Assembly (NCBI GenBank): GCA_038087875.1
Contig: CM075992.1
Span: forward strand, 6,140,001 to 6,204,000
Direction of reading: 5' to 3'
DNA from: Malacoraja senta
Lineage: Eukaryota
DNA length: 64,000 nt
The first letter of the stretch is position 1; each line of letters opens with the position of its first letter. The notes under the pieces are model-generated. The model saw only the letters and a list, made by a program, of their open reading frames with translations, had not been told where the DNA came from and searched no databases. Below are positions 1 to 64,000 of the stretch, piece by piece. Made by a program: the position numbers and the translations under genes.

Positions 1-369
1 TCCCCTCTGCCCCTCACCCAGAGCTCCACCATGGTGCTCCCACCATGTGCAGCGTCAGACTGGGCGACCTGAAGTGTTCTCAATATTCCAAGTGTGGTCT
101 CACCAACATTTACACAATTGTAACACAACATCTCAGCTGTTGTACTGAATGCCCTGACCAATGAAGGCAAACATGGCAAGTGCCTTCTTTGTCACCTTTT
201 CACCCAATCAAATCTGTGATCCACAATTTCCCACCCAGAGGGCCATGTTAACCATCACTAATCAGTCCCCGCCGTCCCTTCCACAGCTTCTGCCTGACTT
301 GGTGAGTGTTTCCGTCATCTCCAGTTTTGATTCCCTGAACATCAGCTCTCATCCCAAGTCTGCGTTTAC

Positions 370-501
370 CTTGACAGGCCTGGTGCATCTGTCCCGGCTC
401 TGGGTGATATCCCGCTCCACAGACACAGAGGTAACTCCCAAAGGTGTTGCGACAAGTCATGTTGGCGCTGCACTGGTGCCCATGCTCGCATTCGTCCTTG
501 C
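370..501 (-). CDS. cbEGF-like exon (unique type, last visible exon)
   Basis: ctgcaacag|GCAAGGAC...TGTCAAG|gtaaac; 132 nt; GKDECEHGHQCSANMTCRNTFGSYLCVCGAGYHPEPGQMHQACQ. Confidence 0.85.
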
Positions 502-3500
502 CTGTTGCAGAGAGGGACAGAGATACAAACATCAACAGCACGGATGGTGAGGAGCGAGAGACTGCGATTGACGAGGGAGTGATGCACAGAATCTGACAGG
601 AGCTCACTCTCACATCCCTGTTACACTTCACCCACTCTCTGCCCGGCATGTTCTTACCCCACACTGAGGGCTGATCTCATAGAGGTGTATGAAATCATGA
701 GGGGAATAGATAGGGTGAGTCTTTTATCCAGAGCAGGGGAATCAAAAACTACAGGTTTAAGAGGGGCATTTTAATAGGAAGCGGAGGGGCAACTGTTTCA
801 CTCAGAGGGGGGCAGATATATGCAATGAGGGGACAGAGGAGGTAATTGAGGCAGACTGGTCGGCATGGATGAGTTGGGCCGAAGGGCCTATTTCCGTGCT
901 GTATAACTATGACTGTATGTCTCATAGACACAGGAGTCATTGGAAACACTCCTATTTCTCCGTTTTCGTCCAACATGTCAAGTAGGTGCGGGTTTGTCAG
1001 TTAATTAGCCTCTGTAAATTGCCTCTACTGTGTAGGGAGTGGAGAAGAAAGTGGGAGAATATAGAACTCATGCTGTATCTCTAAACTAAACCAAACTAAA
1101 CTCCCAGACCTTGTGTGACATCCAGCTCTAACTCGGCCTATCTGGACGATACCACATGACCGCTGTTTCCAAGGGCACAGCCTGGTCCACATCTCCATCT
1201 CCCAATCCCCACACATTCAGATCCATGTCCAAAGTCAAGTTAAACCATTTGACTTGACCGCCTCCAGCGGGACCCAACTCCACGTTGGGCTCAGGCGCAG
1301 GTTGGGCTCTAATCAGGTTTGAATTTTGAATCTCAGTGGACAACAAATCCCAAGTGACCCTAGCCTTCTTTGAAAATACAATGACCTTCCTGTGGCCTTG
1401 GCTGAGGACAACGTCCATGAGATCCTTTGTTAATTCCAGGAATCTGCGGGATAATATGAAGGGTAGGCAACCCCAATGCCAACTTGAGACCCTTCACAAT
1501 GGTAAACCTTGTTGTTCTCTGTTACCTGAGCACATTGTGTCTGGTCAGAGTATGTTGGTGGTGCAGGATAAAATCACCACAGTCTCCATCTACAAACTCA
1601 TATTCACATCCCATCACAGCAGCGGGAATATGGGAAACAACTAATCATGAGTAATGGTGCTCACAAAAATGAACAAGTTGTCACAAATATACCATCGGTT
1701 TCTCTCACGTCCCCGGGGAAGGAGATCTGGTGTCCTCACCAGGTCAAGCCCACGTGACCTACGCACGAATGTGGTTGACTCTTCCTGTCCTCACCTTCAC
1801 AGGTTTTATTTGCATGGAGTCCGGTGGACGAAGCTGATGCCTGAAACCCTGCGTTGCAGTTGCACTGGTAGGAACCCCTCGTGTTGGTACAAGTTGCGTT
1901 ATGGTGACAGGGCGAGGATTCACACTCATCGATATCTGTGTAAACAGTGACAACAGAATCACGTTGTTTACTCGTTGATAACCTGGTGTGACAGGAGCTC
2001 ACTCTCACATCCCTGTTGCTCTTCACCCACTCTCTGCCCAGCATGGTCTTACCCCACACTGAGGGCTGATCTTATAGAGATGTATGAAATCATGAGGGGA
2101 ATAGATAGGATGAATGCACAGTCTTTTATCCAGAGCAGGGGAATCAAAAACCAGAGAACAGAGGTTTAAGAGAGGGGTAAATTTAATAGGAAGCTGAGGG
2201 GCAACTGTTTCACTCAGAGGGGGCAGATATATGGAACGAGGTGACAGAGGAGGTAATTGAGGCAGATTCTATAACAACATTTAACAGACACTTGGACAGG
2301 TACAGGGATAAGAAGTGCTCTGGGGGATATGGGCCAAATGTTTGTAAATATGATGAACTTAGATAGGGCATGTTGGTCGGCATGGATGAGTTGGGCCGAA
2401 GGGCCTGTTTCCGTGCTGTATGACTATGACTGAATGCCTCATAGACACAGGAGTCAATGGAAACACTCCTGATTCTCCGGTTTCCTTCAATATCTCAAGT
2501 AGGTGGGTTTGTCGGTTAATTAGCCTCTGTAAATTGCCTCTAGTGTGTAGGGAGTGGAGAAGAAAGTGGGAGAATATAGAACTCATGCTGTATCTCTGAA
2601 CTAAACCAAACTAAACTCCCAGACATTGTGTGACATCCAGCTCTAACTTGGCCTATCTGGACGTTACCTCATGACCGCTGCTTCCAAGGGCACAGCCTGG
2701 TCCACATCTCCATCTCCCAATCCCCACACATTCAGATCCATGTCCAAAGTCAATTTAAACCATTAGACTTGACCGCCTCCAGCGGGACCCAACTCCAGGT
2801 TGGGCTCAGGCTCAGGTTGGGCTCTAACCAGGTTTGAATTTTGAATCCCAGTGGACAACAAATCCCAAGTGACCCCAGCCTTCTTTGAAAACACCACGAC
2901 CTTCCTGTGGCCTTGGCTGAGGACAACGTCCATGAGATCCTTTGTTAATTCCAGGAATCTGCGGGATAATATGAAGGGTAGGCAACCCCAATGCCAACTT
3001 GAGACCCTTCACAATGGTAAACCTTGTTGTTCTCTGTTACCTGAGGACATTGTGTCTGGTCAGAGTATGTTGGTGGTGTAGGATAAAATCACCACAGTCT
3101 CCATCTACAAACTCAGATTCACATCCCATCACAGCAGCAGGAATATGGGAAACAACTAATCATGAGTAATGGTGCTCACAAAAATGAACAAGTTGTCACA
3201 AATATACCATCGGTTTCTCTCACGTCTCCAGGGAAGGAGATCTGGTGTCATCACCAGGTCAAGCCCACGTTACCAACGCACCAATGTGGTTGACTATTCT
3301 TGTCCTCACCTTCACAGGTCTTATTTGCATGGAGTCCGGTGGATGAAGCTGGTGCCCAAAACCCTTTGTTGCAGTCGCACTGGTAGGAACCCAGCATGTT
3401 GTTACAAGTTGCGTTATGGTGACAGGGCAAGGATTCACACTCATCGATATCTGTGTAAACAGTGACAATCATTAACAACAGAATCACATTGTTTACTTGT

Positions 3501-6500
3501 TGTTAACCTGGTGTGATCGCCAGGACTGGTCTCTGTGAACAGAACCACCAATGTGGTGATTCTATAATGACGCCTGTCGAGAGAGTGATGCACGGAGGGT
3601 GACAGGAGCTCACTCTCACGTCCCTGTTACTCTTCATCCACTCTCTGCCCGGCATGGACTTACCCCACACTGAGAGCTGACCTTATAGAGGTAAATGAAA
3701 TAGGAGGGGAATAGATAGGGTGAGTGCACAGTCTTTATCCAGAGCAGGGGAATCAAAAACCAGAGGACACAGGTTTATGAGGGGCAAATTTAATAGGAAG
3801 CTGAGGGGCAACTGTTTCACTCAGAGGGGTGCAGATATATGGAATGAGATGACAGAGGAGGTAATTGAGGCAGATGCTATAATAACATTTAACAGACACT
3901 TGGACAGGTACAGGGATAAGAAGTGCTCAGTGGGATACGGACCAAATGTTTGTAAATGGGACTAACAGATGTGGCATGGATGAGTTGGGCCAAAGGGGTG
4001 TTTCCGTGCTGTATGACTCTATGACTGCATGCCTCATAGACACAGGAGTCATTGGAAACATTCCTGATTCTCCGCTTTCGTCCAAGATGTCAAGTAGGTG
4101 CGGGTTTGTCGGTTAATTAGCCTCTGTAAATTGCCTCTAGTGTGTAGGGAGTGGAGAAGAAAGTGGGAGAATATAGAACTCATGCTGTATCTCTAAACTA
4201 AACCAAACTAAACTCCCAGACATTGTGTGACATCCAGCTCTAACTCGGCCTATCTGGACGTTACCACATGACCGCTGCTTCCAAGAGCACAGCCTGGTCC
4301 ACATCTCCATCTCCCAATCCCCACACATTCAGATCCATGTCCAAAGTCAAGTTAAACCATTTGACTTGACCGCCTCCAGCAGGACCCAAATCCAGGTTGT
4401 GCTCAGGCTCAGGTTGGGCTCTAAGCAGGTTTGAATTTTGAATGTCAGTGGACAACAAATCCCAAGGGACCCCAGTCTTCTTTGAAAACACTACGACCTT
4501 CCTGTGGCCTTGGCTGAGGACAACGTCCATGAGATCCTTTGTTAATTCCAGGAATCTGCTGGATAATATGAAGGGTAGGCAACCCCAATGACAACTTGAG
4601 ACCCTTCACAATGGTAAACCTCGTTCTCTGTAACCTGAGGACATTGTATCTGGTCAGAGTATGTTGGTGGTGCAGGATAAAATCACCACAGTCTCCATGT
4701 ACAAACTCATATTCACATCCCATCACAGCAGCGGGAATATGGGAAACAACTAATCATGAGTAATGGTGCTCACAAAAATGAACAAGTTGTCACAAATATA
4801 CCATCGGTTTCTCTCACGTCTCCAGGGAAGGAGATCTGGTGTCCTCACCAGGTCAAGCCCATGTGATCAACGCACCAATGTGGTTGACTCTTCCTGTCCT
4901 CACCTTCACAGGTCTTATTTGCATGGAGTCCGGTGGACGAAGCTGATGCCTGAAACCCTGCGTTGCAGTTGCACTGGTAGGAACCCAGCGTGTTGTTACA
5001 AGTTGCATTATGGTGACAGGGCGAGGATTCACACTCATCGATATCTGTGTAAACAGTGACAATCATTAACAACAGAATCACATTGTTTACTTGTTGATAA
5101 CCTGGTGTGACAGGAGCTCACTCTCACATCCCTGTTGCTCTTCACCCACTCTCTGCCCGGCATGGACTTACCGCACACTGAGGGCTGATCTTATAGAGGT
5201 GTATGAAATCATGAGGGGAATAGATAGGATGAATGCACAGTCTTTTATCCAGAGCAGGGGAATCAAAAACCAGAGGACAGAGGTTTAAGAGAGGGGTAAA
5301 TTTAATAGGAAGCTGAGGGGCAACTGTTTCACTCAGAGGAGGCAGATATATGGAACGAGGTGACAGAGGAGGTAATTGAGGCAGATTCTATAACAACATT
5401 TAACAGACACTTGGACAGGTACATGGATAAGAAGTGCTCTGGGGGATATGGGCCAAATGTTTGTAAATATGATGAACGTAGTTAGGGCATGTTGGTCAGC
5501 ATGGATGAGTTGGGCCAAAGGCCCTGTTTCCATGCTGTATGACTATGACTGAATGCCTCATAGACACAGGAGTCAATGGAAACACTCCTGATTCTCCGGT
5601 TTCCTTCAATATCTCAAGTAGGTGGGTTTGTCGGTTAATTAGCCTCTGTAAATTGCCTCTAGTGTGTAGGGAGTGGAGAAGAAAGTGGGAGAATATAGAA
5701 CTCATGCTGTATCTCTGAACTAAACCAAACTAAACTCCCAGACATTGTGTGACATCCAGCTCTAACTCGGCCTAACTGGATGTTACCACATGACCGCTGC
5801 TTCCAAGGGCACAGCCTGGTCCACATCTCCATCTCCCAATCCCCACACATTCAGATCCATGTCCAAAGTCAATTTAAACCATTAGACTTGACCGCCTCCA
5901 GCGGGACCCAACTCCAGGTTGGGCTCAGGCTCAGGTTGGGCTCTAACCAGGTTTCAATTTTGAATCTCAGTGGACAACAAATCCCAAGTGACCCCAGCCT
6001 TCTTTGAAAACACTATGACCTTCCTGTGGCCTTGGCTGAGGACAACGTCCATGAGATCCTTTGTTAATTCCAGGAATCTGCGGGATAATATGAAAGGTAG
6101 GCAACTCCAATGCCAACTTGAGACCCTTCACAATGGTAAACCTTGTTGTTCTCTGTTACCTGAGGACATTGTGTCTGGTCAGAGTATGTTGGTGGTGCAG
6201 GATAAAATCACCACAGTCTCCATCTACAAACTCAGATTCACATCCCATCACAGCAGCGGCAATATGGGAAACAACTAATCATGAGTAATGGTGCTCACAA
6301 AAATGAACAAGTTGTCACAAATATGCCATCGGTTTCTCTCACGTCTCCAGGGAAGGAGATCTGGTGTCCTCACCAGGTCAAGCCCATGTGACCAACGCAC
6401 CAATGTGGTTGACTCTTCCTGTCCTCACCTTCACAGGTTTTATATGCATGGAGTCCGGTGGACGAAGCTGATGCCTGAAACCCTACGTTGCAGTCGCACT

Positions 6501-9500
6501 GGTAGGAACCCCTCGTGTTGGTACAATTTGTGCTATGGTGACAGGGCGAGGTTTCACACTCATCGATATCTGTGTAAACAGTGACAATCATTAACAACAG
6601 AATCACATTGTTTACTTGTTGTTAACCTGGTGTGATCGCCAGGACTGGTCTCTGTGAACAGAACCAGCAATGTGGTGATTCTATAATGACGCCTGACGAA
6701 AGAGTGATGCACGGAGGGTGACAGGAGCTCACTCTCACGTCCCTGTTGCTCTTCACCCACTCTCTGCCCGGCATGGACTTACCCCACACTGAGAGCTGAC
6801 CTTATAGAGGTAAATGAAATCATGAGGGGAATAGATAGAGTGAGTGCACAGTTTTTATCCAGAGCAGGGGAATCAAAAACCAGAGGACACAGGTTTAAGA
6901 GAGGGGCAAATTTAATAGGAAGCTGAGGGGCAACTGTTTCACTCAGAGGGGGGCAGATATATGGAATGAGGCAGATGCTATAATAACATTTAACAGACAC
7001 TTGGACAGGTACAGGGATAAGAAGTGCTCAGTGGGATATGGACCAAATGTTTGTAAATGGGACTAACGTAGTTGGGGCATGGATGACTTGGGCCGAAGGG
7101 CCTGTTTCCGTGCTGTAGGACTCTATGACTGCATGTCTCATGGACACAGGAGTCATTGGAACCACTCCTGACCCTCCGCATTCGTCCAATATATCAAGTA
7201 GGAGCGGGTTTGTCGGTTAATTAGCCTCTGTAAATTGCCTCCAGTGTGCCGGGAGTGGAGAAGAAAGTGGGAGAATATAGAACTCATGTTGTATCTCTAA
7301 ACTAAACCAAACTAAACTCCCAGACCTTGTGTGACATCCAGCTCTAACTCGGCGTATCTGGACGTTACCACATGACCGCTGCTTCCAAGGGCACAGCCTG
7401 GTCCACATCTCCATCTCCCAATCCCCACACATTCAGATCCATGTAGGAACCCATCGTGTTGGTACAGGTTGCTTGATTGTGACAGGGCGAGGATTTACAC
7501 TCGTCGATATCTGTGTGAACAGAGAAACCCTTCACAATGGTAAACCTCGTTGTTCTCTGTTACCCGAGGACATTGTGTCTGGTCAGAGTATGTTGGTGGT
7601 GCAGGATAAAATCACCACAGTCTCCATCTACAAACTCAGATTCACATCCCATCACAGCAGCGGGAATATGGGAAACAACTAATCATGAGTAATGGTGCTC
7701 ACAATAATGAACAAGTTGTCACAAATATACCATCGGTTTCTCTCACGTCTCCAGGGAAGGAGATCTGGTGTCCTCACCAGGTCAAGCCCACGTGACCTAC
7801 GCACCAATGTGGTTGACTCATCCTGTCCTCACCTTCACAGGTCTTATTTGCACAGAGCCCGGTAGACGAAGCTGATGCCTGAAACCCTACGTTGCAGTTG
7901 CACTGGTAGGAACCCAGCGTGTTGTTACAAGTTGCGTTATGGTGACAGGGCGAGGATTCACACTCATCGGTATCTGTGTAAACAGTGACAATCATTAACA
8001 ACAGAATCACATTGTTTACTTGTTGATAACCTGGTGTGATCACTGGGTCTGGTCTATGTAACCAGAACCAACGTGGTGGCTCTTAAATACTGCAGGAAAT
8101 GTCCTTGGAAGTCAGTCGCTTACTTGCCTTGGTTGCTCCAACAGCTGCTTCCAGACATTTTTACCTTTATCAGCAAATAGGACAAGGGCTTCAGGCACTG
8201 GGAACACCACCACCTACAGGTTCCCCTCTGTCACGCACAACCCTATTTGGAAATACTTTGCTGGTCCTACATCATTATTGGGTCTAAATCATGGACCTCA
8301 CCTTGTGAGCAACTAATATTCTGTTCCTTGAGCAGAGAAACAACCAGTTCCTCACCACCAACACACCCGCTGCTCTGGCTGAACCCACGGTTTGTGGGCC
8401 TGTACTTGTTGGAGTTTAGATGGATGATGGGGGCATCTCATTGAAACTTACTGAAGAATGAAAGGCCTGGATGGAAAGAATGTGGAGAGGCTGTTTCGAC
8501 TAGTGGCCAAGTCTTCGAGTTTTTTTAAAGCGGAGCTACAGCTGCTTGGACCAGTTCCCGTCCCCTGCTTCCATGGGCTCTCCCCGCTCCATCGATCTGT
8601 TTCCCAGTGTTCAGTAGTGAGCTGAGCCTAGGCTGGAGCTTGGGACAGGAGTGACCACGGCTGCTCGCACTGCTGACCCGATGGGACATGTTCCTCAGCA
8701 TGACACGGTCTCCATCCAAGGAACCTGGCTGGTCCTTAAACTCATCTCCCAATCTCTAATATATTTAGAATGAAAAGTAAGAAAAAGGCCTATTTAGGAT
8801 TGATTGAACCCAGCTGACACAACCCACCGCCACCCTGTGCTATTTCTTTTGGAATTTGCACAGGGCAGCCGCCAGGAAATTACTCCTTAATTCCAGGGAT
8901 CTGCAAAACAATTCTGGAGCATTCCCAATCCCATTCCCAATTTGAGATTTATTCTCCACTTCATGGTGATGTGAAGACCTAATCCTCACAGATCTTCAAA
9001 CCTGTGTATCTTTGAAGCGTGGGAGGGAACCGGTGCACCCGGAGAAAACCCGCGCGGTCACGGGGAGAACGTGCAAACTCCATACAGACAGCATCCAGAG
9101 TCCATCGCTGCACTACTTTGCCACTGCGATGTTGTCTGTTACACAAGGACTCTGGTGTCTGAGTGTGTTGGTATGGGCCCATAGAGGTGGGCTGTAGAGG
9201 CTTTGCAGGACGCTCACTCTGCAAAGTCCTCAACCAGTCGGGCATTACGGGGCTGGCAAAGAAGAGGGCCATTCAATCTGCAAGCGAAGCCGCAGAGAAA
9301 GCCACTAGGGTGGTTTTTGATTAAGAGGGCTGATCCATGGGCGGTTGCTGCTGGGACACAAGTCAGGGCTTGATCAACCCAGGCTGGGTCACCTGGGCGA
9401 GGGGGTCTGATCTTGTGAGACCCGAAACACCCGATGACCCTAGGTCACATCATTGAGGATGCGTCCCAGCGCATCTAGAAGATGTATCTTTCACACAGTG

Positions 9501-12500
9501 GTACAGGGATTAAATCACAATAGTCATCTACAAAACTGGAATTCAAATCCCTCTACTCCAGCGGGAATTTAGAAAAATAATCATCAGTGATGGCACTCGT
9601 AAAATGAACAAAATGTCATGAAAACCCATTGGTTTCTCTAATCCCCTCCCTGGAAGGAAATCCGGTAATGTAACCAGCTCCAGCCGACATGATCAGAGTA
9701 CCAATCTCTCTCAAAGTCCTCACCTTCACAGGTCTTATTTGCAGGGAGTCCGGTGGACGAAGCTGATGCATGAAACCCTGCGTTGCAGTTGCACTGGTAG
9801 GAACCCAGCGTGTTGGTACAAGTTGCGTTATGGTGACAGGGCGAGGATTCACAGTCATCGATATCTGTGTAAACAGTGAAAACCCTTCACAATTGTAAAC
9901 GTTGTTCTATGTTACACGAGGACTCTGGTGTCTGGACAGAGTATGTTGGTGGCGCAAGGATAAAATCAGCACAATAATCATCTACAAAACTGGAATTTAA
10001 ATCCCACCACAGTGGCGGAAATTTGGAAAACATCTAATCATCGGTAGTGGTGCTCACATAGATGAACAAGTTGTCGTGAAAACCCGTTGGATTTTCTCAT
10101 GTCTCCAGGGAGGAAAATCTGGTGTCATCACAAGGTCAAGCCCACGTGACCAATACGCCAATGTGGTTGACTCTTAGAGTCCTCACCTTCACAGGTCTTA
10201 TTTGCACGGAGTCCAATGGACGAAGCTGATGTCTGAAACCCTGCGTTGCAGTTGCACTGGTAGGAACCCAGCATGTTGGTACAAGTTGTGTTATGGTGAC
10301 AGGGCACTGATTTATACTCATCGATATCTGTGTAAACAGTGACAATCGTTAACAACAAAAACACATTGTTTACTCATTGTTAACCTGGTGTGATCGCCAG
10401 GCCTGGTCTATGTAACCAGAACCAACGTGGTGACTCTTAAATACTGCAGGGAATGTGCTTGGAAGTCAGTCGATTACTTGCCTTGGTTGCTCCAACAGCT
10501 GCTTCCAGACATTTTTACCTTTATCAGCAAATAGGACAAGGGCTTCAGGCACTGGGAACACCACCACCCACAGGTTCCCCTCCAAGTCATGCACAACCCT
10601 ATTTGGAAATACTTTGCTGGTCCTGCATCATTACTGGGTCTAAATCATGGACCTCACCTTGTGAGCAACTAATATTCTGTTCCTTGAGCAGAGACACAAC
10701 CAGTTCCTCACCACCAGCACACTCGCTGCTCTGGCTGAACCCACCGTTTGTGGGCCTGTACTTGTTGGAGTTTAGATGGATGATGGGGGAATCTCATTGC
10801 AACTTACTGAAGAATGAAAGGCCTGGATGGAAAGAATATGGAGAGGCTGTTTCTACTAGTGACCAAGTCTTCGAGTTTTTTTAAAGCGTAAATTGATAGG
10901 TTCTTCATTAGTACAGGTGTCAGGTTTATGGGGAGAAGGCAAGAGAATGGGTTTGAGAGGGAAAGATAGATCAGCCATGACTGAATAGTAGTGACTGGGT
11001 GGTCCGAAATGCCTGTTTCCGCGCTGTATCTCAAAACTAAACAATAAATCCAACCTTCACAGTCCTCTGCAGTGATGCCATTTGTCGCAGCTGATGCATG
11101 AAACCCTGCGATGCAGTTGCACCGGTAGGAACCCGGCGTGTTGTCACAAAACGTGTTTTTGCCACAGGTTGCGGATTTGCATTCGTCAATATATGTGGGA
11201 ACAGTGAAAACCCTTCACAATAGTAACACAGTTTGCACCCTGTTGCACTCTGTAACTATGTTGATAGAATGGAGCTGCTGGGCTTGTCTACTCTGGAATT
11301 TAGAAGGATGAGAGGCAATCTTATTGAAACATTTAAGATTATTAAGGGTTTGGACACGCTCGAGGCAGGAAACATGTTCCCGATGTTGGGGGCGTCCAGA
11401 ACCAGGGGTCATACTTTAAGAATAAGAGGCAAGCCATTTAGAATAGAGATGAGGAAAAACGTTTTCACACAGAGGGTTGTGAATCTGTGGAATTCTCAGC
11501 CTCAGGCCAATTCTCTGGATGCTTTCAAGAGAGAGTTAGATAGAGCTCTTAAAGATAGCGGAGTCAGGGGATATGGGGAGAAGGCAGGAACGGGGTACTG
11601 ATTGTGGATGATCAGCCATGATCACAGTGGATGGCAGTGCTGGCTTGAGGGACCTACTCCTGCACCTATTGTCTATTGTCTGGATGCAGCAACACACCGG
11701 CGTGTGCCTTAAACACAGAGCAGACCCTCGTTGGAACAAAGGATTAAGTGAAAGGTTGAGGGAGAAAGACAGGTGGAAGGAGTTAAGGAACAGATCTTCC
11801 TGGATCAAATGGAATTGAGGAACCAAATGGCCTTGGACAAGCCAGAAGCTGTGATGATTGCCCTCGATTCCATTGGACTGGAAGCTGTCTGCCGGTGAGA
11901 GTGGAAAGGTTGAGCAGTAACCCAGCCTTCTCTATCAGGGCAGTTGTGTAAAGAACCATGTCACGGTGTGGCTGGTGTGGGCGACATGGGGTGGTTGCAG
12001 ACACAGGGTGTCCACTGCTCCGTTAATCTTTAATGTGGCTCCGAGCCCAGACCGGGTCTGGCCACATCTGGACCTCCGCAAATTGCCCCCTCCGCACGGA
12101 GCGAGACATGCAGGTACGGCCTTGCACCGTGTGGGACCAGCGAACTGGGACTGCAGTGAGCCCACCAGCTACAGCTTCTTGGACCAGTTCCCGGAGGTGG
12201 CATTGTACCGTCCCCTGCTTCCAAGGGCTCTCCCCGCTCCATCGATCTGTTTCCCAGTGTTTAGTAGTGAGCTGAGCCTAGGCTGGAGCTTGGGACAGGA
12301 GTGACCACGGCAGCTGGCACTGCTGACCCGATGGGACATGTTCCTCAGCATGACACGGTCTCCATCCAAGGAACCTGGCTGGTCCATAAACTCATCTCCC
12401 AATCTCTAATATATTTAGAATGAAAAGTAAGAAAAAGGCCTATTTAGGATTGATTGAACCCAGCTGACACAACCCACCACCACCCTGTGCTATTTCTTTT

Positions 12501-15500
12501 GGAATTTGCACAGGGCAGCCGCCAGGAAATTACTCCTTAATTCCAGGGATCTGCAAAACAATCCTGGAGCATTCCCAATCCCATTCCCAATTTGAGATTT
12601 ATTCTCCACTTCATGGTGATGTGAAGACCTAATCCTCACAGATTTTCAAACCTGTGTATCTTTGAAGCGTGGGAGAGAACCGGTGCACCCGGAGAAAACC
12701 CACGCCGTCACGGGGAGAACGTGCAAACTCCATACAGACAGCATCCAGAGTCCATCGCTGCACTACTTTGCCACTGCGATGTTGTCTGTTACACAAGGAC
12801 TCTGGTGTCTGAGTGTGTTGGTATGAGCCCATAGAGGTGGGCTGTAGAGGCTTTGCAGGATGCTCACTCTGCAAAGTCCTCAACCAGTTGGGCATTACGG
12901 GGCTGGCAAAGAAGAGGGCCATTCAATCTGCAAGCGAAGCCGCAGAGAAAGCCACGAGGGTGGTTTTGGATTAAGAGGGCTGATCCATGGGCGGTTGCTG
13001 CTGGGACACAAGTCAGGGCTTGATCAACCCAGGCTGGGTCACCTGGGCGAGGGGGTCTGATCTTGTGAGACCCGAAACACCCGATGACCCTAGGTCACAT
13101 CATTGAGGATGCGTCCCAGCGCATCTAGAAGATGTATCTTTCACACAGTGGTACAGGGATAAAATCACAATAGTCATCTACAAAACTGGAATTCAAATCC
13201 CTCTACTCCAGCGGGAATTTAGAAAAATAATCATCAGTGATGGCACTCGTAAAATGAACAAAATGTCATGAAAACCCATTGGTTTCTCTAATCCCCTCCC
13301 TGGAAGGAAATCCGGTAATGTAACCAGCTCCAGCCGACATGATCAGAGTACCAATCTCTCTCAAAGTCCTCACCTTCACAGGTCTTATTTGCAGGGAGTC
13401 CGGTGGATGAAGCTGATGCCTGAAACCCTGCGTTGCAGTTGCACTGGTAGGAACCCAGCGTGTTGGTACAAGTTGCATTATGGTGACAGGGCGAGGATTC
13501 ACACTCATCGATATCTGTGTAAACAGTGAAAACCCTTCACAATTGTAAACGTTGTTCTCTGTTACACGAGGACTCTGGTGTCTGGACAGAGTATGTTGGT
13601 GGCGCAAGGATAAAATCAGCACAATAATCATCTACAAAACTGGAATTTAAATCCCACCACAGTGGCGGAAATTTGGAAAGCATCTAATCATCGGTAGTGG
13701 TGCTCACAAAGATGAACAAGTTGTCGTGAAAACCCGTTGGATTTTCTCATGTCTCCAGGGAGGAAAATCTGGTGTCATCACAAGGTCAAGCCCACATGAC
13801 CAATACGCCAATGTGGTTGACTCTTAGAGTCCTCACCTTCACAGGTCTTATTTGCACGGAGTCCAATGGACGAAGCTGATGTCTGAAACCCTGCGTTGCA
13901 GTTGCACTGGTAGGAACCCAGCATGTTGGTACAAGTTGTGTTATGGTGACAGGGCACTGATTTACACTCATCGATATCTGTGTAAACAGTGACAATAGTT
14001 AACAACAAAAACACATTGTTTACTCATTGTTAACCTGGTGTGATCGCCAGGCCTGGTCTATGTAACCAGAACCAATGTGGTGACTCTTAAATACTGCAGG
14101 GAATGTCCTTGGAAGTCGGTCGATTACTTGCCTTGGTTGCTCCAACAGCTGCTTCCAGACATTTTTACCTTTATCAGCAAATAGGACAAGGGCTTCAGGC
14201 ACTGGGAACACCACCACCCACAGGTTCCCCTCCAAGTCATGCACAACCCTATTTGGAAATACTTTGCTGGTCCTGCATCATTACTGGGTCTAAATCATGG
14301 ACCTCACCTTGTGAGCAACTAATATTCTGTTCCTTGAGCAGAGACACAACCAGTTCCTCACCACCAGCACACTCGCTGCTCTGGCTGAACCCACCGTTTG
14401 TGGGCCTGTACTTGTTGGAGTTTAGATGGATGATGGGGGAATCTCATTGCAACTTACTGAAGAATGAAAGGCCTGGATGGAAAGAATATGGAGAGGCTGT
14501 TTCTACTAGTGACCAAGTCTTCGAGTTTTTTTAAAGCGGAGATTGATAGGTTCTTCATTAGTACAGGTGTCAGGTTTATGGGGAGAAGGCAAGAGAATGG
14601 GTTTGAGAGGGAAAGATAGATCAGCCATGACTGAATAGTAGTGACTGGGTGGTCCGAAATGCCTGTTTCCGCGCTGCATCTCAAAACTAAACAATAAATC
14701 CAACCTTCACAGTCCTCTGCAGTGATGCCATTTGTCGCAGCTGATGCATGAAACCCTGCGATGCAGTTGCACCGGTAGGAACCCGGCGTGTTGTCACAAA
14801 ACGTGTGTTTTTGCCACAGGTTGCGGATTTGCATTCATCAATATATGTGGGAACAGTGAAAACCCTTCACAATAGTAACACAGTTTGCTCCCTGTTGCAC
14901 TCTGTAACTATGTTGATAGAATGGAGCTGCTGGGCTTGTCTACTCTGGAAGTTAGAAGGATGAGAGGCAATCTTATTGAAACATTTAAGATTATTAAGGG
15001 TTTGGACACGCTCGAGGCAGGAAACATGTTCCCGATATTGGGGGCGTCCAGAACCAGGGGCCATAGTTTAAGAATAAGAGGCAAGCCATTTAGAATAGAG
15101 ATGAGGAAAAACTTTTTCACACAGAGGGTTGTGAATCTGTGGATTTCTCTGCCTCAGGCCAATTCTCTCTGCTTTCAAGAGAGAGTTAGATAGAGCTCTT
15201 AAAGATAACAGAGACAGAGGATATGGCGAGAAGGCAGGAACGGGGTACTGATTGTGGATGATCAGCCATGATCACAGTGAAAGGTGGTGCTGGGTCGAGG
15301 GGCCAAATGGCCCACTCCTGCACCTATTGTCTAATGTCTGGATGCAGCAACACATCGGCGTGTGCCTTAAACACAGAGCAGACCCTCGTTGGAACAAAGG
15401 ATTAAGTGAAAGGTTGAGGGAGAAAGACAGGTGGAAAGAGTTAAGGAACAGATCTTCCTGGATCAAATGGAATTGAGGAACCAAATGGCCTTGGACAAGC

Positions 15501-18500
15501 CAGAAGCTGTGATGATTGCCCTCAATTCCATTGGACTGGAAGCTGTCTGTCGGTGAGTGGAAAGGTTGAGCAGTAACCCAGCCTTCTCTATCAGGGCAGT
15601 TGTGTAAAGAACCATGTCACAGTGTGGCTGGTGTGGGCAACATGGGGTGGTTGCAGACACAGGGTGTCCACTGCTCCGTTAATCTTTAACGTGGCACCGA
15701 GCCCAGACCGGGTCTGGCCACATCTGGACCTCCGCAAAATCGCCCCCTCCGCACGGAGCGAGACCTGCAGGTACGGCCTTGCACCGTGTGGGACCAGGGA
15801 ACTGGGACTGCAGTGAGCCCACCAGCTACAGCTGCTTGGACAGTTCCCGGAGGTGGCATTGTACCGTCCCCTGCTTCCAAGGGCTCTCCCCACTCCATCG
15901 ATCTGTTTCCCAGTGTTTAGTAGTGAGCTGAGCCTAGGCTGGAGCTTGGGACAGGAGTGACCACGGCTGCTGGCACTGCTGACCCGATGGGACATGTTCC
16001 TCAGCATGACACGGTCTCCATCCAAGGAACCTGGCTGGTCCTTAAACTCATCTCCCAATCTCTAATATATTTAGAATGAAAAGTAAGAAAAAGGCCTATT
16101 TAGGATTGATTGAACCCAGCTGACACAACCCACCACCACCCTGTGCTATTTCTTTTGGAATTTGCACAGGGCAGCCGCCAGGAAATTACTCCTTAATTCC
16201 AGGGATCTGCAAAACAATCCTGGAGCATTCCCAATCCCATTCCCAATTTGAGATTTATTCTCCACTTCATGGTGATGTGAAGACCTAATCCTCACAGATC
16301 TTCAAACCTGTGTATCTTTGAAGCATGGGAGGGAACCGGTGCACCCGGAGAAAACCCGCGCGGTCACGGGGAGAACGTGCAAACTCCATACAGACAGCAT
16401 CCAGAGTCCATCGCTGCACTACTTTGCCACTGCGATGTTGTCTGTTACACAAGGACTCTGGTGTCTGAGTGTGTTGGTATGAGCCCATAGAGGTGGGCTG
16501 TAGAGGCTTTGCAGGATGCTCACTCTGCAAAGTCCTCAACCAGTTGGGCATTACGGGGCTGGCAAAGAAGAGGGCCATTCAATCTGCAAGCGAAGCCGCA
16601 GAGAAAGCCACGAGGGTGGTTTTGGATTAAGAGGGCTGATCCATGGGCGGTTGCTGCTGGGACACAAGTCAGGGCTTGATCAACCCAGGCTGGGTCACCT
16701 GGGCGAGGGGGTCTGATCTTGTGAGACCCGAAACACCCGATGACCCTAGGTCACATCATTGAGGATGCGTCCCAGCGCATCTAGAAGATGTATCTTTCAC
16801 ACAGTGGTACAGGGATAAAATCACAATAGTCATCTACAAAACTGGAATTCAAATCCCTCTACTCCAGCGGGAATTTAGAAAAATAATCATCAGTGATGGC
16901 ACTCGTAAAATGAACAAAATGTCATGAAAACCCATTGGTTTCTCTAATCCCCTCCCTGGAAGGAAATCCGGTAATGTAACCAGCTCCAGCCGACATGATC
17001 AGAGTACCAATCTCTCTCAAAGTCCTCACCTTCACAGATCTTATTTGCACGGGGTCCGGTGGACGAAGCTGATGCCTGAAACCCTGCGTTGCAGTTGCAC
17101 TGGTAGGAACCCAGCGTGTTGGTACAAGTTGCGTTATGGTGACAGGGCGAGGATTCACACTCATCGATATCTGTGTAAACAGTGAAAACCCTTCACAATT
17201 GTAAACGTTGTTCTCTGTTCCACGAGGACTCTGGTGTCTGGACAGAGTATGTTGGTGGCGCAAGGATAAAATCAGCACAATAATCATCTACAAAACTGGA
17301 ATTTAAATCCCACCACAGTGGCGGAAATTTAGAAAGCATCTAATCATCGGTAGTGGTGCTCACAAAGATGAACAAGTTGTCGTGAAAACCCGTTGGATTT
17401 TCTCATGTCTCCAGGGAGGAAAATCTGGTGTCATCACAAGGTCAAGCCCACATGACCAATACGCCAATGTGGTTGACTCTTAGAGTCCTCACCTTCACAG
17501 GTCTTATTTGCACGGAGTCCAATGGACGAAGCTGATGTCTGAAACCCTGCGTTGCAGTTGCACTGGTAGGAACCCAGCATGTTGGTACAAGTTGTGTTAT
17601 GGTGACAGGGCACTGATTTACACTCATCGATATCTGTGTAAACAGTGACAATCGTTAACAACAAAAACACATTGTTTACTCATTGTTAACCTGGTGTGAT
17701 CGCCAGGCGTGGTCTATGTAACCAGAACCAACGTGGTGACTCTTAAATACTGCAGGGAATGTCCTTGGAAGTCAGTCGATTACTTGCCTTGGTTGCTCCA
17801 ACAGCTGCTTCCAGACATTTTTACCGTTATCAGCAAATAGGACAAGGGCTTCAGGCACTGGGAACACCACCACCCACAGGTTCCCCTCCAAGTCATGCAC
17901 AACCCTATTTGGAAATACTTTGCTGGTCTTGCATCATTACTGGGTCTAAATCATGGACCTCACCTTGTGAGCAACTAATATTCTGTTCCTTGAGCAGAGA
18001 CACAACCAGTTCCTCACCACCAACACACTCGCTGCTCTGGCTGAACCCACCGTTTGTGGGCCTGTACTTGTTGGAGTTTAGATGGATGATTGGGGAATCT
18101 CATTGCAACTTACTGAAGAATGAAAGGCGTGGATGGAAAGAATGTGGAGAGGCTGTTTCTACTAGTGACCAAGTCTTCGAGTTTTTTTAAAGCGGAGATT
18201 GATAGGTTCTTCATTAGTACAGGTGTCAGGTTTATGGGGAGAAGGCAAGAGAATGGGTTTGAGAAGGGAAGATAGATCAGCCATGACTGAATAGTGGTGA
18301 CTGGGTGGTCCGAAAGGCCTGTTTCTGCGCTGTATCTCAAAACTAAAGAATAAATCCAACCTTCACAGTCCTCTGCAGTGATGCCATTTGTCGCAGCTGA
18401 TGCATGAAACCCTGCGATGCAGTTGCACCGGTAGGAACCCGGCCTGTTGTCACAAAACGTGTGTTTTTGCCACAGGTTGCGGATTTGCATTCGTCAATAT

Positions 18501-21500
18501 ATGTGGGAACAGTGAAATCCCTTCACAATAGTAACACAGTTTGCTCGCTGTTGCACTCTGTAACTATGTTGATAGAATGGAGCTGCTGGGCTTGTCTACT
18601 CTGAAATTTAGAAGGATGAGAGGCAATCTTATTGAAACATTTAAGATTATTAAGGCTTTGGACACGCTCGAGGCAGGAAACATGTTCCCGATATTGGGGG
18701 CGTCCAGAACCAGGGGCCATAGTTTAAGAATAAGAGGCAAGCCATTGAGAATAGAGATGAGGAAAAACTTTTTCACACAGATGGTTGTGAATCTGTGCAA
18801 TTCTCAGCCTCAGGCCAATTCTCTCTGCTTTCAAGAGAGAGTTAGATAGAGCTCTTAAAGATAACAGAGTCAGGGGATATGGCGAGAAGGCAGGAACGGG
18901 GTACTGATTGTGGATGATCAGCCATGATCACAGTGAAAGTTGGTGCTGGGTCGAGGGGCCGAATGGCCTACTCCTGCATCTATTGTCTAATGTCTGGATG
19001 CAGCAACACACCGGCGTGTGCCTTAAACACAGGGCACACCCTCATTGGAACAAAGGATTAAGTGAAAGGTTGAGGTAGAAAGACAGGTGGATGGAGTTAA
19101 GGAACAGATCTTCCTGGACCAAATGGAATTGAGGAACCAAATGGCCTTGGACAAGCCAGAAGCTGTGATGATTGCCCTCGATTCCATTGGACTGGAAGCT
19201 GTCTGTCGGTGAGTGGAAAGGTTGAGCAGTAACCCAGCCTTCTCTATCAGGGCAGTTGTGTAAAGAACCATGTCACGGTGTGGCTGGTGTGGGCAACATG
19301 GGGTGGTTGCAGACACAGGGTGTCCACTGCTCCGTTAATCTTTAACGTGGCTCCGAGCCCAGACCGTGTCTGGCCACATCTGGACCTCCGCAAAATCGCC
19401 CCCTCCGCACGGAGCGAGACCTGCAGGTACGGCCTTGCACCGTGTGGGACCAGGGAACTGGGACTGCAGTGAGCCCACCAGCTACAACTGCTTGGACCAG
19501 TTCCCGGAGGTGGCATTGTACCGTCCCCTGCTTCCATGGGCTCTCGATCGATCTGTTTCCCAGTGTTTAGTAGTGAGCTGAGCCTAGGCTGGAGCTTGGG
19601 ACAGGAGTGACCACGGCTGCTGGCACTGCTGAGCCGATGGGACATGTTCCTCAGCATGACACGGTCTCCATCCAAGGAACATGGCTGGTCCATAAACTCA
19701 TCTCCCAATCTCTAATATATTTAGAATGAAAAGTAAGAAAAAGGCCTATTTTGGATTGATTGAACCCAGCTGACACAACCCACCACCACCCTCTGCTATT
19801 TCTTTTGGAATTTGCATAGTGCAGCCGCCAGGAAATTATTCCTTAATTCCAGGGATCTTCAAAACAATCCTGGAGCATTCCCAATCCCATTCCCAATTTG
19901 AAATATATTCTCCACTTCATGGTGATGTGAAGACCTTACACTCACAGATCTTCAAACCTGTGTATCTTTGAAGCGTGGGAGAAAACAGCTGCACCCGGAG
20001 AAAACCCGCGCGGTCACGGGGAGAACGTGCAAACTCTATACAGACAGCACCCAGAGTCCATCGCTGCACCACTCTGCCACTGTGATGTTCTCAGTTACAC
20101 GAGGACTCTGGTGTCTGAGTGTGTTGGTATGGGCCCATAGAGGTGGGCTGTAGAGGCTTTGCAGGACGCTCACTCTGCAAAGTCCTCAACCAGTTGGGCA
20201 TTACGGGGCTGGCAGAGAAGAGGGCCATTCAATCTGCAAGCGAAGCCGCAAAGAAAGCCACTAGGTGGCTTTGGATGAAATCTCCATTTTGTGGATAATT
20301 TAGGCCAGTATTCTCTGTGAGATGAAGTCCATACCTCACAGATCATCCCTGAACTGAGGCAGGAATTAAGAAAGTAATATCAGTATTGCTGCTCCCAAAA
20401 ATGGGCACGTTGTCATGGAAACCCATTGGTTTCTCTGATGCCCACCCCCAGTGAATGATATCTGATCCCCTCACCAAGACTACCCAATGTGATCAGATGC
20501 ACCAATGTCTCTTAAAGTCCTCACCTTGACAGATCTTCCCTCACCAGGTCAAGCCCATGTGACTAACGCACCAATGTGGTTGACTCTACCTGTCCTCACC
20601 TTCACAGGTCTTATTTGCACGGAGTCCGGTGGATGAAGCTGATGCCTGAAACCCAGCGTTGCAGTTGCACTGGTAAGAACCCAGCTTGTTGTTACAAGTT
20701 GTGTTATGGTGACAGGGCGAGGATCCACACTCATCGATATCTGTGTAAACAGTGACAATCGTTAACAACAAAAACACATTGTTTACTCATTGTTAACCTG
20801 GTGTGATCACCGGGCCTGGTCTATGTAACCAGAACCAATGTGGTGACTCTTAAATACTGCAGGGAATGTCCTTGGAAGTCAGTCGATTACTTGCCTTGGT
20901 TGCTCCAACAGCTGCTTCCAGACATTTTTACCTTTATCAGCAAATAGGACAAGGGCTTCAGGCACTGGGAACACCACCACCCACAGGTTCCCCTTCAAGT
21001 CATGCACAACCCTATTTGGAAATACTTTGCTGGTCCTGCATCATTACTGGGTCTAAATCATGGACCTCACCTTGTGAGCAACTAATATTCTGTTCCTTGA
21101 GCAGAGACACAACCAGTTCCTCACCACCAGCACACTCGCTGCTCTGGCTGAACCCACCGTTTGTGGGCCTGTTCTTATTGGAGTTCAAGATTCAAGAGAG
21201 TTTATTTTCATGTGTCCCTGATAGGACAATGAAATTCTTGCTTTGTTTCAGCACAACAGAACATAGTAGGCATGACTACAGAACAGATCAGTGTGTCCAT
21301 ATACCATTATATTAAATATATACACACATGAATAAATAAACTGATAAAGTGCAAATAACAGATAATGGGCTATTAATGTTCAGAGTTTTGTCCGAGCCAA
21401 GTTTAATAGCCTGATGGCTGTGGGGAACTAGCTATTCCTGAACCTGGTCGTTGCAGTCTTCAGGCTCCTGTACCTTCTACCTGATGGTAGCGGGGAGATG

Positions 21501-24500
21501 AGTGTGTGGCCCGGATGGTGTGGGTCCTTGATGATGCTGCCAGCCTTTTTGAGGCAGCGACTGCGATAGATCCCCTCGATGGAAGGGAGGTCAGAGCCGA
21601 TGATGGACTGGGCAGTGTTTACTACTTTTTGTAGTCTTTTCCTCTTTTAGGTTTCTGCAGCAACACAGAGCAGAAGGATGAGGGGGAATGCAGAGGCCCC
21701 CTAACCAAGTCTGGTGTACGACAGCCCCCAATAAGAGCTTTTATGCACGACCTTACCATCACCACAGCATTGGTCCCAGGAAGTAGGTGGATCCTACCCA
21801 GTCTTTAGAAACCTATCACCTGGGTAAGGATGAGTTTCAAGCCAACAAAGTCAAGGTCCTTTGTGCTGAAGAAGGGGAAGGTGACTGACAAATTCCACTT
21901 CTCACCATCCGGAACTGCCATTCCCTCCATCACTGAGCAACCTGTCAAGAGTTTTGACGAACTCTGAAAGACTCTGCCGCCATTCAAAAGTCCATCGAAG
22001 ACCTTGAAGCTTGGCTCACCAAAGTCGACAAGTCAGATCTGCCTGGCAGATTCAAGCCCTCGATCTATCGGCATTCCATCCTGCCCCGGGTCCTGTGGCC
22101 TCTGCTGGTTTACGCTGTTCCATTGACCACAGTTGAGTCCCTCGAAAGGAAGATGAGCGGCTTTCTCCGCAGGTGGCTTGGCCTTCCCCGCAGCCTCAAC
22201 AGTGCAGCACTGTATGGGACCAGTAACATCTTGCAGCTCCCATTCAGTGGCCTCACGGAAGAGTTTATGGTGGCGCAAACAAGAGAAGCTCTGCAGTACA
22301 GGGACTCCAGGGACCGGAAGGTGTCATCGGCTGGCATCGAGGTGAGAACAGGGAGGAAATGGAGGGCGGAGAAAGCAGTGGAGGTGGCAGAGCCACGCCT
22401 AAGGCAAAAGAAATTGGTGGGAGTCATGGAAACTGGCAGAGCGGGTTTGGGATACTTCCCTAAGACACCGGTTGGCAAGACCCAGGGCAAGGAGAGACAC
22501 CATCTAATCCAGTAAGAGGTCCGAGCAGGTGTGGAGGAAGAGCGTGTGAGCTGAAATTTCCACAGCACATCACAGCAACATCACTCCGGCCAGACATGAT
22601 CATCACCTCCGAAGTGACAAAACAGCTGATCATTCTGGAGCTGACAGTACCCTGGGAAGAGCGTATTGAAGAGGCTAATGAGAGGAAACGCACAAAGTAC
22701 CAGGAACTGGTGAAGATGTGCCAGGACAGAGCCTGCAAAGCCTCCACAGCTCACCTCTATGGGCTCATAGTATGAGCCCATAGAGGTGAGCTGTGGAGGC
22801 TTTGCAGGACGCTCACTCTGCAAAGTCCTCAACCAGTTGGGCATTACGGGGCTGGCAAAGAAGAGGGCCATTCAATCCGCAAGCGAAGCCGCAGAGAAAG
22901 CCACTAGGGTGGTTTTGGATTAAGAGGGCTGATCCATGGGCGATTGCTGCTGGGACACAAGTCAGGGCTTGATCAACCCCGGCTGGGTCACCTGGGCGAG
23001 GGGGTCTGATCTTGTGAGACCCGAAACACCCGATGACCCCAGGTCACTTCATTGAGGATGCGTCCCAGCGTATCTAGAAGATGTATCTTTCACACAGTGG
23101 TACAGGGATAAAATCACAATAGTCATCTACAAAACTGGAATTCAAATCCCTCTACTCCAGCGGGAATTTAGAAAAATAATCATCAGTGATGGCACTCGTA
23201 AAATGAACAAAATGTCATGAAAACCCATTGGTTTCTCTAATCCCCTCCCTGGAAGGAAATCCGGTAATGTAACCAGCTCCAGCCGACATGATCAGAGTAC
23301 CAATCTCTCTTAAAGTCCTCACCTTCACAGATCTTATTTGCAGGGAGTCCGGTGGACGAAGCTGATGCCTGAAACCCTACGTTGCAGTTGCACTGGTAGG
23401 AACCCAGCGTGTTGTTACAAGTTGCGTTATGGTGACAGGGTGAGGATTCACACTCATCGATATCTGTGTAAACAGTGACAATCATTAACAACAGAATCAC
23501 ATTGTTTACTTGTTGTTAACCTGGTGTGATCGCCAGGACTGGTCTCTGTGAACAGAACCAGCAATGTGGTGATTCTATAATGATGCCTGACGAGAGAGTG
23601 AAGCAAGGATTGTGACAGCAGCTCACTCTCACGTCCCTGTTGCTCTTCATCCACTCTCTGCCCTGCATGGACTTACCCCACATTATTAACCACTTCCATG
23701 GAGCCATCGTGTCACAGAGCAATACAGCACACAAACAGACCCTTCAGCCCTAATCATCCATGCTGAGCTAGTTGTTTAGTCCTACTCAGCTATGCCTGAC
23801 CCATACCCTTCCAATCCTTCCCTGTCCATGTACCTGTCAAAGTGTCTGATGTCGTAGGTACACAAAAATGCTGGAGAAACTCAGCGGGTGCAACAGCATC
23901 TATGGAGCGAAGGAAATAGGCAACGTTTCGGGCCGAAACCCTTCCCGATTTTCCAGCATCTGCAGTTCCTTCACGATTTTCCAGCATCTGCAGTTCCTTC
24001 TTAAACACTTTGTCTGATGTAGTATTTGTCCCACCTCGACCACTCCCTCTGGCAGCTCATTCCACTCTCACTCTGCGGAAAAGTTGTTCCTTCTCACCAT
24101 ATGCCTTGTTTTAGACTCTCCTATCCTGTGGAAAAGACTGTGGCTGTTCAACTTAGCCGAGGCCATAAAGCGTAGATTCAGCTGCACTTGGCACAAGAGT
24201 GGGGTCGAGTCATGTGCCTGGTAGTACTGTTGCCAGCGGCGCAGGTTCAATCCTGACCTCGGGTGCTGTCTATGTGGAGTTTGCCCGTTCTCCCTCTGAC
24301 CGCGTGTGTTGTCTCCGGGTCCTCCGGTTTCCTTCCACATCCCAGAGACATGTGGGTTTGCAGTGTAAATGTCATCTGTGACGTTGCCCCTAGTGTGCAG
24401 GGAGTGAATGAGAAAGTGGCATAACATAGTGTTCACTCGTGTGAGCAGGTGATCGATGGTCAGCATAGACTCGGTGGGCAGAATGGCTTGCCTCCATGCT

Positions 24501-27500
24501 GTATCTCTGAACTAAACCAAACTAAAGTTCCAGACCTTGTGTGACATCCAGCTCTAACTCGGCCTATCTGGACGTTACCACATGACCACTGCTTCCAAGG
24601 GCACATCCTGGTCCACATCTCCATCTCCCAATCCCCACACATTCAGATCCATGGCCACACTCTGTGCATCCCTCCATACCCAATCGATGCATTCATTATT
24701 CGCACCTGGGTGGCACGGTGGCGTAGCGGTAGAGTTGCTGCCTTACAGCGCATGCAGCGCCGGGGACCCGGGTTCGATGCCACCTACGGGTGCTGTCTGC
24801 ACGGAGTTTGCACGTTCTCCCCGTGACCCGTGTGGGTTTACTCCGAGATCTTTGCTTTCTTCCCACAGTCCAAAGACACAAAGGTATGTCAGTAAATTGA
24901 CTTGGTATAAGTGTAAATTGTCCCTAGTGTGTGTAGGATGGTGTTTGTGTGTGGGGATCGCTGGTCGGTGCGGACTCGAAGGGCCTGTTTCTGCGCTGTA
25001 TCTCTAAACTAAATTAAACTAAACCTTGAGATTCACTCTTCATTTTATTCTTATTGTATGTCCTTACCTTTATCAGGACATGAACATGAAATTACAGTTG
25101 TACGCTCAGCCTTGCATTGACACCAGTAGGATCCTTGAGTGTTGACACACAGGATGTCGGCTCCACATTGATCGCTTTCACATTCGTTGACATCTGTGAA
25201 AAGAGGGAAAAATCTTCACCATCTTATCATTGTTTGCTCTGCGCTACATGTGAGGGGTGGCCATCCAGGACAGAGAGGAATCCCCTTCACTCAGGGAAGT
25301 GGTAATGGTTGTAATTCTCCCCCCAAAGGGCTGTGACTGAGCACAATCAGGCAGAGATCCATGGACCATTGGACAATGAGGTGATCTAGGGATCTGATGT
25401 TAGTGCGGGGAAGTGGCTCTGTCGTAAAAGACTGGCCGATACCGCTTTGAACGGGCAAGCAGTAATGAGGGGCCGAAGGGTCTGCTCCCGCTGCTATATG
25501 TTCTTATATCAATGTTATGAACACATTTATACAGAAGATAGACACAAAAAGCTGGAGTAACTCAGCGGGACAGGCAGCATCTCTGGGAAGAAGGAATGGG
25601 TGACGTTTTGGGTCGAGACCCTCCTTACACACATTTATACATATACACACACTTAAATGGAAGCATTAGAAACACACATGTACACACGCAGGCTCATTTA
25701 CCCACACGTATGAACATATACATTCATGAAACTCATTCATCTGACTGCTTTCCCCACTTTAATCTCAAGCACACCAGTTACCTGAGACAATTTAGCCCTC
25801 ACCTGTACACTGCTTGTTGTCATTTGGATGAACTTTATAGCCTAATCCACACTGGCTCGTCTGGGATCGAACGACCATGCAGACACCACAGCTCACGAGA
25901 ACTAGAAGAAACAAAACAAAGCAGTTAGACTTTTGTTCCCCCAATTTTGCTCCTGAAATCAAAGGACAACAACCCAATACAGGCATGAGCCCAGCGAGCG
26001 TTGACATTGACCATGGGAAGTAGACGGGCTGAAGGCAATGGGCTCCCTTCAGATGTGGAAAACGAGTCGTGGGATCAAAGGATCAACAGAGAGCTGTGAG
26101 TCTGTGGAATTCTCCGCCTCAGAGGGCGGTGGAGGCCGGTTCTCTGGTTACGTTTAAGAGAGAGCTAGATAGGGCTCTTAAAAATAGTGGAGTCAGGAGA
26201 TATGGGGAGAAGGCCGGAACGAGGAACTGATTGGGGATGATCAGCCATGATCACATTGAATGGCGGTGCTGGCTCGAAGGGCCGAATGGCCTACTCCTGC
26301 ACCTATTGTCTATTGTCTGTGTCGCTCCTTATTTTAAAACACTTCTATCTGGACTCCCCTCAACCTCCGATGTACCAGCGAAAACAGTCCAGGTCTGCCC
26401 AACCTCCTTATGGCTAATCCAGGCAGCATGCTGGCAAATTTCTTCTGCACCCTCTCCAAAAGCTTCACATCCTTCCTGTAATGTGGTGACAGCAATTGCA
26501 CGCAACACTCCAAATGAGGCCACAGCAAAGTCCGATCAAGCTACATCATGACCACCGGAAGACTCTGATACTCGATGCCCTGACCGATGAAGACAAGGTA
26601 ACCATACCCCATCTTTACCACTCTTTCTCAGTGGGGCGCCGTCCAGTTGGGTGCCCTTCCTGCAGCTGTCCGTCTTTTCACTTCTTTTTTTAATTTTTAG
26701 TATGTTAAAATAGTGTTTTGTTTTGGAGGTCTAGTCTTTTATGTGGGGGGTGGGGGGGGGGAAGGGGGAAATTGCTTTTCCTAGTCCCTACCTGGTCGGA
26801 GAGGCGGCTTTCCTCCGAGCAGCATCTTCGACCCGTCCTCGCGGCCTACCATCGGGCCTGGAGCGGCGTTTCCTGAGGGGACCGGCCAGAACCACGGCTT
26901 CGGGGGCGGCACAGCGCTGGAGCGCTATCGCGGAGCGGGCGATGCCTTGCCCAGGTCACCGCACTGGAGCTGGGTCCGCCGATTAGAACATCGCGGAGCT
27001 GCGGGTCTGTGGAGCGTCCAGCCGCGGGCAGTGGCGCTATCTTTAACATCGCGGAGCCTGGGATCACTCGCTGAGATCGCCAGTGGTGGAGCTCCGTCCA
27101 GCACGGCCTGTTGGCTTCGGAAGCCGCGGTCTCCGGTAAGGAAGCAGCCGTTCCAGGTATCCCAAGCCGCTGAGAGGGTTCTCCCGATGCCAGAACACCA
27201 TCACCATCACCCAGCAAGAAGGGCCTGAAACATCGCGCCGCCATAGCGCCAATTGCAGAGGCCTAAATAAGCCCGACTATGGGTGGACAAGTTAAATTCC
27301 TTTATAATGTTATGTTGTATTCTTATTAATGTGCTTCAATGGCAACTCGAATTTCACTACAACAATTGGTGTATGTGACAATAAATGAACCTTTCAACCT
27401 ACCTATTGACCGATGAAAGCATGTAAACCTTATGCCTTCTTTACCACATGTGTTGCCACTTTCAGGGAGCTTTTACATCAACCCATGGTGTCTGCTTCAG

Positions 27501-29713
27501 TTCACCCCAGACTTACAAGAAATGGCAGAGATGGTGTCCATTGTGGGTACAATATATATTTGGCTTTGCTGTCTTCAAGAAGTGAGATAAGATGTCGTTA
27601 TTATTTGTGTAAATTTAGAAATAAGCAGCTCGCTTTCACAGAACAACCTCACTGGAAAAAGTGGTTTGTTATCTAGACATCGATGACGAACATTCAATAG
27701 AAAATGACACCATTTTATGTGTTTGGGGCAGATATCTAGATTTAGCAGTTGTCTCATATTTTCTCGAAACATTGAAGGAGGCCATTCAGCCCATTGAGTC
27801 TATGCTGGCTCTCGGAGCAATTCCACCCATTCCGACTATGTCCCTGTAACACATCCTCTCAAATCCCACACTCAGGACGATCTACAGTGGACAAGTAACC
27901 TACTGATCCTCACGTCTCTGGGATGTGGGAGAAAACCAGAGGAAATCCAAAGGGTCACAGGGAGAACGTGCAAACTTCAATTCCTACACTCTTGCCTCAA
28001 CACTAATTGTTTTATGCGAAGCTAAGTCACCCGAGGATTTGCCCGTGTGAGAAGAATCTTTCCTGAGCATTTACTCAGATATAGGCTGTTCTGGAGCTTG
28101 GCCCCGAAACTATGAGCAAACCAGGGCAGAGGTTTGATCAAACTCACTCAAATGTTATAATGTAAGTGAAGGGAGACAGGGCAGGAGAGAATATCACCAA
28201 CTAAATACAGAGGGAAGCTGTCCCATCACACAAACCACAGAAAGGGACAACACGGCTGAAATACAGAGTGAACCTGCCTCCACACTGTCCCATTAAACAT
28301 CTCCTAGAACAGTGCTTCTTAAACTATTTCAGTGTCATTCACCCTTGAGTCTTCATCACAACATTTCATTCACACTCAACTAAATTTGATTATGTTTTTG
28401 GTAATTTTCGTCTTATTCTCCCTTGTGTAGAATTTTATACAAAAGTTATTTTGTCAAATGAGCAGAAAGATAAATTAACTCATTCACTCCAAAATAATGT
28501 CATTCCCCCTTGGGCGAACCATTCACCAGTTTAAGAGGCACTGTCGGGGTGGAAGATTGCAACTTTCACGTGGTCTGCCCTGTTTCGACTAATGCATTCA
28601 ACTCGACTTGCACAAACGGAAGATCAAATAGAACAAGTTGTCCAACAACTTTAGGCTGTGCACGCCACACGAAAGAAGAAGAAGAAGAGGCACTGTCCAA
28701 GAACAACACGGCTTAAGTACAGAGTGAACCTGCCTCTACAGTATCCCATTAAACATCTCCAAGGACAGGGACAACATAGGCTAAATACAGAGTGAACCTG
28801 CCTCTACACTGTCCCATTAAACATTGCCTGGGTTAAATACAGTCAAACCGCCTCCATCCATCACACATTGCCAGGGACAGGGGCAACATGTGAGTTAAGG
28901 AGTGAGTGTTTTTTTCATGATCCTTCTGGAGGTTCAGCTTCATTGACCAAAGAACAGTACAGCACGAGAACAGGCCCTTCAGCCTACAATATGTGTGCAG
29001 AACATTATGCCAAGACCATCTCTTATCTAGAAACAAAGAACTGCAGATGCTGATTAATACGCAAAAGGACACAAAAGTGCTGGAGTAACTCAGCAGATCA
29101 GGCAGCGTCACTGAAGACGTTGCGGTTTGAGACCCTTTTTCAGATTCTGGAGAGGTCTGGAACACTGTTCCAACCATCACCTATCCATATCCTCCACAGA
29201 TGCTGCCTGACCGGCTGACTCTGATACTCGATGCCCTGACCGATGAAGACAAGTATACCATATGCCATCTGTGAGTTCCTCCAGCACTTTGTGTTTTGCT
29301 CATGATTGCAGCATCTGCTTGTGTCTTTATTCAACATCAGTTTGCCAACTCCAATGCTCGCGCTGATAATGCCCGACACATATCCTCATTCATCCACTCG
29401 TCGAAAAGCCCCACGATAACTCGTTTAGACCGGGGCTGAGCTATGAAACCGTTGCCCACTCCCCCCACCTGGGTGCACCCACCTCCCCTCCCAGCCCCTG
29501 AGTCAGGAGAGGGGGGTGAAAGGAGAGGGCGGAGAGAGGGTGGGAGGAGAGGATAGATTGGACAAGAGAGGGAGGGGACTGGGAGATGGGAAGGGTTGGA
29601 TAAGTGAAGGAAGGGAGATGAGGGGAGGGAAAGAGTGGGGAAGGAGTGGAGTGGGGAGCGGAAGGGAAGTATTGGAATGAATATTTACCCATTAGAGGCA
29701 AACAGCGGCCCAT
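370..29713 (-). CDS. Multi-exon signal peptide + tandem cbEGF protein, probably ADGRE (CD97/EMR-like) adhesion GPCR; 5' part only, continues beyond coordinate 1
   Basis: 17 exons with AG/GT boundaries join in frame (all phase 1): MGRCLPLMVLVSCGVCMVVRSQTSQCGLGYKVHPNDNKQCT-DVNEC...-(DIDEC..)x13-GKDEC... A short exon 1, a half-EGF exon 2 and one cbEGF per exon match ADGRE gene architecture. GAIN/7TM exons are not visible, so the family call is inference. Confidence 0.75.
1795..1935 (-). CDS. 141-nt cbEGF repeat exon
   Basis: Intact AG/GT; DIDECESSPCHHNATCTNTRGSYQCNCNAGFQASASSTGLHANKTCE. Confidence 0.87.
3310..3450 (-). CDS. 141-nt cbEGF repeat exon
   Basis: Intact AG/GT; DIDECESLPCHHNATCNNMLGSYQCDCNKGFWAPASSTGLHANKTCE. 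Confidence 0.85.
4904..5044 (-). CDS. 141-nt cbEGF repeat exon
   Basis: Intact AG/GT; DIDECESSPCHHNATCNNTLGSYQCNCNAGFQASASSTGLHANKTCE. Confidence 0.87.
6429..6569 (-). CDS. 141-nt cbEGF repeat exon
   Basis: Intact AG/GT; DIDECETSPCHHSTNCTNTRGSYQCDCNVGFQASASSTGLHAYKTCE. Confidence 0.85.
7443..7510 (-). pseudogene. 3'-truncated cbEGF exon
   Basis: ttcacacag|ATATCGACGAGTGT...GGTTCCTAC (DIDECKSSPCHNQATCTNTMGSY), then joins intron sequence; second half and donor absent. Confidence 0.8.
7833..7973 (-). CDS. 141-nt cbEGF repeat exon with an extra Cys
   Basis: Intact AG/GT; DTDECESSPCHHNATCNNTLGSYQCNCNVGFQASASSTGLCANKTCE. Confidence 0.83.
9172..9490 (+). mobile_element. 3' tail of the same HERO-like element (also 12822-13140, 16478-16796, partial 20128-20270)
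   Basis: Matches 22771-23085; co-amplified with array II. Confidence 0.75.
9724..9864 (-). CDS. 141-nt cbEGF repeat exon
   Basis: Intact AG/GT; DIDDCESSPCHHNATCTNTLGSYQCNCNAGFHASASSTGLPANKTCE. Confidence 0.85.
10187..10327 (-). CDS. 141-nt cbEGF repeat exon with Cys1>Tyr
   Basis: Intact AG/GT; DIDEYKSVPCHHNTTCTNMLGSYQCNCNAGFQTSASSIGLRANKTCE. Confidence 0.78.
11055..11192 (-). pseudogene. Divergent cbEGF exon, open frame but splice acceptor lost (CAT instead of CAG)
   Basis: 138 nt; DIDECKSATCGKNTFCDNTPGSYRCNCIAGFHASAATNGITAEDCE; donor G|gttgga; preceded by ttcccacat. Confidence 0.75.
11270..11680 (+). mobile_element. CR1-type LINE 3' fragment (also ~14922-15335, ~18578-18990)
   Basis: LGLSTLEFRRMRGNLIETFKII...RTRGHSLRIRG...[13 protein letters not shown]1 ORF2 C-terminus and tail. 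Confidence 0.85.
13374..13514 (-). CDS. 141-nt cbEGF repeat exon
   Basis: Intact AG/GT; DIDECESSPCHHNATCTNTLGSYQCNCNAGFQASASSTGLPANKTCE. Confidence 0.85.
13837..13977 (-). CDS. 141-nt cbEGF repeat exon
   Basis: Intact AG/GT; DIDECKSVPCHHNTTCTNMLGSYQCNCNAGFQTSASSIGLRANKTCE. Confidence 0.85.
14705..14844 (-). pseudogene. Dead divergent cbEGF exon (acceptor AG>AT, 2-nt insertion)
   Basis: Same lesions as 18361-18500; 140 nt. Confidence 0.8.
17030..17170 (-). CDS. 141-nt cbEGF repeat exon
   Basis: Intact AG/GT; DIDECESSPCHHNATCTNTLGSYQCNCNAGFQASASSTGPRANKICE. Confidence 0.85.
17493..17633 (-). CDS. 141-nt cbEGF repeat exon
   Basis: Intact AG/GT; DIDECKSVPCHHNTTCTNMLGSYQCNCNAGFQTSASSIGLRANKTCE. 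Confidence 0.85.
18361..18500 (-). pseudogene. Dead divergent cbEGF exon (acceptor AG>AT, 2-nt insertion)
   Basis: ttcccacat|ATATTGACGAATGC; 140 nt versus 138 nt in the 11055 copy; extra dinucleotide in the CA run frameshifts it. Confidence 0.8.
20600..20740 (-). CDS. 141-nt cbEGF repeat exon
   Basis: Intact AG/GT; DIDECGSSPCHHNTTCNNKLGSYQCNCNAGFQASASSTGLRANKTCE. Confidence 0.85.
21185..21640 (-). mobile_element. Rex1/Babar-like LINE 3' fragment (related copy 58625-59060)
   Basis: Related ORF ...IIKDPHHPGHTLISPLPSGRRYRSLKTATSRFRNSYFP. Confidence 0.65.
21650..23085 (+). mobile_element. Degenerate HERO/NeSL-like non-LTR retrotransposon (RT C-terminus + restriction-like endonuclease + 3' UTR)
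   Basis: RT-like (A)FMHDLTITT and FKPTKSRS.VLKKGKV; ERKMSGFLRRWLGLPRSLNSAALYG; RLE motif RPDMII...IILELTVPWEERIEEANERKRTKY; internal deletion near 22550. Confidence 0.75.
23323..23463 (-). CDS. 141-nt cbEGF repeat exon
   Basis: cag|ATATCGATGAG...TGTGAAG|gtgagg; DIDECESSPCHHNATCNNTLGSYQCNCNVGFQASASSTGLPANKICE. Confidence 0.88.
24709..25022 (+). mobile_element. tRNA-derived HE1/V-SINE-type element
   Basis: A box GGTGGCGTAGCGG, B box GGTTCGATGCC, central GGAGTTTGCACGTTCTCCCCGTG domain, (CTAAA)n tail. Confidence 0.75.
25068..25193 (-). CDS. cbEGF exon (first, unique type)
   Basis: ttcacag|ATGTCAAC...GATAAAG|gtaagg; 126 nt; DVNECESDQCGADILCVNTQGSYWCQCKAERTTVISCSCPDK. Confidence 0.85.
25803..25901 (-). 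CDS. EGF-repeat gene exon 2 (end of signal peptide + CxxGY..C half-EGF)
   Basis: tttgtttcttctag|TTCTCGTG...TGTACAG|gtgagg; 99 nt, phase 1-1; (V)LVSCGVCMVVRSQTSQCGLGYKVHPNDNKQCT. Confidence 0.8.
26625..27398 (+). mobile_element. GC/CpG-rich insertion with LINE-like tail (unclassified SINE-like)
   Basis: Absent from the paralogous empty site at ~30818 (accactct^atctattgacc); ends ...gtatgtgacaataaa. Confidence 0.6.
28190..28860. repeat. Degenerate ~60-bp minisatellite (taaatacagagtgaacctgcctctacactgtcccattaaaca), interrupted
   Basis: At least 5 recognisable units; also 31590-31700. Confidence 0.65.
29689..29713 (-). CDS. EGF-repeat gene exon 1 (coding part, MGRCLPLM + phase-1 G)
   Basis: Minus strand AAC ATG GGC CGC TGT TTG CCT CTA ATG G|gtaaat; joins exon 2 in frame to give a hydrophobic signal peptide. 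An in-frame upstream ATG (MLQRIGLSN-) also exists. Confidence 0.7.
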
Positions 29714-29829
29714 GTTGCTGAGACCTATTCTCTGCAGCATCACCCGCTCCTGTGTCAGCTGATTCTGAAAGCACCAGAATTTATACACAATCTGATCTCT
29801 CCATCACATCGAGCTAATCAGCGGGGAAA

Positions 29830-29839
29830 GGAAGTGAAA
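29830..29839. promoter_or_regulatory. Ets-IRF composite element (GGAAGTGAAA) in the putative TATA-less promoter
   Basis: Exact GGAAnnGAAA match within GGGGAAAGGAAGTGAAACT, ~120 bp upstream of the ATG of the EGF gene. Confidence 0.55.
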
Positions 29840-30107
29840 CTCTTGTTGTCAGGCAAAGACAACTACACTGGTATTTGTTAGGCATCTCGATTGTGTCCCA
29901 GTGTCAGTTGGGCAGGAGCCCGAACGGCAGGTCTGGAACAGTGTGGTAACACGGCTTCCATCCATAGAGACACATTGACTCTACAACACACCAACGCCTC
30001 CAGTTGCTCAGGAGGTGAAGGACATTCAGCATGTCTCCAATGACCCTTCCCAATTCCTGCAGATGCATCAGAGAAAGCATCATATCAGGCCGCATCGTCA
30101 CTTGTCA

Positions 30108-30520
30108 CCCTGGAGATTAGAAGGATGAGAGGGAATCTTATTGAAACATATAAGATCATTAAGGGTTTGGACACACAGGAGGCAGGAAACATGTTCCCGA
30201 TGTTGGGGGAGTCCAGAACCAGGGGCCACAGTTTAAGAATAAGGGGTAAGCCATTTAGAACAGAAACGAGGAAAAACGTTTTAACCCAGAGAGTTGTGAA
30301 TCTGTGGAATTCTCTGCCTCAGAGGGCGGTGGAGGCCGGTTCTCTGGATACTTTCAAGAGAGAGTTAGGGCTCTTAAAGATAGCGGAATCAGGGGTTACG
30401 GGGAGAAGGCAGGAACGGGGTACTGATTGGGGATGATCAGCCATGATCACATTGAATGGCGGTGCTGGCTCAAAGGGCCGAATGGCCTACTCCTGCACCT
30501 ATTGTCTATTGTCTATTGTC
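30108..30520 (+). mobile_element. CR1-type LINE 3' fragment
   Basis: MRGNLIETYKIIKGLD...[12 protein letters not shown]; (CTATTGT)n tail. Confidence 0.85.
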
Positions 30521-31790
30521 TGTCGCTCCTTATTTTAAAACACTTCTATCAGGACTCCCCTCAACCTCCGATGTACCAGCGAAAACAGTCCACGTCTGCC
30601 CAACCTCCTTATGGCTAATCCAGGCAGCATGCTGGCAAATTTCTTCTGCACCCTCTCCAAAAGCTTCACATCCTTCCTGTAATGTGGTGACAGCAATTGC
30701 ACGCAACACTCCAAATGAGGCCACAGCAAAGTCCGATCAAGCTACATCATGACCAGCTGACTCTGATACTCAATGCCCTGACCGATGAAGACAAGGTAAC
30801 CATACCCCATCTTTACCACTCTATCTATTGACCGATGAAGGAATGTATACGTTATGCCTTCTTTACCACTCTATCCACATGTGTTGCCACTTTCAGGGAG
30901 CTTTTACATCAACCCATGTTGTCTGCTTCAGATCACCCCAGACTTACAAGAAATGGCAGAGATGGTGTCCATTGTGGGTACAATATATAATTGGCTTTGC
31001 TGTCTTCAAGAAGTGAGATAAGATGTTGTTATTTTTTGTGTAAATGTAGAAGTAAGCAGCTCGCTTTCACAGAACAACCTCACTGGAAAAAGTGGTTTGT
31101 TATCTGGACATCGATGATGAACATTCAATAGAAAATGGCACAATTTTATGTGTTTAGGGCAGATATCTAGATTTAGCAGTTGTCTCATTTTTTTTGTGAA
31201 AGATTGAAGGAGGCCATTCAGCCCATCGAGTCTATGCTGGCTCTCGGAGCAAATCCCACACTCAGGACGATCTACAGCGGACAAGTAACCTACTGATCCT
31301 CGCGTCTCTGGGATGTGGGAGAAAACCAGAGGAAATCCAAAGGGTCACAGGGAGAACGTGCAAACTTCAATTCCTACACTCTTGCCTCAACACTAATTGT
31401 TTTATGCGAAGCTAAGTCACCCGAGGATTTGCCCGTGTGAGAAGAATCTTTCCTGAGCATTTACTCAGATATAGGCTCTTCTGGAGCTTGGCCCAGAAAC
31501 TATGAGCAAACCAGGGCAGAGGTTTGATCAAACTCACTCAAATGTTATAATGCAAGTGGAGGGAGACAGGGCAGGAGAGAATATCACCAACTAAATACAG
31601 AGGGAAGCTGTCCCATCACACAAACCTGAGAAAGGGACAACACGGCTTAAATACAGAGTGAACCTGCCTCCACACTGTCCCATTAAACATCTCCTAGAAC
31701 AGTGCTTCTTAAACTATTTCAGTGTCATTCACCCTTGAGTCTTCATCACAACATTTCATTCACCCTCGACTAAATTTTATTATATTTTTT
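30300..31790. repeat. Duplicate of intron-1 block (26100-26620 + 27400-28410)
   Basis: Long collinear near-identity; the first copy carries an extra ~0.8 kb insertion. Confidence 0.85.
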
Positions 31791-32278
31791 GGTAAACGGC
31801 AAACTTAGTCATACCCGTGGGAACTCGGTTAAACTCTTGAACATAAACTTGGAATCTCGTACACAACCACGAGTCTGATTTTCTCTTTCACTCGGGGTCA
31901 CTCGTGGGTCAACTCGCACCGTGAGACAGGGCCATTATTCTCTCGTGTATAATTTTTTATATATTTACACAAAGGAGTGGGAACATTTTTCCCGCCCCCC
32001 CCACCCCCACATCAGTCTGAAGAAGGGTCTCGACCCGAAACGTCACCTATTTCCTTCGCTCCATTGATGCTGCCTCACCCGCTGAGTTTCTCCAGCACTT
32101 TTGTCCAGCAACAAATTATGCACATATTTATATACATGCATACTTAAGTAGAAGCATTGGAAACACACTAGTGCGCACACACACACACACACACACACAT
32201 GAAAATCATTCATCTGACTGCTTTCCCCCACTTTAATCTCAGGCAAACAGTAGTCACCTGAGAAAATTTAACACTCAC

Positions 32279-32347
32279 CTATACACTGGGTTTTGTCATT
32301 TGGATCAACTTGAAGACCTGTTGGACATGTTTTTCTCTGGGATAGAT
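32279..32347 (-). other. Orphan paralogous copy of exon 2 (alternative exon or relic)
   Basis: ttcccag|ATCTATCC...TGTATAG|gtgagt; 69 nt, phase 1-1; DLSQRKTCPTGLQVDPNDKTQCI, similar to SQTSQCGLGYKVHPNDNKQCT; downstream intron flank homologous to 25660-25800. Confidence 0.65.
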
Positions 32348-33244
32348 CTGGGAACAGTCATTGCAGAAGGAATACTCTGGACTTGGAGCTCAGAGAAAAT
32401 GACAACCACCATGGATGTAAGTCTGGCCAGTCCACCTCGCATGGGGAGTATTTAAATCCAAGTTGAGAGTCTTGTGATTTAGTGTAATAAATAATTAGTT
32501 GAAAGTGAATTAAATGTGCCGTTATTGCATATTAATTATGTGCCGGCATGTGTAGGTGACTTAGGTACTAATTAACACGCAACAAAATCTTTCCACTGTA
32601 CCTCGGTAAATGTGGCAATAAACTGAACTAAAGTAATAAAAACTTTTTAAAAAGACTAAGTTGTACCAGATCATACTCTGAGAGTCTCTTTGTTCAACGC
32701 GTCTGTTGATATTTTACAGAGATAATAGGGTCAAGAATTATCAGCAGAAACGTGCACTAACATAATGTATAACCTCATGACCAGCCACATGTTCTCTGTA
32801 ATGCTGTAACGTCTATATATTCTGCACTTGGTATCAAGGGGGGACCCGGTGTGGGGGGAGGGCCACCGAGAGAATAAAGAGGGACCCGGTGGGGGGGTGC
32901 GGGGCGTCGGGTCCCTAGGGATTTTTCTTCTGCAAAACCTCCACATCCTTCCTGTAATGGGGTCTGCAGTACTCCAAATTCAGGGTAACCAAAGTCTTAT
33001 CGAGCTGCAACATAACTTCCTTATTCCTAACTCCTGACCTAGAAGAGTAAAGGTGTCTTGCTCCAATTACAAAAGGCCCTGATGATACAGAGCTAGAATA
33101 TCATGTGTGGGTCTAGTCTATGTACCTGAGGAAGGGTCTCCTTCCTATAGGGCAGCAATGGTTCATTGGCTGACTGCTGGACTAGGGGCTGCTCTCTGAG
33201 GAAAGATTAAGCAGGAACGGATATGTGCAAAATATCGTCACTTG

Positions 33245-33665
33245 TCACTCTGGAGTTTAGAAGGATGAGAGGGCATCTTATTGAAACATTTAAGATCATT
33301 AATGGTTTGGACACGATAGAGGCAGGAAACATGTTCCCGATGTTGGGGGAGCCCAGAACCAGGGGCCACAGTTTAAGAATAAGGGGTAAGCCATTTAGAA
33401 CGGAGACGACGAAACACTTTTTCTCACTGAGAGTTGTGAATCTGTGGAATTCTCTGCCTCAGAGGGCGGTGGAGGCCGGTTCTCTGGATACTTTCAAGAG
33501 AGAGTTAGATAGGGCTCTTAAAGATAGCGGAGTCAGGGGATATGGGGAGAAGGCAGGAACAGGGTACTGATTGGGGATGATCAGCCATGATCACATTGAA
33601 TGGCGGTGCTGGCTCGAAGGGCCAAATGGCCTGCTCCTGCACCTATTCTCTATTGTCTATTGTTT
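33245..33665 (+). mobile_element. CR1-type LINE 3' fragment
   Basis: LEFRRMRGHLIETFKII...FKRELDRAL. Confidence 0.85.
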
Positions 33666-34309
33666 TTTGACAACTCAGCCATCCAAGATAACAAGACGTT
33701 GCAGAGAATTGTGGACACAGCCCAGTCCATCACACAAACCAGCCATCCCTCATCCACTCTATCTGTACCTTACTGGAGACACATATAACTTCAGACACTG
33801 GAATCGTATGACCCACACATCTCCATAAAACTTTGTCCCTCTCACAAATATTCACTCTCCAATTTGAAAGTAGACAAAAATGCTGGAGAAACTCAGCGGG
33901 TGAGGCAGCATCTATGGAGCGAAGGAATAGGTGACGTTTCGCTCCATAGATAATGCCTCACTGGCTGAGTTTCCCCAGCATTTTTGTCTACCTTCGATTT
34001 TTCCAGCATCTGCAGTTCTTTCTTAAACTCTCGTATTTGATATTTCTATCCCGGGAAAATTTTCTGTCCACCCTATCTATGTCTCTCAAAATGTTATATC
34101 TTTCTATCAGATGTCCATGATCCTATTGTGTTCCATAGAAAACAATCCGTGTCTGTCCATCCTTCCTCTAGTTAATACCTCCTAATCCAAGCATCATTCT
34201 GGCAAACCTCCTCTGGGCCCTTTCCAAAGCCTCCATGCACTTCATCCAATGGGACGACCAGAACTGCACGCAATACTCCAAATGCAGTCTGACCAAAGTC
34301 CTATAAAGC

Positions 34310-35062
34310 CATAGATACATAGAAACATAGAAAATAGGTGCAGGAGTAGGCCATTCGGCCCTTCGAGCCTGCACCGCCATTCAATATGATCATGGCTGAT
34401 CATCCAACTCAGTATCCTGTACCTGCCTTCTCTCCATACCCCCTGATCCCTTTAGCCACAAGGGCCACATCTAACTCCCTCTTAAATATAGCCAATGAAC
34501 TGGCCTCAACTACCTTCTGTGGCAGAGAATTCCACAGATTCACCACTCACTGTGTGAAAAATGATTTTCTCATCTCGGTCCTAAAAGACTTCCTTAAACT
34601 GTGACCCCATTGTTCTGGACTTCCCCAACATCGGGAACAATCTTCCTGCATCTAGCCTGTCCAACCCCTTAAGAATCTTGTAAGTTTCTATAAGATCCCC
34701 CCTCAATCTTCTAAATTCTAGCGAGTACAAGCTGAGTCTATCCAGTCTTTCTTCATATGAAAGTCCTGCCATCCCAGGAATCAGTCTGGTGAACCTTCTC
34801 TGTACTCCCTCTATGGCAAGAATGTCTTTCCTCAGATTAGGAGACCAAAACTGTACGCAATACTCCAGGTGTGGCCTCACCAAGACCCTGTACAACTGCA
34901 GTAGAACCTCCCTGCTCTTATACTCAAATCCTTTAGCTATGAATGCTAACATACCATTTGCTTTCTTCACTGCCTGCTGCACCTGCATGCCTACTTTCAA
35001 TGACTGGTGTATCATGACACCCAGGTCTCGTTGCATCTCCCCTTTTCCTAATCGGCCACCAT
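34310..35062 (-). mobile_element. CR1-type LINE 3' fragment (RT C-terminus)
   Basis: QRDLGVMIHQSLKVGMQVQQAVKKANGMLAFI...LVRPHLEYCVQFWSP; (TTTCTATG)n tail. Confidence 0.9.
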
Positions 35063-37954
35063 CTGGTAGACCAATATCAAGAGACTGCAGATGTTGGAAT
35101 CTTGGGCAAAGAACAAAGTGCTGGAGGAACTCGGCGGGTCAGGCAGCATCTGGGGAGGGAATGGACAGACAAAATCAAATGTTGGGTTTGTTGGATCAGC
35201 CTGGGACATGGGAGCAGGGTAAATACAATGGTTTCTGCCCCAGTGAATGGGTGAATGTGAGCCCTATACTGGAGATCATCTACAGTCTCTGCCAGACATG
35301 AGAGGCGCCCTCTGCCCTCCGGGGTCACTGGTGAAGATCTAACGCAGGCGGGTGTGACTAGTGTAGATGGGGCATCATGGACAAGTTGGGCCAAAGGGCC
35401 TGTTTCCGTTCTGTATGACTCTATTTGCTCATGGCTCTATAGACATGGAGGAGATGCTGTGACTAGATCCAAGGCTCCTTGTGTAAGGCCAACTGCAAGG
35501 TGTCAGAAGGCAACAAGTTGAACCAAGACAGGACATACACATTGAATGGCAGAGCCTTGGGGAATGGTGTTAAACAGAGATACCTAGTGACAACACTAGT
35601 GAAGGGAGATAAAGAGGACAAATGACTTTCTTGCCTTCATTGCCCATGGCATTGAGTACATTCATTCATCATTGAAAACATTAGCGACGCAGTGGTGCTG
35701 GTCTCCAACGGGAACGGTGACGGACGCACCACACATCTCAGTCCTCCAGTTCCTGCGGACTTCCGCCGCTGGAAGTGTAGGATTTTGGTGTGTGTGTGCT
35801 TTATCATCATTCCTTACAATGCCGTGTACGACAGTGATCGCAACTTCTACTGAAGTGTGGATGGCCGTTGGCTCGCTAGAAGCTCATCCGCCTTTTGACA
35901 GGTCTTGTTCTTGGTCCTGCTGGGGGTCCACAGCCCCCTCCTCACCTGGCAAACCAGGTGGGGGAGATGGTTTAGTCACAGACTATCCGACCATGGAGCA
36001 GGTAGCACCTGCGTGACGCGCAAATGACGCCCAAGTGGGACAGGCCCTTTAGACGTCCAGAGGAGATTTACAGGATGACTTGGTTAACGTATAAAGAGAG
36101 TTTTATGGTTCTGCACTTGTACCTGCTGGAGTTTAGAAGGATGAGGCGGATCTCAAATAAAAAAAATGTATTATTATTATTATCTCATTGAAACCGACCG
36201 GTTAATGAAAGGCCTAGAGTGGATGTGGAGAGGATGTCTCCAATGGTGGGAGAGTCTAGGACCAGAGGGCTCAGCCTCAGAATAAAAGGAGCTACCTTTA
36301 GAATGGAGATGAGGCGGGATTTCTTAAGCCAGAGGGTGGTGAATCTGTGGAATTCATTGCCACAGACAGCTGTGGAGGCCAAGTCAATGGATATTTTTAA
36401 AGCAAAGATTGACAGGTTCTTGAGCAGTAAGAGTGTCAAAGGTTACAGGGAGAAGGTAGGAGAATGGGGTTGAGAGAGAAAAATGGATCAGCCATGATTG
36501 AATGGTGGAGCAGACTCTGAGGAAGGGTCTCGACCCGAAACATCACCCATTCCTTCTCTCCAGAGATGCTGCCTGTCCCGCTGAGTTACTCCAGTATTTT
36601 GTGTCTACCTTGGGCCTAATTCTGCTCCTGTCTTATGATTCAATGAGAGACTGGATAGACTGGGAGTGTTTCCCTTGAGGGAAGGAAGGGGAGAGGTGAC
36701 TTTTATGGAAGTTCATGGAATTATGAGAAATATAGATAGGAGAGATACTCATAGTCATTTCCCCAGGGTAGAGGAGTCTAAAGCTAGAGGGCATAGGTTA
36801 AAGGTGAAAGATTTAAAGAGACACCTGAGGGGCAAAGGTCAGTGGGTATATGGAACAAGCTACCAGAGAAGGTGCAAGAAGCAGGTGCAATTGTGACATT
36901 TTTAAGACATCTGAACAGGTACATGGATGGAGAGGATAGATTCAGTAGGATAGCAAAGTGCCAAAATAAATCAAATGGGATTAGTTTAGATGGACGTCTT
37001 GGTCAGCATGGGCAAGTTGGGCAGAAGGGCCTGTTTCTGCACTGTATAACTCCATGAATCTAAAAGGATTCACTTCAAGATGGAACAATCTCTGCAATCT
37101 TTCAGGTCCAAAGTCTGGACTAACAATCTAGATATTTTTACGAGGATGTCGCCAGGACTCAAGGGCCTGAGTTACAGGGAGAGGTTGGGCAGGCTAGGAT
37201 TTTATTCCCTTGGAGCGCAGGAGGCCGAGGGGCAATCTTATAGAGGGGTATAAAACCATGAGGGGAAAAGATAGAATGAATGCAGAGGTAGACAAAAATG
37301 CTGGAGAAACTCAGCGGGTGAGGCAGCATCTATGGAGCGAAGGAAATAGGCGACATTTCAGGTCAAGACTCTTCTTCAGACTGATGTGGGGGTGGGAGGG
37401 GGGGGGGGCGGGAAGAAGAAAGGAAGAGGCGGAGACAGTGGGCTGTGGGAGAGCCGGGAAGGGGAGGGGAAAGAGGGGGAAATGCAGAGAGTCTTTTACC
37501 CAGGACAGAGAAATCGAGAACCAGAGGATATCGGTTTAGGGTGGGAAGGGGAAAGATTGAACAGAAAGCTTTTCGCACAGAAGAGTGGAGGTTTAGACGT
37601 CCAGAGGAGGTTTATGACAATGAACTCGGGGATGATTGGGTTAACGGATGAGGAGTGTGTTACAGCTGTAGGCCTGTATGTGCCAGGCCCAGATGGTGGT
37701 GGGCACATGGAAATAGCTGCCCGAGGGGGTTGAGGCAGGGACAACAAAACTAAACTAAACTAAACATTTAAAATACATTTCGACAGGCTTTACTGACTTG
37801 ATGTTGCACTAAATGTTATTCACGTCATTCCCTCTCTCATGTGGATGGCTCGATTGTAATCATATATTATCTTTCCCCTGACGGGTTAGCACGCAACTAA
37901 AGCATTTCACTGTACCTCGGTACATGTGACAATAAACTAAACTAAGGCACATAG

Positions 37955-38270
37955 TTTTGTTTAGTTTAGGTTAGAGATACAGCGTGGAAACAGGCCCTTC
38001 AGCCCATCGAGTCGGCGCCGACCAGCGATCCCCGTACACGAACACTATCCTACACACACACGCTAGGGACAATTTACATATCTACCGAGCCAATTAACCT
38101 ACAAACCTATACGACTTTGGAGTGTGGGAGGAAACTAAAGATCTCGGAGAAAACCCACGCAGGTCACGGGGAGAACGTACAAACTCCGTACAGACAGCAC
38201 CCGTAGTCAGGATTGAACCCGGTCACTGGTGCTGTAAGGCAGCAACTCTACCGCTGCACCACCGTGCCGC
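37955..38270 (-). mobile_element. HE1/V-SINE-type element (duplicate at ~45704-46020)
   Basis: Reverse complement of the SINE at 24709 and 54541. Confidence 0.75.
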
Positions 38271-39545
38271 TCTAAGGTACATTGATAGGTTTAGAGGCAT
38301 ATGGGCCAAATGTGGGCAGGTGGGACTAACGTAGTTGGGGGCACCTTGGTCGACATGGGCAAGTTGGGCCGAAGGGCCTGTTTCCGTGCTCTACGACTTT
38401 ACGACTCTAAGAGATCGAAGTCAACAGTGAACATTAAATGGTGTCTTCAGTAATAGTGACAGTAAAACTGGGAGCGCATTGTAAAAACAAAAATGTCTTC
38501 TTTCAATAAAGGAAGTTTGCAGTCCCCACCCAGTGTGACCAACAGAGACAATGACAGTTGTCACCACAACTCTGATCAGAAGGATGTCAATGAAGATAAG
38601 CGAGCAACATGCAAGAGGTTGTGCACAAGGGCTGAGCTGAGCCGTGAATCAGTCCCCGGGGAGTCAGGGCCAGGGATACTGCGGGGTGGGGATGAGTGGC
38701 TGGCTGCACCACGGTAGTGCTGACCACTCTCCCCCGCCAGCTTCTCCCGCTGACCGCCGCCGGCCTCCGCACAGCTTCTGCTGGGAGGGTCTGCAGCAGA
38801 GCGAGGGATCCAGAGCAGTGGGGCCCCACTCTCACACTAGTGTCTGCACGCCCTTTAGTTCCTGCTCAAGAAACTGCAGGGCGTGTCAGCAACAGCATAT
38901 CAGGAGATCTGGTGTCATCTCCTAAGGCAGCGAGAAAGCTAGAGCACATTAGTGCTGATGCTGGACCATGGCTTTGTATGGTCATGATGGGCTGAATGGC
39001 CTGTTTCCATCAAAGATAAACACTAATGCTGGAGTAACTCAGCGGGACAGGCAGCATCTCTAGAGAGAAGGAATGGGTGGCGTTTTGGGTCGTCACTCAT
39101 TCCTTCTCTCCAGAGATGCTGCCTGTTACCCCAGCATTTTGTGTCTATCTTCAGTTTAAACCAGCATCTGCAGTTCCTTCCTACACGTTAGTCCTGTTTC
39201 TATGCTGTGTGTCCCAATAACTCACTACGACTGCAGCCAAAAGAAGAGGAGATAACAGCATATTTTACCCAGCGTAGGGGAATCAAGAACCAGAGGTCAT
39301 GTTTAAGGTGAGAAAGGAAAGATTTGATAGGAACCTGAGGGGCAACTTTTCCACACAGAGGGTGGTGGGTGCGTGCCAAAGGTGTAGTTGAGGCAGATAA
39401 CCACACTGAAAAGACATTTAGACCAATACATGGATAGAAAGGTTTGAAGGGATATGGGCCAACCACGGGCAGGTGGGACTAGCGTAGATGAGGCATCTTG
39501 GTCGCCATGTGCAAGTTGGGCCACAGGGCCAGTTTCTGTGCCTTA

Positions 39546-40094
39546 AGGGCCTGTCCCACTGCAGCGACCTAATTGGCGAGTTTAGAAGAGTTTAGGAGAG
39601 TTTGAAAAAGTGTAATGTTGAAGACCTCCTTCGACCTCCTTCGAACTCCTTCGACTATGTTGAAGACTAGCTTCGACTAGCTTCGGGAAAATTGGACACC
39701 GAATAGTGGAGAGTGAAGACGACCTCCTTCGATCTCCTTCGACCTCCCTTCGACTATGTTGAGGACTATCTACGACTACCTTCGACTACCTTCAATTACT
39801 TTCGACTACCCTCGATTACCTATGAATAACATGCCGACCTACTACGACTTACTCTGACTAAACCTACGAGTAAAAAAGATATCGATTTTTTCCATGGCGA
39901 CCTTTTTTTACTCGCGGGCATTTTTCAGCATGTTGAAAAATACGCCGCGACCTAGCTGAGGCCTAGAGTACGCGGGGACTGCTCTCGAGCATGAAGGGGA
40001 GTTACAAAGACCTCCTAGGACCATGCTGCGAGTATGAGTCGAGGGCAAACTCTTCTGAACTCGCGGATCAGCTCGCCGCAGTGGGACAGCCCCT
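39546..40094. mobile_element. PIF/Harbinger-like MITE (duplicate 47294-47842)
   Basis: TIRs AGGGCCTGTCCCACTGC...GCAGTGGGACAGCCCCT, TTA target-site duplication on both sides, internal (TTCGACTAC/TTCGACCTCC)n repeats. Confidence 0.8.
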
Positions 40095-40207
40095 TTATGA
40101 TTCTGCTGCAAAATGTTTACAACTTGCTTTACTCCATCACTGAGGATCCCCCTTCCAACTTCATTGGGTCTCTGATTCTTCGGTTTAGAGATACAGCATG
40201 GAAACAG

Positions 40208-40805
40208 GACATAGAAACATAGAAACATAGAAAATAGGTGCAGGAGGAGGCCATTCGTCCCTTCGAGCCTGCACCGCCATTCAATATGATCATGGCTGAT
40301 CATCCAACTCAGTATCCTGTACCTGCCTTCTCTCCATACCCCCTGATCCCTTTAGCCACAAGGGCCACATCTAACTCCCTCTTAAATATAGAGTATGAAC
40401 TGGCCTCAACTACCTTCTGTGGCAGAGAATTCCACAGATTCACCACTCTCTGTGTGAAAAATGTTTTTCTCGTCTCGGTCCTAAAAGACTTTCCCCTTAT
40501 CCTTAAACTGTGACCCCTTGTTCTGGACTTCTCCAACATCGGGAACAATCTTCCTGCATCTAGCCTGTCCAACCCCTTAAGAATTTTGTACGTTTCTATA
40601 AGAACCCCCCTCAATCTTCTACATTCTCACGAGTACAAGCCAACTCCATCCAGTCTTTCTTCATATGAAAGTCCTGCCATCCCAGGAATCAGTCTGGTGA
40701 ACCTTCTCTGTACTCCCTCTATGGCAAGAATGTCTTTCCTCAGATTAGGAGACCAAAACTGTACGCAACACTCCAGGTGTGGTCTCACCAAGGCCCTGTA
40801 CAACA
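40208..40805 (-). mobile_element. CR1-type LINE 3' fragment (duplicate ~47956-48553)
   Basis: MRGVLIETYKILKGLDRLDAGRLFP...; (TTTCTATG)n tail. Confidence 0.88.
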
Positions 40806-43269
40806 TTCGGCTCCACCGAGTCCATGCTGATCATCGACTACCCATTCACATTAGTTCTACGTTGTCCCACTTTCTCTACACACTAGGGGGGGGGCAATTT
40901 ACAGAGGGCCAATTAACCTACCAACCTGCACATCTTTGGGATGTGGGAGGAATCCGGAGCACCCGGAGGAAACCCAGGCCGTCACAGAGAGACCGTGCAA
41001 ACTCTATACACGCACAGCACCCGAGGTCAGGATCGAACGTGGGTCGCTGGAACTGTGAGGCAGCAGCTCTACCTGCTGCACCATTGTGCTGCAGCATAGT
41101 CATTGCACATAATTGTTTGGACACCCACAACTGGCTTGTTCATCCTTGTTTGGTCAAAATTCTTTGGTCAGAGTTTGACCTTTAGTCATTGAGTTACACA
41201 TGGTGCAGGTTTCAATGATTGAATGGTCAAAGAATCATACAGCATGGATAATGGCCATTCAGCCCAACTCGCCCACACCACCCAACATGTCCCATCTACA
41301 CTAGTCCCACCTGTCTACATTTGGCCCATATTCCTCTAAACCTATCCCAATCATGTACCTGTCCAAATGCTTTTTTAGTTCATGTTCATAAGTTCTTAAG
41401 TTATAGGAGCAAAATTAGGCCATTTGGCCCATCAAGTCTACTCTGCAATTCAACCATGGCTGATCTATCTCTCCCTCCTAACCCCATTCTCCTGCCTTCT
41501 CACCGTAATCCCATATTGTTAAATGTTAAAACGTAATGTTAAAACATAATGAGTTTAGAAGAATGAGGGGGGACCTCATTGAAACGTACAGAACAGTGAA
41601 AGGTTTGAATAGAGTGGATGTGGAGAGGATGTTTCCACTAGTGGGAGAGTCTACGACTAGAGGTGATAGCCTCAGAATTAAAGGAGGTTCTTTTAGGAAG
41701 GAGATGAGGAGGAATTTCTTTAGTCAGAGGGTGGTGAATCTGTGGAATTCTTTGCCATAGAAGGCTGTGGATGCTGTCAATGGATATTTTGTAAGGCAGA
41801 GATAGATAGATTCTTGATTAGTACGGGTGTCAGGGGTTATGGGGAGAATAGGATTGGGAGGGAGAGATAGATCAGCCATGATTGAATGGCGGAGTAGACT
41901 TGATGGGCCGAATGGCCTAATTCTGCTCCTATCACTTATGATCTTATAAATGTTGCAATTGTAGCTGCAATCTTTGTATGGTCCACGGTGAATGATCTCA
42001 AAGACTCCGACCCTAATATTCATCAACTATCTACACCTGCTAAGGTCTCTTTGGAATTTCAGGATCCTATTGACACGACTGACAAAGCCACCTACACAGT
42101 TCCTGTCAGCATCCTCAGATACACCACCTCCCATTACATCAGCTGAGATCTTTATGCCTATTGTGTGTCGTTGAGAGCACTGAAGCCATCCGTGCAGTGC
42201 ACACAGACCCAATGTCCTCACTCCCCACCTCCGCATATTAACCCGTTCCTCGCCCAAGTCATCCCCACTCCCATCAGGCAAAAGATTATAAGATCAACAA
42301 TGATAGGAGAAGAATCGGGCCATCGGCCCATCAAGTCTACACCACCATGGCTGATCTATCTCACCCTCTTAATCCCATTCTCCTGCCTTCTCCCCATAAC
42401 CCCTGACACCCGTACTAATCAAAGGTATATAAGTGTGAAAACGCACACCTCCAGATTCGGGGATAGTTTCTTCCCGGCTGTTATCAGGCAACTGAATCAT
42501 CCTACCACAACCAGAGAGCAGTGCTGAACTACTATCTACCTCTTTGGCGACCCTCGGACTATCCTTTACCAGACTTTGCTGGCTTTACCTTGCACTAAAC
42601 GTTATGTCCTTATCATGTATTTGTACACTGTAAATAGCTCGATTGTAATCATGTTTCCGCTGACTGATTAACAGGCAACAAAAAGGTTTTCGCTATGCCT
42701 CGGTACTCGTGACAATAAACTAAACTGTAAAATGGACAGAGTGTTACAATAGGCACAAAGGGGGGCGGTTAATGAAGGGCGAAGCAGAGAATGGGGCGGA
42801 TGACAGCTCTCCCGGTCACAGTGCTGGGGTGTCACCTGTCGCTCAGCACAAGCTTTGTTGCTAAATGTCAGGAGTGTTTGGGACAATTACAGCGTTGACT
42901 GACGCGGACCACTGCCGTGCCCGGGAGTGGCGGCGCCGCAGTGTGTATATCTCCGCTAGCTGGGGGCTCAGGCTCGTCCCAGTCCCACCACACCCGCACC
43001 GGCGTCGCAGCTCGGAGCCCGTGTCTCTGACAGCCAGCGTCTGAGCGGCAAGATGTGCAAGGGCTTTGCCCCCCTCGCCCAGCGCCTGCATCGAGAGGTA
43101 TTTGTCTCCCCCTCTCCCAGCCTCCCCCACACACGCTCGCTGCGTGGTCGCAGGAGGCACAACAGCGAGGAGGAGGAGGGGGGGGTCGGTGTGTTACGGG
43201 CTGGTGGTTTAGATCCCACACCAGTGATTTGTGATATTGCCTAGGCTGAGGGTCCCGTAGTGGCTGTAT

Positions 43270-43790
43270 GGTGGAGATTGCACTGATGCACAGCTGCATT
43301 GGTGCTGGATACACTGGTGGGGGGCTTCACTGGTGGATGGCTGCACTGGTAATGACTGCACTGGTGGAGGTCTGTACCAGTGTATGTTGCACTGGTGAAA
43401 GTATGTACTGGTGCATGCTGCACTATGTTGCTTCACTGTTGGAGAGCTGCACTAGTGGGGGCTGCATTAGTGGACGCTGTTTTGATGGAGGGGTTGCTAT
43501 GGTGCTGGATACACTGGTGTGGGGCCTGCACTAGTGCCGAACAGCGCCGGTGAAGGGCTGCAATGGGAAAGAGCAGCACTGGTGGAAAGCTGCGCTGGTG
43601 GAAAGCTGCACTGGTCGAGAACTGCACTGGCGGAGGCTGCATTAATGAGGAGCTGCACCGATGAAGGCTGCACAAGTGGACAGCTGCACTGGTGCTGTCC
43701 ACACGGGTGCCGACTGCATTGGTGGAGGGTGCACTAGTTGAGGCCTGCTCTGTGAGCCCGGACGCCCACTGGCACTCGGTGCTCTGGTCA
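43270..43790. repeat. Degenerate minisatellite with TGCACTGGTG core (copy 51015-51171 abuts gap)
   Basis: Many variants of (gc)tgcactggtg(ga) spaced ~17-25 bp. Confidence 0.7.
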
Positions 43791-46700
43791 TTAACTCGCG
43801 GGCATGTCTTTACTTCTCTGTTAAAGGGCCAAAGAGATGAAGGTCCATCTGGGGCAGTTGCTGCTCAAATCCAAGGCTACCGGTGAAGGCGGCCGCGTTT
43901 CTGCATGGATGCTGGTGGTGGGGAGAGATATAGCACACACTGATGAATGCAGACGACCGCACTGTTGCGGGGGCACCTGTTGATTTGTAGTCCTTGTAAT
44001 AATAATGGCCTCACACCATGTCAGGTTATGTAGAGTTTATTAGGAATAAGCAACACTAGTTCTCACTTGGGAGTTCACTTTAAGACTAACGAAATGCAGC
44101 AGAGCACGGGGCTAACAAGCTAGTGGAGTAACTACAAATGCATGACTCATAGCATGAGCCACTAATCTACAGCACCCGAGTAGTGGAGAGGAGGGGGGAG
44201 AATAGACGGGCTGGTGATTTTAGTTTAATTTTGTTTAGTTTAGAGATACAGCGTGAATACAGGCCCTCCTTCTTCTTCTTCTTGCGTGTGGCGTGCACAG
44301 CCTAAAGTTGTTGGACAACTTGTTCTAGTTGATCTTCCGTTTGTGCGCGTCGAGTTGATTGCATTAGTCGAAACAGGGCAGACCACGTGAATCTTCCACC
44401 CCAATACAGGCCCTTCAGTCCACTGACTCCGTGCTGGAGGTGAGGGGGGCAAGATTTAATAGCAACCAGAGGGGTAACTTTTTCACACAAGGGCGGTGGG
44501 TGCATGGAACGAGCTGCCAGAGGAGGTAGTCTAAAGCTAGAGGGCATAGGTTAAAGGTGAAAGATTTAAAGAGACACCTGAGGGGCAAAGGTCAGTGGGT
44601 ATATGGAACAAGCTACCAGAGAAGGTGCAAGAAGCAGGTGCAATTGTGACATTTTTAAGACATCTGAACAGGTACATGGATGGAGAGGATAGATTCAGTA
44701 GGATAGCAAAGTGCCAAAATAAATCAAATGGGATTAGTTTAGATGGACGTCTTGGTCAGCATGGGCAAGTTGGGCAGAAGGGCCTGTTTCTGCACTGTAT
44801 AACTCCATGAATCTAAAAGGATTCACTTCAAGATGGAACAATCTCTGCAATCTTTCAGGTCCAAAGTCTGGACTAACAATCTAGATATTTTTACGAGGAT
44901 GTCGCCAGGACTCAAGGGCCTGAGTTACAGGGAGAGGTTGGGCAGGCTAGGATTTTATTCCTTGGAGCGCAGGAGGCCGAGGGGCAATCTTATAGAGGGG
45001 TATAAAACCATGAGGGGAAAAGATAGAATGAATGCAGAGGTAGACAAAAATGCTGGAGAAACTCAGCGGGTGAGGCAGCATCTATGGAGCGAAGGAAATA
45101 GGCGACATTTCAGGTCAAGACTCTTCTTCAGACTGATGTGGGGGTGGGAGGGGGGGGGGGCGGAAGAAGAAAGGAAGAGGCGGAGACAGTGGGCTGTGGG
45201 AGAGCCGGGAAGGGGAGGGGAAAGAGGGGGAAATGCAGAGAGTCTTTTACCCAGGACAGAGAAATCGAGAACCAGAGGATATCGGTTTAGGGTGGGAAGG
45301 GGAAAGATTGAACAGAAAGCTTTTCGCACAGAAGAGTGGAGGTTTAGACGTCCAGAGGAGGTTTATGACAATGAACTCGGGGATGATTGGGTTAACGGAT
45401 GAGGAGTGTGTTACAGCTGTAGGCCTGTATGTGCCAGGCCCAGATGGTGGGCACATGGAAATAGCTGCCCGAGGGGGTTGAGGCAGGGACAACAAAACTA
45501 AACTAAACTAAACATTTAAAAATACATTTCGACAGGCTTTACTGACTTGATGTTGCACTAAATGTTATTCACGTCATTCCCTCTCTCATGTGGATGGCTC
45601 GATTGTAATCATATATTATCTTTCCCCTGACGGGTTAGCACGCAACTAAAGCATTTCACTGTACCTCGGTACATGTGACAATAAACTAAACTAAGGCACA
45701 TAGTTTTGTTTAGTTTAGGTTAGAGATACAGCGTGGAAACAGGCCCTTCAGCCCATCGAGTCGGCGCCGACCAGCGATCCCCGTACACGAACACTATCCT
45801 ACACACACACGCTAGGGACAATTTACATATCTACCGAGCCAATTAACCTACAAACCTATACGACTTTGGAGTGTGGGAGGAAACTAAAGATCTCGGAGAA
45901 AACCCACGCAGGTCACGGGGAGAACGTACAAACTCCGTACAGACAGCACCCGTAGTCAGGATTGAACCCGGTCACTGGTGCTGTAAGGCAGCAACTCTAC
46001 CGCTGCACCACCGTGCCGCTCTAAGGTACATTGATAGGTTTAGAGGCATATGGGCCAAATGTGGGCAGGTGGGACTAACGTAGTTGGGGGCACCTTGGTC
46101 GACATGGGCAAGTTGGGCCGAAGGGCCTGTTTCCGTGCTCTACGACTTTACGACTCTAAGAGATCGAAGTCAACAGTGAACATTAAATGGTGTCTTCAGT
46201 AATAGTGACAGTAAAACTGGGAGCGCATTGTAAAAACAAAAATGTCTTCTTTCAATAAAGGAAGTTTGCAGTCCCCACCCAGTGTGACCAACAGAGACAA
46301 TGACAGTTGTCACCACAACTCTGATCAGAAGGATGTCAATGAAGATAAGCGAGCAACATGCAAGAGGTTGTGCACAAGGGCTGAGCTGAGCCGTGAATCA
46401 GTCCCCGGGGAGTCAGGGCCAGGGATACTGCGGGGTGGGGATGAGTGGCTGGCTGCACCACGGTAGTGCTGACCACTCTCCCCCGCCAGCTTCTCCCGCT
46501 GACCGCCGCCGGCCTCCGCACAGCTTCTGCTGGGAGGGTCTGCAGCAGAGCGAGGGATCCAGAGCAGTGGGGCCCCACTCTCACACTAGTGTCTGCACGC
46601 CCTTTAGTTCCTGCTCAAGAAACTGCAGGGCGTGTCAGCAACAGCATATCAGGAGATCTGGTGTCATCTCCTAAGGCAGCGAGAAAGCTAGAGCACATTA

Positions 46701-49700
46701 GTGCTGATGCTGGACCATGGCTTTGTATGGTCATGATGGGCTGAATGGCCTGTTTCCATCAAAGATAAACACTAATGCTGGAGTAACTCAGCGGGACAGG
46801 CAGCATCTCTAGAGAGAAGGAATGGGTGGCGTTTTGGGTCGTCACTCATTCCTTCTCTCCAGAGATGCTGCCTGTTACCCCAGCATTTTGTGTCTATCTT
46901 CAGTTTAAACCAGCATCTGCAGTTCCTTCCTACACGTTAGTCCTGTTTCTATGCTGTGTGTCCAATAACTCACTACGACTGCAGCCAAAAGAAGAGGAGA
47001 TAACAGCATATTTTACCCAGCGTAGGGGAATCAAGAACCAGAGGTCATGTTTAAGGTGAGAAAGGAAAGATTTGATAGGAACCTGAGGGGCAACTTTTCC
47101 ACACAGAGGGTGGTGGGTGCGTGCCAAAGGTGTAGTTGAGGCAGATAACCACACTGAAAAGACATTTAGACCAATACATGGATAGAAAGGTTTGAAGGGA
47201 TATGGGCCAACCACGGGCAGGTGGGACTAGCGTAGATGAGGCATCTTGGTCGCCATGTGCAAGTTGGGCCACAGGGCCAGTTTCTGTGCCTTAAGGGCCT
47301 GTCCCACTGCAGCGACCTAATTGGCGAGTTTAGAAGAGTTTAGGAGAGTTTGAAAAAGTGTAATGTTGAAGACCTCCTTCGACCTCCTTCGAACTCCTTC
47401 GACTATGTTGAAGACTAGCTTCGACTAGCTTCGGGAAAATTGGACACCGAATAGTGGAGAGTGAAGACGACCTCCTTCGATCTCCTTCGACCTCCCTTCG
47501 ACTATGTTGAGGACTATCTACGACTACCTTCGACTACCTTCAATTACTTTCGACTACCCTCGATTACCTATGAATAACATGCCGACCTACTACGACTTAC
47601 TCTGACTAAACCTACGAGTAAAAAAGATATCGATTTTTTCCATGGCGACCTTTTTTTACTCGCGGGCATTTTTCAGCATGTTGAAAAATACGCCGCGACC
47701 TAGCTGAGGCCTAGAGTACGCGGGGACTGCTCTCGAGCATGAAGGGGAGTTACAAAGACCTCCTAGGACCATGCTGCGAGTATGAGTCGAGGGCAAACTC
47801 TTCTGAACTCGCGGATCAGCTCGCCGCAGTGGGACAGCCCCTTTATGATTCTGCTGCAAAATGTTTACAACTTGCTTTACTCCATCACTGAGGATCCCCC
47901 TTCCAACTTCATTGGGTCTCTGATTCTTCGGTTTAGAGATACAGCATGGAAACAGGACATAGAAACATAGAAACATAGAAAATAGGTGCAGGAGGAGGCC
48001 ATTCGTCCCTTCGAGCCTGCACCGCCATTCAATATGATCATGGCTGATCATCCAACTCAGTATCCTGTACCTGCCTTCTCTCCATACCCCCTGATCCCTT
48101 TAGCCACAAGGGCCACATCTAACTCCCTCTTAAATATAGAGTATGAACTGGCCTCAACTACCTTCTGTGGCAGAGAATTCCACAGATTCACCACTCTCTG
48201 TGTGAAAAATGTTTTTCTCGTCTCGGTCCTAAAAGACTTTCCCCTTATCCTTAAACTGTGACCCCTTGTTCTGGACTTCTCCAACATCGGGAACAATCTT
48301 CCTGCATCTAGCCTGTCCAACCCCTTAAGAATTTTGTACGTTTCTATAAGAACCCCCCTCAATCTTCTACATTCTCACGAGTACAAGCCAACTCCATCCA
48401 GTCTTTCTTCATATGAAAGTCCTGCCATCCCAGGAATCAGTCTGGTGAACCTTCTCTGTACTCCCTCTATGGCAAGAATGTCTTTCCTCAGATTAGGAGA
48501 CCAAAACTGTACGCAACACTCCAGGTGTGGTCTCACCAAGGCCCTGTACAACATTCGGCTCCACCGAGTCCATGCTGATCATCGACTACCCATTCACATT
48601 AGTTCTACGTTGTCCACTTTCTCTACACACTAGGGGGGGGGCAATTTACAGAGGGCCAATTAACCTACCAACCTGCACATCTTTGGGATGTGGGAGGAAT
48701 CCGGAGCACCCGGAGGAAACCCAGGCCGTCACAGAGAGACCGTGCAAACTCTATACACGCACAGCACCCGAGGTCAGGATCGAACGTGGGTCGCTGGAAC
48801 TGTGAGGCAGCAGCTCTACCTGCTGCACCATTGTGCTGCAGCATAGTCATTGCACATAATTGTTTGGACACCCACAACTGGCTTGTTCATCCTTGTTTGG
48901 TCAAAATTCTTTGGTCAGAGTTTGACCTTTAGTCATTGAGTTACACATGGTGCAGGTTTCAATGATTGAATGGTCAAAGAATCATACAGCATGGATAATG
49001 GCCATTCAGCCCAACTCGCCCACACCACCCAACATGTCCCATCTACACTAGTCCCACCTGTCTACATTTGGCCCATATTCCTCTAAACCTATCCCAATCA
49101 TGTACCTGTCCAAATGCTTTTTTAGTTCATGTTCATAAGTTCTTAAGTTATAGGAGCAAAATTAGGCCATTTGGCCCATCAAGTCTACTCTGCAATTCAA
49201 CCATGGCTGATCTATCTCTCCCTCCTAACCCCATTCTCCTGCCTTCTCACCGTAATCCCATATTGTTAAATGTTAAAACGTAATGTTAAAACATAATGAG
49301 TTTAGAAGAATGAGGGGGGACCTCATTGAAACTACAGAACAGTGAAAGGTTTGAATAGAGTGGATGTGGAGAGGATGTTTCCACTAGTGGGAGAGTCTAC
49401 GACTAGAGGTGATAGCCTCAGAATTAAAGGAGGTTCTTTTAGGAAGGAGATGAGGAGGAATTTCTTTAGTCAGAGGGTGGTGAATCTGTGGAATTCTTTG
49501 CCATAGAAGGCTGTGGATGCTGTCAATGGATATTTTGTAAGGCAGAGATAGATAGATTCTTGATTAGTACGGGTGTCAGGGGTTATGGGGAGAATAGGAT
49601 TGGGAGGGAGAGATAGATCAGCCATGATTGAATGGCGGAGTAGACTTGATGGGCCGAATGGCCTAATTCTGCTCCTATCACTTATGATCTTATAAATGTT

Positions 49701-51171
49701 GCAATTGTAGCTGCAATCTTTGTATGGTCCACGGTGAATGATCTCAAAGACTCCGACCCTAATATTCATCAACTATCTACACCTGCTAAGGTCTCTTTGG
49801 AATTTCAGGATCCTATTTGACACGACTGACAAAGCCACCTACACAGTTCCTGTCAGCATCCTCAGATACACCACCTCCCATTACATCAGCTGAGATCTTT
49901 ATGCCTATTGTGTGTCGTTGAGAGCACTGAAGCCATCCGTGCAGTGCACACAGACCCAATGTCCTCACTCCCCACCTCCGCATATTAACCCGTTCCTCGC
50001 CCAAGTCATCCCCACTCCCATCAGGCAAAAGATTATAAGATCAACAATGATAGGAGAAGAATCGGGCCATCGGCCATCAAGTCTACACCACCATGGCTGA
50101 TCTATCTCACCCTCTTAATCCCATTCTCCTGCCTTCTCCCCATAACCCCTGACACCCGTACTAATCAAAGGTATATAAGTGTGAAAACGCACACCTCCAG
50201 ATTCGGGGATAGTTTCTTCCCGGCTGTTATCAGGCAACTGAATCATCCTACCACAACCAGAGAGCAGTGCTGAACTACTATCTACCTCTTTGGCGACCCT
50301 CGGACTATCCTTTACCAGACTTTGCTGGCTTTACCTTGCACTAAACGTTATGTCCTTATCATGTATTTGTACACTGTAAATAGCTCGATTGTAATCATGT
50401 TTCCGCTGACTGATTAACAGGCAACAAAAAGGTTTTCGCTATGCCTCGGTACTCGTGACAATAAACTAAACTGTAAAATGGACAGAGTGTTACAATAGGC
50501 ACAAAGGGGGGCGGTTAATGAAGGGCGAAGCAGAGAATGGGGCGGATGACAGCTCTCCCGGTCACAGTGCTGGGGTGTCACCTGTCGCTCGGCACAAGCT
50601 TTGTTGCTAAATGTCAGGAGTGTTTGGGACAATTACAGCGTTGACTGACGCGGACCACTGCCGTGCCCGGGAGTGGCGGCGCCGCAGTGTGTATATCTCC
50701 GCTAGCTGGGGGCTCAGGCTCGTCCCAGTCCCACCACACCCGCACCGGCGTCGCAGCTCGGAGCCCGTGTCTCTGACAGCCAGCGTCTGAGCGGCAAGAT
50801 GTGCAAGGGCTTTGCCCCCCTCGCCCAGCGCCTGCATCGAGAGGTATTTGTCTCCCCCTCTCCCAGCCTCCCCCACACACGCTCGCTGCGTGGTCGCAGG
50901 AGGCACAACAGCGAGGAGGAGGAGGGGGGGGTCGGTGTGTTACGGGCTGGTGGTTTAGATCCCACACCAGTGATTTGTGATATTGCCTAGGCTGAGGGTC
51001 CCGTAGTGGCTGTATGGTGGAGATTGCACTGATGCGCAGCTGCATTGGTGCTGGATACACTGGTGGGGGGCTTCACTGGTGGATGGCTGCACTGGTAATG
51101 ACTGCACTGGTGGAGGTCTGTACCAGTGTATGTTGCACTGGTGAAAGTATGTACTGGTGCATGCTGCACTA

Positions 51172-51371
51172 NNNNNNNNNNNNNNNNNNNNNNNNNNNNN
51201 NNNNNNNNNNNNNNNNNNNNNNNNNNNNNNNNNNNNNNNNNNNNNNNNNNNNNNNNNNNNNNNNNNNNNNNNNNNNNNNNNNNNNNNNNNNNNNNNNNNN
51301 NNNNNNNNNNNNNNNNNNNNNNNNNNNNNNNNNNNNNNNNNNNNNNNNNNNNNNNNNNNNNNNNNNNNNNN
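51172..51371. other. Assembly gap (200 N)
   Basis: Run of N. Confidence 1.
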
Positions 51372-51419
51372 TCAATGTCGGTCTCCACGGACATCCTGAG
51401 ACCCTGTTCCGTCTGCCAC
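51372..51419 (-). CDS. Type I keratin exon 3 (partial, runs into N gap)
   Basis: ctgttgcag|GTGGCAGACG...; (K)[15 protein letters not shown]. Confidence 0.88.
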   Translation of the reverse strand: MADGTGSQDVRGDRH

Positions 51420-54400
51420 CTGCAACAGAGGGATAGCGGGGAAACACACCACATCAGTGCCAAGCCGTGCAACAAGGTAGGATCACCATGGGTCAACATG
51501 GGTTACTCTTTAGGCATTAGAGATACACCAACCAAAGATCAGTTCAGTTTAGTTTATTGTCACATGTACCAAGGTACAGTGGAAAGCTTTTTGTTGCATG
51601 CTAACCAGTCAGCGGGAAGACAATACATGATTACGATCGAGCCATTTACAGTGTATAGACACCTGATGAGGGAATAACGTTTCGTGCAAGGTAAAGCCAG
51701 CACCCTCCATAGACGTGCAGGTTTGTAGGTTAATTGGCATCTGTCAATTGTGTGTAGGATAGTGCTAGTGTTCGCTGTTGGGCGAAGGGCCCTGTTCACG
51801 CACTGTCCAGCAATCTTTGGAGGTTGGGGGAAACCGGAGCACCCGGAGAAAACCCACACAGTCACTAGGAGAACGTACAAGCTCTTTATAGAAAACACCG
51901 TGGTCAGGAAACCCGGGCCTCTGGCGCCGTCTTCTTGTCGAGTCCACACACAAGATTAGAAGTTGTTTAGCCGCAGCTGAACACACTCTCGGCATCTGCA
52001 TGCAATGGTGTCTGTCTTCTTGTGCGTGGTGGTGGAAAGATTGGTGGAAACAGGGCCGCGACGTGAACGCTCTTTCCTTGACCCCTCTGGCGCTGTAAGG
52101 CAGCAACTCTACCGCTGTGCTACAGTGATGGCCCAACTCATTTCTCCCTTTACCCGTCCCTCCTCTCCCCTCCTATCTTTTCTTCCTTCATCTGGTTTTA
52201 CATCTTGCATATATACGTTTTCACTGACTGGATAGCACATTAGAAAAAGCTTTTCACTGTACCTCGGAACATGTGACAGAATATACAGAACTAGACTTCT
52301 TCTCTTATCTCATCTCACACTATTTGTCTTTTCACCTCTAGCCGTTGTCCCATCACCCCCAACTTCACCTGTATTCACCTATCACTTGCCAGACTTTGTA
52401 CAACATCCACCTCTCTTCCAGCTTCACCACCCCCCCCCCACGTACAATCAGTCTGAAGAAGGGTCTCCATCAGAAATGTAACCCATCCACATTCTCCAGA
52501 GCTGCTGCCTGCCCAGCTGAGTTACTCCAGCATTGTGTCGTTTGAATGGCATAGATTGGCCTAATTCAGCTCCTAGAACTTATGAAATGTTGCTTCAAAG
52601 TTGCTGCTTTTTAAAGTAGGGAATCATTTGGTGTCAGGAGCGGTGTCAGGACAGATGAGGGTCCTGAGCACAGTGTCCTTCTGTGTCCTTTTGTTGTGGG
52701 GGTGGGGGGGGGGGGGGAGAATGTACTCACTTGCTTTGGAAGTCCTCGGCTGCCAGCTTGGCATTGTCGATCTCCAGAGCGATGGTGGAGTTCTCTATGA
52801 TGCTTTGCTGTATCTAGGAGAGATGAAAAGGAGTAAGGTCACCGGAGGACGTTGGAGATCGAGCAACAGCAGGCAGTCCCATTAACACCGGGAAGTATCA
52901 GAAACACCATCACAGGAGTTGGCATTGAGCTGAAGACATTTTTTTTTAATAAAAAATAATGTCTTTAATTACTATCACGACACAAGACAAAACCATGGTG
53001 ACACGCCCACCACCATATTACAAAATCACCAAATTATTCAGGCACTATATTTCCAAACAGCCATGTTACAATATACTAAAGAACTACTACACAACTAAGT
53101 CCCTCTCTAACACCACCCGGGCGCGGACGTAACCCCGTAAAAGGGGCAGGCACCCGGCTCGGGCAAAGCCCTCTTCCGCCTGGCAATGTGACTTGTTGAT
53201 GGCCAGCTTGACCAGGCCCAGGAGCAACCCAACCAGGACATCTTCAGCCCATGGGCTGAAGGCAATGGAGGAAGAGAAACAAGGGTCCCAACCCTTTATC
53301 CCAGATCCCTGGGCACTGCGCTCAATCATTTTTACTCAGGATCCTCATCCCTCCTGACACTGCGCCTGACATCAAATAATTCCCTACTTTAAAAAGCAGC
53401 AACTTTGAAGCAACCTTTCATATGCTCTAGGACCTGGTTAGGCCATTCAGCCCATCAAGTCTACACCATTCAATCGACACAAAATGCTGGAGTAACTCAG
53501 CGGGAGAGGCAGCATCTCTGGAGAGAAGGAATGGGTGACGTTTCTTCTTCAGGCCGATCTATCTTTCCCTCTCAACCCCATTCTCCAGCCTTCTCCACAC
53601 AACCCCTGACCCTCGTACTAATCAAGAATCTGTGAATCTCCACCTTAAAAATATCCTTTGATGGAGGATTGAATGGAGGAGGAGGCTTGATGGGCCGAAT
53701 AGCCAAATTATGAATTTATGGGCTTGCAAAGCTGCCGCAAGTAAGAATGTCATCGTTCCTGTTGTGGTATATACAACAACAACCACTTTTAGCTCTTAAT
53801 CAGAAACCTATCAAATGCCTTTAGAACCAACTATTGTGAGAAAAGAACAGCTTCACACCTATCTCCACCACCCTAGTGTGTGTGTAGGGTAGTGTTAATG
53901 TGCGGGAATCGCTGTTTGGTGTGGACCCGGTGGGCCGAAGGGCCTGTTTCCGCGCTGAATAGAGACATAGAAACATAGAAAATAGGTGCAGGAGGAGGCC
54001 ATTCGGCCCTTCGAGCAGCACCGCCATTCATTGTGATCATGGCTGATCATCCCCTGTCAATAATGCCTGCCTTCTCCCCATATCCCTCGACTCCACTAGC
54101 CCCAAGAGCTCTATCTAACTCTCTCTTAAATCCATCCAGTGACTTGTCCTCCACTGCCCTCTGTGGCAGGGAATTCCACAAATTCACAACTCTCTGGGTG
54201 AAAAGGTTTTTTCTCACCTCAGTCTTAAATGACCTCCCCTTTATTCTAAGAACCTCCCCTTTATTCGAGGAATCTATAAACTAAACTAAACAGATCGAAT
54301 CCGCACAGATATTGGGTTGGAGTACCAACTGCTCATTTTGGTGGGGAAAACAAAAATAAAATGCTTAAAGGAAGAAAAACGTAGAAAGGAGCACAAGAAA

Positions 54401-57400
54401 TCTAAAGCTCGTTGCAGATAAAACAAAAGATTCCCACATCAGGAGCAGGTCATGAAGACAGACAATGGGGTGTGGTCCTTTTGTCAAAGATTATGCAAAT
54501 CTTACTGCAAAAAAAAATACTCAAAGTGCTGGAGTAACTCTGCACGGTGGCGCAGCGGTAGAGTTGCTGCCTCACAGCACCAGCGACCCGGGTTCGATCC
54601 TGACTACGGGTGCTGTCTGTACGGAGTTTGCACGTTCTCCCTGTGACCTGCGTGGGTTTTCTCCGAGACCTCCGATTTGCTCCCACACTCCAAAGACGTA
54701 CAGGTTTGTAGGTTAATTGGCTTGGTATCATTGTAAATTGTCCCTAGTGTGCCGGACTCGCTGGTCGGCAAGGACTCGTTGGGCCGAAGGGACTGTTTCT
54801 GCCCTGTATCTCTAAACTAAACTGAACCGGTCAGACAGCAGCTCTGGAGAACATGGGCAGGCGATGTTTTGCATGGGGACCCTTCATCAGAACTTAAACC
54901 TATCCACGTTCTCCAGAGATGCTGCCTGACCTGCTGAGTTACTCCAACACTCTGTGTCTTTTAAAATACTTTAGTATTGGTGTTTGAATGATTGATTGAA
55001 AGATACAGCACGGAAACAGGCGTTTCAGCCCATTGTGTCCATCGATCACCCATTCGCACTATTCTATGCGATCCCACTTTCTCATCCACTCCCTACACAC
55101 TAGGGGCAATGTACAGAGGGCCGAATAACCTGCAACCCCGCCCGGCTTTGGATGATGATGATGATATACCTTTAATAATCCTTTACAGGAAATTACAGTG
55201 CCACGACAGCTTCAAGACAGACATAACACCACACATTTCCTCAAATAGCTTCCATACTTAACAAGTTAAAATACAAGTTAAAATACAAGTTAAAATACAA
55301 TTAATGGAAAAAAAAAGTGCAGTTATTTATGCGCATTGTATAATCTTATCGCAGCTGGTAAGCAGGACTTCCTATGTCTCTCAGTTTTGCACATTGGTGC
55401 AATCAGTCTCTGACTGAAGATGCTGCTCTTGATCACCTTCAGGGCATGGAGTGGGTGAGTGGGGTTGGTCATTATTGAACCCAGTTTGTTCAGAGTTCTA
55501 GCCTCTGCCACCTGCTGGACCGTTCGTTGCTCAGCCCCCGACCACTGAGCCGGCCTTCCTGATCAGCTTGTCCAGTCTGTTTTTGTCCGCTATGCGGGCG
55601 CCATCTCCCCAACAGGCCACCGCAAAAAACAGAGCACTGGCCACCACTGAATGGTAGACACTGCACAGTAGGGGTTGGCAGATGTTAAATGACCTCAGCC
55701 TCCTTAAAAAATACAGTCGGCTTTGTCCCTTCCTGTACACCGCCTCCATATGACACTTCCAGTCCCGCTCACTGTCAAGCTGCACACCAAGGTACCTGTG
55801 GTTAGCGACCACCTCCACCTCAGTGCCCTTAATGGTGATTGGTGTTGCTTGAGTCCTCCTCCTCCCCCTCCCCCTCCTGAAGTCCACAACTATCTCCTTG
55901 GTTTTTGTGGTGTTAAGATGGAGGTTATTGTGTGCACTCCACTCCACAAAGTTACTTATTATGTCTCTATACTTGGCAGCCCAGACCATCACACAAACCA
56001 GTCTGAAGATGGGTCTCGACCCGGAACGTCACCCATTCCTTTTCTCCAGAGAATCCATCTTTTTCTGTCTATCTTCGGTTTAAACCAGCGTCTGCAGTTC
56101 CTTCCCACACAAACCAACTTCCCTTCTATTGAGTCCATCTACACCTCATGCTGCCCCGGCAAGGCCAGCAGCATAATCAAGGACGAGTCGCACCCTGGCC
56201 ACTCCCTTTTCTCCCCTCAGGCAAAAGGTATAGAAGGGTGAAAACGCACACCAAACAGATTCAGGAACAAATTCTTCCCAGTTGTTATCAGGCAACTAAA
56301 CCATCCTACCACCACCAAAGAGCAGTCCTGAACTACTATCCACCTCATTGGTGACCCTCGGACTATCCTTGACAGGTACACAAAAATGCTGGAGAAACTC
56401 AGCGGGTGAGGCAGCATCTATGGAGCGAAGGAAAAAGGCAACGTTTCGGGCCGAAACCCTTCTTCAGACTGTCGTAGAGTTGGAGGGCAGGGGGGATCAC
56501 AGAGATGGGGCAGTTAGAGAGGTCGTTGTGGAACTTTCTCCGGAGAGAGGAGGAGAACTTTTTCAAAGTAGACATACCTTGAGGAGATTTCGCAGTGGAG
56601 TAGACAAAGTGTTAAAGAAGGAACTGTAGATGCTGGAAAATTGAAGGTACACAAAAATGCTGGAGAAACTCAGCGGGTGCAGCAGCATCTATGGAGCGAA
56701 GGAAATAGGCAACGTTTCGGGCCGAAACCCTATCTATTCGGGCCAAGTCTGAAGAAGGGTTTCGGCCCGAAACGTTGCCCATTTCCTTCGCTCCATAGAT
56801 GCTGCTGCACCCGCTGAGTTTCTCCAGCACTTTTGTGTACCTTCGATTTTCCAGCATCTGCAGTCCCTTCTTTACCCTTGACAGGACTTTGCTGGCTTTA
56901 CCTTGCACTAAACGTTAATCCCCTATCATGTATCTGTGCACTGTGGCTAGCTCGATTGTAATCTTATAGTGTCTTTCTGCTGACTAAAAAAGCGTTTCAC
57001 TGTACCTCGGTACAGGTGACAATAAAACTGAACTGAACAGCTGTGGAGAGAAGGGATGGGTGACGTTTCTTGTCGACCAAAGAAGAGTCTTGGCCTGAAA
57101 CGTCACCCATCCCTTCTCTCCAGAGATGCTGCCTGTCCCGCTGAGTTACTCCAGCATTTCGTGTCTATGTGCGGATCCTTGCTGTAGAAACAGGGACCGG
57201 GGGACGCTGGTTGATGCAAAAGCCAAGGGTCGACCTGGGGATATGGGGACAAGACTCGACCCCTGGGGGGGGGGGGGGACATGGGCAGGTGCAGAGATGC
57301 TGCCTGCTGGTTAACCCGGCTGGTCGTGCCTGTCTTAAGAGTCGCCACATACCTGGGATTGCAGCGGAGGGATGATTTGGTCGTACTTGGACCAGTCGAA

Positions 57401-57802
57401 GCCATCGATGGTGGTGCTGGATGCATACTTGCGGATTTGAATCTCCAGCTGCTTGTTGGACTGCTCCAGCTGTTGCACCTTGGCGAGGTAGTTGGCCAGG
57501 CGGTCGTTCAGGTTCTGCATGGCGTTCTTCTCGTCGCCGATCAGCCCCATGCCCCCCCCAATCATCAAGGATGATGAGCCACCGCCACCGATGCCCATGC
57601 CACCACCGCCCATGCCCATGCCCATGGCACTGGACAAGCCATACCCACCACCACCACTGCCACCGCCAAAGCTGCGGCCACCACCCGAAGCCCATCCACC
57701 GCCGATCCCCCTGGACTGCACCGCGTATGACCTGCTACCGCTAGACCGGCTACTCCTCGAAGGGAAGACAGCGCTTTGAGCATACCGGTGTGTAGAAGCC
57801 AT
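51372..57802 (-). CDS. Type I (acidic) keratin, 5' part (exons 1-3, truncated by gap)
   Basis: Gly/Ser-rich head; coil 1[31 protein letters not shown]; exon 2 [11 protein letters not shown]; exon 3 [15 protein letters not shown]; canonical type I intron positions. Confidence 0.93.
52731..52813 (-). CDS. Type I keratin exon 2
   Basis: ctcctag|ATACAG...AGCAA|gtgagt; 83 nt, the canonical length for type I keratin exon 2; [28 protein letters not shown]. Confidence 0.93.
52935..53260 (-). mobile_element. Tx1-like LINE 3' fragment
   Basis: [11 protein letters not shown]...[16 protein letters not shown] resembles Tx1 ORF2 C-terminus; T-run (poly-A on minus) at ~52940. Confidence 0.45.
54541..54825 (+). 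mobile_element. HE1/V-SINE-type element
   Basis: GGTGGCGCAGCGG A box, GGTTCGATCC B box, (CTAAA)n tail. Confidence 0.78.
55150..55978 (-). mobile_element. Rex1/Babar-type LINE RT 3' fragment
   Basis: [15 protein letters not shown]...YLGVQLD...[14 protein letters not shown]...[17 protein letters not shown]; (ATC)n tail. Confidence 0.8.
56615..56872. mobile_element. Inverted pair of Penelope-like non-autonomous repeats
   Basis: ~115-bp arms (gaaggaactg...ccgaaaccc / gggtttcgg...cagtcccttc) around a ~25-bp spacer; carries a CTGAAGA..GAAACGTT motif. Confidence 0.6.
57353..57802 (-). CDS. Type I keratin exon 1
   Basis: accATGGCT start; 450 nt; [10 protein letters not shown]...[15 protein letters not shown]|gtatgt. 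Confidence 0.92.
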
Positions 57803-57809
57803 GGTCAAG

Positions 57810-57860
57810 GAGATAGAGAGAGATAGAGAGATAGAGAGATAGATAGATAGATAGATAGAT
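57810..57860. repeat. (GATA/GAGATA)n microsatellite in keratin 5' UTR
   Basis: Lies between the TATA box and the ATG, ending ~8 nt before the start codon. Confidence 0.85.
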
Positions 57861-57940
57861 GCGTTGAATGCAAAACACAAAGCAAATCGCCCAGACGCGT
57901 TGAGTCCCGAGTGAGCTATCGCCACCGCCCTGCTCCTGCC

Positions 57941-57992
57941 TTTTATACACCTGCATCTCCCTCTCCCCTCCCCACCTCCACCCTTTCATTGG
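57941..57992 (-). promoter_or_regulatory. Keratin core promoter: TATAAAA (57941-57947) and CCAAT (57988-57992)
   Basis: Minus-strand TATAAAAG ~140 bp upstream of the ATG, CCAAT ~40 bp further upstream with a G-rich tract between. Confidence 0.7.
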
Positions 57993-60187
57993 ACCGAAGC
58001 CTGCAGGTAGGTGGTGGGAGGAATTGATAGGACAGAGGCGGGGTGGGGAGGGTCGGGAGGATCTTTACCCGAGGTGTGTCCTGCAGTCCAACAAGCAGCT
58101 GGAGATTCAAATGCTGCAGATCTAGGTTTACCAGAATCTTTTCCCCCAGAATCATTTTTTTTTTTCCCCGGAGGAGAGACACAAAAAAGCTGGAGTAACT
58201 CAGCGGGACAGGCAGCGTCTGCTGGGGAGAAGGAATAGGTGACGTTTCGTGTCGAGACCCACCATCACAGATGCTGCCTGTCCCGCCGAGTTACTCCAGC
58301 ATTTTGCGTCTATCTTCAGTGTAAACCAGCATCTGCAGTTCCTTCCTACCATTTCATATTTCCGACAGGCATCGTTTTTTAAGAGTCGTTTTCTCGCCTC
58401 CAACTCTTCACCCCTCCCTCACCGCCTCACCCCACCCCGCTCCCTACTTTCAATCTGAAGATCCGTCCATTTGCTCCATAGATGCTGCCTGACATGCTGA
58501 GTTACTCCAGCACTTTGTGTCTATCTTTCGCAGATCGATGCCTGGATTAGGCGGTATTAGCAACTGGGGAGGTTGAACACATCTGAATTCTGGAGCTGAG
58601 GGTAGACCCGATAGATATTAAATAGAGTCAAGAGAGTTTATTGTCATGTGTCCCAGATAGGACAATGAAATTCTTGCTTGCTGCAGCACAACAGAATATA
58701 GTTAGCATAAATACAGAACAGATCAGTGTGTCTATATACCATAGACCATATATTTATACACATAAATAAACAGATAAAGTGCAATAGGCTGTTATAGTTC
58801 AGAGTTTGTTGGATGGCGAGTTTAATGGCCTGATGGCTGTGGGGAAGTAGCTGTTCCTGAACCTGGATGTTGCAGTTTTCAGGCTCCTGTACCTTCTACC
58901 TGATGGCAGCGGAGAGATGAGTGTGTGGCCAGGATGGTGTGGGTCCTTGATGATGCTGCCAGCCTTTTTGAGGCAGCGACAGCGATCGATCCCTTCGATG
59001 GTGGGGAGGTCAGAGCCGATGATGGACTGGGCAGTGGTTACAACTTTCTGCATTCTTTTCCGCTCATTTACCTGTCATTTAGAAACAGTAAAACAGAAAG
59101 TGCTGGAGGAACTCAGTGGGCCAAGTATCATCTGTGGAGAGAATGGACAGACAAAGGTTTGGTTTGGTTCGGGTCCCTATTTCAGACAAAACAGTAGTTT
59201 GAGATAGATCTAGGGTCCTGAACCAAAACTTTGTCTGTCCAACAGTAGTTTGAGTCTAAAGGCAAAAGGAATGTTAGATTTTAGGAAGTTTTGAAAGTTT
59301 AGGAAGTGAGGCAGTGGTGCCTGGAATAGACAATAGACAATAGACAATAGGTGCAGGAGTAGGCCATTCGGCCCTTCGAGCCAGCACCGCCATTCAATGT
59401 GATCATGGCTGATCGTCCCTAATCAGTACCCCGTTCCTGCCTTCTCCCCATATCCTCTGACTCCGCTATTTTTTAGAGCCCTATTTAGCTCTCTCTTGAA
59501 AGTATCCAGAGAACCGGCCTCCACCGCCCTCTGAGGCAGAGAATTCCACAGAATACTACATACCGTTTTATCCCTGCATATTTAAGAAAACATATACAGG
59601 TCCACCACCCATTTTCCAGCAACTGGTAGTCTGTCACCTTCTTTAATTTGTAAAAAATTACAAAAGCGCACTAGAAGTCCCCCCACCGCCACCACCCACC
59701 AGAAGTACCCCCACCCCCACCACCCACCAGAAGTACGTTCTCTTTGTGACCGTGTGAGATTTCTCCAGGATCTCCAGTCTCCTCCCACACTCCAATGACG
59801 TGCAGGTTTGTAGGTTAATTGGCTTTTGTAAAATTGTAATTGCCCCTGGTGTGTAGGATAGTATTAGTGTGCGGAGATCGCTGGTTGGTACAGACTCGGT
59901 GGGCCGAAGGGCCCGTTTCTGCACTGTATCTGTAAACTAATCAAAAACTACAAACTTGGCATCATGTTTTGCATGAAGTATTTGCATATATAATGGTTGA
60001 TGTGAATTATGACCAGTTGGGCTGAATGGTCTGTTTCTGTGCATTTCTAGTTTTAATTTATCTGCCTTCAGTATAAAGAGCCTGAGGTCACACAGGTAGC
60101 AATTGTTTTAATGGGGCTGGGTTGACAGTTTAGGATTGTTTGTACGTGTAGAAACCTTACTCTTCAGGATTCAGGCAAACCTTCTGG

Positions 60188-60625
60188 ATAGAAACATCGA
60201 AACATAGAAAAATAGGTGCAGGAGTAGGCCATTTGGCCCTTCGAGTCAGCACTGCCATTCAATATGATCATGGCTGATCATCTAAAATCAGTGCCCCGTT
60301 CCTGCTTTTTTTCCCCTTATCCCTTGATTCCTTTAGTCCTAGGAGCTAAATCTAACTCTCTCTTGAAAACATCCAGTGAATTGGCCTCCACTGTCTTCTG
60401 TGGCAGAGAATTCCACAGATCACAACTCTCTGGGTGAAGAAGTATTTCCTCATCTCAGTCCTAAATGGCCCACCCCTTATTCCTAATCTGTGACCCCTGG
60501 CTCTGGACGCCCCCAAACCGGGAAATTTTTCCTGCATCTAGCCTGTCCAATCTTTAAGAATTTTAAGATGTTTCTATAAGATATCCTCTCATCCTTCCAA
60601 ATTCCAGAGGATATAAGCCCAGTCG
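60188..60625 (-). mobile_element. CR1-type LINE 3' fragment (similar ones at 53965-54255, 59325-59552, 63075-63497)
   Basis: DRLGLYPLEFGRMRGYLIET...; (TTTCTATG)n tail. Confidence 0.8.
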
Positions 60626-61279
60626 ATCGTTAGTCAGAGTGTCAGTTAGAGAATCTAATGCAAGACGCAAACTAATCATTAATCTACACGGATTATGTGA
60701 TAATGCTGGGGCCTGGCAAAAAATACTAGGGGTTGCTTGTTCAAATCTCACCTGAGGTGCGTCAAAAATGAAGACTTCACCTCTGTAGTTCCTTTGCCTC
60801 AAAAAAAGACACAAAGCACAAACTCCATGCAGGTCATGGGCAGAACGTACAAACTCCGCACAGACAGCACCAGTAGTCAGGATCGAACCCGGGTCTCTGG
60901 TGCTGTAAGGCAGCAACTCTACCACCGTGCTGCCCATGATTGATTAATTTAATTGATTGAAAGATACGGCATGGAACAGGCCCCAGAGTCCACACTGACC
61001 ACCGAACATTTTCCATGTTTCCCACTTTCTCATCCACTCACACACACTAGGGAGGATGTACAAGGTGCCCAATTAGGCTGCAAACCCGCACGACTTTGGG
61101 ATGTGGTAGGAAACTAGAGCACCTTAAGAAATGTGTTCGCAGGGATAACGTGCAAACTCCGCACAGACAGCCGCCTGAAGTTAGGATCGAACCCATGTCT
61201 CTGGCGCTGCCCCACTGTGCCGTCCACTGAATAGCCTCTACGGTGGACCCGGCTGTTGCAGATTGGAGAGAGGAAGATA

Positions 61280-61416
61280 TGAAAGAGAGAGAGAGAGAGT
61301 GAAGTCAGAGAGGGAGAGGGAGAGGGAGAGGGAGAGAGAGTGAAGTCAGAGAGAGAGAGAGAGAATGAGAGTGAGTGAGAGAGAGAGGAAGAGGGAGAGT
61401 GTGAGTGAGGGAGAGT

Positions 61417-61474
<58 letters not shown>

Positions 61475-61530
61475 GTAGACAGACAGAAGAGACAGAGAGA
61501 GACAGAAAAGAGAGAGACGGAGAGAGAGCA
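61280..61530. repeat. Compound (GA)n/(GACA)n microsatellite
   Basis: Directly visible. Confidence 0.92.
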
Positions 61531-62137
61531 GGAAAGTGTGTGAGATTTGGCAAGGAGTGGCAGCTCACCAATTCTATATCTGCAGGACCTCTGGCACAAG
61601 TTGAACCGCACCCTTGCCTCTGAACTTGGAAATTCATTAATCACCAGCTCCTCGCTTCAGGATATTACTATATTAGCACAGAAGCAACCCAAAAGAGCAG
61701 CTGCATCCAAGCCTGCTGACTACAGGAATGCAAAGCACCACCAGCCCTTGAGCTAATGCAAGTCCAGGCAGGGATAAGCACAGGGGTGATTTGATGCGTT
61801 GAACAATGCTGTCCTACTGCTCAGTAACAAGGTACAGGCTGCAAGCTAAGGTTTCATCTACTCTCAGAGCGCCAAATCTCCAATGGATGTAGACCCATCC
61901 AACACACAGACCCAGACTCCCCACCATTGACTCCATCTATAGATAGACACAAAGTTCTGGAGTAACACAGCGGGTCAGGCAGCATCTCTGGTGGGAAATG
62001 GATGGGTGACGTTTCGGGTCGGAACCCTTCTTCAGACTCCATCAGTTTAGTTTAGTTTATTATTATCATCACATGTACCGAGGTACCGTGAAAACCTCGT
62101 TATTGCACGCTATCCAGTCAGCAGATAGACTATACAT

Positions 62138-62494
62138 CAGGGGTTCTCAACCAGGGGGGGGGATTCCCCCCAGGGGGGGATTTCAGGTTTTCAGGGGGGG
62201 GAATTGGGACCACAGATTAGCAAACTCAAACTGTTAGAATGTTGATCTTTTTATTGCCTTTGAGCTCCCCAGGGCAGCACAAAATTCAGTATGCATCGGT
62301 TAGCTGCTATAAAAATAATCCATGTAAAATTGTAAATGTATATGTACTAATATGGAAAAAATAAAGGATTTTCAGTTATGCATATTATTTGGAATGCACT
62401 TTTTGAGGCAGACAATCTTGGAAAGGAGGGGGGGAATGACATTCTGACATATGGTGAAAGGGGTGCATGGGGCAAACAAGGTTGAGAACCACTG
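62138..62494. mobile_element. hAT (Charlie-like) MITE
   Basis: TIRs CAGGGGTTCTCAAC...GTTGAGAACCACTG; 8-bp TSD ctatacat/ctatacac. Confidence 0.8.
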
Positions 62495-64000
62495 CTATAC
62501 ACGATTACAATCAATGTTTAAGAAGGAACTGCAGGTGCTGGAAAATCGAAGGTAGGCAAAAATGCTCGAGAAACTCAGCGGGTGAGGCAGCATCTATGGA
62601 GCGAAGGAAATAGGCAACGTTTCAGGCCGAAACGTTGCCTATTTCCTTCGCTCCATAGACGCTGCCTCACCCGCTGAGTTTCTCCTGTATGATTACAATC
62701 AAGCCGTCCACACTGTACAGATACAGGATAAAGGGAATAACATTTAGTGCAAAATAAAGTCCAGTAAAGTCCAACTAAAGATAGCTCGAAGTTCTCCAAT
62801 CGGATAGATAGGAGGTCAGAAATACTCTCTGGTTAGTAATAGGATGGTTCAGTTGCCTGATAACAGCTGGGAAGAAACTGTCCCTGAATCTGGAGGTGTG
62901 TGTGTTCACCTTTTATTTTAGATTTGTTCAGCTTAGATAGACACAAAATGCTGGAGTAACTCAGCGGGACAGGCAGCATCTCTGGAGAGAAGGAATAGGT
63001 GACGTTTCAGGTTGAGACCCTTCTTCAGACTGAACTAAACTAAACTAAACGCTTTGTGTCGGGTCTTTTCTCATTCATAGAAACATAGAAACATAGAAAA
63101 TAGGTGCAGGAGGAGGCCATTCGGCCCTTCGAGCCAGCACCGCCATTCAATGTAATCATGGCTGATCGTCCCCAATCAATAACCCGTGCCTGCGGATCCC
63201 CATATCCCTTGACTCCACTAGACCCTAGAGCTCTATCTAACTCTCTCTTAAATCCATCCCGTGATTTGGCCTCCAGTGCCCTCTGTGGCAGGGAATTCCA
63301 CAAATTCACAACTCTCTGGGTGAAAAAGTTTTTTCTCACCTCAGTCTTAAATGGCCTCCCCTTTATTCTAAGACTGTGGCCCCCTGGTTCTGGACTCGCC
63401 CAACATTGGGAAAAATTTTCCTGCATCCAGCTTGTCCAGTCCTTTTATAATTTTATATGTTTCTATAAGATCCCCCTCATCCTTCTAAACTCCAGTAAAT
63501 TCAGTCTGAAGAAGGGCCCAGACCCGAAGCGTCACCTGCCCATTTGCTACTTGATCCTCTGTTGCAATAGTGTTTTGTGTTTTGCTAAAGGCAACTGTAT
63601 ATTGAGCAGAGGGAAAATATTCACTGGGTGGGGCACATAAGCCCCAGGACATGTTCACTCAGGAACCAGGTGGATGGGAAACAGCAAAAACCATTGTTCT
63701 CACAGAGTTGACTGGTTGGAAACTGACTGAGAATGCATGCCATTTGAATAGAACCCTCCAGGTGCAGGTCTATTTCAGAAGCGTTTTGACATGCGTTGCC
63801 TAATCTCAGATTATTTACTGGGGTTTGATGTCTCAATAACTATTTCACTGTGTCTGAAGCAAACATGAAGCATTATTTGTATATGAGGTCATTGTGCTGT
63901 GGTTGCGTTTTTGGTCACCTTATGTGGGTCTGCTTGGGCACTTGTGTTTGGGTGTGACCTTATGCTTTGACATTTTTACTGCATATGTATGCGTGCGCAC

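Follow-up and report, generated by a model that had tools for sequence, protein, structure and literature searches.

A 13-cassette EGF exon array in a likely ADGRE1-4-type adhesion GPCR gene of the skate Malacoraja senta

The 64,000-nucleotide stretch of Malacoraja senta DNA analysed here (the window) carries on its minus strand 13 intact calcium-binding EGF (cbEGF) exons, each of 141 nt and phase 1-1, lying between two unique EGF exons. The gene they belong to, of which the window contains the 5' half, probably encodes an adhesion GPCR of ADGRE1-4 type (EMR/F4/80-like). Unequal crossing-over likely lengthened the stalk of this receptor, and skipping of cassettes would make its length variable. 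The array itself is confirmed. The first-pass annotation had described 15 spliceable cbEGF exons, a unique pair bracketing 13 cassettes, and its end coordinates, 370 and 25193, are exact; all 13 cassette copies are recovered by blastn at E <=1e-64, far beyond chance. Its description of the cassettes as near-identical is too strong, as pairwise identity spans 86.5-100% (mean 92.4% over 78 pairs) with a single identical pair.

Coding exon 1 (29689..29713, minus strand, like all exons below; 25 nt, phase 1) has an ATG and the predicted start of a signal peptide, and its GT donor leads in open frame into exon 2. In-frame upstream codons GLSN match the MGLxN start of batoid ADGREs. The stretch 26001-44802 was covered by ORF listing, by reading and by tblastn searches that used relatives of ADGRE and of keratin, and further small exons may lie there. 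Exon 2 (25803..25901; 99 nt) encodes the predicted remaining hydrophobic part of the signal peptide and a two-Cys loop, and is 74% identical to a Leucoraja fragment (P0046) and 52% identical to the N-terminus of a full-length Rhinoraja ADGRE (P0430; E 1e-8). The unique EGF exon 3 (25068..25193; 126 nt, 7 Cys) scores 29.1 bits for EGF_CA and shares 71% identity with the same Leucoraja fragment. Cassettes 1 to 13 follow at 23323..23463, 20600..20740, 17493..17633, 17030..17170, 13837..13977 (cassette 5, identical to cassette 3), 13374..13514, 10187..10327 (cassette 7, whose Cys1 is replaced by Tyr, leaving 5 Cys), 9724..9864, 7833..7973 (cassette 9, with an extra, seventh Cys), 6429..6569, 4904..5044, 3310..3450 and 1795..1935 (cassette 13; EGF_CA 43.8 bits). 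All have an AG acceptor and an AAG/GTGAGG donor. The unique last EGF exon (370..501; 132 nt) is 90% identical to Amblyraja P0236 and corresponds to the module found ahead of GAIN in relatives; it begins with GKDEC, where the cassettes have DVDEC, and has lost a calcium ligand. Pfam EGF_CA is above cut-off in every exon scanned (one cassette and both unique exons). Joined, the 17 exons give 2215 nt and 738 codons without a stop and with AG/GT sites throughout, so that a hydrophobic N-terminus is followed in frame by 15 tandem EGF/cbEGF modules, each on its own symmetrical phase 1-1 exon, as in ADGREs.

Broken modules are interspersed with the live ones. Two exons of a second type, here called type B, are dead through an acceptor change from AG to AT and a frameshifting 2-nt insertion (18361..18500 and 14705..14844). 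A third (11055..11192) is likely dead, with the same AG to AT change and a weak donor; its frame is open, and in Rhinoraja P0133 and P0430 the EGF modules that match it at 78-80% identity are intact. A truncated cassette at 7443..7510 retains its acceptor and has intron sequence of the 1.5-kb unit described below as its 3' half. These four dead exon copies, like the upstream signal-peptide exons 1 and 2, had been missed in the earlier reading.

GAIN and 7TM exons gave no tblastn match within the 64-kb window, so the identity of the gene rests on its relatives, from which these exons and GPS would be expected below coordinate 1. In Amblyraja P0236 the last EGF is followed by GAIN, GPS and the start of a 7TM domain (the protein is partial), and a 7TM domain is also present in relative P0402. 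Rhinoraja P0430 has 10 EGF_CA domains, GAIN, GPS and 7tm_2; besides its matching N-terminus, it shares 80% identity with the type-B modules and 70% with the last EGF. Searches of PDB sequences gave ADGRE1 as best match for Rhinoraja P0032 and ADGRE5, over all 47 positions, for the cassette profile. One cassette modelled with AlphaFold gave a structure of mediocre confidence (pLDDT 67.5), for which Foldseek had no match at E <=0.001; its best match, to EMR2 EGF domains, carries little weight given this model and an E of 0.053. In a GPS-7TM tree using the relatives as proxies their clade joins ADGRE1-4 (support 99/98; SH-aLRT 98 in a second tree). Constraining the same proxies to group with CD97 is 30.7 lnL worse under LG+G4 and is rejected (p-AU 0.0054), while monophyly of bony-vertebrate ADGREs to the exclusion of elasmobranchs is not rejected (p-AU 0.064). 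Homology thus supports membership in the ADGRE family, as first proposed for a receptor called ADGRE/CD97-like, and the CD97-like half of that label gives way to a placement with ADGRE1-4.

The tandem-duplication origin claimed for the array is borne out by tandem units that are 94-98% identical and form two nested series. Three 3.65-kb units (8587..19542; 97.8-98.3% identity) each hold one dead type-B exon and two cassettes, and four units of about 1.5 kb (862..7075; 94.1-96.6% identity) hold one cassette each, alternate units being closest in an ABAB order. Copying went through nested units of 0.46, 1.5 and 3.65 kb, and the array likely grew through unequal crossing-over. The type-B module died before it was triplicated.

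The exons could encode an ADGRE devoid of its membrane part, or an EGF protein that is secreted or otherwise no GPCR, similar to fibrillin, LTBP, fibulin or mucin: the 3' part of the gene lies beyond the window, the number of repeats lets many EGF proteins score, and the Leucoraja relative is annotated solely as a 142-aa fragment. We consider this very improbable. Matches that cover the whole cassette are led by batoid ADGREs that have GPS and 7tm_2 (66-85% identical), non-ADGRE proteins with such coverage reaching about 48% at most, and the N-terminus, the type-B module and the last EGF each match GAIN-7TM proteins. A cbEGF protein of the fibrillin/LTBP/fibulin kind was rejected because batoid ADGREs surpass such proteins in identity or coverage and the flanking exons match ADGREs. 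To over-expansion of the array by the assembler we give even less credit. A 6.65-kb duplicate of 99.97% identity adjoins an N gap in the same window, so the assembly may contain false duplications; none of the contigs from public runs spans the whole array, and the count of 13 cassettes is that of the assembly. The array units, on the other side, diverge from one another by 1.7-5.9%, have indels and carry lesions peculiar to single copies, and no N interrupts the array. Contigs of three public runs contain intron as well as exon sequence from several units, and matching unit sequence was seen in two organisms, one of them represented by two samples. Run X24 gave short repeat pieces only, and splice joints were listed for none of the runs. 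The array is real and no product of misassembly.

Two further readings concern what selection does to the cassettes. Decay of the gene or array, as a pseudogene or as exon junk expanding neutrally in one paralog of a cluster, would agree with an overall pN/pS of 0.93 and an M0 omega of 1.3-1.4 that is indistinguishable from 1. The four dead copies, the odd Cys counts of two cassettes (one Cys to Tyr change, one extra Cys) and the lost calcium ligand fit relaxed constraint, and, since runs X2 and X22 show a last exon closer to that of Amblyraja, the function may rest with an intact paralog. Decay is nonetheless improbable. The 13 cassettes have no stop, no indel and no lost splice site, a record in which the zero-stop count is weak by itself since only about 1 stop is expected; gap runs are absent from the exons, while the introns of the 1.5-kb units have 6; neither signal-peptide exon is damaged; and the 13 structural codons (Cys and calcium-binding) hold 2 of the 32 nonsynonymous variants (p 0.001-0.011). 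Structural residues are under purifying selection. At the opposite end, the cassettes could be a positively selected, combinatorially spliced repertoire for ligand or pathogen recognition, in which sequence differences matter and not number alone. For non-structural codons omega is 1.7-2.0, M2a beats M1a (LRT 9.3 with F1x4, 19.4 with F3x4) with sites 8, 14, 19, 29, 32 and 41 flagged, and exons outdiverge flanking introns in four of five overlapping unit comparisons (p 0.003-0.02). Neutral simulations never reached an LRT of 9.3: with 8x CpG mutation the highest value in 38 finite runs was 9.09, and without a CpG effect none of 20 runs got there. Against this, five of the six flagged codons stand in a CpG context, as read from the sequence, and once CpG sites are removed one of the five exon-intron tests keeps p <0.05. 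The LRT can also be inflated by conversion, which was absent from the simulations and is indicated by the 19 of 120 informative site pairs that fail the four-gamete test, and cassettes about 92% identical offer little diversity. Diversifying selection outside the structural residues is therefore borderline, and the repertoire reading is doubtful, less so than decay.

The preferred reading, an ADGRE1-4-type receptor with a stalk of changing length, leads to a model drawn largely from knowledge of the family. The receptor would sit on leukocytes; its stalk of up to 15 EGFs, glycosylated and stiffened by calcium, would bind a ligand on another cell or in matrix, and force on the stalk would signal via the GAIN/tethered-agonist switch. 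As every cassette is phase 1-1, gain, loss or skipping leaves the frame unbroken, and the array therefore turns over by exon birth and death; such turnover likely tunes reach and avidity more than it yields new specificities. Skipping of cassettes at the skate locus is plausible in view of their weak acceptors (11-14 pyrimidines in the acceptor 20 nt, vs 15-17 for unique and keratin exons) and of one-cassette differences among batoid RefSeq isoforms. In Mobula, Pristis and Hemitrygon these isoforms are set apart by single blocks of 47 or 94 aa, differences that in near-identical arrays can be read-mapping artefacts. A broader and more speculative proposal, which we hold to be rather unlikely, is that elasmobranchs undergo recurrent birth and death of EGF exons in an ancient ADGRE1-4-type leukocyte cluster: lineage-specific amplification, diversification of exposed residues on a held Cys/calcium scaffold, copy-number variation and skipping would together make a germline-encoded variable stalk for innate recognition. 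If true, the split between ADGRE1-4 and CD97 would predate the origin of the jawed-vertebrate lineages, earlier than proposed in PMC8584163.

The skate array vividly adds one more case to a pattern already known, and the first-pass annotation overstated its novelty. As it stands, it extends to cartilaginous fish what mammalian ADGRE1 shows, variable EGF number and skipping. Its contrast with receptors carrying few EGF domains is true of human and mouse only, and the idea of a diversification system was put forward in 2018 for mammalian ADGRE1. ADGRE1 of ruminants, horse, cat and dog has probably 14 EGFs, and the study concerned reported skipping of every EGF exon and put forward diversification driven by pathogens (Waddell et al. 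2018, PMC6174849). Predicted ADGREs reach 15 EGFs in wallaby, and arrays of 9-15 domains occur in rays, sharks, turtles and mammals. A 21-EGF protein of Astyanax, considered as a further ADGRE precedent, falls outside ADGRE on a long branch. The long mammalian forms resemble the skate gene in their single-exon, in-frame EGF modules, about 14 in number, in which only structural and calcium motifs are conserved. Their array arose by one-step duplication of 7 dissimilar domains, whereas the skate copied one exon 13 times through nested units, with copies about 92% identical and dead ones left behind; nor is the skate gene a one-to-one ortholog. CD97/ADGRE5 and EMR2/ADGRE2 share EGF modules with a long C5-C6 loop and provide the best PDB sequence and fold matches, but they have only 5 EGFs, and the GPS-7TM tree of the skate gene's relatives rejects the grouping with CD97/ADGRE5. 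ADGRE5 isoforms with 3-5 EGFs differ in affinity for CD55 (PMC13197933). The skate locus is an unusually readable record, with nested units, a module dead before its triplication, and intact copies next to broken ones. As a natural test, it is therefore well suited to asking whether selection targets the length of the stalk, and with it reach, avidity and force transmission, or the sequence of the cassettes and hence their specificity.

Among the closest known systems are also the elasmobranch ADGRE models named E1-, E2- or E3-like (Rhinoraja XP_078285542.1, Amblyraja XP_032906736.1, Mobula XP_072104453.1, Pristis XP_051898095.1 and Stegostoma P0139). No paper on elasmobranch ADGRE EGF arrays was found in open-licence PMC and bioRxiv; the arrays are already in RefSeq models. 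These models have the N-terminus, the last EGF and, in batoids, the 47-aa module type in common with the skate gene. Their EGF counts are 14 in Mobula birostris (manta), 10 in Rhinoraja and in Pristis (sawfish), and 9 in Hemitrygon, Hypanus and Stegostoma (zebra shark), so that the 15 of the skate are one above any retrieved model. The type-B module is intact in Rhinoraja and dead in the skate array. A module tree of 48 columns, with 44 of 118 branches open, recovers a group of window and Leucoraja modules (80/91) and hints that distinct modules may have been amplified in distinct elasmobranch lineages.

The six-frame scan of the window reveals 15 EGF-like six-cysteine matches between 374 and 25182, every one on the minus strand. 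Queried with one exon, blastn recovers 13 full copies that match it at 91-100% identity, a single partial copy and, at 77-78%, three copies belonging to a second exon type (type-B). The 13 cassettes, numbered from high to low coordinates, are each exactly 141 nt long and in phase 1-1, with acceptors TTTACACAG and donors AAG|GTGAGG; their pairwise identity is 86.5-100% (mean 92.4%, 78 pairs). They are bracketed by unique EGF exons at 25068-25193 and 370-501 (minus strand), as the first-pass annotation had proposed, and EGF_CA (Pfam) scores above cut-off in the one cassette scanned and in both unique exons. Exon 2 (25901-25803) and exon 1 (29713-29689) lie upstream on the minus strand. The 17 exons joined give 738 codons with 0 stops, a hydrophobic N-terminus, 96 cysteines and 27 N-glycosylation sequons. 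Cassette 7 (10187-10327) has Cys1 replaced by Tyr, cassette 9 (7833-7973) has seven cysteines, and the last EGF exon begins with GKDEC versus DVDEC in Amblyraja. Cassette 10 (6429-6569) is devoid of the N13 glycosylation sequon found in the other 12 and has a new one at N15, possibly a compensatory shift. The first EGF exon carries a seventh cysteine in a CSC motif, present also in a Leucoraja relative, so skates may have conserved a cysteine that is possibly free.

Homology led to assignment of the gene to the ADGRE family. One cassette has its best full-coverage matches in batoid ADGRE models with GPS and 7tm_2 (66-70%) and in a Leucoraja fragment (85%). The last EGF exon is 90% identical to Amblyraja XP_032906736.1, in which GAIN, GPS and the start of 7TM come next. 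Rhinoraja XP_078285542.1, composed of 10 EGF_CA, GAIN, GPS and 7tm_2 domains, matches the window gene in its N-terminus, type-B modules and last EGF. Such identities make a skate the likely source organism. GAIN and 7TM gave no match within the 64-kb window; the gene's own copies are putative, its receptor identity being drawn from these relatives. GPS-7TM trees were built from relatives with 39 rows (quick) and with 27 rows after removal of long-branch, partial and redundant rows (careful). The elasmobranch clade groups with ADGRE1-4 (support 99/98) and its constraint with CD97 is rejected (p-AU 0.0054), indicating an EMR/F4/80-type rather than a CD97-like gene. Of the earlier "ADGRE/CD97-like" label, the ADGRE part is supported by homology and the CD97 part is not supported by the relatives' 7TM phylogeny. 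Elasmobranch proteins P0151, P0149, P0143 and P0144 form a clade separate from that of Rhinoraja ADGRE (P0032), both on the ADGRE1-4 side. Two such clades would put the split earlier than PMC8584163 suggests; the alternative, in which the bony-vertebrate ADGREs all stay together, is not rejected (p-AU 0.064).

Four additional exon copies are dead. The three type-B copies (18361-18500, 14705-14844 and 11055-11192, minus strand) all have the acceptor changed to AT, and two also a 2-nt insertion. The fourth is a cassette ending after 68 nt (7443-7510, minus strand), with its acceptor kept and a stop 25 codons further on; were splicing to include it, it could serve as a poison exon or terminate a secreted form. 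Three 3.65-kb units, 97.8-98.3% identical, each contain one dead type-B exon and a cassette pair 463 bp apart. Since the dead acceptor is common to the three copies and Rhinoraja models contain an intact type-B exon (78-80% identity), the exon likely died before the triplication. Four units of ~1.5 kb with one cassette each are 94.1-96.6% identical, and alternate units are most alike, a sign that a block of two units was duplicated. From this unit structure we infer exon birth and death through unequal crossing-over. Upstream of exon 1, ADGRE exon 2 and the beginning of intron 2 recur in diverged form at ~32121-32350 (minus strand; 75% nucleotide identity), and nearby 30287-31795 is 91-93% like 26087-28404; both are likely remnants of an earlier duplication at the 5' end of the gene.

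We favour with reasonable confidence an ADGRE1-4-type receptor with a glycosylated cbEGF stalk that would bind a ligand on cell or matrix and relay force to the GAIN/tethered-agonist switch, the ligand and force steps coming from family knowledge. Stalk length would likely be altered in the germline by unequal crossover and putatively by cassette skipping. EGF modules are 2.5-3 nm long, so 15 would reach roughly 40 nm if rigid. That the cassettes are instead a selected recognition repertoire seems unlikely. Their mean pairwise pN/pS of 0.93 masks two codon classes: 13 structural codons hold 2/32 nonsynonymous variants (p 0.001-0.011 depending on CpG weight), and omega at the others is 1.7-2.0 (p 0.03-0.10). 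For 12 cassette sequences (one identical copy omitted) M2a is better than M1a (LRT 9.3 and 19.4), and in 38 finite runs simulated under neutrality with 8x CpG mutability the LRT never reached 9.3 (maximum 9.09). However, five of the six codons flagged by M2a are in CpG context, only one of five exon-versus-intron tests survives removal of CpG sites, and 19/120 informative site pairs are incompatible, so the test may be inflated by gene conversion. The data support purifying selection on the scaffold and are only suggestive of diversifying selection on the cassettes. A decaying paralog, with dead exon copies beside a stop-free joined frame, is quite improbable, and attribution of the exons to a non-GPCR protein, given the batoid matches, highly so.

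Least probable of all is an assembly artefact. Array units differ by 1.7-5.9% and also carry indels, whereas 36771-43425 and 44523-51171 form a 99.97% identical 6.65-kb direct duplicate that runs right up to the N gap at 51172-51371 and is likely a mis-join or false duplication. The repeated-exon array announced by the first-pass annotation is real and was well described there. Of 24 public runs listed, none recorded as RNA, four were compared with window 1-12100: X1 and X2 (two samples of one organism and study, either of which could be related to the source sample), X22 (different organism and study) and X24, which has repeats only. Among the matches listed, X1, X2 and X22 each have eight genomic pieces covering intron and exon parts of the array, with 0-9 differences per piece in X1 and X2 and 4-19 in X22; the type-B form with the 2-nt insertion is also in X1. 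Since no piece from these runs spans the stretch and depth is no measure of copy number, the figure of 13 depends on the assembly. The last EGF exon (370-501) has a second version, with five in-exon differences, found in X2 alongside the window's version and in X22. Three of its amino-acid changes agree with Amblyraja, and it suggests a paralog or old allele.

Among 35 chondrichthyan ADGRE-like proteins, five carry at least 9 EGFs (Mobula 13 and 9, Hemitrygon, Pristis and Stegostoma 9 each) and 30 have 0-7; further cluster members give Mobula 14, Pristis 10, Rhinoraja 10 and Hypanus 9. The module tree hints that different modules were amplified in different lineages. A 7TM-like match is present in 119 of 146 new representatives, ten of these having 12 or more EGFs: wallaby (15) and olive ridley turtle (12) are ADGRE1-type, and the other eight, with distant 7TMs at 22-39%, were left out of the ADGRE count. 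An adhesion-GPCR-like protein of Astyanax mexicanus, P0235 (LOC103026087), falls outside ADGRE in the GPS-7TM tree; having 21 EGF modules of 49 aa that are highly similar, and a cluster of 24 isoforms, it is possibly a parallel case. According to Waddell et al. 2018 (PMC6174849), ADGRE1 of ruminants, horse, cat and dog probably encodes 14 EGFs, each EGF exon of mammalian ADGRE1 is probably skippable, conservation is limited to structural and calcium motifs, and pathogen-driven diversification is proposed. Passages of Wittlake 2021 (PMC8584163) describe numerical variability of EGF domains as frequent and do not mention sharks; a 2026 review (PMC13197933) reports force-dependent signalling and CD97 isoforms of 3-5 EGFs that differ in CD55 affinity. 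Searches of open-licence PMC and bioRxiv yielded no paper on EGF arrays in elasmobranch ADGREs. The array is another instance of a known pattern.

Pointing indirectly to possible cassette skipping, cassette acceptors are pyrimidine-poor (11-14/20 versus 15-17/20 at unique and keratin exons). Likewise indirect, single blocks of 47 or 94 aa set apart the RefSeq isoforms within Mobula birostris (1263/1216/1216 aa), Pristis (1073/1026/1026/979) and Hemitrygon (1011/964); mis-mapped reads in near-identical arrays can also yield such models. The neighbouring type I keratin gene (57802-51372, minus strand) is interrupted by the 200-N gap; it has exons at 57802-57353, ~52811-52730 and a third from 51419, and no later ones were found within the window. 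Over 52 rod residues it shares 90% identity with a keratin 13-like protein of Amblyraja. The Amblyraja keratin that it matches is on a contig whose length (23,999,460) equals that of the contig with the Amblyraja ADGREs, which suggests that keratin-ADGRE linkage is conserved between the window and Amblyraja.
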